A stretch of 64,000 bases of DNA, taken from positions 72,758 through 136,757 of the forward strand of contig PS015038.1 in NCBI GenBank assembly GCA_048213135.1, in the 5' to 3' direction. The notes under the pieces are model-generated. The model saw only the letters and a program-made list of their open reading frames with translations. It was not told where the DNA came from and did not search any database. The stretch is from Reclinomonas americana ATCC 50394 (Eukaryota). The position numbers and the translations under genes are program-made. Below, piece after piece: positions 1 through 64,000 of this stretch (within the stretch, counting starts at the first letter, position 1; every line of letters starts with the position of its first letter).

Positions 1-93
1 TAATGTGTGTGCTAACACCGCACACATACACACACAGTTGCGCTCACCGATTTCTTCTTTGCGCACCCGGTTTTTGCCTGGTTGATTCCGGAA

Positions 94-2177
94 ATGTACT
101 CGGTCATCCACGTGCAAGGCGTGCGTATCGTACGCCAGCTCCAGCGCCACAATCGTCTCCGACGACTGACCGGCACCAGCGTGCTGCAATCGCCCGTCGG
201 TGGCCTCGGTTTGTCGGCTCGCTCTCTCTCTCTCACTCACACACACTCACGACAACCACCGTCGGGCCACGCAGAGACGCTGGACTCGGAGAACAGTCAC
301 TCGCACACGCTGTACAACCGCCTGGTCACACAATCTGCCGCCCACGCCGCACCGCTGCCGACTCACGCGGCAGCGCCACCAGCAACTGGTGGTGCCGGAT
401 CCGCCTCGCTAATCGATGCACCGCCTGCTCCGCGTGCGACCGACAAGCTGCGGGTGGCCACCACGCCGCAGACGTTGCACCAGGCTGCACCGGCGCATCT
501 GCACCCGACCTCTGCTGCCTCTGCTGCAGTTTCGACGCCGTCCTCAGTTGTCGGTTCTCACGACCACGTGTTCGATGCGTGGGCGCGCCATCGCATCAGC
601 GTCGCTCCGACTGCTGGCGCCGCCGGACAAGGTGCGCACCCAACCCATGCCATGTAAACTGTTGGTAGTGGAACTTGCACTCACCATTGTTGTCGCTTTT
701 ACTCAACGCTGCACAGCAATCGCTGTTGGCACCGGTCGCCGCACCGCAGGTGTCGACAGTCCCGCCACCCTCACCGGTTTTGGCGCACCTGGTGAGCCGT
801 CTCGTGCCCCTTGCTGCCAGCAAGTAACTCCTTCTTACCATCTCATGAGCAGATGGCAGTGCCTCCATGCACGACTTTTCGCCGGATGGGGTGGGTTGGG
901 CCGGCGGTTTCAGTGGCTCGGCTGCTGGCGGCCTCGGCAACTCGATTCCCTCGCCCATCCTTGCGCCCTCTGGACACGCTGTCAAGATGGCTGGCAACGG
1001 AGCCGGTGGCAGTGCTGGCGGAGCGGGAGCGACTGGTCACGGGGTCGTGCACACTGGCGTAAGTGGCAGCAGCCTGTTCCCCTCCGACTCGCTGGGCACG
1101 TACCGCATGCTCGACACGGCTTCGCACATGGTGGACTGGAGCGGAGCTCACATGACGGACGAGCTGTCGCTTGGCGGTGGTGGCGTCGGCAACAGCAGCG
1201 GCTCCGCTGGTGGCCCGAACTCGTTCGGCGGTTTCGCCCGCAAGAACGCCGGTGCCAGCAATGTTGGTGTTGGCGGTGGCAATGGAGGCAGTGGATCCGC
1301 CATGCTGTTCGACGCACGCGCGTGGTCCGATGTTCCGAGTGGTGCCAGCGGTCGCGCCGGTGTCGGCATGGTCAATGCCGGTCGACCGGGAATTGGGTTG
1401 CCGCAAGGCAGTCCACCGGGCACCATAGGCGTCGTGCAGGGTCCACCAATGGGACCCGGCCTTGGTCTCGGCATGCAGCTCACCGGACCGCCATCGGCGC
1501 AGCTGCTCATGGTGCAACAGCAGCAGCAGCAACAACAACACCAAATGCAGGCAGCACAGCAGCAAGTGCAAATGCTGCAGGCTCAATCTCAACAACAACA
1601 GCAACAGCAGCTCCAACAGCAGCAGCAACAGCAACAGCAGCAGCAGCAGCAATCGGGCCAATTGCAATCCCTCCAATCGCAATCCTCTCAACAAGTGCAA
1701 TCACAACAGCAGCACCACTCGTTGCTCATGGGAGCGTCTGGTGCGTCCGTACATGCGTGCATGTTTTCGTCGTCGTCATGCTCTTGACTGATTCACTCTG
1801 TGTTGAATGACATGCAGCTGTAATCCAGCGCGAGCCATTCCCCGGCTGGGATCTCCGCGTCGTGTACTCTGGCGTGGTCAAGTACCACAGTCGGGGGCTT
1901 GCCTTTATCTACCCCGACGTCCGACCCCCCGAATTCAAGGTACTTACCTCTGTGTCCTCCGTCACCGATGGTCGTTGCTGACGACGAGACGACGGTGCAT
2001 ATGCAGGATCTCGGCATCGCGTGCTTCCCGTCGTCGCTGGCCACCGACACCGCGGTGGGCATGGAGTTCACTGAAATCACCCGCAGTGGCATCCGTGTCG
2101 ACTTCCGCGTGTGTCGCAATCAAGACGATCGCTACAAACACAAGCCAATGTGCTTCGAAGTGCGCCGCAAGAATTAG
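94..2177 (+). CDS. Gly/Gln-rich low-complexity protein with a C-terminal cold-shock/S1-like OB-fold domain (multi-exon; 5' end uncertain)
   Basis: Splicing across introns from 1741 and about 1940 joins the poly-Q exon (867-1740) to ...YSGVVKYHSRGLAFIYPDVRPPEFK/DLGIACFPSSL...GIRVDFRV...KPMCFEVRRKN*, which follows the cold-shock-domain pattern (GxVK, GxxFIxPD, GxRVxF). Confidence 0.55.
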
Positions 2178-2681
2178 GCCACCTCACCCCCACGCAGACA
2201 TAACACTACTCGCTTTCAACTTCGTTTGTTCTTTACCCCTCTGCCCAATACCTCCTCCCATGAGCGCCCGTCAACCCGAACGGTATCCGTCTTCTCTTTC
2301 TCTCTCTCTCTCTCTCCCCTTCTCGATACCACTTGTTCAATGCGCTCCACTCTTCTCCCTCACTCTTTCTCTCCCTCCTCCTCCCTCTTCATCAATATGA
2401 TCATCCCAATGAAATCGACGGCGCCATCTCTCACAACGACAACAACAAGCACTTCAACTGTACACCCACCAAGTACCTTCACTAGTCGACTGGTGAGCAA
2501 ACGCGCTAGTGACGCCAACGAGGGAGAAAGCAACCAAAATCTCACGATATACGCATGCATGCACACTGCCACACAAAAAATCACACACGGCAAGTGGCAC
2601 AGAAAGANNNNNNNNNNNNNNNNNNNNTTGATGTGTTCGACAATGATCACACACACAATTCTCAACTGCGATCACACACAG

Positions 2682-4246
2682 CCTGGCGGCTTCAACTTTC
2701 CCCACCATCACCACCCGCACCACCATCAGCAGGCGGCGGCGCAAGCACATCGCCACCACGCGCACGAGATGGAACCGCGTCCGCGATCGTCATCTCGTGG
2801 TCATCATCAGTCGCACCACCGAGGCGACGATGTGGATTACACCTACTCGTCTGACGACTCGGAGCGGCGCCATGGTGATGAGGGTCGAGTGCACGACGAC
2901 TATTACGATCCGTACGACCCGTACGAGCGACGCGTACGCACCGCCCCGCCGGATCACACAGGTGAGCGGTGGGGGAGTTCGTGTTCGAATCCATTGTTGG
3001 TTGTCAGCTACTCACGCCCACTCACAGGTGACAGCCTTGGCTCACATCCACTCTCGTACCCAACGGCACTGGATGAGGGCGCACCACCGATGCCGCACTT
3101 GCAGGCTCAGCGGCGACACTCGTTGCGTGCTCTATTGTGTGTGTGTGTGTTTTTTGGCTTGATCGTGAAACACATGAGAGTAACGCGACGGTGCCTTGTG
3201 CAGTGGAGGAAAGCGACCCGCGTCGGCACAGCAGGCGCAGCACATTCAGCCACGCGGACCGCCGGTGCGATCACGCAACGCGGTACGTCGAGACATCTCA
3301 CTGCACCATTGGCCAGAGGTGTTGTCGCACTCGCTCACCAATCATCATCCAGGCTGAGGGCGAGCCACGGCCGCGTTCCGCCAGTCGCACACGCTCAAAG
3401 AAGTCCGCCTCTAAACGACCAGGCAGCAGCGGCAGCTCACGTCAGCGTGGATCATCATCGCCACAGCGTCAGCAACACAACGAGGTGGAGGACATGTATG
3501 CCGCGCTCAGGAGGAGAGCGGAGATGCCGTCGCCACGCAGTGGTCATCGGTTGGTGACGCCGGAGCACGTGGACGACCGGTCGGAGGGCGAGGAGGAATA
3601 CCACCACTATGAAGACGACATGGTGGATCGAGGGGTTTGTGTGCTTCAGTGCGGAAGCGATCGGACGTACTCATGTGACTGATGACCTCTTGTTTTTTTA
3701 CACACAGGTTGGTGTCTCTCGACTCGGCCCACCACGGCGGATTCCCACTCCCGGTCCTCAGTCGCAGCAGCGACCAGCCTCGGCGGGCCGGCGACCTCCG
3801 TCAGCGCAGAGCCGCCAGTCACGAGCACCGGGCACGCCAGGTTGCGTTTCTCTCTCACTCTCTCTCCTTCTCTGTTGTCTGCTCGCTCCTCACCCTGTTC
3901 GACAGGCTCGGCAAGTGTCATTCACGGCGGTTTGTCCTCACGACCACTCGGTAGCGCCGCCGCTGTGCGGTCCGTTTCCAGCAGCCGTCGGCGACACGAT
4001 CCGGTCTCCAGCTACCACCGCATGCAGGATGTGTGGAGTCGCGACCGTTTCCTGGTGCAGGATCAGCGTGGCCACAAGGAGCTGAGGTGGGCGGTGCGAT
4101 GCCAGATGTTGTCACAGCCGGCCGACGATTTTGCTGTTGCGTGGGATCAACCCTCACCACCACCGACAGCCGCACCAGTGCCGTCGGCGCGGAGACACAC
4201 TCCGTCGCAACCTCACCAGCTGCATCCGCGTGAGTGGGTGTCGTAG
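2682..4246 (+). CDS. HYLS1: HYLS1 (hydrolethalus/centriolar protein), 3' exons; the block is probably mis-oriented
   Basis: The last exon encodes HDPVSSYHRMQDVWSRDRFLVQDQRGHKELRWAVRCQML, matching the HYLS1 C-terminal motif (DPVxxY...W....KELRWxVRxQM). GT-AG introns link the upstream exons. Confidence 0.75.
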
Positions 4247-4519
4247 TAACCGAGTCGTTTGAGATCTAATTAGAATCCAGCTACTCCTTGTGTGTGTGTG
4301 CTCTTCCTCTCCTCCCTCAGNNNNNNNNNNNNNNNNNNNNNNNNNNNNNNNNNNNNNNNNNNNNNNNNNNNNNNNNNNNNNNNNNNNNNNNNNNNNNNNN
4401 NNNNNNNNNNNNNNNNNNNNNNNNNNNNNNNNNNNNNNNNNNNNNNNNNNNNNNNNNNNNNNNNNNNNNNNNNNNNNNNNNNNNNNNNNNNNNNNNNNNN
4501 NNNNNNNNNNNNNNNNNNN

Positions 4520-5071
4520 CACTGTACCTCCTGCATGTGGTGGTGATGTCGGTGCTCGGGCTGGTGGTGGTGATGGTGGTGGCGTCGTTGACCGTCGGCG
4601 GTCGCTCCCACCAACGGCTGAACGGACGCGGCCGCCTGCTTTGACTGCGTCTGCTGCGCCTGTTGCTGTTGCGCCTGCTGTTGTTGCTGTTGCTGTTGCT
4701 GCTGTTGCGCCAGCAGGAGCTGTGCTTGCTGCTGCTGTTGCTGCAACAGCTGTTGCGCCTGCTGTTGCTGTTGCGCCTGCTGCTGCTGTTGTTGTTGCTG
4801 TTGTTGCTGCTGCTGTTCAATCATGGCCTTCTGTTGCGCTTCGTGCGACGCGACCTGAGCGCGCAGCTCGTCGATGAACGCCTCCAGCTGTGCACCATCA
4901 ACAACGCCAAAGGAGAGGGGGAGGAGAGAGGGGGTGTTGGGACGATTTCTCGCGCCATGGCCAACGCGAAACGCGACAACGACGCAACGACATGCTCTGG
5001 CACGTGATCGTAGCCCAGATCGCGCAGCTGCTCGATCACGTCCTCACGGCGGATCTCGAGCGATGAGTTCA
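4520..5071 (-). CDS. HYLS1: HYLS1 5' exons (N-terminal helix plus poly-Q), gap-bounded
   Basis: Spliced translation (M)NSSLEIRREDVIEQLRDLGYDHVPEHV/LEAFIDELRAQ resembles the HYLS1 N-terminus. It ends at a phase-0 donor that is compatible with the phase-0 acceptor at 2681. Confidence 0.6.
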
Positions 5072-5532
5072 NNNNNNNNNNNNNNNNNNNNNNNNNNNNN
5101 NNNNNNNNNNNNNNNNNNNNNNNNNNNNNNNNNNNNNNNNNNNNNNNNNNNNNNNNNNNNNNNNNNNNNNNNNNNNNNNNNNNNNNNNNNNNNNNNNNNN
5201 NNNNNNNNNNNNNNNNNNNNNNNNNNNNNNNNNNNNNNNNNNNNNNNNNNNNNNNNNNNNNNNNNNNNNNNNNNNNNNNNNNNNNNNNNNNNNNNNNNNN
5301 NNNNNNNNNNNNNNNNNNNNNNNNNNNNNNNNNNNNNNNNNNNNNNNNNNNNNNNNNNNNNNNNNNNNNNNNNNNNNNNNNNNNNNNNNNNNNNNNNNNN
5401 NNNNNNNNNNNNNNNNNNNNNNNNNTCGGGAACGGTGCTTTTCTCTCTCCTCTCACACTCGAAAAAAATGAGAACCAACTAGCCGTTTCTAACCGTTGCA
5501 GGTCCAGAATCTGGTGATTGTGGAGTAAAGCC

Positions 5533-5884
5533 ATGTTTAGCGATCGGAGCATGTATCGACAGCTGCTGCGGGCTGCGCAGCAGTGCCGCGGTGGCGTGCG
5601 GCTGCGCGGAACCATCGTGCAAGTGGTGCGCGACGGGGCACGAAGAGCGCGCGATTGGGTCGGCGACGACGAGGGTCGACGGTCTGCTGAACCACACGTT
5701 GTGGTCGCCGCTCTCTCTCTCTCTCTCTCACACACACTGATCTCACAGGGCGGAGGCACGAGAGGCGGCGCGGGTGGCACTCGTGACCATGCAGGAGGTG
5801 CTGGTGACCGGCGAAGTCGACGAGCATCTTGCACGCATGCTCGACATGCGCCGATCGGAGCCCGAGGCGAGAAAGAGGTCGTGA
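5533..5884 (+). CDS. Small LYR-motif-like protein (2 exons), putatively mitochondrial
   Basis: MFSDRSMYRQLLRAAQQ... resembles LYRxLLR. One phase-2 intron (about 5682-5748) restores a frame ending ARKRS*. Confidence 0.45.
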
Positions 5885-5945
5885 CACACGATGAGAAGCA
5901 AGAGACAGTTGTACTCTCGTTCTTGGCGGCCACGCGGCAAAACAA

Positions 5946-7816
5946 TCACCTCCGAATGCGACGTTTGCGGGGTCGCGGAGCGGATGGCATCGCACCGCCG
6001 GCGGCGGCGGCGGCCGCTGCAGCGGCTGCAGCTCCGGCCGAGCGACGTCGCGGAAACAGACGAATGGGAACGCCCTCCAACTCGAACTCGTCGCGAATGG
6101 CGTTGGAGAGGAACTTGGTGGCCGACTCGGGGAATTCATCTGCCCCCAGATAGAAGACGGCAAAGGTCGGTGGTCTTGCCGTCACTTGCGTCACGTATTG
6201 CACGTGCAGGCCACTCTGTGCCAGTGGTCGCTCCACCAGCAGCGCACGAATGAATCGATTCAGTGGTGCGGTGGCGATGCGCTTGTTCCATTTGTCATAC
6301 GTGCGCACCACCGTGTCCATCAGCGACTGTGTGCCAGAGTGCGCAAGGCCACTCAGCGGTACCACCGGCACTCCGCGTGCCTGCACACGATCCAATCGCT
6401 CTCTCACGTACTTGAACACTCGTTCGCGATCGGAGGACTCCTGCAGCAGGTCCCACTTGCTGACGCCAACCACCAGTGCCCGACCCTCTTCCAGCACCTG
6501 ACGTATGAGCGTCAACTCCTCACGAGTCAGCACCTCATGCGCCTCCGTCAACAGCACCACCACATTGGCAAAATGGATCGCACGCAGTGCATCCTGGCGA
6601 GACTGCGTGTCCAACTGCGTGCCCATGGTCTGCGTAATGATTCGCCGACGCAGACCGGCCGTGTCCACCAGCAACAGCTCGCGCGATCCGTACCGGCAAC
6701 GCAGCTGCACTGCGTCGCGTGTCACACCCGGCTGTGCGCCCGTGGCCACGCGCGAGAACCCGAGAAGGGCGTTCACCAGCGTGCTCTGTAGGAGAACGGG
6801 GAAGTGAGATATCATGCAAAAGTCGCAAACACACACTCATGCACACACACATACACGCACACACCTTGCCGGCGTTTGGTCGCCCGATAATGGCGAGACG
6901 CAGCAAGTCCTCCTTCTCCGCCACGGGCAGCACGGTCTTGCGCGATGGTGGTCGCTGCATGATGGCCAGCGTTTCCGCACTGGTGCCCATTGCCGCGTGG
7001 TAGGCCTCGAAGTGTGGTCGCACGGCATCGGCGAGCGCTGCGAAGCCAAAGCCAGTCTCTGCGCTCACCTCGGCCGGTTCGTAGTCTCGGCGCAGCATGA
7101 CACGCGCCACGTCGTTGTCATCGTACGATTCGGTGCCGGTGTCGCACTTGTTGAAGACGAGCTCGTACGGCACCGTCTGACTGCGCTGCGCCAACCACTT
7201 GCCAATGTGGAACTCGGAGGGCGTCAAACCCTCGCGAATGTCGGCCACCAGCAGCACCAGGTTCGACGCACGGATGGCGTCCTGCACTTGGCTCTCGAGT
7301 GAGGTCTATACGAGAACGGTGAGAGAGTGGTACGCGCATCAAGAGCACGCATGCATGCATGCACGCAACAATGTCGTCGGCACCCGGTGCGTCAATCACG
7401 TGGAAACGCATGTTGCCGAGTTGCGCCACATCAGCTTGCCAGTCACGTGTGGTGCCTGAGCACACAGGCCATGCATGGTGAGACTGAAGACACAGGCAGA
7501 GAGAGAAAGAGAGAGAGAGGCGACCAACCGGGCGTGTTGTTCACAATCGCATGCTGTGCGCCAACCAGGCGGTTAAAGATGGTGCTCTTGCCGACATTGG
7601 GTCGCCCCACAAGGCACACCGTAAAGTCCTTCGGTTGTACAACCTGCGCCCACACGGATCGCGGGATGAGCAATTTCGTACACGGAGTGAAGAAAGAGAG
7701 AGAGAGAAAGCTGGATGCACCTCCAGCAGCGGCCTTGTGGATGCGGGTGGAGCAGGCAGACCACCTGAGGAGAACAGACGTGACACGCACAGCTGCAGAC
7801 GTGCTCTCCACAGCAT
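5946..7816 (-). CDS. engA: Der/EngA double GTPase, organellar (probably mitochondrial) ribosome biogenesis
   Basis: Two G domains: [16 protein letters not shown] and GRPNAGKS/DTAG/SKWD. The C-terminal KH-like region reads [12 protein letters not shown]...F.LEGVPIRL. The Arg-rich N-terminus looks like a presequence. Confidence 0.92.
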
Positions 7817-7869
7817 CGTGTTGACGGGAATGAAGGACAAGTGTGCGTCCCACCACCACCAGCGAAGAG

Positions 7870-8871
7870 ATGAAACGCCGAGCGGGTATCGCCGGCCTCA
7901 CACGAAAGCAACAGACAGAGGTGTGCTGCCGGTGCCTCTCTCCGTCTCCCTTGTCCACTTTCTCTCACACACGCTGACGAGCAGGAAAAGTTCAAGCGCG
8001 TGGGCGATGAGCTGGCCACCAGTCAGCGCACGCAGGTGAGAACCGTGCCTGTGACTCCATCGCAGTGTACATGCCCACCCACTCGCTCTTGCTGTGCGCG
8101 CGTCAGATGCTCGAGCAAATGTCGTTCCTCAAGGGCAAGCTGGAGGAGTTTGCCGATCGCCACCGTGACGAGATTGCCGGCAACCCCGAGCTGCGTCGGC
8201 ACTTTACCAAGATGTGCCAGCGCATTGGTGTGGATCCACTGGCCTGTTGCGTGGCATGACGAAAGAGGCGCTCTTTCACACCCATCACTCACTGCCCTGG
8301 GCGTGATCAGCGAAAAAGGGCTTCTGGGCCGAGTTGTTGGGCGTCGGCGACTTTTACTACGAGGTGGCGGTGCGTGCTGCCGAGGTGTGTATGCACACTC
8401 GTGTCGACAATGGCGGCCTGATGGATCTCGACGAGCTGGTGGACACGCTCAATCGACGCCGCTCACGAACGCAGCCAGAGGTTGTCTCTCTCTCTCTTCT
8501 GCATTGTCTCCTTTGCCACGCTGATGATCTCTCGGGGGTAGGTGGCGCGTCACGACGTGAAGCGGGCGATTGAGAAGCTGCGCGTGCTGGGCGGCGGTCT
8601 GCGCCTGCTCAAGATGGGCAAGCAGCACCACGGACGCACGCTGGTGCAGTCGGTGCCGCAGGAGCTGAACGTGGATCACCAGGCGCTGCTGCAACTGGCG
8701 GAGGAGCGCGGCTTCTTCACCATGACGCAGGTGCGCGAGCGATTGCGGTGGGATGTGGAGCGCACGCGACAGGCGCTGGAGCTGTTGATGCAGTCGGAGA
8801 TGGTGTGGGTGGACGCGCAGGCGGCAGAGGAGGAGCAGTACTGGTTCTCGTGCTTCTTCACGTTTTCATGA
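7870..8871 (+). CDS. SNF8: ESCRT-II subunit Vps22/SNF8
   Basis: [10 protein letters not shown]...[44 protein letters not shown]...LVQSVP.ELN.D...WVD.QA..E..YWF, over 5 exons. Confidence 0.95.
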
Positions 8872-8968
8872 TTAAAAAAAAAAGAAGAAGTGGCAAAAAA
8901 GTGATGCGGTCAGGCCGACGAGGCAGGAGTTGGTCCCACCCCTCCTCAGTGCGTTTTCTTCGCGACCT

Positions 8969-9387
8969 ATGACACTGCCGGCTTTTGTTTGCTGCGAATA
9001 CGCCCTCAACCGGTACACCGACTTCAAAGATGACGACTACTTGCGTAGCCTGTGTGCCACGCACGGCGCGAAGCCGAGGGACCACAGACCTGCGTCGCTT
9101 CCGCATGACGCGGTCGACCATCTAGTGCGACACCCGCAAAGGCACACGTCGTAGTCGGGTATGGGGGCTCACAACCCACGGCAACCTTCCACACATCACG
9201 AGTGGGCACCTTGTCGCAGATGCTTACAGAGACTCGCCACATCTCCCCGACTGGAGAGCATGCACGCGCGCTGCGCCTCTTACATGCGCGACGCCACTGG
9301 TGCATTGCTGGCTTGTGGGATCGTGATGTGGAAATTGTTTCGCGCCGAATCATCTTGGAGGAATGCATGTCATGGGAGGAGGAGTGA
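8969..9387 (+). CDS. Hypothetical small two-exon protein
   Basis: ORF MTLPAFVCCEY...VDHL joins in phase 0 through a GT-AG intron (about 9125-9219) to MLTETRH...SWEEE*. No recognisable motif. Confidence 0.3.
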
Positions 9388-9696
9388 GTTGCGTGCTGGC
9401 CAGGTGTTAACGAGTGATCATGATGGTGGGGAAGGCGGTGCTTGCTGGTGGAGAGAGCACAGTGGCCAACATGACTTGATTGCATTTGCTCGATGACTCA
9501 TCATGCCATCGACTTGTTCATCCAGCGCGTGTGGTGAGTGCACGCCTGCTCCCCTCCTGTGCAGTCAGTCTGAGTGAGAGTGAGAGAGGAGCAAGCAGCA
9601 ACGAGTGCTATGTCTGTCTGTGTTGGGGCGTGTCTTGTGTTGGCTCGTGCACATTCACATCAACAGCCTCGCTCACTCACGCACACACAGAAAAAA

Positions 9697-11299
9697 TGGA
9701 AGTCGACGAGCGGCTGGTGATGGGTGAGGCGGAGATGGGCGCCGATGATGACGCCGAGGCCATCCGCCGCATCAACAGCAACAATCGCAAGAATCGCGGT
9801 CTGCTGGAGAGTGGTGTGGGTGGCAGGAAAAAGGTCAAGTCGGGTGGCTTTCAGAGCATGGGTGAGTGCCTCCTCCTCCCCCCACCCTTCTGTGTTTGTG
9901 TGTTGTTCTCTCAACACTGCGTGCACAGAGCTGTCGAAGCCGGTGTTTCAGGCCATTATGAAGAAGGGCTATCGTGTGCCCACACCCGTGCAGCGCAAGG
10001 TCATTCCGATGGCACTCGCCGGCAAGGACGTGGTGGCCATGGCCCGTACTGGTGTGTGTTCAACCCTCGCATCTGTGTGGCCTCTTCTTTGTGTGTGCTC
10101 ATTGAGCCACCACAGGTTCCGGCAAGACGGCTGCGTTCCTCATTCCGATGTTTGAGCGGCTTCAGCAGCATCAGCAGCGAGTGGGCGCGCGTGCCGTCAT
10201 CCTGTCGCCGACGCGTGAGCTGGCGCTGCAGACGTATCGCTTCGTGGAGGAACTCGGCAAGTTCCTCAACCTGCGCGCCAGTCTCATTGTTGGTGGTGAT
10301 GCGCTGGAGGAGCAGGTTAGCGAGTCGGATTGTGTATGTGTGTGTCTTCTTCCCCACCTTGTTGTTGTTGCTCACCACATCGCTGCAGTTCACAGAGATG
10401 CTGAAGAACCCCGACATTATCATCGCCACCCCCGGTCGTCTGCTGCACGTGATGGTGGAGACGGAGTTGTCGCTGAAGACAGTCGAGTTTCTGGTGTTTG
10501 ACGAGGCCGATCGGCTGTTCGAGATGGGCTTCTCGGTGCAGATTCACGACATTCTGCGGCGCATGTCGTCGGAGCGGCGACAGACGCTGCTCTTCTCGGC
10601 CACCATGCCCTCGATCCTGGCGGACTTTGCCAAGGCCGGTCTGCGCGATCCGGTGGTGGTTCGCCTCGACACGGAGCACAAGTTGCCGGAGCGCTTGCGC
10701 TTCTCGTTCTTCACCACGCGCAAAGAGGAGAAGCTCTCCTGCTTGTTGTACCTGTTGGAGAACGTCATTTACCCGAAGGAGCAGACGGTGGTGTTTGTGG
10801 CCACCAGGTATGCTTTCTGAGTGGGGTTTCACCTTCTACCAGTATCTGACTCTTTGCGGGACTGCGCAGGCATCACGTCGAGTACTTGCACGATGTGCTC
10901 GCCAAGATGAACATTCGCAGCTCGATGATTTACGGCCAGATGGACCAGCTGTCGCGTCGTCTCAACCTGGCGCAGTTCCGCACACGACAGACCATGGTGT
11001 TGATTGTGACCGATGTGGCGGCTCGTGGTATCGGTGAGAAAGGCGACAGCAAGAAAAAGGGGGAAGAGCGACTCGTGAACTCACGTGCTGGTGTTTTCGC
11101 AGATGTACCGCTCCTCGACAATGTCATCAACTTTGACTTCCCGGCCAAGCCCAAGGTCTTTGTGCATCGTGTCGGTCGTGTGGCTCGTGCTGGCCGCACT
11201 GGTGTTGCCTACTCTCTAGTGGCGCCAGACGAGGTGCGTGTGTGTGTGTGTGCTTATCAAACGTGCGTGCGTGGTACTGTTGCTCACTCGCGCGCGCGC

Positions 11300-11354
<55 letters not shown>

Positions 11355-11696
11355 TGCCGTACATGGTCGACTTGCACTTGTTCCTCGGGCGTCCGCTGCG
11401 CAACGACAAGCGACCCGGCGACAATGCCGACACGGTGTACTATGGCAAGTTCCCGCAAGATATCATTGACCATTACGGCGAGTCGGTGCGCAAGCTGCAC
11501 GACAGCAATCCAGACATGGTGAGTTTGTCGCGCAAGGAGGAGGAGGAGGAGGAGGGTGGTGATGCTCATCCCGGTCGCTTGCAGGAGGCTTTGTTGCGCA
11601 TTTCCACCAACGCGTACAAGTTGTACAACAAGACGCGTTCTCGCCCGTCGCCCGAGTCCGTGAACCGTGCCAAGGAGCTGGATCTCAGTCGCATCC
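9697..11696 (+). CDS. DDX54: DEAD-box RNA helicase DDX54/DBP10, 5' part (runs into a gap)
   Basis: KSGGFQSM, Q-motif [67 protein letters not shown]. Confidence 0.95.
11289..11350. repeat. (CG)n-(TG)n compound microsatellite in a DDX54 intron
   Basis: A cgcgcg... run followed directly by a long gtgtgt... run; alternating purine-pyrimidine. Confidence 0.9.
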
Positions 11697-12011
11697 NNNN
11701 NNNNNNNNNNNNNNNNNNNNNNNNNNNNNNNNNNNNNNNNNNNNNNNNNNNNNNNNNNNNNNNNNNNNNNNNNNNNNNNNNNNNNNNNNNNNNNNNNNNN
11801 NNNNNNNNNNNNNNNNNNNNNNNNNNNNNNNNNNNNNNNNNNNNNNNNNNNNNNNNNNNNNNNNNNNNNNNNNNNNNNNNNNNNNNNNNNNNNNNNNNNN
11901 NNNNNNNNNNNNNNNNNNNNNNNNNNNNNNNNNNNNNNNNNNNNNNNNNNNNNNNNNNNNNNNNNNNNNNNNNNNNNNNNNNNNNNNNNNNNNNNNNNNN
12001 NNNNNNNNNNN

Positions 12012-12575
12012 CGACCGCCACCTCCGCCTCGACCACCACCACGTCCGCCACCGCCACCACCACCACCACCACCGCGCTTCCAGGACAGACGCTGTCGCTC
12101 CTTCTCACGATGCTGGCGTTCCTTGCGAATGGTGTTCTCGTCGCGCAATGCGCCGTCATCCGGCGCCCGCCACCCGCCACGATGAGCGCCAGCCGGCGGT
12201 GCCGCTGCAGTCGCCGGTCTTGTGTGGTGCTTGAAGCGTGAGCCGATGCGAGTCGACGGTGCCGACGCCACCACTGCCGCGTCTTCCACTTCGCCGGCCT
12301 TTTGCAGGCGCTGCTTGGTCTTCTGCGTCCACTTCTCGTACACCTTTGTCTTCTTCATCGCCGTGTGCACCACTTGTCCGCTCTCCGTGCGCATGCGTCG
12401 CTGGCCAGACTCGGCCACCTCGGTGCCATCCGACGTCACCTTTCGTCGCACATAGTTGCGTCGCTGCGGGTCCCACTTCATCACGTAGCGCTGTCGCCGA
12501 ATCGCGTCGGCGTCTTCCGGCACCAAATCCAACACCATGTCGTCCAGTCGATCGCTGCGCTCTCGAATCGCATAC
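12012..12575 (-). CDS. DDX54: DDX54/DBP10 C-terminal exon (DBP10CT-like), inverted relative to the 5' part
   Basis: DDMVLDLVPED...MKWDPQRRNYV...RMRTESGQVV...YEKW...GG/RG-rich tail. The block has N runs on both sides. Confidence 0.8.
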
Positions 12576-13027
12576 CTGACACCACATGCGTGTCAGTAAC
12601 TCGNNNNNNNNNNNNNNNNNNNNNNNNNNNNNNNNNNNNNNNNNNNNNNNNNNNNNNNNNNNNNNNNNNNNNNNNNNNNNNNNNNNNAGACAGCCGCCAT
12701 GTGGGCCGCTCGTCGGAGGGTGGGAAGAGCACGGCGCGCGGCAAGCATGGTGACGAGTGAGAGAGACGGAGGGAATTTCCACGGACAACTCCGACTTTGC
12801 ACCCAGCGTGCAAGTGTGTTGTCGAGACACACACAGGCACGCACACAACGCAGTACACAGACACACATGCACGCATGCACACAGACGCGACTGTGCCACG
12901 CGCTGCATTTCTGTGCGGCGCGCATTGCTCCAAGGTGACATGGCTTCCATGTGCATTTTTCTCACCCACAACCGTCATTCGCGCGCAATCCGATTGATCA
13001 CCCGCCGCTGTGCACCGCTGCAGTCTT

Positions 13028-13139
13028 ATGAGCCGGGCTGCAGAACATCATGCGTCTGCTTCGCCTTTTACTAAGCTAGACCAGTGGATTGCGGCCTATT
13101 TGAGCTCGCATCACGATTTTTCTGGGGCGTAAAGCCCTC
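13028..13139 (+). ncRNA. U5: U5 spliceosomal snRNA
   Basis: Invariant loop 1 GCCTTTTAC (13063-13071) is closed by the stem GTCTGCTT/AAGCTAGAC. Outer stems are GGGCTGCAG/TTGCGGCCT and GAGC/GCTC. A CCAGTGGA internal-loop motif, an Sm-like site GATTTTTCTG (about 13115-13124) and a 3' hairpin GGGC-GTAAA-GCCC follow. Confidence 0.9.
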
Positions 13140-14999
13140 TTGTATGGACCTTGAAAACAGAAACCTTCATCTGAAAACAACACAATGATACACCATTGTT
13201 CGCCGCGTGTTGTTGCTCACATGCACACACACATAGATTGAGACGCACATGTGCGTGTGTGTGTGTGTATGAATGTGCACCACCGGTTGCTCGACAGAGT
13301 GTGTGTGTGAGAGAGAACATTCTCTCTTTGCCCATTCATGGCTATCACGCACCGCGCATATGCAGTGTAAAAGAAGCGCACATTCTCTTGCACACAGTCG
13401 CATATGCACCCTCTTAATATCATCATCGCTGTCGTCGCTGCCCTCAGCGCAGCGTTGGTTTGATCGATTTTCCTCTTTCCCCTTCCTTGTGCATTGTGCG
13501 CACTGTCCCACACACACATCAATCGCTGTTCACCAACACATGCTGTGGCCGCCTTGCAGCACGCATGCACAAGAGAGGACACACGAAACTGTGGATCTCT
13601 CTCTCTGCGTGTGCGAGTGGGGCCCTCACGCTGGCCGTCTGTCGCGTCAACCGACGCAAAAAAAAGCGCACCGCATTTTTCATTCAATACAATCGCAACC
13701 GGTGCGCGCGGTGGTGGTGTGTGCTAGAGACGCGGGTGTGGAGTGCAGGTGAGTGGGTGGGGAGTGCACACGCACACGCGAGCGTGAGGGTGAGTGCGCG
13801 AGAAAAGGTGGCACGCAGTTTCACCCGTCTGCACGACAGATTAGCAGTGTACACTAGTCGTCTCCACCACCACCACCACCACCACCACCAGCATGCAGAC
13901 CACGTTGCCACTGACTCTCACATGTGTCACTGAGCGAGAGAGAGAGAGAGAGAGTCGCGCTCACTCGCAGACACGCACACACACGCACGCACTCTCTCAC
14001 TCTCACACACACTGTCTAATTTGGCCTTCCCATCGATTGACGTGCGCGTTTTTCGCTGTCTCCTCTCCCACCGACTTGCGCACGCGCCCACACGCACGCA
14101 CACGCAGAGGAGAGGTGGTGTGGGTGGGGCTGTTTCGTCGCTTATTATTCTTTCGTGTCCGTGTCTTGTTGTTTCTCGCACACGCAAAACGCACGCGTGC
14201 GCGTCATGTCCACTCGCGTGGTTTTCGAAAGATCGTGCATGATGTACATGCTGAACACGTCCTCCTCTCCCACACACACACACGCACACGCACACGCACA
14301 CGCACGCTGTACTTGCGTGCACATAATTGCTGCCGCCGTGGCCGCTCAATTCGGGTTACGGAATCCGCTTTGCCGCTTTTGGAGACGTCGTCCCCAACAT
14401 AACTGTTTCTTTCTTCTTTTTTACACTCCATGCGGTGTATTCGACCGCACTGTGTGCGCACGATGTACGCTGGTATTCTTTTTCTCCCACTTCTCACCAC
14501 CCATCTCACCACCGTCCGCACATATGCGTGTGTGTCTTTTCGTGTGTCACTCAGAGGTTTTGTGCGGTCGACTGTTTGGGTGAAGCAGCGATCTCCGAAT
14601 TGCTGCCGCCTTTTTGGTGATATGTCCCCGATCGGGTCGTGTCTCCTGAGGCCGCGCGCAGCTGGCTCTCGGCTGCTACAGGGGACACACGAAGACAGTA
14701 AGGGGCAGGGGCAGTTGCACGCAGCACATGTGCAGTCGGGGGGGCGAGTCGCAGTTGAGATTGCGCACCACCGCATAATCTGCGCCGCGATTGCACATAC
14801 TTTCACTCACTCACCTGCATACACACACGCACGCACACCCGGCACAGGAGTCTGTCTAGGGTTATTCCTTGTTCCACTCGTTATTCTTCTTCCTCCGCGC
14901 TTTGGTGATATCGACTGCTGGCGTTCTGATTCGAATCCGTGTCTGTCTTTTTTCTGTTTCCATGTGTCGCCGCAGGGTTCGGACGGTGATACCTTGTCA

Positions 15000-16831
15000 A
15001 TGAGCAGGTTGCCGCCACTGCCTCCAGACGCGCAGCAACAACAGGGGAGACGAATGGCTTCGTTACTGGAACTGCATCCGCCCATGACGCTAGAGGAGAG
15101 GCGCTTTGGCGCGGCCTCGGGCGCCCCATTCGGAGCTCCCCGCGGCTGGCCATCACCGCCCTCGTTTGCGCCGACACCCACCACACCTGCGGGTATGGTG
15201 GGCGTGCGACGCGCCAGTCTTGCGGCGACCACCGTGGTGCCTCACGAACCCCGCGAGATGCTCGTCTCTGCGCCGGTGCTGACCGAGGGCGAGTTCACTC
15301 AGCTTCCCGCTATGGAGCCGGCGGTGCACCGCGCAGTGCTGGCACCGGCGCACTTTTATCAGCCCTCGCCACTGCAGGCACTCATGATAGAGCAGCAGCG
15401 GGTGCAGGAGGAGGAGCAGCAACAACGACAGCAGCTGCAGCTTCAGCTGCAATTGCAGCAGGAAAAGGCCGCTGCGGCGGCGGCGGCTGCCGCTGCTGCT
15501 GCTGCTGCTGCGCCACTGCAGATACAGCAGTATGCGCAACAGCAGCGACTCCTCCAACAACAACTACAACAGCAGCAGGTGCTGCTGCTGCACCAACAAC
15601 AGCAACAGCAGCAGCAGCAGCAGCTGGGTGCGTGCTACAGTCCAGGAACCATGTCGGCGGCGGCGGCAATGCCGTCGACTTTTTCCACGCCGTCACCGCG
15701 CACCCGCCACATGCTGCCAGTGCACGCTGTTGGTGGTGGCGACGGCATGGGTCTCCTGGCCTCTCCCACTGGCATCACCACCACCACCCCAACCCCAACC
15801 ACCATTGCTGCTTTCCCTTCCTCTGCAACAGGCCGCGATCGCGACACGCGGCCACGCTATCAACTTAACCCCGCCATGGACACAGCAGTTCTCGAACAGG
15901 ACGCTGGCTTCTCGATGGCCTCACACTCGTCGAACAAGCGCAGGAAGACGCGCTTCACGCGGGCGGAAGTTTCGTGCACGCATCCCACCCATGTCACCGT
16001 CACACACTGCACGCATTGACCTTTTCTTTACAGGTGGCGGTTTTGCTCAGACTGTACAACAGAAACAGGAGACCCTCCACTGCAGATATGGAGAAGGCCA
16101 GTCTGGAGATTGCCTCGCTCGGCACCATGCATCCACTGTGGAAGATTCGCAACTTTTTCTCCAACAAGCGGTGAGCCGCGCTACACAAAAATTGCTGTAT
16201 CTGTTTTCAATTATTCTTTTTTGACTTACTGCTGTCATCGTGGCACAAATGCAGTGCACAGGATCGCCGGAGTTCTCACAAACCTCCGACCCGCGGGGTT
16301 CGCGATGTGACAACGGCCGCGGCCATCGCTGCTGCCACTGCCGCGGTTGCAGGACGGAGAGCGTACAGTGCAATGCGTGCAGACGGTGTTGACGACGACG
16401 ACGATGACGACGACGACCTCGACTTCGACGACGATCTAGACGGCCTTGATGACCTGCTTGACGAGGATGATGAAGACGAGGATGGCGACGGCGACGGGGC
16501 GGCGACTGGAGTGAGGCGCCGACCGAGTTCCGAATCCGTCGGCAGCTGTGGAAGTGGAGCCAGCGACATGGAGCAGCGGGCACATCAACCACCGCGGAAA
16601 CGGCAGCGACTCAGTGGCGAGGCGTCGGCCACCGCAGCACAGCTCGACAGTTCTGACACCACGACGGTGCACATCGACATACCAGGACTAATCGCCTCGG
16701 CAGAGTTGGCCGCCGCCACCGCTCGGCTTCCTCCCTTGCCACCGACAGACGGTCAGCCGCCACGGATGCCGCAACCTGCAGCCATGGTGCCAATTCCCAG
16801 GCTGCCAATTAGGCGCACAGATGAAGAATAG
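15000..16831 (+). CDS. Homeodomain transcription factor (divergent) with poly-Q/poly-A and an acidic tail
   Basis: Spliced: KRRKTRFTRAE/VAVLLRLYNRNRRPSTADMEKASLEIASLGTMHPLWKIRNFFSNKR/AQDRR. It has the N-terminal arm RxRF and helix-3 FxNKR. Confidence 0.8.
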
Positions 16832-17074
16832 GCAGGAGACTAGAGGATTCAACCTGTAACCACGGCGCCACCGTCCAATCCACACGACCAACCGTCCGTG
16901 TACTATGTGTGTGTGTGTGTGTGTGTGTGCAATCTATTTGTATTTCTACATGCGTTATCTCTCCCATTCTTTCTCTCTCTCTCTCCCTCCCCGAATCACT
17001 AATGAGCAACAATAGTATCAGCCAACTACACCTCTTCCCCTTCATTTCCGCAGCTCACTCGACACACGTCACGT

Positions 17075-17668
17075 CTACGCACTGGCACCGCTCATGCGAG
17101 CAATCGCCAGCTTCCGCAACGCACGATTGCCAAAGAACAAAGTCGGAGCGCCGACAATCATCATGTAGATCAGCGTCTGACCCAGGCGAGCAAACAACCA
17201 GAACATCACCGCCAGACCCAACAACGAGGCGAAACAGCCGACAAAGAGCAGCCCGTCAAAGCTCAGAGCCCGCAAGTTGGCACCGGCCTTCCACGACTGA
17301 GAGAGGAGAAGGAGGAGACGGTGAACAATTCAAGCTTCTGGAAGCAATCAGGCAAGCAAGCACAATACCATTGTCAAGTAGAAGAAGAAGATGGCGCCAA
17401 TGATGCCGCAGAACACCAGGCCCAGGAAGGCGCCAGGTCGCCTCTGTGGCGCAGCAAACGAGTGCTGAATGTGCGCCTTGACACGCTGCTCCGGCAGCGG
17501 CTGCACATACTTGATGGCGGCCTCGTCGGCATTCTCCGGCTCGCTCACCACAATGGAGCCAAACGTCCACCGGAGGGCATTGGCGGCCGACGGGTCGGCC
17601 ACCAACATGGTGAGCTCGTACTCGCCCGGACGGAGAGAGTTTGTGGCGAGGAACTCACTCGTCAGCAC
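17075..17668 (-). CDS. RPN2: Oligosaccharyltransferase subunit ribophorin II (RPN2/SWP1), 3' part
   Basis: GEYELTMLVAD...W..G.I...IQHSFAAPQRRP followed by three transmembrane segments and FFGNRALRKLA. The 5' end is lost in a gap. Confidence 0.85.
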
Positions 17669-18015
17669 CTGCACACTGCTAAGCACCACAACACTACACC
17701 TCCAACAGGCAGAGAGAATGCAGCAGGCACACCTGCTTCAGCAGGTAGNNNNNNNNNNNNNNNNNNNNNNNNNNNNNNNNNNNNNNNNNNNNNNNNNNNN
17801 NNNNNNNNNNNNNNNNNNNNNNNNNNNNNNNNNNNNNNNNNNNNNNNNNNNNNNNNNNNNNNNNNNNNNNNNNNNNNNNNNNNNNNNNNNNNNNNNNNNN
17901 NNNNNNNNNNNNNNNNNNNNNNNNNNNNNNNNNNNNNNNNNNNNNNNNNNNNNNNCTGATGTCGTTGTTCCCGTAGCTGTGAGGTGTGGTTGCTCACCAC
18001 TTGGGGTGTTGGCAG

Positions 18016-18257
18016 AGATCATCCGCACGCAGATTGCGCGTGGTCCGGATCGCGCCAGCCGCGGCTTTGCCACGGTGCTCTACAACACCGCCGAGCAGGC
18101 TCAGGCTGCTATCGGTGCGTGTGTTCCTGCCTCCTCCCCATTCATCATCATCATCGTCGTCGTCGTTGCTCACATTTGTGGTGTTGAACCAGAGCGCTTC
18201 AACGACACCGAGTTCCAGGGCAATCGCCTGACGGTGTACATGGACCGCTTCGCGTAA
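18016..18257 (+). CDS. RRM RNA-binding protein, last exons (Gbp/hnRNP-M-like)
   Basis: SRGFATVLY (RNP1)...AQAAI/ERFNDTEFQGNRLTVYMDRFA*. Confidence 0.75.
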
Positions 18258-18492
18258 GCGCTGGCCATTGATCGATGGTCGTTGTCGTTGTGTTTGTCGT
18301 CTGTTGCCGTCGTTCCGAGTCTATTTGCTGCCGTCGTTTTATCGAGAGGGAAAGAGAGAGTGAGTGAGTGGGAAAGAAGGAAGAACAAGTGAACCGCCCC
18401 CCCGTTACACAATCCTCTCTCTCCAGTCGTCGTCGTCGTCGTTGATCGATCGACGAGAAGGGCCCGAAAATCCACACAAACGAACATCGTCA

Positions 18493-21400
18493 ATGGTACG
18501 TGTGCAGGAAGACGGCCTTCTCCCTCTACTCTCTCCCTCTGCCCCCCTCCCGCCTCCTTCCACTCGCACGCCACGTCTTCGGAAAATCCCAAACCCCAAA
18601 CCACTCTCTCTCACACACTGCCATGTCCTCACACACACGCAGACTGACTCGGCGGCCAAGAGCGCCACCAGCTCGCCAGCGTCGTCCTCGGCCGCGGCCT
18701 CCATCGCGGACGATGCGAGCGGGAGCAGCCGCACGTTTGCGCACTTGGAGAAGAGTCTGATGTTCTTCCAGGAGACGTTTGCCTCGCGCCTCTTGTCGCT
18801 GGAGGAGGTCGTGCACAGTCTGTTTGCCAAGGTCGAGCATGTGGAGCAGAGGTGTGTGTGTGTGTCTCTCTCTCTCTCTCTCATTGACGGGGCGGCACTG
18901 ATGTCATGTGATGCAGTGTGGCGGTGATTGATAACAAGTTGCAGCAAGAGACGGAGGCTCGTGGGCGCTTGGAGGTGGAGAGTCGCATGACGGACCGCGA
19001 ACTAGAGGTCCTCCCAACGCCTCCTCCTTCCCTCCTCCATCTGTCGTCGTGTCGTGTCTCCTCACTGGTGTTCTCCAGGTGTCGATCAAGACCGGCATTC
19101 TGGAGCTGACGGCCGAGTTGAGCAACAAGCAGCGTGAGGAGATCATGCTGGTGGCACGCAAGGTGGCGTCGATGGATGCCGAGCTGAAGCGCGTGGGAAC
19201 TACGGTCGACTCGGTGCAGGGTTTCATTGGCAAGCTGAAGAAGGATCAGAACGACTTTTTGCGGTGAGTGTTCGACACAGAGGTGGACTCGCCGGAGTCC
19301 TTCCACCGCTCATCGCTGTCTGTGTGCCGTAGTGATGTGGGCGAAGCGACAAAACGATCGTTGGAGGAGCACGATGAGCGCACACGCACCAGGGTTACGG
19401 AGATGGTGCGACACGACTCACAGCGGCTGAAGGTCTGTCTGTCTGTCTGTCTGCATACAACAGCAGCACTCGTCATCGCCACACGTTGCTCACTCGGTGA
19501 GTGGCGAATTGTGCCGCAGGACGATGTGGTCACAGAGGTGGTCGATCGACTGGAGCTGCCGGCGTTCTTCCAGCAGGCCGGCTCCGACATGGATCGCAAG
19601 CTGCGCGACTTCCAGCAGCAAGTAACCGACCGTGTCGATCGCTCGCTGCAGGAGCAGTCGGCGACCTTTGCCGATCTGCGTGGACAGTTGGAAGAGTCGC
19701 TGTTGGAACAGTTGGGTGGTTCTATGGAGGGAGAGCGTGCGTCGATGCGCAACGAACTGGAGGCCATGGACCGTCGCGTGCACGACTTGACCAGGTGCGT
19801 TTTTCTTCATTCGCTCCTGCGTCGCGCGCAAGTCATTGAAAGTGATTGGGGGGTGTGTGGGTCCGACAGGCGAGTGAACGAAGTGTCGACGGGCAAGGGT
19901 GGGGCGGTGGGCGGTGGCGGCAAACTGCACGACGATGTGGCGTGCACGCACACGGTGGAGGCGATTTTCAACGCACCTGCTGCCGAGCTTAGCAACGTGC
20001 ACCGTGACGTGGAAGACATCAAACATCACCTGCGTCTTCTCGGTCAAGGCTTCCAGGGCTACGGTCGTCTCTCGGTGGCACAACGCCCAGTGAGTAGTTG
20101 TTCGCTCTTGTCGGCAAATGAGTCGGTGCAGTGACAGTCATCATTTCCGCTCTCTCGCAGGATGCTCAGTCGTCGGCTGGCGCCTCTCTGCCGTCGGGAG
20201 CCACAGCCGGTCGTGTGTACCGCTCGAATGCCAGCACTGCAGTGTCTGAGCTTGTGTCCAACGATCCCAGTACGGCGGTGGCGGAGCGGCCACCGTTCTC
20301 GTTCGGGTCGTCACCGCCACCGTTGTCGTCCAGGAGCAGTGTGGTCGGTGGCGATATGCGCGACCGCGACCAGCGATTCACTCCCATGTCACTGTTGTCT
20401 GGCGGCATGGGCAACACACCGGCACCACCCGGTGACGATGAGCTGGATGCGTTGCTCGCCGAGTCGGGTGCCCTGGAGGCCGCCTCCATGGGCAGTGTGC
20501 AGCAGCACGGCAGTGGTGCACTTCGTGGTGGGGCCAGTATCGGTGGCGGTGGTGGCGGCGGTGGCGGTGGGTTTGGTGGGGGCGCAGCTGGCAGCGGTGT
20601 GGATGGTGGCGGCAGTCTGGGCAGTCGGTCGGCCAAACTGAGGGCGCACCGCGACGATGAGATGTATGCGGGCGTGCACGGCGACAAGGAGGTGTTCCCG
20701 GTCCTCGACGACGACGACGCGAAGATGTACCTCGATGTTCGTGTCGCTGGTGGTGGTGGCGGCGGTTGGTGTCTCGATATTTGACTCACAACACTGCTTG
20801 CGCACAGGCTGGTGGCATACGCGGTGACGAACTGGCGAGCCAGGTCGGCGTACACGCAAACGACCACAACGGATTGTCACTGGGCTACGTTCCGCGATCG
20901 TACGGTGCGCCGAAGCGAGTGCGAGAAGTGGTGGTGACACAGCAACAGCAGCAGCAGCAACAGCAGCAACACCAACAACAACAACAGCACCAACAGCCAC
21001 AACAGCAGCAGCAGTACAGGTCGCCGTCCGGCACTGGTGACGCCAACGACAGTACCGCATGTTGCGTGCGTGTGCGTTCTTTCTCGCGACTCGATTTCTG
21101 TGCTTACGCGACGCGTGCAGTGTCCGGCTCACCACCGTCGGCATCCATGGGTGCCGTGCAGGACCAGACGTACTCGCCGAGTGCACTAGCCGAGTTCCAC
21201 CCGGCCAAGTACTTGTCACCGCCGTCGGGTGGCGGCAACCGCTCATCCGGCAGCATCGGTGCGCAGTCGCCACCATCACTGCAGCTGTCGCCCAGGCAGC
21301 CTGGTCGTGCGTCGGCATCAGCCGCCGCCAGCGCATCGTTGCCGTTGAGTTGCCTGCTCACTGTTAGGTCCCACTCGATGCTGACTTTCCTCTTTTCTTT

Positions 21401-21670
21401 TTTCGATTTCTCAGTGGCAGCAAGCGACCAGTGCACGTGCAGCTGGACAGCTCGCCGCTTACCTCACCACGCACCGCTGGCGTGGGCGGCAATTCACCGA
21501 GAAGTCCCACCAACAATGCTCAGTTCCACCTGCAACATCAGGCGCGAGCGAGGGGCAGTGGTGGAGTCCAGTCGGTCCGCTCGCCCAACTCTGTGCATCA
21601 CCCCGCGTCAAGAGGTTCGGGAAGACCACAACAGCCACGTGCCGGCACTGTGGTTGTCGACTTGCAGTGA
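18493..21670 (+). CDS. Coiled-coil protein with a low-complexity C-terminus, function unknown
   Basis: ATG|GTACGT first exon, then a chain of in-frame exons with heptad-like E/L/R composition, then G-, Q- and S-rich exons. Confidence 0.6.
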
Positions 21671-21734
21671 TCGCCAGTGACACGCACGGCCGGTCAGCAG
21701 GGTGCGCTGTGTGGNNNNNNNNNNNNNNNNNNNN

Positions 21735-24700
21735 CTCCGACTCGGGAACGACGGCCACACTGGCCACCTCCACCGACATGCCCGGCTCCAGACCCTGCAA
21801 CAACGACACCAGCACCAGCAGCTCCTCTGCCGACGAGCACGGAATGCCGTGTCTTGAGCGCAGCTCCGTGGGGATGACACGCGCCAGCCAGCGGATGAGC
21901 GGGCCATCGGCGGCGTGGTGATACAGGCGGAATGCACGGACACCCAGTCCTGGTTCCGGCGTTGGCGGCTTGCTCCACGAGCTCTGCGAACTCTGCGAGC
22001 CCATCGACTGTACACTTGGGCGCCGCACAGCGCTGTGCGTGGGAGCAAACGTGGATTGGAACTGTGGTGCCATCGGTGGCTGAGGTGGCGGCAAATCAAA
22101 GCCGTGCGAGCCGCTGAACAGCGCTCGTGAGGCCGGTTCGCCAGCGGGTGGAGGTGGCGTCTGTCGCTGATACACTGGCAGATAGGCGGGACCGTTGCGC
22201 GCCATATCCTTGGCGAGCGCCACATCTCGCGGTGGGTACGCGGGCTCCGGCGACGCATTCACCACTGGCGACATGGCGGACCCAGGAGCATCTGTGCGCC
22301 AAACGAGAACAGTGAATCACAGTCGTGTCTACGTGTGTGTGCGACACCATGCACACGCGCACCATCAAAATCGCGCAAAGCAAACAGCATCTGGTCCTGC
22401 AACGTGGCCGGGATGGACGACTCCAGATCACTGCGCACCTCAATGTCGCTCGGCTTGGTGTTGTTCACTGTGTGCCAAGAGCAACAGGACAAGGTTGTTA
22501 GCACTCTTTGTGCACGCACACACACACATGGACACATGCATCGCGACGCAACGCTGAGGCGTGGGTGAGAACATGGAGCCAGCACCGCTCGATGCCTCCG
22601 TCCAGCTCGCACTGCCGGGACTTGGTGCTGCGGGAAGGGCGGCTATGGAAGCAGCATTGGGTCGCGCTGGAGCCGAGTGCGGTGGTCGCGCGGCTGTGCT
22701 GGCCTTTGGAGGTGACGGCGATGCCTCGGCAGTCATGTTATACGGCGCCGTAGGTCGTGCCATGGGAGAACCGTAGAACTGCATCACTGGTGCCGGGTCG
22801 TCGGCCACCGCCGCTGCGTCGGCCGGCGACGGCTGCGACAATGGCGGCGGAATGGGAGACGACTCGGTGCCTCCTCTTGTCACTGGCTCTGACATTGCTG
22901 GTGGCGCTGATGGTTGTGGTGGAGGAGGCGGCTGGAGTTGCAGCAGCGGAGCAGGTTCCGAAAACTCGAGTACAGACGATCTGGCTGCACTGCCTGGCTC
23001 CTCCACATCTTGCTCTGCCGTTGCTGTTGCTGACGAGGCAGCAGTGGCAACTGCACCACCTTGTGGTGTTTCCGCGTCGACAAAGCGGTGCACCGTTGCT
23101 ACACAAACAACAATGTAAGACGTTGACCTGGGAAGCGAAGCACATGCAGGCACGCAACGTTCACTCGTGCCGGCCACAGCTGGCGGAAGCGTTGCAGACT
23201 TGCGTCGTGGTTGCGGGGTCTGCTCTGCGGCTGCCTGAGCCACCAGTGCAGGATTGAGCACGGGATCGCGAGCTCGTAGTGCGCTCTACAACACGCGTGC
23301 GTGTAAGTCATTGTCCGCAAGCCATGGAAAAGCGAGTTGTAACCCACCAATTCCTCCAGGCACACCACTTGATGCGGCTGCAGGAACACACCGTAGCCGG
23401 GAGCGCAGTCAAAGTACCGCGTTCCATTCCACGAACCGTCATTGCGGCCATCTGTGTGCATCATTNNNNNNNNNNNNNNNNNNNNACGCTCGCGCTGAAT
23501 GGTGCGTTCACGAGCAGCCGCGGCCTCATCAACCACCACGGCCTCTTCCGTCTGCTCTTGCGTAAAATCGCCGGCACCCTCCTCGGTGATCGCCGCTTCT
23601 CCTGCTGCCGCAGAAGCCGAGGCTGACGGAGCAGGCGCGCCGCTCTCGTCCACCTCCCAGCCCTCCAGCATGCGCCGCTCTTCCGAATTCAGCACCGCAC
23701 CAGCACCCGCACCATTTTGCTGTTGCTGCTGCCGTTGCTGCTGGGATGGTGGCGCACGTGCAGCGCCGGTCGAGGACGCTGCTGCCTGAGAGGGCGTTGG
23801 TGAGCCGCGCGTCCGTGCCGCCAGTTCCTGCGCGCGCCGATCGGCTTCCTTGGTTTGCGTCAAGTAGCGATCCAATTCGCGCGCAATGGCAGTGAACAGA
23901 TTGCCGCGGGCGCAGCGCAGGCAGTAGCGCAGCAGCTCTCGCTGTCGATCGAGTTGTTGATCCTGCGAAAGAAAGAACGACTCAGCACACGAATTGTTGA
24001 GAGCGCGAATCTGCAGTGCCACCAACCATGCCATCGAGACCCAGTTCAGTGTGTGCCACCTCAAACGCTGCAAACGACTGCAGTTGATCGTACACGCGAT
24101 CGTACTCCTCGTGCGTGGTGAAAAAGTAGCACGTCTCCAACACTTGGTGATGCATGGTGATGCAAAAGTCCTGTCGCAAGAGAGCGCATGAGGCAAGACG
24201 ATTCACGCTTGGTCTGCAAAATAAAAGGCGACCCCACCCACCTGCATGTCCTCACGCGTGCGCGACTGTGAGCCCTCGCCGCGCATGTAGTCGTAAATGT
24301 GCTCCCACGGAGTGCGATCGCCTTCACGACCTGCATTTGCGAGTCAGTACGATTCGAAAAGCCAGCTGTGGCGACATGCACGCAACGAAGGAAGCGTCTG
24401 GCATCCTCACGCGCATTGAACGCTGCAAAATTGAAGGGTCCCGCCTCATGCGGATGCACCAAATGATCGTCGGGCACATACGCAGCCGGTCCAGGGCTGT
24501 CGCGGCCAGGCAACCACGTCTCCTGCCGCACATCGCGACCTGCGACCCGTTTTTTTCGTGAGCAAACATTTCTTACAAACGGCAGCGTGGACGATCACTC
24601 TCACCGACAACAGTGGTCTTGACCGGCGATCGCACCGACGAGCGACCCGCACTGCGAGCGTCAGCAGAGCTGGCACTGTACGACAGACCATCGGCGCTGC

Positions 24701-27700
24701 TGGCCACAGCATCGACGCGACGGCTGGAGGAGCTTGACGGCGGTGCAGACCGGCTGCGTGACGGCGGCGAAATCTTGAGTGACGTGCTCCGCCCCTCGGA
24801 GCGAGCTGGCGGTGCGGCCAAATGATTCGGCGACGACGTGACGGACGCGGGACCGACTCGGCGTTTCGGCTGCACCGGTGACGGACGCTCTCCACCCCAC
24901 GACCGTCGGTTCTGCTGACGAGCACGGCTGGCGGCGGCCGCAGCAGAGGCAAGCGATGGCTGTTCATGAGATTATTGTGAATGTGTGAGTCGAACCAGCA
25001 CCACGACACAGAGAAGAAAAACGATACAACACACCCCAGACGAAGTGCCTGCGGCGGGCGCAGTCGGTGCCGGCGCATTGGTGTCGTCAGAGGCAACATT
25101 GGGAGCGCTCGTCGGACGCTGTTGCGGCGACGATTTCCGCTGCTGCGTGGTGCGCGACGGCGCACCCGGTGACTGTTTCGACGACTGCAAGCATGTCAGT
25201 ATTCAGGCCAAACACATCCAAATCCACGACTCTCTGTAACGTACCGTGGCAGACGCGGGGCGACGCTGCTGTCGATCGGGTGCCGACGGTGAGCGACTCA
25301 CCCGACGCTGACCCTGCCCGCTGCCGGACGAGCCCGACGACGGTGAGCCGGCTGAGCTCGGTCGCGGATTGGCGGCTGGGATCGTGTCACGCGGCTTGTT
25401 GTATGTCTGTGCAGGCACTGCCAAATGGCCTGCGTTTCGCTGTTGCTGGTGTTGCTGCTGTTGCTTGGTGGCGGGGCCCGGTGAAGCCGACGTGCTTCGC
25501 CGAGGGATGCCACTGCTTCCGGTACTCCGTGCAGGTGACGGCGTCTGCTGTGCGAAGGTGGAGGAGGCACCACGAGCGGCACCGCCGGCACTTGCACTCC
25601 GCTGATGCGCACCGCTGGCGGCTTGCGCAGATGAAGGGGGCGGCGTGCGGTTGGCTGTCTGAGACGTACCACGCGACGCCGGACGCATGGTTTGACCCAA
25701 CGATTGCTGCGGCTGCTGCTTGGCAGGCTGTTGTGGCTCTGCAGGTGGCGTCTGCGTCAGTCCGCCACTCTGTCGTGCACCACCGTTCATCGCGCGCGCC
25801 GGCGGTTGCTGTGGCTGCTGAGCTGGCGGTTGCTGTGGTTTGCGGGTGGCGTACAAATCGTCGGCAGACTCGTCAAGTGCAGCGCGCTGCGCCGTGGATG
25901 CCGGCAACGGTGCTGGCTTGGCTGGTGTAACGGGAGGCGCATTGTCGTCAACAACAGGAGAGACAGCGACTGCCGGCTCCGGCTGCGCCGGCGCTGCCGC
26001 GGACACCGGCGGCAAAGCAGGAGGAGGCGGCGGAGGAGCAGGAGCGGGCTGGACTGGTTGCGCACGCTGCGGTCCGAGCGCGAGAGTCGGCGCAGTTGGC
26101 GGCGCAGGCAGAGGCGGCGGAAGAGGTGGTGCCTGTTGAGAACTCGACGGAGCACCGCCTGCAAGCGCGGGCAACGGTTGCTTCTGCGAGAGCTGGCGCG
26201 GGACGAGGGGTGAAGCAGCAGAGCCGGCAGCCGCGGCAGTCGACGAGAGTGGCGGCAGCGGCTTGGCCGGAGTCGCTCCGTCGCCATACGACAGCTCGAG
26301 AGTGGCATCACCAAAGGTGACGTCCTCCAGTGCCGTGGTGGGCGTCGTGGTATCCAGCACCACTGGCTGCGGCGTGCCGAGTTGTGATGGTTGGGTGGGC
26401 GACACGACCAGCGCAGCCACAGTGTCGGTCTGTCGCGGTCGTCAGATGAGAAGGATAGCAGCAAATAAGGAGGGGTTACGCACATCGTATCCCGACATGA
26501 TTTCAGACGAATGAGCAGCCAGGAGGCCACTGCCGGCTGCGGCCGAGCCAGTGCGCGTAATGGAACCGGCGCTGTTACCGCGCATATTCCCGTGCTGCAT
26601 CTGCGCAGTCAGCACACATGCATTTGCGTGCCTCTGCACGACCCAACAAACGAAACCTGTTTGACTGGCGTGGCGCGATCGACAACAACAATGTCTTCGG
26701 GCGAAATGACTGGCACGGCGGCGGCAGATGCTGCTGCTGCTGCTGACGATGATGAGACGAGTGGAGGGACTGTGACACCTGCGGCGGCGGTGGCGTTTGG
26801 TGGCAGTGGTGCAGCGACGTGTTCGTGCATGGCGGCTGAGAGCATGCGGTCGGAGGACAGGCGCTTGGGCGCCGCCAGATCCGTGTCCAACGGCGGCATC
26901 ACGGCCACTGGCTGTCGCGGCGGTGACACACTGTTGGCGGTCACCGGCTCGCGCTCCGACGGGAATGCCGACTGCTGCGACGACGGTTGCAGCGCTTCGG
27001 AGCTCACAGAACGCGGCAGCGCCGACTTTTCCGCAGGCTTCGAAGGACTCGGCGGCAGCACCGTCAGCGGAACCTGCGCACAATGTGAGATGGCAAAAAG
27101 AGGGTACCAGTCGCAATCGGCGTCGACGCACCTGTGCGGCAGCACTGTCGACAGTGGCCGTTCGCAGCGGCTGCGCCTTGGCACCAGCAGCGGCCAGCGC
27201 CAGAGCCGACGCCGACTGGTGCAACGGCGGGAGTGACGGAGGTCGCTCGTGCGTGCTGTGATGAGTCGAGTGGTGCGAGGCGACCGAGGCAGTGGCCTGC
27301 ACACACCAAAATCAGCCCATTGAAATGAAAAACAGAGAGAGAGGAGTCGTAAAACGCAACTCGACGGATGCCAGTGGCGTCGTCCTCGGAATCCGAGAAC
27401 GCCATGTCAAACGACTCCATGCCGGCCTCGGACTCCTCCTGGTCGCGTGAGTTGAGGCGCGGCAGGTTGCGACGATTCTCTGGTGCCGGCGACGGAATCG
27501 ACAGTGGAGGCACAACTGAAGGACGTGCACCAGCGGCTGCTGCCGCCGCAGCAGCAGTGGAGCGTGGTGGAGGCACGTCGAGAGACGGATCGCTGCGTGA
27601 CTCGACCAGCGGCATCACCGCCGTGACGACGGGCATGCTCAATCCACTGCCCGACGCACCACCATTGGCACCTGCGGCGGCGGCGGTAGCGGCAGTCGCA

Positions 27701-29122
27701 CCGGCATTGTTGGTGCCTGTGAGTGCGGCCACGGCTTCGTCAGAAGCTGCCGGTGCGCCATTCGCCGGACGCCACGGTCTCCGTTCCAAGTACAGTGTCA
27801 CCTGCGCGCACGAGAGTTGAGAACAACAAATAGAGAGAGAGGGTGGGGGAGCGATTGCACGACGTCGTCAACAAACCCGATGCAAGTACGGACCAAACAC
27901 CTCGCGCTGACTGATGATGAGCAGCTCGGTGCACAGAATCGACACGTAGTAGGGTGCTGATGGGGGCAGCGCCAGAGCCTGAGTCACCTCGGCATCGGTG
28001 CGCGGTGGTATGGCAGCACGTGGCGGAGCACCGGGTGGCGGAGGGAACATGGATGGACCAACACTGCACGACGACGACCACGAGTTGGCATGCAAGCGGG
28101 CGAGAAGAATGGAGAAAAAAAAACACGCAACGCCATGGCCACCAGATCCGGCGACATGCGAGTCACTTGCTTGGCGGCCGCCACCTCGCGACACAGAGTG
28201 CACACGGCACACAGCACGGCGCGGTGCGGAACCGGGAGCTCGTTAACGAGCGCCTGCACGCGCGGCAACAGCGCCACCAATGTATCACGCCGCTTCGTGT
28301 CGTTGCGCTTGGCCGCTCGCACTGGCTTGTACGCCTCTGCACGATCGGTCGGTCAAACAACGGGGTCGCGCGATACGCCAAGACGACAGCCATCCCCGCA
28401 CACAACTGGCAATCTCCTCCCACTGCGTGAATCGATCGGCTCCCATGAGCGTGCCCGGAATGAGCTGCAGAAACAGCTTGAGCACCGATCCCAGCGTCTG
28501 CGCATCGACCGCTCCCGAGTCCACCGCATGATACAAGCCCGCATCGATCTTGGCGCGCAGCTCGCGAATGTGCGTGCGACGACCGAGCTCACGCAGAAAG
28601 TTGCGCTGCGTCGGGCCTGCTCGTCGTACCGCACCACCGATCAGCACCATGATAGCAATCGAAAGAAAGAAAAAAGGAAAATGGCAACTGACCCTTCGCG
28701 CGCAGCACCTGCATGAGGAAGATGAGGAAGCGCGGGACGACATAGTCGGGCGATGAGAGGTCGTCGCCAGAGGGCGAGTTGACGGCCGAGGTGGCGGCGG
28801 AGGAGGGCGATCGATTGCCGCGATTGTCGACCATGGCGGGCGATGAGGCGGCCGAGTCGCCGGCGGCATTGGCAGACGATGAAACGGCGCGTTCCTCGGC
28901 GCGTTCGCGCTGGAGAATGCGATCGAGCGCAACGCCAAACACCAGAGGTTGCGAGGCCGCGTCCAGACCGTTCAGACCCGCTGCTGCTGCGCCACCAGCA
29001 GCGGCTGTGGTCGCGCCAGGACGCGCCTTGGCGTCGGCACTCTGCTCACAGCCCCTGTGTGTGTGTGTGTGTGTGTGCGTCAGCGAAGGGAGCGAAGTGT
29101 GTGGGAAAACGATTTTGAACAT
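21735..29122 (-). CDS. Large RhoGAP-domain protein with a Pro/Gln-rich linker, a PGP (SHIPPO-like) motif and a CAP-Gly domain (3' end in a gap)
   Basis: N-terminal RhoGAP: VFGVAL, VP.FL, NFLRELG (Arg-finger position), SVLKLFL..IP, RMS..LVA...GPSMF. Exons join in phase through SPGPAAY up to the gap at 23466. Beyond the gap is DGRNDGSWNGTRYFDCAPGYGVFL (CAP-Gly). Confidence 0.75.
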
Positions 29123-30143
29123 GGCCGCCCTCTCGCTCTGCCCTCTCTCGCTGTGCACACGCAGTCGCTCTGTGGATTCTCTGATTATATGTGTGTACAT
29201 GTGTGCATGCGTGTGCGTGTGGGTGTGTGGGCGTGTGAGGGAATTGAGCGGTTAGGGGGGTGCGCCATGGCGCGAAACTGGCGGCGGTGTTCACTTGGGG
29301 GTTTTATCGTGGTGATGCGATGGCAGTGGTGTGCGTACCCCCCGCCACATCGTGATGGTGGCATGTACGCAACATGAAGGCGCTCGCTGGGAAATCGAAA
29401 TCCTGTTACTTCTGCAATTTGTGGACCGACCGGCGGCGATCAATCGTCGCTTCGCGTCGTCATGTCGGCCACGAGAATCGACACTGTGGCGGGTGCCAAC
29501 TTCCCCCATGCCCNNNNNNNNNNNNNNNNNNNNNNNNNNNNNNNNNNNNNNNNNNNNNNNNNNNNNNNNNNNNNNNNNNNNNNNNNNNNNNNNNNNNNNN
29601 NNNNNNNNNNNNNNNNNNNNNNNNNNNNNNNNNNNNNNNNNNNNNNNNNNNNNNNNNNNNNNNNNNNNNNNNNNNNNNNNNNNNNNNNNNNNNNNNNNNN
29701 NNNNNNNNNNNNNNNNNNNNNNNNNNNNNNNNNNNNNNNNNNNNNNNNNNNNNNNNNNNNNNNNNNNNNNNNNNNNNNNNNNNNNNNNNNNNNNNNNNNN
29801 NNNNNNNNNNNNNNNNNNNNNNNNNNNNNNNNNNNNNNNNNNNNNNNNNNNNNNNNNNNNNNNNNNNNNNNNNNNNNNNNNNNNNNNNNNNNNNNNNNNN
29901 NNNNNNNNNNNNNNNNNNNNNNNNNNNNNNNNNNNNNNNNNNNNNNNNNNNNNNNNNNNNNNNNNNNNNNNNNNNNNNNNNNNNNNNNNNNNNNNNNNNN
30001 NNNNNNNNNNNNNNNNNNNNNNNNNNNNNNNNNNNNNNNNNNNNNNNNNNNNNNNNNNNNNNNNNNNNNNNNNNNNNNCAACAGCAATGAGTCTCTGTGG
30101 ATTGCATAAGAGAGAGTGGATGTGAGTGAGGATAAAACTCAAC

Positions 30144-31048
30144 AGCCGAGGCGGCCAGAGCCGAGGTCACGGCGTAGCGCTTCTGGTTGAGGTTGATCTT
30201 GCGGTGCCAGCGGCGCCAGATCTTGGTGGGTGCGAACATGCGACCCTTGCGGCACATGTTGCCAAAGGCGCCCTGACCGGCGCGGATGGTGCCACCACCC
30301 GAGACACGGGGGATACGAGCCACGGCGCGACCAGTGCCCCACGACTCGGCAGAGTGCTGGTGACCAGCCTTCTCCGAGACAGCGTATGCCTGGCGGCTGT
30401 TCTTGCGCATGTTGGTGTGCACAAAGTGCACGATATCCGTGCGGATCGGCGCGACAAAGACCGACGGCAACGGCACCGACTTCTTGGTCGGCGTCGCCCG
30501 AGGGCCATCAAACGCGCGGAACACAGTCACCTGCGGACGAGCAGCGGCCTGCACACACACACACAGTCAGAAGGGACGGGCGTGGTGTATGTGCGCCATG
30601 CATGCACATGCACAACTACAAGAGGCAAGCCCACTCTCACACGAGGTACCCTTTCTCACTGCCACACACACATGTACAAGGAGGGGGCATTGTGCAGAGG
30701 CAAGAGAGAGAGAGAGATGGAGTGGATAGAGAGGGGGAGAGAGAGGGGCCCGCCACCATGCCATGTCGACTCACACTCACACACCCACACACACCATCAT
30801 GACCTTCCATCAATCTCTGCCATCTTGCTTCAAGCACACGCACGCATAACAACAACAACAACTGCCGCACACAGAAACGACCGAGAAACCGCGCGTAGCA
30901 CTCGTGCAGACCACGCGACATGTCACACATGCAACGCACACACAGGCACACAGGCACAAACAAGCATCCACTGTTCTTTTTTCGATTTGTGCGCTGCCCC
31001 CCTCCCTTTCCCGCTACTGACACGCCCAGCCAAACCCACCGTTGACAT
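30144..31048 (-). CDS. RPL4: 60S ribosomal protein L4 (uL4), 5' part
   Basis: [12 protein letters not shown]...[53 protein letters not shown]. The rest lies in a gap. Confidence 0.97.
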
Positions 31049-31662
31049 GGCTATTGCTCCAGTGTGTGGAGAGAGAGAAAGTGGACAATCTGGCGGTCGG
31101 CCGGTCGGGTGGGCGGCTGGAATCTCCATATTTCACTGACACACAACCCGGAGAGTTGAGTCGGCGGGAGGGGCAGCAGTGTGTCACAGGCAGCGGGTAG
31201 TGTCTGTCTGTCTGTGTGTGTGCCGGGTGTCTGTTACAGGAGAGGAGAGCAGAGGAGGGGGAAGAGTGAGGGGTGGAAAGTGTTTGTGAGTGGCGCATGT
31301 GCATGTGCGTCAATGTCCATGGTGCGCGCGCGCCCCCTCTGCCCCCTTGTTTCCCCGCACTGCTTCGTGTGACGTGTACTGTGTGCCTGTGCTTGCGTCT
31401 GGCGATGTGGTGGGAGGAGAGCAGGGTGTTGTGGTGATTGATTGTCATGACACACTTGATAGAAAGGAGAAGAAGAGGAAGAGAAGCACAAGCAGAGTGT
31501 TCTCAGTCTCCTTATTGTGAGTGAGTGCTTGCTTGTGTTCATGCGTGTGTGTGTGTGTGCGCGCGCGCGTGAGGAAGGGGGTGGGGAGAGTGAGAAGAGG
31601 GTTGGGCATGGCATGGCGACGGGAGACCATGGCGGGCTTGCTCACTGTTTGCTCCGTGCAGG

Positions 31663-32247
31663 ATGGGTAAGATCATTCGCGCGCAGCGCAAGGGCGCGGG
31701 TAGCGTCTTCCGAGCGCACACTCACCACCGCAAGGTGAGAGACTGGGGAGAGAGAAAATGAGGCGCGGCTTTTGTGTTGTGTATATTCTCATTCCGTGCA
31801 TTGTGGTGGTGCTGTAACAGGGTGCACCCAAGCACCGCGCGTTCGACTACGCCGAGCGCCATGGATACCTGAAGGGTGTCGTCCGTGAGGTATGCTGTTC
31901 GCATCTCGAATGTGTGTGCGCCGCTTGATTGCTGAATCCATTTTTCTGTTTGCCACGCACAGATCATCCACGACCCCGGCCGTGGTGCCCCGCTCGCCAA
32001 GGTGACCTTCCGTGATCCCTACCGCTACAAGGTGCGCCGCGAGACATTCCTCGCCGTCGAGGGCATGTACTCTGGCCAGAGCATCTACTGCGGCCGTCGT
32101 GGTGCGTAACAAATCTATTATCAAACGCGACGAGTGTGGAGTCGTGAGTTCTAAATGATAACGCACACAGCTCGCCTGAGCATTGGCAACACCACCCGCA
32201 TCGGCACGCTGCCTGAGGGTACCGTGGTGTGCAACGTCGAGGAGCAG
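31663..32247 (+). CDS. RPL8: 60S ribosomal protein L8 (uL2), 5' part
   Basis: [25 protein letters not shown]...[34 protein letters not shown]. Truncated by a gap. Confidence 0.97.
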
Positions 32248-33127
32248 GTTTGTTGTGATTTTTATCTGAAATGCCACTCCCACCACGCTCACTCGCCGTC
32301 CCNNNNNNNNNNNNNNNNNNNNNNNNNNATGGCGGGTGGATTCGGAAATTTGTGGCTGCATGTCGTCGTATTACTTTTTGTTTTGGTTTTTTCCTCTTCA
32401 TTGCCCGACGAGCCGTCCTGTTCTGGGTCTCTTGCCTCTCTTCTCTTCTGCAGTGTTCTCTCTTATCGCTCCGTTGGTGTCAGTACAATTGAGTGTTACT
32501 CAAATCAAACTGGTGTGGACGATCGACATTACTTGAATGCTAGAGGGGGCGAGCTCTTCTGTGCTTCCAGTGCTGTGGTGGCACAACTTCGATGTCGACA
32601 CGTCGGTGAGCCATGCGGGCTATTCGAACTTCTGCCACCGCCATTGATGCTCATGCCGAACGGCGCGTACTGGACTTGGTCACGTGCCCCGCCACCACCG
32701 CCACCACGTCAGGGTGACGATTGCGACGATGACGTGCCACCAGCACAAAAGTTCGAACGTTACAAGCGGATACAACCAATGCACTTTCGCCACAATTGAC
32801 GAGAAAAGTCAGCGCGACACCAGTTTCCGTCGCCTTGCGCTGTCCCAGTGATCGCCACGCGACACTGCAGTGCATAAACACGCACAGGAGGCTGGCGCGC
32901 ATGCAACAGGCGCTTTCGCTTGGAAGAAACAGGCACTGTCGATTCCCGAGTCGACCGTTTCTCCTGACCGGCACACGCCCAAAAAAATGACCGTTCCAAC
33001 AAAGCCACTTTTTCCTGTCGTCTTCGTGAGAGCGCAACCGCACTCCGACTGACCCTACACGCACTCTAGCAGGAAACTAGCACTCTTTCTCTCCCCTTTC
33101 TCCTTTGTCTCTCTCACTCGTGCTCCG

Positions 33128-33997
33128 ATGACGCCCTCCGCTGTTCGCTGGATGCTGAGCGCAGCACTCCTCGTGCTGCTGTCGATGGTGGCCTTCTCCG
33201 CCGCATCGCCGTTCGACATGGACGTGCACCTCGACGACAACATTGACTTGCGTTGCGTCTCTCACACCGCCCTCCCGACGACGATCGCCATGTGTGCAGG
33301 AATCCTCACTTGTTGTGTTGTCGTCACACGCAGCGCTGTTTGCCGAACTGGCCGACAACCTTGTGATCAACGAGGCCGACCTGGAGGCGGTGGAAGCCGA
33401 GGCGCCGGAGCCGGCGCCCGTGTGCCCCGCCGGTGTGCTCTCGTGCACTGTCGTACACGCGACGGCGGTGATGGACGACGATTTGGATGCGTTCTCGGAG
33501 AACGACGACACAGTGATCGACTACAGCGAGCTCAACGAGTTCCCGGCCGTCACTGGTGAGTCCTCCCTCCCTTACACACACATGTGCCTTGACCGCTTGC
33601 TCACTGCTGTTGCGCAGAGGCAGAGGTTGTCGTCGCCGAGGTGGAGGTGCAGCAGCCGGAGAAGGCCGCCGCCGCGGAAGAGGTGCAGATGGAGGTGGAG
33701 GTGGAGCAGGAGGAGGCGGAGGAGAGTGCGGAGCAGGTGCAGACGCTGGACGAGTCGTTCGACGACCTCGACGCTGCGCTCGACAGTATTGCGGCCGATG
33801 AGGTGCTGTTGGAGATGCTGGAGGCCGACGCGTCCGAGTTCGACGACTTGCTGGAGGAGGAGGATGAGGAGGAGGAGGTCGAGGAGGAGGAGGAGGAGGA
33901 GACTGAGTTTGATGCCGCCTACATGTTCAACGAGTTGGACTTTGAGGAGGAGGAGCAGGAGCAGGCTGAGGGTGACTGGGCGCAGACGGACGACATT
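33128..33997 (+). CDS. Secreted, highly acidic (D/E-rich) protein, partial
   Basis: Signal-peptide-like MTPSAVRWMLSAALLVLLSMVAFSAASP, followed by Glu/Asp-rich exons. It runs into a gap. Confidence 0.6.
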
Positions 33998-34891
33998 NNN
34001 NNNNNNNNNNNNNNNNNNNNNNNNNNNNNNNNNNNNNNNNNNNNNNNNNNNNNNNNNNNNNNNNNNNATTGAGTTGCTCACAAGTTGGTCGATTCGACAG
34101 ATCGATCAGTGCATGCAGCTGTTTTGCGGTGAAGCAGGCGACTTGGACGGATCCGGACCGCAGCGTTCATGCCACTGCGTGTGTCAGTACCGAGGCCACA
34201 TGCCGACCATTGAATATATCGAAAAATGCAATCGAATTCGAATTCGCGATCGCAGTTGCGAGCCCCGTCTGCAGCTGCGTTTCCTTCTGGATCGCCAAAC
34301 CTTTGGTGGTTACACTGGAAGTGAGATCTGCTTTATAGGGTCCGGTGGTTGCTGCAGAGGAATGAAGCTTTGCCAATCGATTCATTTCGAACAAGTGAGC
34401 TGTCCGATCGCGTTCAGAGGTCCTCCAGCGCGGGTTTGACTTGCCTGGCCGCGGCTAGCTCAGTACAACTCCACTAATATCGAGTGCTTCACACGGGACC
34501 CAATCGTCGAGTTGCCGATCCCGCTCGAGGACGTCGACGAATTCGAAATCTCGGTGCCGGCCATGGCAACCCGCACAACTGCAACTGTACTTACTGGAAA
34601 GTCCTTGCCTCTTCCTGACCCCAGCAAGCGCCGTCTGCAGTTCGGATCCTTCGCCTTACCACGCGCTGCTGTGGCTTGCACAAGCGACGTCGACGTCGCG
34701 ATCGACGACAATTGCAGTCAATCTCCCAGCTGCCGGCCATCTTCTTTGTGCCTTCTAATCGAACCACAACAAACCTCCTCCCCTTTACCGACACCTTCCA
34801 CCGGCCAACACGAAACTGGAATGAAAAAAAGCGCGACTCGTCGGTCGACTGAACCGCAGGCGGGCCCTCTCAAACTAAACACTCACACAAA

Positions 34892-37766
34892 ATGGCGACG
34901 CCAACCTCCGCCCACGGCGGCAGCGGCAGTGCGACCTCCTCCTCCTCCTCCTCGTCCTCCTCATTACTCGCGCTGGACTTTAGTGGCAAGGCGTTGGGCG
35001 ATGACGACGCCGACGCCATAATCAGCGCAGTGCGACAAGCGTTGAGTCGCGGCAGCAGCAGTGGAGGCGCACACCATCCACTGGCCAGCTTGCAACTCAG
35101 CTCCAACACGTTTGGCCCGCGGGGAACACGGGTGTGTGTGTCTCTTTGCACTTTTATGCACACGCAAACCCACACTGTGTGTGTGTCTGACTCTGCGTGT
35201 GTGCGTGTGTGTGCAGGCGATTGCGCGGCTGTTGGCGGAGAGTGAGAGCATCGTGGAGCTGCACTTGGGCGGCAACAAGGTCGGCGACGAGGGCGTGTAC
35301 TTTCTGTCGGATGCGCTCAAGGCCAGCGGTGGCGGGAGTGCCTCCTCGTCGTCGTCCTCGTGTGGTCTCACAGCGGTGCACTTGTGGGGATGTGGGCTGC
35401 ACTGTGAGGGCGCAGCGTCGCTGGCGCAAGCGCTCAAGTACAACAAGCGGTTAGTGGTGCTCGAGTTGGACCGGAACATGATTGCCGACCGAGGCGCCCT
35501 CGCGCTGGGTGATGCACTAAAGGTTTTGTCCATCTCTCTTTCTCTCTCCTCTTCTCTCTCGCGCGCGCTGAGCGTCTCTCCACTGCCGCAGCGCAACACC
35601 TCACTGGAGACGCTGAATCTCGACAAGAACAACGTGGGACCGCGCGGTGCATCGTCGCTCGCCTCCTGCTTCTCCTCCAACAAGACGCTGACGACGTTGG
35701 CGCTCGGCGATAATGCCATTCTCGACGAGGGTGCGTCGGTGTTGCTGTCGGCCATGGCGCGCAGTGTGAGCACGATCAAGACGTTGGATCTGTCGGGCAA
35801 CCGGCTGGCCACGTGCATGCCCAAGGTGGCGGCCTTTGTGCGCGCCAGCAAGACGCTAAGTGTGTTGCAGCTGTCGCGCAACTCGATCGGCCCTGATGGA
35901 GCGCGCGAGCTGGCCGACGCGCTGCGCTTCAACTCGTCGCTGGTGCATCTGTATCTGGGCGGCAATCAGGTGGCCGACGAGGGCGCGGCGGCGTTGCTCG
36001 AGTCGGTGCTCGGCAATCGGCATTCGGCGCTCGAGTCGTTGCACCTGTGGAAGAACGACATTGACGACGCCGTGTGTGCCACGGTGGCCGACTTTGTGTT
36101 GCGGAATCAGTCGCTGACGTTGCTCGACCTCGATCGCAACAACATTACGGCGGCGGGCGCGGAGGCGTTGTACGCAGGCCTCGATGAGAGGCCGCCGTCG
36201 GTGCCCATCACGGTGCAGCTCAATCGCAACATTATGGAGGCGCCGGGCATTCAGCAGCTGCGCGCACTCTCGCAGCGAGTGCAAGGTCTCACCGTGCACG
36301 TCGAGAACCAGATGACCGCCTCGCAATTGGCGCAGAATCGCACACCTCGCCTGCGTCGACTCGCCGAAGCGCTGCCGCCACCCATGGCACCATCGCCACT
36401 GTCGGCGGCGCAGCTGGATTTGTCGTACTCGTCAACTGGTGCCGCCCCCGCCGCCGTGGAAGCGGACACTGCTACCACGTTGCCGTCGCCCTCGAATCGC
36501 CTCCACGCCGCCTCCCAAGAGCAGCAGCAGCAGCCAAAGCCGCTTGCGCAATCCTTGCCACCACAGTACTCCATGTCGACTTCGCTGCCGCCAGTGCCTC
36601 CACCGCCAACAACAGCGGCGGCAACAGCGCAGCCTCACCAACAACAACAACAACAACAACAACATCACACGCAACAACAACAACTGCCACCACCGCAACA
36701 ACAAGTGCAATCAGCAGCCCCCGGTCGCACGGACACTGGCGTCCCCGCGCACGGTCGATCGTGGTCGGCCTCCAGCACCCCACTGCCTCCCGCCTCGTCG
36801 ACTGTGTTGAGACCAGGTGACGTGACCCTCACGAATGGCAACGCGCCTCCTGCACACGCACGGCGACCACCACCCGCGCCGGTTCGGCAGCACGCACCCA
36901 CCTTTTCCGGCGACCTCACGCAGTTTGCGGCAAGGTGAGACCGCATTTGTTTCCACCGCTCCCTTCATTCTATCCTCTCTTCTCTCTTTCTCTGACGAAC
37001 TGTTGGTGCTGGCTGGCAGTTCCGCGACGACGGCAGCAGCAGCACAACCCCACGGCCGCTCACTCAGCTTCGAGAGCAGCTCGTCGATTATTTTCCGCGA
37101 GGCGCTGGCCGCCGCTNNNNNNNNNNNNNNNNNNNNGCGACTGCACGACACGATCGAGCGCGTGGAACTCGTTGCGTGAAGGATGCAAGAGAGAGAGAGA
37201 GTGAGTGTGTATGTCGCCAACATTGTGCCCAACTCGTGCAGGAGCGTGAGGCTGAGCGCGCGCACGCGGCGGCAGAGTTGTCGCAGTGGACCAGCATTGC
37301 TGGACTGTCGTTGACGCTGACAAGCGCGCTGGCGCACGCACACGAGGAGTTGGCGGCCTCGGAGAACGCCCGTCGCACGGCCGAGCAGCAGCGAGATCTG
37401 CTGGCCCACGTGCTGGCGGAGCGTGAGACGGAGGCGGCCGAGTTGCGCGGCCGCCAGCAGACGCTGGTGACCGAGGTGGAGAAGCGAGCGGAGCAGCGGG
37501 AGAAGGGTCGCGAGATGGGTCGCCTCGACAAGATCTCGCACGTGCTGAGCATGAGCACGCAGATGCGTGAAAAGTTTGCGCGCCTGAAGAGCGAACTGCA
37601 ACAGTTCCCGCTGGATGACGACGACGATGGTGGCCTGGGAGATGTAGGTGGAGCGCGGTCGACAGGGTTGAAGCAGCAGCGGCAGCGGGCTGCATTAGTA
37701 CCGGAGGACAGAGATGTGACGGGCGTGGCCAGGATTCTACAAGTGCCACTCAATGGAACCCACTGA
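34892..37766 (+). CDS. RNI-like leucine-rich-repeat protein with Q/P-rich and coiled-coil C-terminal regions
   Basis: Repeated LxxLxLxxNxIxDxGAxxLA units (for example LHLGGNKVGDEG, LELDRNMIADRGA, LYLGGNQVADEGA). Confidence 0.88.
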
Positions 37767-37957
37767 CCGGCGGGCTCACACACACACCCCTAATCACTTT
37801 TGTCTCCTCCTCCCTGTCCCCCTTTCTCTCTTCTTCTCTTGTGCATACTCTCGTTCCGCTCGATCCATTTTCTCCCCTCCTTCTGGCCCTCTCTTCTTGC
37901 AGGCCTGAAATGATAATGTACGTTGCCAGTGTAATTTCCCCAGATCGCCCCCTCTCT

Positions 37958-39595
37958 CTATTCGTCTCCTGTCTCCTCTCTGCGCAGCTCGGCCACGGCG
38001 GCTGACACCTCCCCATCCACCTCTCCTTCGTCAAAATCGCCATCCTCCCCTTCCTCATCGTCGCGTGGCGGTGGTGGCGCCTCGGCACCAAAGGCGGCCC
38101 AATCAAAATCGTCGGCACACAGGCGGTGCAGTGGCGGCGAGCCGGGTCGCCACCAGCGGCCGCCGACGGAGCGCAGAGCACGCAAAATGGCCGTACCGCG
38201 CTTGAAGTATTCGACGGACGGCCCGACCAGCAGCGCTCCTTCGACACGCCAGCCGCCGCCGGCCTCGGGCGGCGCCAGACGCACAGTCAGCCGCAGGTAA
38301 TCTTCGTCGCGTCGCCGACTGCTGGTGACGATGCCGTCGCCGGAGGCCATGTACTCGCCAATCGCAAACACGTGCAGGCCAAACATGAGCACGTGCTGGT
38401 TGAAGATCAGCGGCTCCGTCGGGTGACCGAGCAGCGAGCGTACGCAATGCTGCGCCTCCTCACGCGCCGCCGTCCAGTTCTTCCACTGTCGCCAGTCGCA
38501 TTCCACACCCGGCTCGCCCTCGAACGCAGCGCAGTCGCCAACGGCACAGATGCACGGATCGTCCACTGTGACGAAATCGCTGCCGACGCACACACCGTCG
38601 TCCGTGCACGGCAACTCACACTGCCGCGCCAGCTCCACGTTTCCGCGCACGCCAATCGCCTGCACCAGCGTGTCGCACGCAAGCTCCCGCCCACTGCGCA
38701 GCCGTACACCAACCACGGCACCTGCGTTGACCAGCACTACTTGCACCTCGTCCTCCACGACCACCTCCAGCTCCGGAATGCGCCGCATTCGCTCCAGCAC
38801 CATGGCCGCCGCCTGCGAGTCGACAAATGACCGCGCCACCTCCGAGCCACGTGCCACGACTGTCACATGCGCCAAGTGCGGTGGCAGTGGCGGAGTCGGC
38901 GGTCGCGGACGCGACGGAGGCACCGCCGGTGGTTGCTCCCGGAAACCGCCTCCCAGGTACCCGCCCTCGACAATGTTGCTCACGAGATCCATGGCCAGCG
39001 TGCCCGCCCCGACAATCACCACCCGCGAGGCACGCTTGATGGACTCATTGAGGGCCACAGACTCCTCCGCATTGCGAACGACATACATCCCGTGCGGAGC
39101 AGCAGCACACAAGTGGCGCACAGGCTCACTCAGACTCGGCGCAGGCACAGGCGGCGATGACACCTCGTGCTCCTCACACGGGTACTCGACAAAGTGCGGC
39201 ACACCTCCCGTGGCCAGAAAGAGCACCTTGTATGGCACACGCTGACCACTGCCCGCCTCCACCACACACTGCTCATCGCGATCAATCTCCGCCACTCTCT
39301 CCAATCGCCACTCAATGCTCTTGCGCGTAAAGTACTCGGCTTTCTTCCCGCCAAAGTCCACCGTCTCGCGCGAGGGGAACTTGAGGCGGAAAAACGCATT
39401 CGGGCGAGAGTAGAAGGGCTCCGCAGGGTCCGCGTACACAATCACAGGCTCACTGCTGCAGTGGCGACGCAGCTCCTCGGCCACTGACAAGCCCGCAATG
39501 CCTCCTGTAACAGACACACACATCAGCGTGTCTGTGTGTGAGAGAGGAGGCCGGAGAGGTGAGTGAGCATTACCTCCGATGATGATGTATGCCAT
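37958..39595 (-). CDS. FAD-dependent pyridine nucleotide oxidoreductase (rubredoxin/ferredoxin-reductase or NirB-N-like)
   Basis: MAYIIIGG/GIAGLSVAEELR (FAD Rossmann), PFYSRP, LATGG, VIVGAGTLA (NAD(P) Rossmann), AIGVRGN, AVGDCA. Confidence 0.85.
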   Translation of the reverse strand: MAYIIIGGNAHSPLRPPLSHTDTLMCVSVTGGIAGLSVAEELRRHCSSEPVIVYADPAEPFYSRPNAFFRLKFPSRETVDFGGKKAEYFTRKSIEWRLERVAEIDRDEQCVVEAGSGQRVPYKVLFLATGGVPHFVEYPCEEHEVSSPPVPAPSLSEPVRHLCAAAPHGMYVVRNAEESVALNESIKRASRVVIVGAGTLAMDLVSNIVEGGYLGGGFREQPPAVPPSRPRPPTPPLPPHLAHVTVVARGSEVARSFVDSQAAAMVLERMRRIPELEVVVEDEVQVVLVNAGAVVGVRLRSGRELACDTLVQAIGVRGNVELARQCELPCTDDGVCVGSDFVTVDDPCICAVGDCAAFEGEPGVECDWRQWKNWTAAREEAQHCVRSLLGHPTEPLIFNQHVLMFGLHVFAIGEYMASGDGIVTSSRRRDEDYLRLTVRLAPPEAGGGWRVEGALLVGPSVEYFKRGTAILRALRSVGGRWWRPGSPPLHRLCADDFDWAAFGAEAPPPPRDDEEGEDGDFDEGEVDGEVSAAVAELRREETGDE

Positions 39596-39641
39596 TCGAT
39601 GTTGTCCTTGTTGTGTCCTCTTCTTCTCTTTGACTGTGGCG

Positions 39642-41313
39642 ATGGAGAGCAGTGCGCGTGCACGTGTTGTGCGTGCGACCATGAGCGCACCACACTTTGC
39701 CTTTGCGCTGTCCATGCGTGAGCAGCTGGAGCGCGAGGAGGCCGGCTTGCCTGAGATGCCTCCTCCAGAGCAAATCAGTGAGCGTCTGCTCGACTTGTTG
39801 CAACGCGCCCCTGCGATCTATCTCGGTGAGTGAGCAGAGCGAGTGAGTGTCTTTGTGTGTGCATCTCTGACTGCGTGTGTGTGTGTGATAGAGCGATATG
39901 GGGGGCATTTGGATGTGGAATCACTCGGTCTCTTTGAGGTGCTGCGCGCGTCGGAGTATGAGATCGCGTGGCACTTGGATCGGCTGCTGAAGGCGGCTCG
40001 GCGATCGGCGCATGAGCAGGCGGTGCTGGTGCGCAACCGTCGCTTCCAGAAGATGAAGCACATGCTGGAGGAGGAGTACTTCTCGGTCGATGCCATTGCG
40101 TTGCGGCATCCGCGACTGTATCACGACACGATTGGGAGGCTGATGGAGGGTCTGCCGCCCATGGCGCCCGATGCGACGCTCTCCTCGCGGCTCATTCAGA
40201 ATGCGCTGATGGAGCAGGTGGCGGAGAAGCGGTTGAATGAGGAGCATGAGGAGTGGAGAAAGTATGGCGAGGGCGGTGAGTCGGCGTATGAGCCGCACGT
40301 TCCGCGACCGCGGCAGCGTGACGGTGATGGCGACGAGGGCGATGATGATGATGATGATGACGACGACGGGGGAGAGGAGTTTGACACGGACGACGAAGAG
40401 GGAGAGCAGGCGGAGAAGGATGCCATGGACGAGGACGAACGGGAGAAGCCGAGCAGGCCGTACGCAAAGGCTTCGGGCGTGGCGGCGGCAGCTGCGGCGG
40501 CGGCGGCCGCAGCTTCGGCGGCATCGTCGTCGTCTGTCTCTCGGCACGGTGATCGTCGGTTCGCTGGCGGTGGAGTGATGGTGGCCGCCGAGTCGCCAAA
40601 GCAAGCGCCGCAGCGGATCGTCGGCGACGACGGCCCCGTGCGTCAGTGGGGCGATTTGCCGTTCGGATCGCGTGAGCCGGCGCTGAGCAACGCCGCCATG
40701 TCGATCGGATTGAAGCGCATGTCGACGGCCTTTCGGCATCACCGCGGGCGCGGTGGTGGGGCGGGTGGTGGAGGTGGAGGGCGCGGAGGTGCGGGTGGCA
40801 GCCAGGAATGTTTGTGGGGTGCCGTTGTGCGCGCCACCTTGCCGTCGTCCGCCGACGAGGACGAGGGCGGTGAGGGAAGTGCCTCATCGTCGGCTGCTGC
40901 TCCTGCTCCTGCGCCAGCTCCAGCGCCATCTCGACCCGTGTATGAGGTACGCCTGTATGTGTACGCCACCTCCTGTCTTATTTCTCGTACATGTGGTGAC
41001 GTCGCGCCGCGTCGCGCAGGATGCTTTTGTGAGACACATGATGAAGGAGGCGGCGATGGACGAGGACATGGCGGCCTCGACGGAGCTGACCGAGGAGAAA
41101 CAGGCCGAGTTGGAGGCGTCGCTGGTGCGGCAGGCGATTCAGCTGTTCATCGACGGTGCCGACAGCGAATTCTTCGACTACAGCACTGTGGACGCGGATG
41201 ACACGCTGGATGATCTGGTGACCATGCAGCGCGATGCCGAAGACGCCTACTTTGCTGAAGATGGCGACGATGACGAAGACGAAGACGGGGAGGACATGGA
41301 GACTGATGCGTGA
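39642..41313 (+). CDS. CCDC97: Coiled-coil domain-containing protein 97 (DUF2052)
   Basis: YLERYG, EYEI..HL, VRNRR, EYFS..AI.LRHPRLY...IG, and C-terminal FIDGADSEFFDYSTVDAD..LDD...RDAEDAYF. Confidence 0.85.
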
Positions 41314-41330
41314 GAGTGACGAGGTGGCGT

Positions 41331-43810
41331 TCATGCTTTCGAAAACACTCCATTGTAGTCCAGTCGGAGCAGCAGCTGGGAGACTTGCGACGAGCCGAGT
41401 ATTCTCCTCCGCAGGATCTGGAAGAGGAGTCGGCACTCGCGCGAAAAGTCCTGCGCACGCAAGATGCGTGGTGAGCCGCAATAGATGGCGTGAGTAAAAA
41501 AGCAAGGAAGAAGTGCTCACCTGTTCAATGTGATCGACATCCGAGCCAAGCACCAATTCCGGAGTGACCTCAAACCGCGCCACCAGCCGGCACAGTGCCG
41601 CCGAGGCATCGCTGCAATGAGCAGGTGTCAGTGTGCGTGGGACTTTTCTTGCAAGGCCATTCACAGAAAGACACACCAAATGGCGGCAATTGAATTCTGA
41701 ATGGCAGTGCTGCCGCCGCCGCCCACTTGCGGCTCCGGCAGGAAGCACTGCGTGCACAGGTCGGAGAGGAAGTCAGCGTGCGCCTGCTGCACCGTCTCAA
41801 AGTCCTCGCTCTCCTCGATGCGCCGAATCAGTCGTGCACTGCACCGAAGACGGTGAGCCCATGGTGCGTGTGTGCGTGTACACACTATTGTTGCGGTAGA
41901 GACGCAACGATTGGGCGTCCAACACATCGGCCTGCACGTAGTACTGCAGATTGTCGAGCACGAAAGACATGCGCGCACGCAGCAACCACATGCGCCAGGC
42001 AACAGACTGGCGTGAGGAACGCGACTTGTGTCGCTTCTGCGCAATCCACGCCTTTTGCAGCAGCAACTGCGCCCTCTTGAGCGAGAACAAGAAGCGGAAG
42101 AGACGGCTCAGGCGATCCATGGCGTCCGGGGTGTAAATCAAATGCAGCGGCGATGGCACGTCGTACCGCAGCGACAAGTGTCGATACCTGCATCGTCTGG
42201 TGAGATGGTCGACCACGAGCAGGGGTACATGCAGCTGGGGCACTCACCACTCGCCACCGGTGGCCGTGGGCGACGTCACAATGTCAACACGCTTGGCGGT
42301 CTTGTCGTCCTCCCGCGTGGTCTGATGCAGGGCGGCCACGAACAAGCTGTGCACCTCTGTGTGGATGGTAGTGAGTAAAGCAGATCGGGAGCAAGAGAGA
42401 GATGTAGGTGCACGCAACCCTGATCGACGGCGCCTGGTGGCGGCGACATGATGATCGGCTCGAGCGCCTGGAAGAATGCCAGGTAGAACTCGCCCTTGCC
42501 CATGAGGAAGTAGTCCTTGACGGCGCGCACGTGGAGTAGCAGGTCGGCGTCACGCACGGTCAGCGACCACAGATGGCGTGTGACCACTGAGCGAATGTCG
42601 TCGATGGTGCACTCGAACGACAAAGCGTGGAATGTCGGGTGCTCCTGCAGCAACGAGTGAGCGACAATGACGCAAGACTCTCAAACGCATTAGAGAGGGC
42701 GCAGCACGCACCTCGAGTCGTCGCAGAGCCTCGGCAAAGTGCTGAATCTCCTTGGCGGTAAAGTACGACGACGAGAGCGGTGACGACGACGACGGCGAAC
42801 CACCACCAGTCAGCGGCGACAGCGCCGTCTTGCCGCTCTCTGGTCTGGCCACGCCCACCGACGACGAAGACGAAGACGACTGATGCCGCCGCAGCACCTG
42901 CACGGCACTGCCGGTGTAGAGGATCTTCTCGGCCACGCGATCCGACAAGTACGACGGCTTCTTGTCGACTCGCAGGTGGTACGAGAACGACTTGAGATCG
43001 TCGGCCACGGCATCATCGACGCCCGCCTGCTCGTTATCCTCCGACTTGCTGCGCCCGCCCTGGTCCTCGATGAAGAACTCGCCGTACTTGTCCGACAGAA
43101 TCCCATACAGCACCCACGACGACAGCTGCCGGAAGAACACCCGGTGGCAGTGGAACGCCAGCCGCTCGAAACACGCGCGCACCACCGGGAAACCCGTCTG
43201 CCCGCGCCGATGCAACTCCTCCAGGATATCACAGCACTGCGCGCCATTGCGCACCACAGCCGCCACACTCAACAACGCCGGGAACAGCGTCTCATACTAC
43301 CCACACACACACACGACAGTTAGCCTCGCGCCCCCGACATCGAGGAGCCCTGATGCACACCAACCTCGACCAGCGCCTCCGACACAAACGACAACGACAC
43401 GAGTGGATTGCGCAGATGCGCCTGCTCAATCTCCAACAAGCGACGCCGATAGCTATCCAGCACCTCATCCAAGCCCGCACAGAGCGCCTCGGGGTACACC
43501 GATTGCACTGGATGATGATGATCGACAATGAACAATCACTCCTGCGATCATTGCCAAGCTGTCTGTGTGTCTTACCATCCTCGCTCTGGAGACCACGAAA
43601 GGCAGCTGTAAACGCGTCGAGCTCGCGATAGGCGCGACCGAGAACGACCACGCGATCGAGTAACGCACGCTCGGCCGGCTCCAGAAAGCTCACCAGTCCA
43701 TCGTCTACAGTAACCGCACGTGCACTACTACCACCACCACCACCACTTGACGACAGTGGAAGCAGATCGCCACTGTGCCCGCACAAGCTCAGCAGCACCT
43801 CGTGCAACAT
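41331..43810 (-). CDS. TUBGCP4: Gamma-tubulin complex component 4
   Basis: MLHEVLLSLCG, W..YG.L.D..GEFFI, AEKILYTG, KDYFLMGKGEF, L.Y.V..PL..I, DNLQYY.QADVL, H..FL, LLLRLDYN. Confidence 0.92.
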
Positions 43811-43931
43811 CCGTCGACAATGGAAAATGCGCGCGAAAAACCCGAGCGCAAATTCGTTTTGCGACTGCCTGCGTGAGTCACACCACCGTCTGTAGTCGTT
43901 GTGTGTGTGCATGCGTGGAGGAGCTTCAGTG

Positions 43932-45227
43932 ATGCGTTGTCGTGCATTGTTGCTTGCGGTGCTTGCACTGGTGGTGGTGATCGTTGGCATGGCGGCCATG
44001 TCAGCGCACGCGTTGCAGTTCGAGGTGGAGATCTTGACGCGCAAGTGCTTCATTGAGGTGAGAGAGTGAGAGAGCAAGTGTATGCATGTGCGCAAGAAGG
44101 CGTGCTGACGATGTGCGTGTGTGTGCGTGTGTGTGCGACATGACAGGACTTGCGGTGCGTCTTCTGCCTTCCTCTCTCTTGCCTGTCTCTCTCTCTTGCC
44201 TTCTGACTCTCCTCCAGTCGCGACACACTTGTGGCAGGTACTGTGGAGGCTGCGCCTGGGCAGCACCAGCGCATCAATGTGGTCGTTTCGTGTGACACAT
44301 GTCGCTTGTGTGTCATGATTGTGATGATGATGGTGGTCACTCTCGTGCTTCAGGTGGAGGATCCCAATGGGCGAACAGCATTCAAGCGCGAGGATATCAC
44401 CAAGACCGACTTGGTGTTCACCTCCACGCTCGACGGAGAGTACAAGGTTTGTTGCATCTCTCTCTGCTCTTTGCTCTTTCTTTCTTTCTGCATCCCTGCT
44501 TTCTTTCACCTCTTACCCTCCTCTCGCTCTTTCTGTGGCACAGATCTGCATTGAGAACCAGCTGCCGCCAGGTTGATATCCTTCTTTCCCCGTGCGAGGG
44601 CTCGCTAATGGATCCACCCTGACCTTTTGTGTGCATGCTGCAAACAGAGTTCTCGTACTCTCGCGGACTGAAGCGCATGATTACGCTGCAGCTGCGCACG
44701 GGCACTGATGCCAAGGACTACGATAGCATTGCGATGCGTGAGCACTTGCAGGTACTATTGGCGAAGTTGTTGATGATGAGTTCAGGCTGTCTCTGAGTGC
44801 TGTTCTTGTTCGTGTAGCCGCTGGATGCGGAGCTGCGTCGCATGGTGGACCTGTTGAAGGAGGCTTCACTAGAGTTGGACTACATGAAGACGCTGGAGGC
44901 CGAGCATCGTGACTTGAACGGTGCTGTTGGTGTCTTTCTCTGATTGTTGCTGCTGCCTCTGATGTGTGTGCGGGCAGAGAGCACCAATGCCATGACGTCG
45001 TGGTTGGGTCTGGTGATGATCTTTGGCGTCGGCAGTCTGATGGTGCGCGCTGTGCCTCGTCTTCTTCTTCTTATGTAAGTGTCCATACTGAGCGTGCATG
45101 TGCAGGCCTGGGAGGCATGGTACCTCAAGAAGTACCTCGGTTCGTCGCCACCATTCCTCCTCCTTGTCTACCCCGCGCAGTGCCTCACTCCTTGTGTCCT
45201 TGTGCAGAGCGCAAGAAGATTGCGTAA
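43932..45227 (+). CDS. TMED10: p24/EMP24/GOLD family cargo receptor (TMED10/Erv25-like)
   Basis: Signal peptide, KCFIE...GEYKICIEN (GOLD cysteines), G.DAKDY..IA..EHLQPL..ELRR, RDLNESTN, a transmembrane segment and C-terminal KKIA. Ten short exons. Confidence 0.85.
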
Positions 45228-45359
45228 AGCATGTTGCATGTACACACTGGCAGTGGCAAGCATAAGCAATGCGAGAATGCGAGGAAGAGAGACGAGAATG
45301 AAAACAGTCTTTTGCCGACGTCTGTCTATGCGTCCCACAGCACTGCCCTCCGTCTGTCA

Positions 45360-46589
45360 ATGGAGGCGGGGATCTCCGTGCTTGAGCGTCTCCGCGAGTT
45401 CGCGCAGCAGCTCACTCGCACCTGTGTGCACTATGACGCACTCGCCCCGTTTCATCGCGTCGCCACTGCGCCCGTCCGATCGCGGACAACTGCACGAATG
45501 CAACAGGAAGACGATGACGAAGAAAGAGAGGAAGAAGAGCATGCCACACTCGACGACCTTGCTCTATGGAAGCAGCGAGAAGCTCGTCTGCGCAGTGCAC
45601 TCGCGCTGCTGCAGTCTTCGTCATTGTGCGTGCATGTGATCCCCTGCTCTCCTCCTACTCACTCACTCGCACACGCTCGTGCACAGACACGCGACAGAGA
45701 GCAGTGGCAGTGGCAGTCACTCTGCTGCTGCCGACGATGATGACGGCGAAGACGATGATGTGGCGGCGCAAAAGCTCCTCGCCCTGCAACAGGATCTGCT
45801 GCAGGTGGCGGCCGCCCGATCGACGCAGCTGACCCTGGTCGCCCGCCTGCACCAGTCGGCCGCACTGCAACGCATGCTCGACAAGCCCGAGGCCGAGCGC
45901 ACCGCCGAGGAGCGATTGTGCATGTCGGTGCGTGTTGCTCACTTCACGATCCTATTTGATCTTCTCCTCCTCACCGCGGCGATCGCGCACAGAACATGGC
46001 GCTTCGTGACGAGCTGGCGTTGGAGTTGCTGCGCGAGAGTGCGGCGTTGTCGACCACCGAGGATCGACTGTGGGCCATTCGTGCACGCAACGCCAAGCTG
46101 ATGACCGAGAATCGCGCCATGCAGCGTGAAGTCGAGGCCGTGGAGCAGGATCGCTTTGCGGCACGGCGGCGACGACGAGCTGCAGTCGGCACTCCAGCGG
46201 ACTGGATTCGCGAGATACGCGAGATGGAGGTGCACAATCGAGCCTTGGCGCACATGCTCATGGTATGCATGCATGCTGTCCAGGGTCGCGCGATTGCACC
46301 TCACCTCGTCGACGCAGGTGCTGGTCATGGACAGTGGGTACGACTGGTACAGCGACCCGGCGATGCAACCGGTGATGCTGAGCCTGGAGGCAGAGGAGAA
46401 CACCGACTGCCATCGACGCAGTCGCGAACTGGCGGAGCTCTTTGGCGCGCCACCAGCTGCGACGTCGTCGCTCAATTTTCCGAGCTCCTCGGCCTCCGGA
46501 TCGCAAGCAATGCAAGTCGATCGCGACGACGGTGACGATGACGCTGCTGCTGCTGCTGTTAGTGATGACGAGGATGATGGCCCCTCATA
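45360..46589 (+). CDS. CENPH: Centromere protein H-like coiled-coil kinetochore protein
   Basis: Coiled coil ending in MLM/VLVMDSGYDWYSDPAMQPVML, resembling the CENP-H/Fta3/Mcm16 C-terminal LIxxSGVxWxxDxxLxxxV motif. Confidence 0.65.
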
Positions 46590-46641
46590 AATAAAGCAAG
46601 AGAGCGACTAGTTGCATGCAGGACATTGACTAGATTCGACG

Positions 46642-49634
46642 ATGATGGTGAGATGCGGCAACATGCTCCCCCCTCTCTGTCTCTCTGTTCTCTCACTCTC
46701 GTTCTCGCAGCGCCACCGCGCAGAGCAGTCGACTCACTCGACAGCCACCAGCGTGCAACAGCACGATGTTGTTGCGCAACTGCATTTGCAATGACGCAAG
46801 TTCGTTCACCACATTGACTCTCGACACTTGGGTGAGTGCAGGTGGCCAGCGGCAAGCAGGAGCCACCTCGCAACCCTCCTCCTCCCCCGCCCACCTCACA
46901 GTACCGTCTGACTGCGCGACTGGTGCTGCTGAGCATTGCGCTGTCGTATGCGGCGGCCTTTCTGTCACTCTACTCGCAACTGCCGGGACTGTACCATCGT
47001 ACGGGCCTCACACCAGTGGAGTCGTACATGGAACGTGTGCGACAGGAGTATCCGCTGAAAGGAGCAGCGGCCAAGACGGCGGCCACGATGCGATTTGGAG
47101 TGTTGCCGACGGTGTTGTGGTTCAGTGAGAGTGTGTTTCACATGGACGTGGACTCAATGCTCGATGTGCTGTGCCTCGTCGGTGTTGCGTAGCCACCTTC
47201 CACTGCAGCCGCGCCTCAGACATGAGAGATACTGAGTCTTGTTATGTTTTCCTCGTCGTCAGGCGGCGCTGGCGTTCTTGGTGGCCATCGACGTGGGACC
47301 CAGCATGCTGTGGTTCACGCTCATGTGGGTGGCCTATCAGTCGCTGTATGCCGTCGGGCAACGCTTCTTGTCGTTCCAGTGGGATATCTTATTGTTGGAG
47401 GCCGGATTCCTGGCCATTTTGCTGGCACCTCTGCCGCTGGTGCCAACCATCCGCAAGTGGCGTGGTCTGCCGCCGGCGGAACCCTCCAATACGTCGCTCA
47501 TCTTGGTTCGCTGGCTCCTCTTTCGGCTGATGTATGCCAGTGGTGTGGTGCGTTGCGTCGACGCGCATGTTTGCAGTCGACCGCATGATGCTCACCAACA
47601 ACACTTGTCGCCCAGGTCAAACTCACCAGCGAGTGCCCGACGTGGTGGGGACTGACGGCCACCAATTATCACCACGAGGTGAAGAATTGTCGTCGACCCA
47701 CACACATACAACAACTCACTCATGCCTCCGCACAGACTCAATGCCTGCCGACACCACTCGCGTGGGTCTGTCCTCATTTTCATTCCCACATTCACCAGCA
47801 CACTGTGCACTAACTGTGCGCTCTCCCATGGCACAGTACTTTCACTTCCTGCCCAACTGGTGGCATGAGGTGGAGGTGGCGGGCACGTTTGTCATCGAGA
47901 CGATATTGCCCTTCCTCTTCTTCTCGCCCTTCCGGCTGCACCGCATCGTCGCCGGCCTCGCGCAGATTGCGCTCATGGTGGTCATTGCCTTGTCGGGCAA
48001 CTACAACTTTTTCAATCTCCTGTTGCGTCTGTCACATCTCGTGCGCTACTTCCAAAGTGTGCTGATTGCGAGCGTGCGCAGCACGGCCGGCCTGAGCATC
48101 AGTTGCCTCGACGACGACTTCCTCTCACTCGTAGTGTGGCGTCGTGACCCCGTTAATTATCCTGCGCGCCTACCCAGCAAGCAGAAGAAGAAGACTTCCT
48201 CCGTCGGCACCTCGTTCGTCGCCTGGTTGCTGCTGGTGCTTTTCGTTGGCGCCACTGGCTACTTTGGTTTCCGGGTGCAGTGGCTGCCAGAGAAGCATGT
48301 GCCGCTACATCTGGAGCTCGCCATCGATTCCGCCGGGCTCTACGATTTTATGTGGTGGTCGTTGCCGGCGGGCGTGATTGTCGGCGCACTGGCTCTTTTC
48401 TTTGCGGTGCGGCGCGATGCACTGCGTGCCGTGTACGACTCGGACAAGGAGCCCGAGTCGCTGTCGCTGTCTGGCAAGTCACCCACCGCCGCCGACAAGG
48501 TGCGTGTAGATGCATGCACCTCAGCATATTGTTCACCGTCGCCCATGTTCTCGCCACACAGTCATCCGTGTCGTGCTGCACGTACATGTCAGTTGTGATG
48601 GCGCTGCTGGCAGTGGTGGTGATTGTGCTGGTGGCGCTCGCCGTGTTCACCGTCTCGCTCCCGGCGTTGTATGTGGTGCATTCAAAGGCGGCTCAGGAGC
48701 AGCTGCCGCCAGTGTTGACGCGGGCGCATTCGCAACTGAGCAACGTGCCAATTGCGCGCAGTGGTGCGTGTGCTCCACAGTCGTCCGCCACACTCCCCCA
48801 CCCTCCCTCACATCCTTTCTAATATATTCGCTGCAGTGCTGTCGTACTACGGATACGGTTTGTTCCGCAGCATGACCACCAGCCGCCCGGAGGTCGTCAT
48901 GGAGGGCACGCGCAAAGCGAAACCAACAGAGAGCGATTGGATTGAGTACGACTTTTACTAGTTGCGTTTATGTGCGCAGTTAATTCTCTCTCTCTCTCCC
49001 CCTCGCACCGCCTTCTCACACCTCGCGCAGCAAGGCTGGCAACGTGACGCAGGCGCCCCGCTGGAACGCCCCGCATCAGCCTCGTCTCGACTGGCAGATG
49101 TGGTTCGCCGCCCTCAGCTCGTACCAGAGCGAGTCGTGGATTGTGAACCTCGCCGCCAAGCTCCTCGACAACGATCCCCACGTGCTGGCACTGATGAGCG
49201 GCCACAATCCGTTCGCCGACAAGCCACCGCTGTATGTGCGCGCCACTCTGTACGATTATCGGTTCGCGGCGCCACCTGCCGACGTGCATCCGTTCTTGGC
49301 TCGCGGTGGACCGTGGTGGACGCGAACCAAGGAGAGGGAGTACTTGCCGGCCCTGGAGAAGAACAATGGTGCGGTGAAAGGATACAATGTCGCCCTTTTG
49401 CTGAGCACTGTCAGCGAACTCACCGATCGACGGCTATTCGCACACACAGGATCTCTTGTGCGGTTCCTCGCCGACAACAAGTGGGATATCAAGCCGCTGC
49501 GTCGCGAGGAGCTGACGCCGGCCGCTCAAGTGGTTGCGCAGATTCGCGAACAGCCGAACCTGGTGTGTTGGATCTGTTGTGCGGCCGCGGTGATTTATGC
49601 GATCAAGTGGCTGCTCTTCCGGTGCGGACCATGA
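46642..49634 (+). CDS. LMF2: Lipase maturation factor family ER membrane protein
   Basis: [92 protein letters not shown]. Confidence 0.93.
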
Positions 49635-49819
49635 GGTTGTGCGAGTAAAAAAAGAGTCTACATTTTCGTTTTTCACGTGTGTAATAAGTACAACAACAGC
49701 TTGTTATTATGGATGCATTACAGGCTCTTTGTGATCCGTTCGACTTCACGCCTTACAGCGGCTGCACAAAGAGACCACACACTTGTCAGCACATGTGGAG
49801 TACAACTGCAAAAAGCAAA

Positions 49820-52800
49820 TCACGCACCACTCGAACTGGACAACGTGTGCAAAATTGATGATGCAGCGCGACTGACGCTAGCATCGGAGGAGCGCGAGGC
49901 CTTCACCAGTGGCGCCAGGCCGTTGTTCTCCATGATTTCCAGCGACGCCGTGGCGGCAAAGAGCATCAGCAGCTTCAACGCCAGTGTGATGACCTCCGCA
50001 TCGTCGTGCGTATCGAGAATACGCACAGTGGTCACCACGCCGCCCTCCAGTCGGATGACTGACAGATTTTCCTCTGCGAGCACACACGCAGAGTCAGCAT
50101 TCGTGTGTATGCGCGCAAAATCGAAAGAAACAATGTGTGGAAGGCGTACCATTGGTGGCCAGTGTTGACAGCGCCTTCAGGGCAGCCGACAGCACACGCA
50201 GATCCTGCGCATTGTCCAGCTGGCGCAGCAGAGCCGGGATGGCGCCACGCTTGCGAAGATCCACTTTGCCTGCGCCAAGTGAGGTAACGATTGAGTCAAC
50301 AACTCTTCCGGCCAGCTCACAGTCGACTTGAGACACACCAGACGGCACGCCCGCCAGATTCTGCAGCGTCGAGATGGCGTACAGCTTGGCGTCCATGTCC
50401 TCGTCGTTCATGCAGCGCATAATGTCGGCAGTGCCACCAATAACAATCACTTGCGCCGCATTCGTCTCTGCGCGAGCACCCAAGAGGTGTGAGAGATCGA
50501 GCAACACCCACGCATCAACAGCGCGACGTGTCAACTCACCGTTGAGCGTCGCATTGTACAAGCAGCGCAGTCCTGCACGCCAGTAGAGAGTGAGCAAATG
50601 ACACGAAAAAGAAGGCAAGGCGACCGATCGGTGTGTGTGTGGCTCTCACCATATCTCTTGGTCTCGGCATCGGTCGAGCTGATGACACGCACCATGGGCT
50701 CCAGACCGCCGAGCTCACGAATGGCCTCCTTGTGTTGCTTGTTGATACTGATGCACACAAATGAAGCACAGGGTGAGTGACTCAAGACGCACTCGACATT
50801 AGCAAAGACGACAGTGAGTGACGCACGACATGTTGATGAGGCAGCCAATGGCAGCACGCTTCGTCTCCACATCCTCGTGGTCGAGCAGGCGCAACACCGC
50901 GCGCAAACCGTCATTGTCGAACACGATGGTGCGGTTCTGGGCGTTGATGGACAGGATGCTGAGAGCGCGCATGGCGTACTTGGTGGTCGCCGCGTCACCA
51001 CTGCATGGACAAGAGAGAAACACGGAACATTTGAGTCACCGAGGCGGACGCACGCACGCACTCCCCACAACAACAAAGTGCAATGGTACGTGCCTGTAGA
51101 GCGCGCGCAACAACAGGGGCACGCCACCGAGGCCAGCAATCTCCACCTTGGACTCGTCGTCGAATGAGAGGTTGCGCANNNNNNNNNNNNNNNNNNNNGG
51201 CGACAGGACCTCTGCGCGTTGACGCGTGTTTTTTTCAGTCACCAACAACCACAAACGAGCGAGAGAGAGGAAGGGAGATGCACGAACCGCCAAGTTGATC
51301 AGTGAGGTGCGTGCGCAGCGAGGCCACCACCTGCTCCACACCGGCATGCACCAAGAACTCGGTCTTGGCCTGCTCGATGGAGCACAAGTTGGCCAGGCAG
51401 ACGGCGGCGTTGATTTGTGAGTCAGCCTGCCATCGATAAACACATATTGAGTTGAAAACTAGAGGCAAACAAACAATTCACGCCCCGTCGTGCTCGCACA
51501 AACCTCACGTGCGGCCAGCAACTCGATGAGGACCTTGACGAGGCCGAGCTTGACCATCTCCGGTCGCGCATCCGCCTCGCTGCTCAGCTCGGCCACAATG
51601 GCCAACAACTGCGCACGCAGCATCTGCATCGCCTCGGCCGTGGAGGTGACGTGGTGCAGGAAGAGTCGAACGATGCGCGCGACAAAGTTCATCTTCTTGA
51701 TCAGCTGCACCGTCTCCTCGAAGCGCAGCAACTGCGACACACAGCTGAGGCTCTCCTTCACCGTGTCGGGATCGCGGGAGGCGACAGCCTGCAAAATGAC
51801 CGGCAGGCCATTCAAGCGCATCACATCCTCCGAGAACGTGTCGTGTGCGCAGAAGAAGGTCAGCGACTTGGCGGCGAATCGCGCCGTCACCGTGTCGTTG
51901 CTGGACACCGCATTGAGCATCACCGGGAGGCCACCGAGACGCAAGAACTCGGTCAGGTTCTCCTCTGCAACCACCGGCGACGTGAGACCTCACACACTTT
52001 TCGACAGAAAAGTTCTCAGGCACAGCACACATGACGCACGGTTGATGAGCAAGTTGGAAATGGTGCGCGTGGCATAGCGACGCGTCTCCACGTCGGACAG
52101 CTCGAGCACGTGCAGCAGGGCGGGGAGACCGCCATGTCCGCGAATCTCAATCTTGTTCTTGGCTGCGCGACACAGATCAGACACCAGCGAAGAAACGGAA
52201 GCAAGAGGAGCGACACATGAACGTACCATTGACGGACAGGTTGATCAGAGTGCCCGCAGCGCTGCGTCGCACGTCAATGTCGGGCGAGTGCAGGCACTCA
52301 ATCACCTCCGGAATGCCGCCGGCTGTGCGAATCTCCACACGGTTCTCGGCTGTACCACCAATCATCGTGAGAGGGTGCGACACATCACGACGAAACAAAT
52401 GGCAGCGTGTGGACGAAACTGTTGATCGACAGGACCATCAGTGCTCGAATGGCACCCTTCTTCACTTCCAGATCGTCGGAGCGCAGGCAGTCGACCAGCA
52501 CCGGAATACCACCGGCTTCACGGATTTGCACCTTGGTGTTGGCTGCACACTCACGGGTCAGCCACTTTCCCATTTTTTCGCGCCCCAACAAACCACCCCA
52601 CTCTGGCTCACCTGCAAAACTGAGCGAGCGCAACGTCTTGACGGCATCACGTCGCAGCAGCTCGTCGTTGCGGAAGCCTGCCAGCTGGATGAGGTACGGC
52701 ACCACGCCCCGGCCGACGACGAGTCGTTCGTTCTCGTCGTTGACAGAGAGCGACCGAATCAGTGCCATGGCAGCGAGTCCGACCTCTCGGTTCGGCGGGT

Positions 52801-55800
52801 CAATCATCACGTCCACAGTCGGGTCCAGGCCGCCCGCCTTGCGAATGTCCTCTTCCGCACCCTCGTCCATGCACAGCACATTGAGGATGCGCAGCGTGTG
52901 CTTCTGCACCTCCGGTCCGGTGTGCTGGATGAGCGCGGTGAGACGGCGCAGGGCATTGGCCTGGCGAACCTCCGATCGCACCGCCGCTGTTCGATTGTAC
53001 ACACGCGTGTAAGCAGGGGAGCACCATCAATCAGCATCANNNNNNNNNNNNNNNNNNNNAAATTGGTCACGCTCAAAGTTGGTTGCCGAGCCGACACGAT
53101 CAAGCTCCTCCTGCAACTGCAGCACCTTGATGGCCGCATCGTCGAGCTGCGACAGCCGTCCTGTCAGCTTCTCCACCTCAGATCTACGTAAAGGAGAGTG
53201 GAAATCGTCGTGAGGGCAGGTGTCAAAAATCACTGGCGCAACTGCGTCAGTCAGCACACGCAACTTGAGTGCATCTCGTTCCTGGAACATGGCGTCGATC
53301 TGCTCCGGCGAGTAGCGTGCCGCCTTGCGCGTGCTGTTCTTCAGCTGCTGCATCTCGGCATCACGCGTCACCAGCTCACGGCGTGCATCCTCCAAGTCCT
53401 TGCGTGTGTCGCGCAACTCTGCCAGCACCGCCTGGTACGACTGCTCGGCGTGCGTGCTCTGCTTGAACAGCTCGCGCTCGTAGTCGTGGATCTTGTCGGC
53501 GGCGGCACGGCCGAGGCTCAGGTCGGCGGTTTCCTGGAGGCTCTTGTTCTGCCGCTCCAGTCGCTCCACCGTGGCCTCGAGTTCGGCGACACGAGCGAGA
53601 CGTGCGCTCATCGCATTGCGCTCGTTCTCAGCACGGGTACGCAGCTCCTCGGACACGGCCAACTTGCTGGCCACGTCGGCCACCTCCGAGTCGGCGTGGC
53701 GCGAAATCTTACGAATCTCGTTCTCCAGCGCCGTGATGCGGTCGTTTGCCTCGCGATAATCCTTCATCGGCACAGTGCGATCGCGCTCCTCGGCCTCCGT
53801 CTGCTGACCCATGGTGTTGCGACGGCGAGTGCCCTCCTCACCGCGTCGCAGCTGAGCCTCGGCATTCTGCAATGCCACGGTGCTGCACAACAGTGTCAGA
53901 TGCCAGAATGACGCAAGAACGGCGCCCGACTTCTACAAAAAAAGACTCACCGATCCTGCAGCTCCTCCTGCAACCGCTGCACCTCCTCGCGCATCTGCCG
54001 CGACTGGTTCTCAAAGTGCAGACCCTGCTTCTCCAACTCCTCGGTGAGCGTGTAGACCTTCATCGAGGCCTCGGTGCCCTCCTCCTTGGCGTTGGTGCGC
54101 AGAATGTGCAGCACATTCTCCAAGTCGCTGATCTTTTGCGTCAGAGCCAGATTCTCCAGGTTGAGGGTGTGCAGCGCACGATCACTGTTGGCGCGCTGCA
54201 GCTCGGCAAACTCGGCTTGCTCCTGCACACGGGCCTCCTTGTCGTGGGCATGCTGCTGCGCCGCCTCCTTGGCGGCGGCTTGCAGCTCGCGAACTTGCTC
54301 TTGCAGATCGTCCAGGTGCTGATGGTAGAACTTGCCCTGCTGTGTGAGCTCCTGCTGGACCTCGCGCAACTTGAACTCGGTGGCAGCCTGCTCGGCCTCG
54401 GCGCGCTTGCGCGCGTCGTGCATCACCGTCAGCTCCTTGCGCATACGGTCGAGCGCCTCGCCCTCCGTCTTGGCACTCAGGAAATCGGCCATCAGGCGCT
54501 CGTGGTCGCTGATGGCACGATCACGGTCGCCCTGCGTACCCGACACCTGCCGCTGCAGCGACTCAATCTCCGCGCGCAGGCGGTTCGCCTCCTGCGTGGA
54601 GGCCTTGTCGGCCACCACCAACTCGTGCTCCAACGTCTTGACGCGCTCCTCGGCCAGACGTGACCACTCCGCGTGCTGCGACTGTGCATCGCGCAACGCC
54701 GACTGCGACTTGAACAAGTCGCGCTCGGTTTGAGCCAGCTGCGCTTGCACTTGCTGCAAGAGTCGACGAGTGTTGCGCTCCGAGTCTGTCAGCGTCGCCT
54801 CCGATTCCTCGGCCAACTCACGCACTTGGCCGATCTGACGCTGCACGTCGCGCTCCGTGGCCGCCAACTCCACCTCCAGCACGCCCACACGACGGGCCGC
54901 AGCCGAAGCCTCGTCCTCTGCCTCCTTTCGCACGCGCTCGGCCTTGACCACGCGTTTGCGCTCCTCGGCCAGTTCGTCTTGCGTGCTCTTGAGCTGTTTG
55001 TGAATGAAAGTGTTGTAAGCAGCGAGGCAATCAGGTTGCTTTTGACAAACACACAGCACGTACCATTTGCTCCAGCGCCTGCACAGCGGCACGCGCCGAC
55101 GCCACGTCGCCGAGATTGTGCTTCAGCGAGTCAACCTTGTGCTGCAACTCCGACACCGAGGACTCGCGCGAGGCAGCCTCGACTCGGTTGGCCTTTTCGA
55201 GAATCTCGACTTCGCGCTCCAAATGGCGCACCCGCTCGACGCCAGCATGCTCGCGCTCCACGGCCGAACGCAAGTCACCCCGCAGCTTGTCGCGCTCCTG
55301 GGTCGCCAGTGCCAGTGCCTCGCGCGCCCCAATCAAATCGGCATCGGCCTTGCGTAGCTGGGCACGCAGCTCCGGCACAGTGTCTGCGGTGCGACGGGCA
55401 CCGTCCAGCTCCGACCGCAGCTCCTCCACCGACTGAGTGAGATTCGACTGCACCGCCAATCCTCGATCGGCCACCAAGTCACGCTCGGAGCGCAACAGCG
55501 ACAACTCCTCCTCCAGACGCAGAATGTAATCTGCGGCCTCCCGCTCGCGCTCCAGGCACTCCAGACGCTGACCCTCGGACGAGTCCTTCAACGCCTGCAT
55601 GTGCATCAACTGACCCTTCAACGAGGCAATGGTCTGGAAGTGCTCCTTCTCGCGCTCGGTCGACTGCTTGGCGTTGGCGTCACCGGCCACCACCACGCCA
55701 AGTTCGCGGCGCAGCATATCCAGTTCCTCTGCGTGCGAATGTCAGACGAATTGTGCTGACAATCTCATGCAGTGTGTGGACGGACGCACCTTGCAGCCCA

Positions 55801-58800
55801 GCAGCCTCGCTNNNNNNNNNNNNNNNNNNNNCGCATCCTGCGTGCGTGCCAACTCCTGCTGCAACTCGTTCGCCGTCTTCTCCACCGCAGTGAGCGCGGC
55901 ACGATGACCCTCACCGGCCTCCACCGATGAGCGCATCTGCGCGACCGCCGTCGTCAGATCGGAGACCTGCCGCTCGCCGCCGCTCAGTGAGGCGTCAAGC
56001 ACCGACAACTCCCGCTGCAGCGCCATGGCACGCTCGCGTGCCGCCTCCTCGCTGGCCGCGGTGCTGGCCAGACGCCGCTCCAACAGCTCCGCCTGTCGCT
56101 TGAGGCCAGACACCTGTTGTTCACTGGCGTCGCGCTGCCGTTTGAGCTCCTCCACCGAGCTCTCCAGCAACGCCACACGATGCTCCGCACTGCGCTTGTC
56201 GACATTCAGTTCGTCGATACGGCGCTGGATGGCCTCGGCAGGCTCCAGGCGCAGGCGCTCGTTCTCGGCCGCCAACAGCGCCAGCTCCTTGCGCAGCTGC
56301 GAGGTGACCTGCTGTGCGGCTTCGTCGACCTCGCGCAAGGCCTGCACTTCGGCCTGCAGACGCATGATCTGCGAGTGCTGGTCGTGGGCGAGCTTGTCCT
56401 TGGCAATCAGCGACTCGCTGTACGAGCGCAGATTGTGCTGCAGCGACTCGAGCGACTGCGACGCCGCGTCGGCACCCAGTGCTTCGCCGCGAAGCGAGCT
56501 CAGCTGTTGTTGCAGGGTCTGCAGCGCACCGCTCTGCTGCTGCAACTCGGCCTCGGCGTTCTTCTCCAACAACTGCAACTCGACCTCCAGTTGGCGCTTG
56601 CGCGCCGCACCCTGCCGCTCGCGCTCCTCCAGCACCGTCAAGTCGTCACGCAGACGCACGACCTTGGCGCGTTCCGACGCCAGCAAGTCGGCCTGCGACT
56701 CGACCTTGCGCACCAATTTCTGCAACACGACATTGTTTCAGCAGCCGCAGCAGTGACACACGGACGGAGGCGAGTGAGGGAAAACAAACCTCGAGCTTGG
56801 TACCCGGATCGTCGGTCGGGGACACCAACGTGGCCGGGATGGCCTTGAAATGGCGCTGCCACTGGTCGATTTCCGCACGCAAGCGGACACCCTCGCGCTC
56901 CTTCTCGTGGCTCAGCTTGGACAGCTCCTCGCGCAGCAACTCCGCCTCCTCTGCCAACGCACGGTTGTAGGCCACGGCCGACACCTCCATGTCGGTGGCT
57001 TCGGCGAGACGCCTCTCCTTCTTGGTGCGGTCCAACGATGCAGAGGCCACGTTGCGCTCCATGTCGGTCAGTGCCTTGCGCAGCGCCGCAGCATCGTCCT
57101 TGGCCGCCTGCAGCTCCTTCTCCACACCGCCGCTGTGTTGCAGACGATTCTGCAGCTCCGCCAGCTGCTCCTCCAGCTGTGCAATCTGCGTGTTCTTCGT
57201 CGCCGTCACATGCTCAGTCTCCAGTGCGGCCAGGCGGACCTCCTGCTCCAGCAGTCGCATCCGCTCGGCCGACGTGTTCTCACGCTCCGCGCCGCTGGCG
57301 AGTTGCGCGCGCAGCTCGTCAATCATTCGCTGCTTGTCCGTGACATCGCGCTCCAGACGGCCACGTTCCTGCACAAGCCGACGACAACAATGTGANNNNN
57401 NNNNNNNNNNNNNNNNNNNNNNNNNNNNNNNNNNNNNNNNNNNNNNNNNNNNNNNNNNNNNNNNNNNNNNNNNNNNNNNNNNNNNNNNNNNNNNNNNNNN
57501 NNNNNNNNNNNNNNNNNNNNNNNNNNNNNNNNNNNNNNNNNNNNNNNNNNNNNNNNNNNNNNNNNNNNNNNNNNNNNNNNNNNNNNNNNNNNNNNNNNNN
57601 NNNNNNNNNNNNNNNNNNNNNNNNNNNNNNNNNNNNNNNNNNNNNNNNNNNNNNNNNNNNGGAGCAGAACGCACAGCGACTGGAGCAAGTGGCGGCTCTG
57701 CGTGGCGAGATGAGCGGCAGCGCGCGTGAGGCCACCACCATGGCCGAGTTGCAGCAGTTGTTTGAGCAACAAAAGGCGGAGAGTCAGCAGACCGCCGCCG
57801 CCATGCATCGGTTCGTCACATCAGTCTCGTCCCTCTCTCTTTTTTGTTTTTTCGTCACTGATGATTTCCCTTCCTATACTCCACAGTCTGCAACGCGATC
57901 TGCTGGCGAGCCGTGCCCGCGAGGCCGAGTTGGCCGAGCGTGAGGAGACGGCCACCAAGCGTACGCTGGAGTTGCAGCGCGAGTTGTTGCTGCACGAGCG
58001 TGCGGCCACCTCACTGGACTCGGCGCTGGCCACGGCATCCTCGTCGCTGCAGCAGCAGCGCGCCGATGCCGCAGCGACCTCGGTCGACCGTGACGCGCAT
58101 GCACAGCGCCTGCGTGAGGCGGAAGCTCGTGTTGCGACACTGGAGGAGGAATCGCGACGCCTGAATGCCGCGCAAAGCAGAATGCAACGGCAGTTGACGG
58201 AGGCGTCGGATCGCGAGAGTTCGGCGGAGCGCAAACTGGCCATCATGGAGGACGAGTTGCGACTGGCGCAGGAGGGTGCAGCCGTGGCACTTCGAGAGCA
58301 CGCGGCTGTGGAAGTGAGTCTGCACGAACGCATCAGTGCGCTCACCCGCGACATGGAGGCGGCGCGTGTCAGTGCCTCCGGCGAACTCGGCGCGCAGCTG
58401 AACAGCAAGGATCGCGAGCTGCAGCAAGTGGTGCGGCAGCTGGCGGACGCGAAGCGAGCCACCACCCGTCTGGAGGAGGAGCGCGAGTCAGCGCGCGACC
58501 GTGAGCGAGTGGCACGCGACCGCATTCTCAAGCTCGAGGAGGAGCTGCGTCTGCGGGAGCGCCACTTGACCTCGTACGAGGGCGAGTTGCAGGGCCAGGC
58601 CGTGGCCGCCGCCAGTGCCGCCGGCGAGCGTCGTGGTGCAGCCGAGACCCGTGCGACCCTGGAGCAGGAGCTGGCCAACAAGGAGCGCGCTCTCGGTGTG
58701 CAATCTGCCGAGGTGGAGAGGTTACGCAAGCAACTCAAGGATGCTACCACACGCCTGGCCGGTGTGGAGGAGGAGGCTCGTGACGCCACAAAGCAGGTGT

Positions 58801-61800
58801 GTGTCTCTCCATTTTTTTCGTGTATCATTGGCGACTGAATCTTATTCTGGCNNNNNNNNNNNNNNNNNNNNCCCACTGTCTTTTGCGCGTCGAGCTGCGC
58901 AGAGTTGTTGTAGTGCTCCAACTGCGCCAGTTCGTGCTCCAGCTGTCGGATCTTGTCGGATCCCTGCCGTTCGCGCTCGCGCACCTCCTTCAACTCGTCG
59001 TACGCATTGGTGAGCTCGCCTTGCAACCGGTACACACTCTTGCGAGCCGTGCTCAGCTCTTGCGACATGCGTTCCATTCTGTATGGGCGCGGTCAGTACC
59101 AGCCGCAACAGGACAAGAGCGAGCGAGGAAAGAAAAGGGGGGGGGGGGCACGAAACTGCGAATCAAAGGTCGAGGACGGCGCAGCAAACACCACGGCCTC
59201 TCGTGGCGGCTCCGGACGCAGGTCGTCGGCAGCACGTTGCATGCGACGCAGCTCGGCATTCAGCGTGGACACCTGTGGCATGCGCGTGAGCACACCTGTC
59301 TGTTTTTTTTGGAAAGGAGAAACACACACACCTTGTCGACCGCAGAGGCCTCACGCTCCTGCAACTGGGCGCAGTCCTTCTTCAGCTGCGACACCTCGCG
59401 ATCGAGCTTGAACACCTGCGTGTGTTTGCGTGGCGGCACAGCATAGCGTTGGTTGTCGAGTCACTTGCACAACAACACAACACAGAGCGACTGACGCACC
59501 TCCTCCTTCAGGTGGCGAATCTCCACATCCTTGGCGCGCAGCTCATTGGCGTGCACCTCGTCGGACGAGGCATCCGAGCGCATGCGCGCAATCTGCGAAT
59601 CACGCTCGCGCAAGTTCTTCTCCAGGCGGGCTGCGCAGTCGAGATGACAGTCGTGAGGACCATTGAAACAAACGAACACATCAGAGCTCTGTGAACGTGC
59701 TTGCTCAACGCACCAAGTTCCTGCTGCTGTCGCGACATGTCATTTTCCATGCGCTTCAGCTTGTCCACCAGCCGCTCGTTCTCGTCCTGCAAATGCGTGC
59801 TCGACTCCTCCATCACGGACAGTCGCTGCCGCAGCTCATTGTCGCCAGTGACGCGCTCCGTGCCGCTCGATGGTCGCACGCGGAGCGAGAGCAGCGAGGC
59901 CGGGGCTGCCGCGGTCACAGCAGATGAGCCCGAAGCGGTGCTGCGGGTGGCCGACGACGGTCGGGTCGGCACGTTCTCCTTGCTCAGTTGCCTCGCAATC
60001 TCCTCACGCTCACGGCTCACCGCCTACACGCCGCGCCAATAGGTGAGTCAGCAGGCAGAATGGAGCGGGCTGAACAATGTCATGCACGCACCTCCTTGCG
60101 CTCCAGTGTGGCCTTCTCGCGCGCCTCCATGGCAGTCTCCATGTTGGCACGGAAAGCGTCAATCGCTCGGCGTCGCTCCGTGTCGTTGTCGCTCATCAGA
60201 GGCGCCAACGCGGCCGGGAGAGCCTCACGGACCTCGTTGCGCTTGCCGCCGCTGCGGTCCTCCTACACGAACACGCGTGTGAGAGACTTGCGCGCGCTTG
60301 TGCGATAAAGGTAGAAATTTTCCTTACCGTGCACTTGATCAGCGTCTCCACGGCCATCTTTCGCACCTCCACGTCCTCGTCCTCGGCAAACTCCGCAATC
60401 GCCTTGAGCGACTGCTCGCGCGTCCTCTCCACCATCATGTTTCCGTCGACACACATGTGGTACACGCCCTTGATGGCGTGGCGCTTGGTCTTGACGTCGC
60501 GTGAGACCAGCGACTTGAGAATGGCACTGCCGGCACCGAGAGCCATGACAGCGGCGCGGTTCGCCTCCTCCATCACCATAAACGAGAGTGCGCCCATGGC
60601 GTACCTGGCGATCGACGCAGCGAATGAGCAACAAGCAAGCAAGCAAACAGCGACAAGAGGAAAAGTGCAGCTCACCGACGAGCCTCCGGCTCACGGCCCT
60701 TGAAGCACTCCAACACAATCTGCACACCGTCAACTGACGGCACGGCCGCATTGCTGCACCAGACAACAGGGTGAGTATGTGTGGCGAAGGGCGAAGGCCT
60801 CGCCCTTCTTTCTCAAACGCAGACTCAACTTGGCCGGATCCTGGCACATGTGCATGGTTGTGGCCAGAGCGTAACAACGAGCCTCCAAATCCGAGTCCTT
60901 GGTCAGTCGCAGCAACACCGGCAGCGCACCGATGCGTCCAAGTGTGGCACGCGTGCGCTCCCCCAGGGACGCATTGCACAGACACCGCAGACCGAACCGC
61001 CGACTCTCCACATCTTGCGTGTTGCTCACACAAAACAAAATCTCCTCGAGACCACCTGCGACACGCGCGCGCCGTGATGAACAACCAGCGAGGAGGAGTG
61101 GGAAACAGGAAGGAGAAAAAATGATGATTGCCGAACCTTCCTGGATCAACTGCGACTCGTTGTCTTCATCGCTGTCAGCACAAACACACAGAGGTGTCAG
61201 AGAGCACTTGGTGAAGAAAATTGCACATGTTGTCACCCCAACGCACCTGGCCAGGTTGATCAAACTGCACAACACGCGAGCCATTTGAGTTGATGAGCAC
61301 ACACAGGAAGAGGAGGAGGAGGAGGAGGAAGAGGAAGGGGAAGCAACGCACCTCGCAAGCGCATAGCGCTGCGTTTCTGGATCGTCCACCTTCAAGCATT
61401 CGATGACATTGCGAATGCATCCAAGCGGGCGGAACTGCATCTTATTCTGTGGAAGCGGGTGTCAGCCACCGTCAGGAAGCACACAATAAAAGGGAGCGCG
61501 CGGCACGCAACTTCGACGTTGATGGACAGGTTGCACACCTGCACATCGAAAAAGTGTGAGAAACACAAACGGGAGAGAAACTGTGAAACTGCGACACGCA
61601 CTGTTCGCAGAGCATCACGGCGAGTGCGAATGTCTTCAGCGAGGAGACACTGCACAATGAGCGGGAGACCGCCCTGCAGGCGGATTTCCACCTTGTTGAT
61701 ATCGTGGATGCTCAGGTTACACAGCGAGCTGCGACACCGACAAATCAGACACAAGAGAGTACGAGGAAAGAGGCAAAGCATGTGCGCACCGCAACGCGAC

Positions 61801-62723
61801 ACGCGTAATTTCGATATCCTGCGTGCCGCTGGAGAGGCAGTCGAGAATCGCTCCCACGCCGCCCAATCGCAAAATCTCCTTGCAGCTCGGCTCCTCAAAA
61901 CTCATATTACACAGCAGACGCAGGCACAGCTTCTGCACATCGTACGAATCCACAGAGAGCCACTCCACAAGAATATCCAAGCCACCCTGCTGTCGAATCT
62001 CCTCGCGGTATTGTGCTGGATGACGATCGCCATCAGCGTCGCAAAATAGAAACCCACATACACACACACACGCAAACCGCGAACTGACCATGCTGACTGA
62101 TCTTCCACAAGATCCACAGTCCATCGCGCTGCGATGCTGCGTCGCCTTCCGTCAACATCTCCAGGAACTTGTCGACGCAGTTGTTGTGCTCAATGTTGAC
62201 ATGAAGCGATTCTGCCACAAGAGAGAGAGAGTGAGTCAGGGCGCCAATGTCACTCTTGTGTGTGTGCGACTCACCATCGATTGTGATGCGACCGACTTCG
62301 GCCTGCGCCGCAGGCCGTGCGCGCTCCTGTTATCAGAAACACACATGCCAAGTGAGCGCGCGGAGAAGCGGGGAAACAAACACAGAGTCCGATCTTCCGC
62401 ATCATGTGAAATCGATAAACGTGTCGCGTGCAACACACGCACTGGCGAACATGCTCCCTCTCTCTGTTACTCTCTCGCGTGTGCATGTGCATTCTTTCTG
62501 CGCGTGTATGTATGCACAACACTCACTCACACACAAAGAGCGATTGCAAACAGCGGAAACAAAGACGCACGCTCTCTCTCACGCACGCACGCACGTATGC
62601 AGTAACGCGCCACACTCTCTCACCACGTACACGCACTCTCACTCTTTCTCCTCGCTCTTCCCGTCTCTCTCAGTCGAAAGTGAGCGTGAGATGGCGCACA
62701 CACAAACTCACCGGTCGCGACAT
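49820..62723 (-). CDS. Giant protein: N-terminal armadillo repeats, very long coiled coil, C-terminal armadillo repeats (several gaps; one inverted block)
   Basis: ARM repeats (NK.EIR..GG...L...L, L.NLS.N) at about 60300-62200 and 49820-53000 flank continuous E/R/L/A-rich heptad exons. The start is modelled as MSRP| at 62723. Confidence 0.7.
57661..58796 (+). CDS. Coiled-coil exons of the giant ARM/coiled-coil gene, in an inverted gap-bounded block
   Basis: EQNAQRLEQV.../LQRDLLASRAREAEL...EARDATKQ|GT has the same composition as the neighbouring minus-strand exons. The phase-0 donor matches the acceptor near 57370. Confidence 0.7.
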
Positions 62724-63080
62724 TTAACGCCCCCTGAGTCTGTCACACGCACACACACGCACACACAAACACAAAGTGCAGCACGCTCCCTCGCACACAC
62801 AAACACAAACAAACACAAACAAGCGCGCGTGGTTGGTGGTTCGTTGGCGAGCACTGTCCAGCAACACATTGGCACTGTCCATCTTAACGCGCCGGATTTT
62901 TGTAGCGCGCGCGCCTTTCTTCCCCCGTCTCTCTCTCTCTCTCTGCGTGCGTGTGTGTGCACAACTCTCTCTCCCCCTCCTCTCTCTCTTGTCTTCGTCT
63001 CTCTCCCTCTCTCTGTGGTCAGCAAGTTCGCGACTCAAATTCCGCACGTTGCGCTGCGCGTGAGGCCTTCTGGGGACCCC

Positions 63081-64000
63081 ATGCGAGCGCTGCTCTTGCT
63101 GCTGCTGTTGCTGTTATCAGTGACAGTGGTGGCCAGCAGCAGCAGCAGCACTCATCGCCTTCTCCACCAGCACCACCACACTGCGCACGTGTTCGATTCA
63201 GATGCATGGATGACAATGATGAGGAACACCACTGCACACGATGATGATGGCGCGCGGATAGGCAACTATGCTCTGTCGCGCTTGCCGGTGTGCTTTGTGG
63301 AACTGGAGAGCGTCGACAGTGGCGGCAGAGTGATTACAACGCGCGACGATAATATCAGTGTGCGTGTCCGCGTAAGCGGCGGCATCAATAACAGTGTCGA
63401 CGATGGCGACAATGCTGGAGGTGGTGGCATTGCTGGTTTTGAGCTGTTGTCGTATGCGTTGCGTCGTCACGCTTTATTGTCTTCTGCCATGTGTGTGTGT
63501 CTTTTCAGTTTGCATTGATCGTTGTTTGTGATATTGTGTGTGGGCAGTGATGAGACGAAGAGTGTTGTACGTCGTCAGCTAGTTCGCATGCGAGTGCATG
63601 TGGAGACGCGGGAGGACGATGAGTGGACGGCGTGGTCGCTTGTTCGGCAGTCGTCGGTGCGTTATACAAGTGTGCATGTCCTGCCCTCTGTGTGTGTGTT
63701 GCACTCATTCCGCGCGCTCCGTGCAGAACTGCGGTCGTGCATCGTTTCTGATTGGCGGTGGCGGCTTCCCGTGGCGGCAACATGCCAACATGAGTGATGT
63801 CATTGAGTCGCACACGCCGCACGTGCAGGTGCTGCTGCGTGGACAGAGTGCGCCGACACGCACTGTGAAGAGCGAGGTGGTGCTCACGCGCGCCGACGAG
63901 CTCTCCGCCTTGCGTGTCACATACGACGGCGTGTCGGTGCGCTCGGCTCGCATTGGGGAGGACGGCGAGCTGCGGTTGCTGCTGGACGATGGCGAGCTGG
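63081..64000 (+). CDS. Putative secreted protein, partial (continues beyond the window)
   Basis: Signal-peptide-like MRALLLLLLLLLSVTVVASS, followed by open exons separated by short introns. Confidence 0.5.

Follow-up and report, generated by a model that had tools for sequence, protein, structure and literature searches.

The question raised by this locus is whether GTTGCGT marks a second class of 5' splice site and, if so, how such a site is read by the spliceosome. A sequence-only reading had listed 17 introns beginning with exactly this word and had proposed that a donor class with the G at +6 is used routinely. All counts given here refer to one window, the whole 64-kb stretch of DNA that was analysed, on both strands. 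The draft assembly is interrupted by 17 runs of N, and the host is a protist with a GC-rich genome. Exact GTTGCGT was found on the expected strand at each of the 17 positions. On the evidence of sequence statistics and of colinearity with proteins, a separate donor class of the form N|GTT(G/T)(C/A)GT, mostly GTTGCGT, is very probably real, and its routine use is supported by 25 of 122 confident introns, 18 of which start exactly with GTTGCGT. As judged from sequence, its members are real major-type GT-AG introns.

Gene Finder and Recovery of the Donor Sites

A self-trained HMM was written for testing whether GTTGCGT sites start introns. Its donor-blind form was given GT..AG, coding content and intron content, and in a second version also an acceptor matrix. 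The trained form used a donor model learned from the HMM's own output, which is partly circular. The sets compared were the 122 confident introns, with 25 shifted-class and 78 canonical donors among them, and a donor-blind set with 18 shifted-class and 74 canonical donors. Knock-out and forced scoring of the class sites was run under the donor-blind model, in score units.

Without the acceptor matrix, 10 of the 17 listed sites were recovered by the donor-blind HMM, and with it 11; the other six were chosen only after donor training. With the self-learned donor model all 17 were recovered as intron starts, together with 41908(-) and 29373(-). GTTGCGT was the commonest donor heptamer already in the first blind run, and with the acceptor matrix it was again the commonest, starting 11 of 142 introns. 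Since it makes up 21 of 3140 sense GTs, a share of about 1 in 142 donors would be expected (hand calculation). Mixture EM from random starts divided the 142 blind donors into nnG|GTnnGT (about 80 sites) and nnn|GTT[GT]CGT (about 25 sites); by BIC, one class plus background (4189) and two classes (4191) were not separated on these 142 noisy blind sites (hand calculation). At the missed sites, the blind model takes a nearby in-phase GT lacking the consensus, for example GTACCGCA, GTGAACGT or GTCCCAAC, and the donors substituted after knock-out are also mostly without donor consensus. The forced-minus-knock-out blind score is zero or below at 10 of 28 class sites, two of which stay unused even when forced.

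On the plus strand, GTTGCGT introns were placed by the blind HMM at 3841..3905 (phase 1, 65 nt; knock-out cost 12.2 units), at 33252..33333 (phase 1, 82 nt; 4.5 units), in SNF8 at 8246..8310 (phase 1, 65 nt; also supported by the human SNF8 match) and in an LMF1-like gene at 47184..47262 (phase 0, 79 nt). Two further introns of the LMF1-like gene lie at 48022..48081 (phase 2, 60 nt), through which the blind HMM reads because this intron is in frame and stop-free, and at 48961..49030 (phase 2, 70 nt; junction EYDFY-Y-KAGN); all three are backed by homolog colinearity. The intron at 21061..21120 (phase 1, 60 nt) comes from the trained model; an in-phase alternative 9 nt upstream, GTACCGCA, scores 0.8 units better in the blind model.

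On the minus strand, the blind HMM identified GTTGCGT introns in a CAP-Gly gene at 22468..22552 (phase 1, 85 nt; knock-out cost 6.1 units), in a RhoGAP gene at 24331..24386 (phase 1, 56 nt) and 27297..27360 (phase 0, 64 nt; 6.9 units), in the RhoGAP domain at 28064..28131 (phase 2, 68 nt; 10.3 units), in a GCP4-like gene at 42357..42418 (phase 1, 62 nt; 4.5 units) and, with the acceptor matrix, in a Der/EngA-like GTPase gene at 7306..7369 (phase 0, 64 nt; 7.9 units). The exon upstream of 28131(-) ends at position 137 of the 148 of the RhoGAP profile, and a Pfam search with the exon downstream of 42418(-) gave no match. The trained model added 23099..23158 in the CAP-Gly gene (phase 1, 60 nt; GTGAACGT, lying 6 nt upstream, scores 1.2 units better in the blind model), 53184..53264 in a coiled-coil gene (phase 2, 81 nt; blind preference for GTGATTTT by 1.6 units), 61447..61511 in an Arm-repeat gene (phase 0, 65 nt), where the junction NLSINVE|NKMQF fits the pattern of neighbouring Arm units, and a weaker case at 4888..4988 (phase 0, 101 nt; GTCCCAAC, lying 45 nt downstream, scores 4.6 units better in the blind model).

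Enrichment and Specificity of GTTGCGT

GTTGCGT is present in 29 copies on the two strands of the window, against 15.66 expected from 100 dinucleotide shuffles (sd 3.72, maximum 24), none of which reached 29. Nineteen copies are predicted donors, two are exon-sense, one is intron-internal, four are antisense and three intergenic, so that 19 of the 22 copies in the sense orientation of a gene model are donors. The sequence-only reading had itself raised the possibility that the word is no more frequent at intron starts than intron composition predicts. It was found at 18 of 122 donors (about 1/6 of the introns), at 1 of 742 intron-internal GTs and at 2 of 2276 exon-sense GTs, with an odds ratio of 128 for donors versus intron-internal GTs (p = 3e-15).

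Among single-base variants in the window, none was a donor for GTCGCGT (0/26), GTGGCGT (0/22), GTAGCGT (0/2), GTTGCGC (0/39), GTTGCGA (0/14) and GTTGCGG (0/11), and the same zero was obtained for GTTGCAT, GTTGCCT and GTTGCTT. The tolerated variants are GTTTCGT (6 of 9 copies are donors) and GTTGAGT (3 of 7); the class varies only at two positions, both of which are variable in canonical donors too. GTGCGT is a donor in 21 of its 129 copies, compared to 19 of 29 for GTTGCGT, and GTAAGT, with only 6 copies in the window, is never one. GC, the commonest canonical +3/+4 pair (22/78), fills the two variable positions in 18 of 25 shifted-class donors.

Junctions Compared to Proteins and Repeats

A homology or repeat check covers eight shifted-class junctions. 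The claim that the reading frame is kept was borne out by protein colinearity at 47184, 48022, 48961 and 8246. The three junctions in the LMF1-like gene are colinear with LMF homologs with zero indels (14 aligned; for 47184 those covering the region), and at 8246 the upstream exon aligns with human SNF8 (2zme_A) as far as residue 81 and the downstream exon from residue 84 onward, exactly two residues lying in between. A further GTTGCGT intron, outside the 17, lies in the GCP4-like gene at 41839..41908 on the minus strand (phase 2, 70 nt; trained model, Pfam colinearity); its exons match PF04130 (GCP_C_terminal) at positions 94-178 and 182-217, with three residues between. Each of the Arm-repeat exons, with 40 aa and one split codon, corresponds to one 41-position repeat, and within its repeat the GTTTCGT donor at 52419(-) sits where the adjacent 40-aa exons have their GTACGT and GTGCGT donors. 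When both cuts are moved 1 nt downstream, a stop codon is created at 48961 and a W replaces the human SNF8 S at 8246; the protein is the same at four of the eight checked junctions.

The gene labels proposed earlier stand in part. SNF8, LMF1 and GCP4 are backed by Pfam or PDB matches, and EngA fits a Der/EngA-like model at 7369(-), which contains two G1 motifs and matches MMR_HSR1 weakly. The label HYLS1 was not confirmed; no Pfam family matched the exons flanking 4988(-).

Exon Side and Register

At the exonic -1 position, G was found in 3 of 25 shifted-class donors versus 69 of 78 canonical ones (p = 2e-12), and in the donor-blind set in 3 of 18 versus 60 of 74 (p = 5e-7). T at +3 is invariant in the class. 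The canonical matrix scores the class with +2.83 nats at offset +1, and with -6.05, -7.76, -10.76, -16.15 and -4.71 nats at offsets 0, -1, -2, +2 and +3, respectively. In agreement with this offset, the share of G at class -1 (0.13) is close to that at canonical -2 (0.12), and the shares of G and A at class +8 (0.46 and 0.06) are close to those at canonical +7 (0.43 and 0.09). The original picture of GTGCGT with an extra T inserted at +3 is made less likely by the loss of the -1 G, the invariant T and the fit at offset +1 only. From these profiles, the class is better described as canonical G|GT(G/T)(C/A)GT displaced one base into the intron.

In other respects the introns of the two classes were compared as follows: the median length is 68 nt in the class versus 68.5 nt in canonical introns, a C at acceptor position -3 is found in 22/25 versus 72/78, and CTRAY close to the 3' end of the intron in 8/25 versus 27/80. 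No extra internal similarity shared among class introns was identified, the matches being low-complexity ones of at most 24 nt (46 among 600 ordered class pairs versus 791 among 6320 canonical pairs).

Pairing with U1 and Alternative Explanations

In the class, the intronic G+1 falls where canonical donors have their exonic -1 G, a T replaces the normal +1 G, and the conserved GT lies at +6/+7, not at +5/+6. In the mechanism favoured here, U1 snRNA, the early reader of the 5' splice site, would pair in a register shifted by +1, and after the hand-over from U1 to U6 the catalytic spliceosome (U6, U5 and Prp8) would still cleave before GU, so that binding register and cleavage site would be uncoupled by 1 nt. 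Taken together, the donor class and this shifted-register mechanism are considered somewhat probable.

With the conventional 5' end of U1, AUACUUACCUG (PMC4856993, Table 2), duplexes are predicted to average -1.65 kcal/mol for the class versus -6.77 kcal/mol for canonical donors, and the +1 register is used by 10 of the 25 minimum-energy duplexes of the class. Since the class duplex is almost nil, a shift on an ordinary U1 does not by itself account for GTTGCGT having the highest specificity of all donor words here, and the preference of the class for GC at the variable positions would not be selectable by a conventional U1.

This very weak pairing makes an altered or extra U1 possible. A changed U1 5' end (e.g., G-C at positions 5-6), a second U1 variant with ACGCAAC or another guide RNA might read the sites; GUUGCGU would then fit its guide strongly or perfectly instead of being a tolerated exception. 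Besides the weak conventional duplex, seven near-invariant positions and the 19 of 22 sense copies used as donors resemble full complementarity to a guide. Among 16 variants of positions 5-6, the best pairing with both classes is predicted for G-C (-9.35 with canonical donors; -7.0 with the class, where the +1 register predominates), and a variant with an inserted A is predicted to reach -9.9 with the class and -7.64 with canonical donors; the prevalence of GC at canonical +3/+4 and the absence of GTAAGT donors point the same way. However, if CC comes after ACGCAAC, a preference for the -1 G would persist, yet this base is depleted, and the variant-pairing calculation is a fit of hypothetical sequences to these donors and hence no independent evidence. 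In addition, the U1 5' end, with its near-universal ACUUAC, is among the most conserved eukaryotic RNA sequences, and GTGCGT-like donors are possible in GC-rich genomes with an ordinary U1. A changed or additional U1, or another guide RNA, is regarded as rather unlikely.

A slightly smaller chance is given to a bulge register, in which U1 would pair normally with -1, +1 and +2, one U at +2/+3 would be bulged, and GCGU would pair as in GTGCGT. Removal of one T from GTTGCGT, GTTTCGT and GTTGAGT yields GTGCGT, GTTCGT and GTGAGT, all of them canonical donors here, and human sites using a register with a +2/+3 bulge have been validated, as summarised in PMC4856993. However, the -1 G:C9 pair is kept in this register and the -1 G should therefore match the canonical preference, from which both sets depart strongly. 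A base bulged at +3 could be of any kind, yet GTAGCGT, GTCGCGT and GTGGCGT are never donors, and the exon-side columns of the class fit the canonical ones only after a one-base shift.

It is very improbable that the class is an artefact of modelling or composition, with real junctions at other nearby GTs and GTTGCGT merely frequent in TG/CG-rich introns. The six listed sites missed by the donor-blind model, the ten sites with a blind score no better than the alternative and the partly circular training would fit it, but the enrichment at donors over intron-internal and exon-sense GTs, the top rank of GTTGCGT in blind runs, the knock-out alternatives mostly without consensus and the exact protein colinearity at 47184, 48022, 48961, 8246 and 41908 argue against it. 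A homopolymer miscall turning GTGCGT into GTTGCGT is extremely improbable, although the draft is gapped and introns tolerate indels, since errors would neither select donors (21/129 for GTGCGT versus 19/29 for GTTGCGT) nor correlate with the exonic -1 base.

Comparison to Known Systems

For human atypical 5' splice sites, a +1-shifted U1 register has been described (Roca and Krainer 2009, as summarised in PMC4856993). The shifted register favoured here would resemble it in the helix pairs displaced by one position, the cut staying at GU, the G at +6 and the exonic -1 base freed from pairing with C9. In the human account, however, this register is an exception for atypical sites and was tested experimentally, whereas the class here, described from sequence, comprises 25 of 122 confident introns, with one heptamer in 18. 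The oligonucleotide used to test the human register depends on AAGUAU (Table 2, PMC4856993), while the core here is GCGU, with poor pairing to conventional U1. The GTTGCGT arrangement, a rare exception in humans, could help to show how cells set the exact cutting point.

For 5' splice sites in humans, a register with a bulge at +2/+3 was reportedly described by Roca et al. in 2012. It was assigned to 68 predicted human sites (54 curated) among 10,248 predicted noncanonical ones (Tan et al. 2016, in the account of PMC4856993). As in the class, an extra U lies between GU and the downstream pairing block, with G at +6; unlike these sites, the class mostly lacks the -1 G, has only T at +3 and comprises about 1/5 of the introns. 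For the STAT3 tandem donor, splice-site choice was reported to be independent of the exact U1 position, and a noncanonical U6 register was proposed (PMC11162779). According to that report, U1 binding site and cleavage site are uncoupled, as would be the case here, but STAT3 is one regulated human tandem donor with sites 3 nt apart, whereas here a class at the genome level has a 1-nt offset.

Introner and introner-like families also contain many introns with an identical start. In contrast to these, the similarity within the class ends after seven bases, and internal matches are no commoner than among canonical introns. U12-type introns likewise present a second, highly constrained donor word beside a degenerate major class. 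Their donor consensus is RTATCCTT, which is not that of the class, and the acceptors and lengths of the class introns equal those of the other introns here.

Further Sites, Related Donors, and snRNA Genes

Additional GTTGCGT donors are probable on the plus strand at 3122..3203 (82 nt to GTGCAG), in phase and with a common acceptor with the GTGTGTG donor chosen by the HMM at 3137, and, from context, at 37171..37241 (71 nt to GTGCAG), directly past an N gap. A possible one at 63458..63547 on the same strand appeared in the first blind run and was later lost to a minus-strand model in the trained run. The donor at 29367..29373 on the minus strand, with a 332-nt intron model, is doubtful, being found by the trained model only and unused under the blind model even if forced.

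The related forms noticed earlier, GTTTCGT at 15969, 44285 and 26656(-) and GTTGAGT at 30143(-), are all predicted donors. GTTTCGT introns were identified by both the blind HMM and the trained model at 15969..16033 (plus strand, phase 0, 65 nt), in an emp24-like gene model at 44285..44353 (plus strand, phase 0, 69 nt) and in the RhoGAP gene at 26601..26656 (minus strand, phase 0, 56 nt). Two others lie on the minus strand, in an Arm-repeat gene at 52350..52419 (phase 1, 70 nt; repeat position, knock-out cost 7.3 units) and at 59079..59156 (phase 2, 78 nt; trained model). GTTGAGT introns were placed by the trained model at 21344..21414 (plus strand, phase 2, 71 nt) and in an Arm-repeat gene at 60754..60829 (minus strand, phase 2, 76 nt; knock-out cost 6.7 units). 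The GTTGAGT donor of uL4/RPL4 at 30137..30143 (minus strand), whose acceptor is lost in an N gap, is based on the trained model and uL4 similarity, which stops at ..SALAASA directly 5' of the donor, where the homologs go on with V/L/I-P.

Within the 64-kb window, no U1 or U6 snRNA was found. A U5 snRNA candidate was identified at 13029..13137 on the plus strand (RF00020, 34.4 bits against a gathering score of 40), which is full length with the loop CGCCUUUUACUAA intact and would thus be a part of the spliceosome whose loop 1 is conventional.

Donor words and gene models

The window (G+C 52-64%, 17 N runs) is a gapped draft from a gene-dense, intron-rich eukaryote. The heptamer GTTGCGT is present in 29 copies on the two strands, compared to 15.66 ± 3.72 copies in 100 dinucleotide-preserving shuffles of the window, none of which came up to 29. 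The sequence-only reading had listed 17 introns starting with this word; all 17 are found among the 29 copies, and downstream of each the sequence is rich in CT or GT for 56-101 nt and ends in CAG or TAG. Many introns of the window contain (GT)n or (CT)n runs.

Introns were predicted with a self-trained HMM gene finder, consisting of a 3-periodic Markov coding model seeded with seven Pfam-supported ORFs, an intron-content model, a length prior and a bare GT..AG rule. Without donor information (donor-blind), 125 introns with a median length of 70 nt were predicted; the commonest donor heptamer was GTTGCGT, with 11 introns, and 10 of the 17 listed sites were recovered. When an acceptor matrix was trained and added (C at -3, consensus G-C-A-G), 142 introns were obtained, with 11 GTTGCGT donors and 12 donors with the hexamer GTGCGT. 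In the donor-blind runs, 6 to 7 of the 17 sites were lost to in-phase non-consensus GTs. Mixture EM from random starts on the blind donors gave two groups, nnG|GTnnGT with about 80 sites and nnn|GTT[G/T]CGT with about 25 sites. On the noisy blind set of 142 introns, the BIC, calculated by hand, did not separate one class (4189) from two classes (4191), so that the case for a second class is made by the other tests, on junctions, on enrichment and on the exon edge.

Given the two-class donor model learned from its own output, the HMM predicted 138 introns, among them 19 with GTTGCGT, 6 with GTTTCGT, 3 with GTTGAGT and 21 with GTGCGT donors. In this set all 17 introns of the sequence-only reading were predicted, and two further GTTGCGT donors were added, at 41908 (-) and 29373 (-). 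The shifted class, N|GTT(G/T)(C/A)GT, comprises 25 of the 122 confident introns, a frequency which derives from HMM gene models that are in part erroneous (at 47679, and in long "introns" over the U5 region). The ordinary donors of the window, G|GT(G/T)(C/A)GT with a conserved G at +5, are referred to as canonical.

Enrichment of GTTGCGT at intron starts

Among the confident introns, 18 of the 122 donors are GTTGCGT, whereas the word occurs once among 742 intron-internal GTs and twice among 2276 exon-sense GTs. The comparison of donors to intron-internal GTs (odds ratio 128, p = 3e-15) places the word above composition at intron starts, and the composition effect that the sequence-only reading had considered does not account for it. 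Of the 29 copies, 19 coincide with predicted donors, 2 are in exons in sense orientation and 1 lies inside an intron; a further 4 are antisense, and 3 are intergenic. Three copies not called as donors, at 3122, 37171 and 63458, look like additional donors. A copy at 9388-9394 (+) precedes the predicted start of the DEAD-box helicase gene by about 300 nt and could be the donor of a 5'-UTR intron.

The frequent single-base variants were never used as donors (GTCGCGT 0/26, GTGGCGT 0/22, GTTGCGC 0/39, GTTGCGA 0/14, GTTGCGG 0/11). Variation in the class is confined to +4 and +5, where 6 of the 9 copies of GTTTCGT and 3 of the 7 copies of GTTGAGT serve as donors. No other donor word in the window is as specific as GTTGCGT. 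The textbook best donor, GTAAGT, has only 6 copies on both strands of the whole window and is a predicted donor in none.

Class sites were also forbidden in the donor-blind model, which then substituted words like GTCCCAAC, GTGTGGAT and GTCGCCGG. The score dropped for 18 of the 28 sites knocked out, and gains, of at most 4.6 units of the model's score, were obtained in 8 of the 28. The sites at 29373 and 48022 were unused by this model even if forced.

Exon edge and register

A G at -1 was present in 69 of 78 canonical donors, but in only 3 of 25 class members (p = 2e-12, in the trained-model set, with a possible bias). The difference was also obtained in the donor-blind set, with 60 of 74 and 3 of 18, respectively (p = 5e-7). 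The class thus does not need the -1 G, which is replaced by G+1. Scored with the matrix of the canonical donors, the class gave -6.05 nats at offset 0 and +2.83 nats at offset +1, so that it is consensus-like if read one nucleotide downstream; all offsets other than +1 gave between -4.7 and -16 nats. The flanking columns agree after the shift: class -1 is poor in G like the canonical -2, and class +8 is rich in G and poor in A like the canonical +7. N|GTTGCGT is G|GTGCGT displaced by one base into the intron, with G+1 in the place of the -1 G and T in the place of the canonical +1 G.

Junctions in conserved genes

Homologous proteins were fetched by single-exon queries, so that the junction check is independent of the HMM; by homology or repeat structure it covers 8 class sites. 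In the LMF1-like gene, three GTTGCGT junctions on the plus strand are colinear with 14 LMF homologs in the alignment, without indel. At 47184 the junction reads ..DVLCLVG|AALAF.. and at 48961 ..EYDFY-Y-KAGN..; the third is at 48022. In the same gene, the HMM intron at 47679-47836 (+) starts with the non-consensus GTGAAGA and wrongly deletes about 10 residues conserved in the covering homologs; the true junction near 47679 is a different one. The best protein match of the LMF exon is 55-57% identical, and in metagenomes 80 loci were found, all with at most 54% identity and none a close relative.

For SNF8, the human protein was aligned up to residue 81 before the junction at 8246 and from residue 84 after it, with two residues between. 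The Pfam profile seemed to be 5 positions short at this site (10 profile positions compared to 5 residues), a shortfall which was resolved by PDB alignments. The exons flanking 41908 (-) in the GCP4-like gene correspond to positions 94-178 and 182-217 of PF04130, with three residues between; the GCP4 exon had no match among longer proteins in the protein collection. In the RhoGAP gene, the exon 5' of 28131 (-) stops at profile position 137 of 148. The similarity to uL4/RPL4 ends at ..SALAASA, immediately 5' of GTTGAGT at 30143 (-), and the uL4 exon shows 73-87% identity to plant, oomycete, Blastocystis and other transcript proteins. This gene (30079-30548, minus strand) is interrupted by a 565-N assembly gap (29514-30078). 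In the protein collection, no proteins of the same species or of close relatives were found with the LMF, GCP4 and uL4 exons, and Pfam gave no match for the exons at 15969 (homeobox-like), 44285 (emp24-like) and 4988.

An Arm-repeat gene at 51199-53039 (-) contains three successive exons of 40 amino acids plus a split codon, each corresponding to one 41-position Arm repeat and all in phase 1. At the equivalent repeat position, one unit has the donor GTTTCGT, while GTACGT or GTGCGT is used in its neighbour. This looks like an exon-by-exon duplication of repeats, with donor words differing between the units.

When the cut was shifted by 1 nt downstream at both intron ends, a stop codon resulted at 48961 and a conserved S was changed to W at 8246. 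These two sites place the cleavage at GU; at 4 of the 8 class sites checked the shift leaves the protein unchanged, and these are uninformative.

Recognition of the class

We infer that the class would be read by the early recognition RNA in a register shifted by +1, and that the catalytic spliceosome would still cut at GU. This reading is favoured over a bulge because the -1 G is not kept and other bases at +3 are not seen. It agrees with reports that cleavage need not track the exact position of U1 (PMC11162779).

The weak pairing to a conventional U1 is a real difficulty for shifted reading. The conventional U1 5' end is AUACUUACCUG, and in nearest-neighbour duplexes with it the class reached a mean of only -1.65 kcal/mol, compared to -6.77 kcal/mol for canonical donors. 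Minimum-energy duplexes had the +1 spacing for 10 of 25 class members with this conventional end, from which the organism's own may differ. A serious rival is therefore an altered or additional U1 which reads the class. G-C at the two variable positions is found in 18 of 25 class members and 22 of 78 canonical donors, and among hypothetical U1 ends, one with G-C at positions 5-6 would pair best with both (-9.35 for canonical donors and -7.0 for the class in the shifted register). With an inserted A, the class would become a better substrate than the canonical donors. These fits make the rival serious; however, the energies are fitted to the same data and are not independent evidence.

The near-universal U1 5' end is ACUUACCU. 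It may be proposed that 5' splice-site recognition has been rewired in this organism, with a U1 departing from that sequence, for example with G-C at 5-6, or with a second U1 complementary to GUUGCGU. About one fifth of the introns would then be defined wholly inside the intron, with the cut lying one base upstream of where the normal register puts it, and the last exon base would be free of selection. We consider this full proposal rather unlikely.

Pairing with a bulged base explains the class less well than shifted reading. A bulge at +2/+3 predicts a favoured -1 G, at odds with the 3 of 25 observed (3 of 18 in the blind set). With a bulge at +3, bases other than U would be allowed there, yet GTAGCGT (0/2) is as absent from the donors as the forms with C and G at +3. 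The second donor class proposed by the sequence-only reading stands, while its picture of a bulged T is disfavoured, since the -1 G is mostly lost and only T occurs at +3.

In length, in its spread of phases, in the acceptor and in branch-like motifs, the class resembles ordinary U2-type GT-AG introns. All 25 confident members are GT..YAG introns which keep the predicted reading frame, with phases 0, 1 and 2 in 8, 9 and 8 cases, and colinearity was found at 47184, 48022, 48961, 8246 and 41908. The median length is 68 nt, compared to 68.5 nt for canonical introns (Mann-Whitney p = 0.58); C at -3 of the acceptor occurs in 22 of 25 and 72 of 78, and CTRAY, at a distance of 8-50 nt to the 3' end, in 8 of 25 and 27 of 80, respectively.

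U12-type introns, with donors of the RTATCCTT type, were rejected, since the class donors do not fit this consensus. An introner family was rejected by all-against-all blastn, in which intron interiors shared low-complexity matches only, with no excess within the class, and a homopolymer assembly error as source of GTTGCGT was rejected from the donor counts per word.

Comparison to noncanonical registers in humans

A noncanonical U1 register as such is already known. For atypical human sites, Tan et al. (PMC4856993) describe, as one among several noncanonical schemes, a shifted register with a one-position displacement of every 5'ss/U1 pair. The geometry of the class matches this shifted register and differs from that of the human bulge +2/+3 register, the picture offered by the sequence-only reading. 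For the latter, 68 of 10,248 predicted noncanonical sites were given in the same account (PMC4856993), whereas here the class, with a single fixed heptamer and without the -1 G, accounts for about one in five confident introns. In the literature searched, which included protist noncanonical registers, no donor class like this one was reported, and GTTGCGT or GUUGCGU gave primer-type matches only.

If transcripts confirm the class, a natural genome would separate the binding place of the early RNA from the cut in about one intron in 5 or 6, a separation which in humans is confined, as far as known, to rare atypical sites. Such a genome would provide many parallel test cases for the role of U6, U5 and Prp8 in fixing the cleavage site after the departure of U1, and also for a change in U1 itself. 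As an evolutionary rationale, it is suggested that the final base of the exon is released when the donor lies wholly in the intron, G at -1 being present in 88% of canonical and 12% of class donors. For annotation, a gene predictor with a single donor matrix will misplace the class junctions.

RNA genes and other features of the window

A scan of the window with Rfam gave no match at gathering scores, and permissive scans revealed no U1, U2, U4 or U6. The only spliceosomal RNA found in the window is a full-length U5 candidate at 13029-13137 (+) (RF00020, 34.4 bits, gathering score 40), with a conventional loop 1, in which CGCCUUUUACUAA is invariant, and an Sm-like AUUUUU. The candidate coincides with implausible HMM introns of 350-500 nt. 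Long coiled-coil gene models split by N gaps are located at 53060-58838, on the minus strand at 53060-57395 and on the plus strand at 57661-58838, the strand being uncertain for such E/Q/L/A/R-rich sequence. A full-length candidate for the SRP RNA (RF00017, 54.4 bits, gathering score 70) was identified at 8899-9247 (-), in the interval separating the SNF8 and DEAD-box helicase genes.
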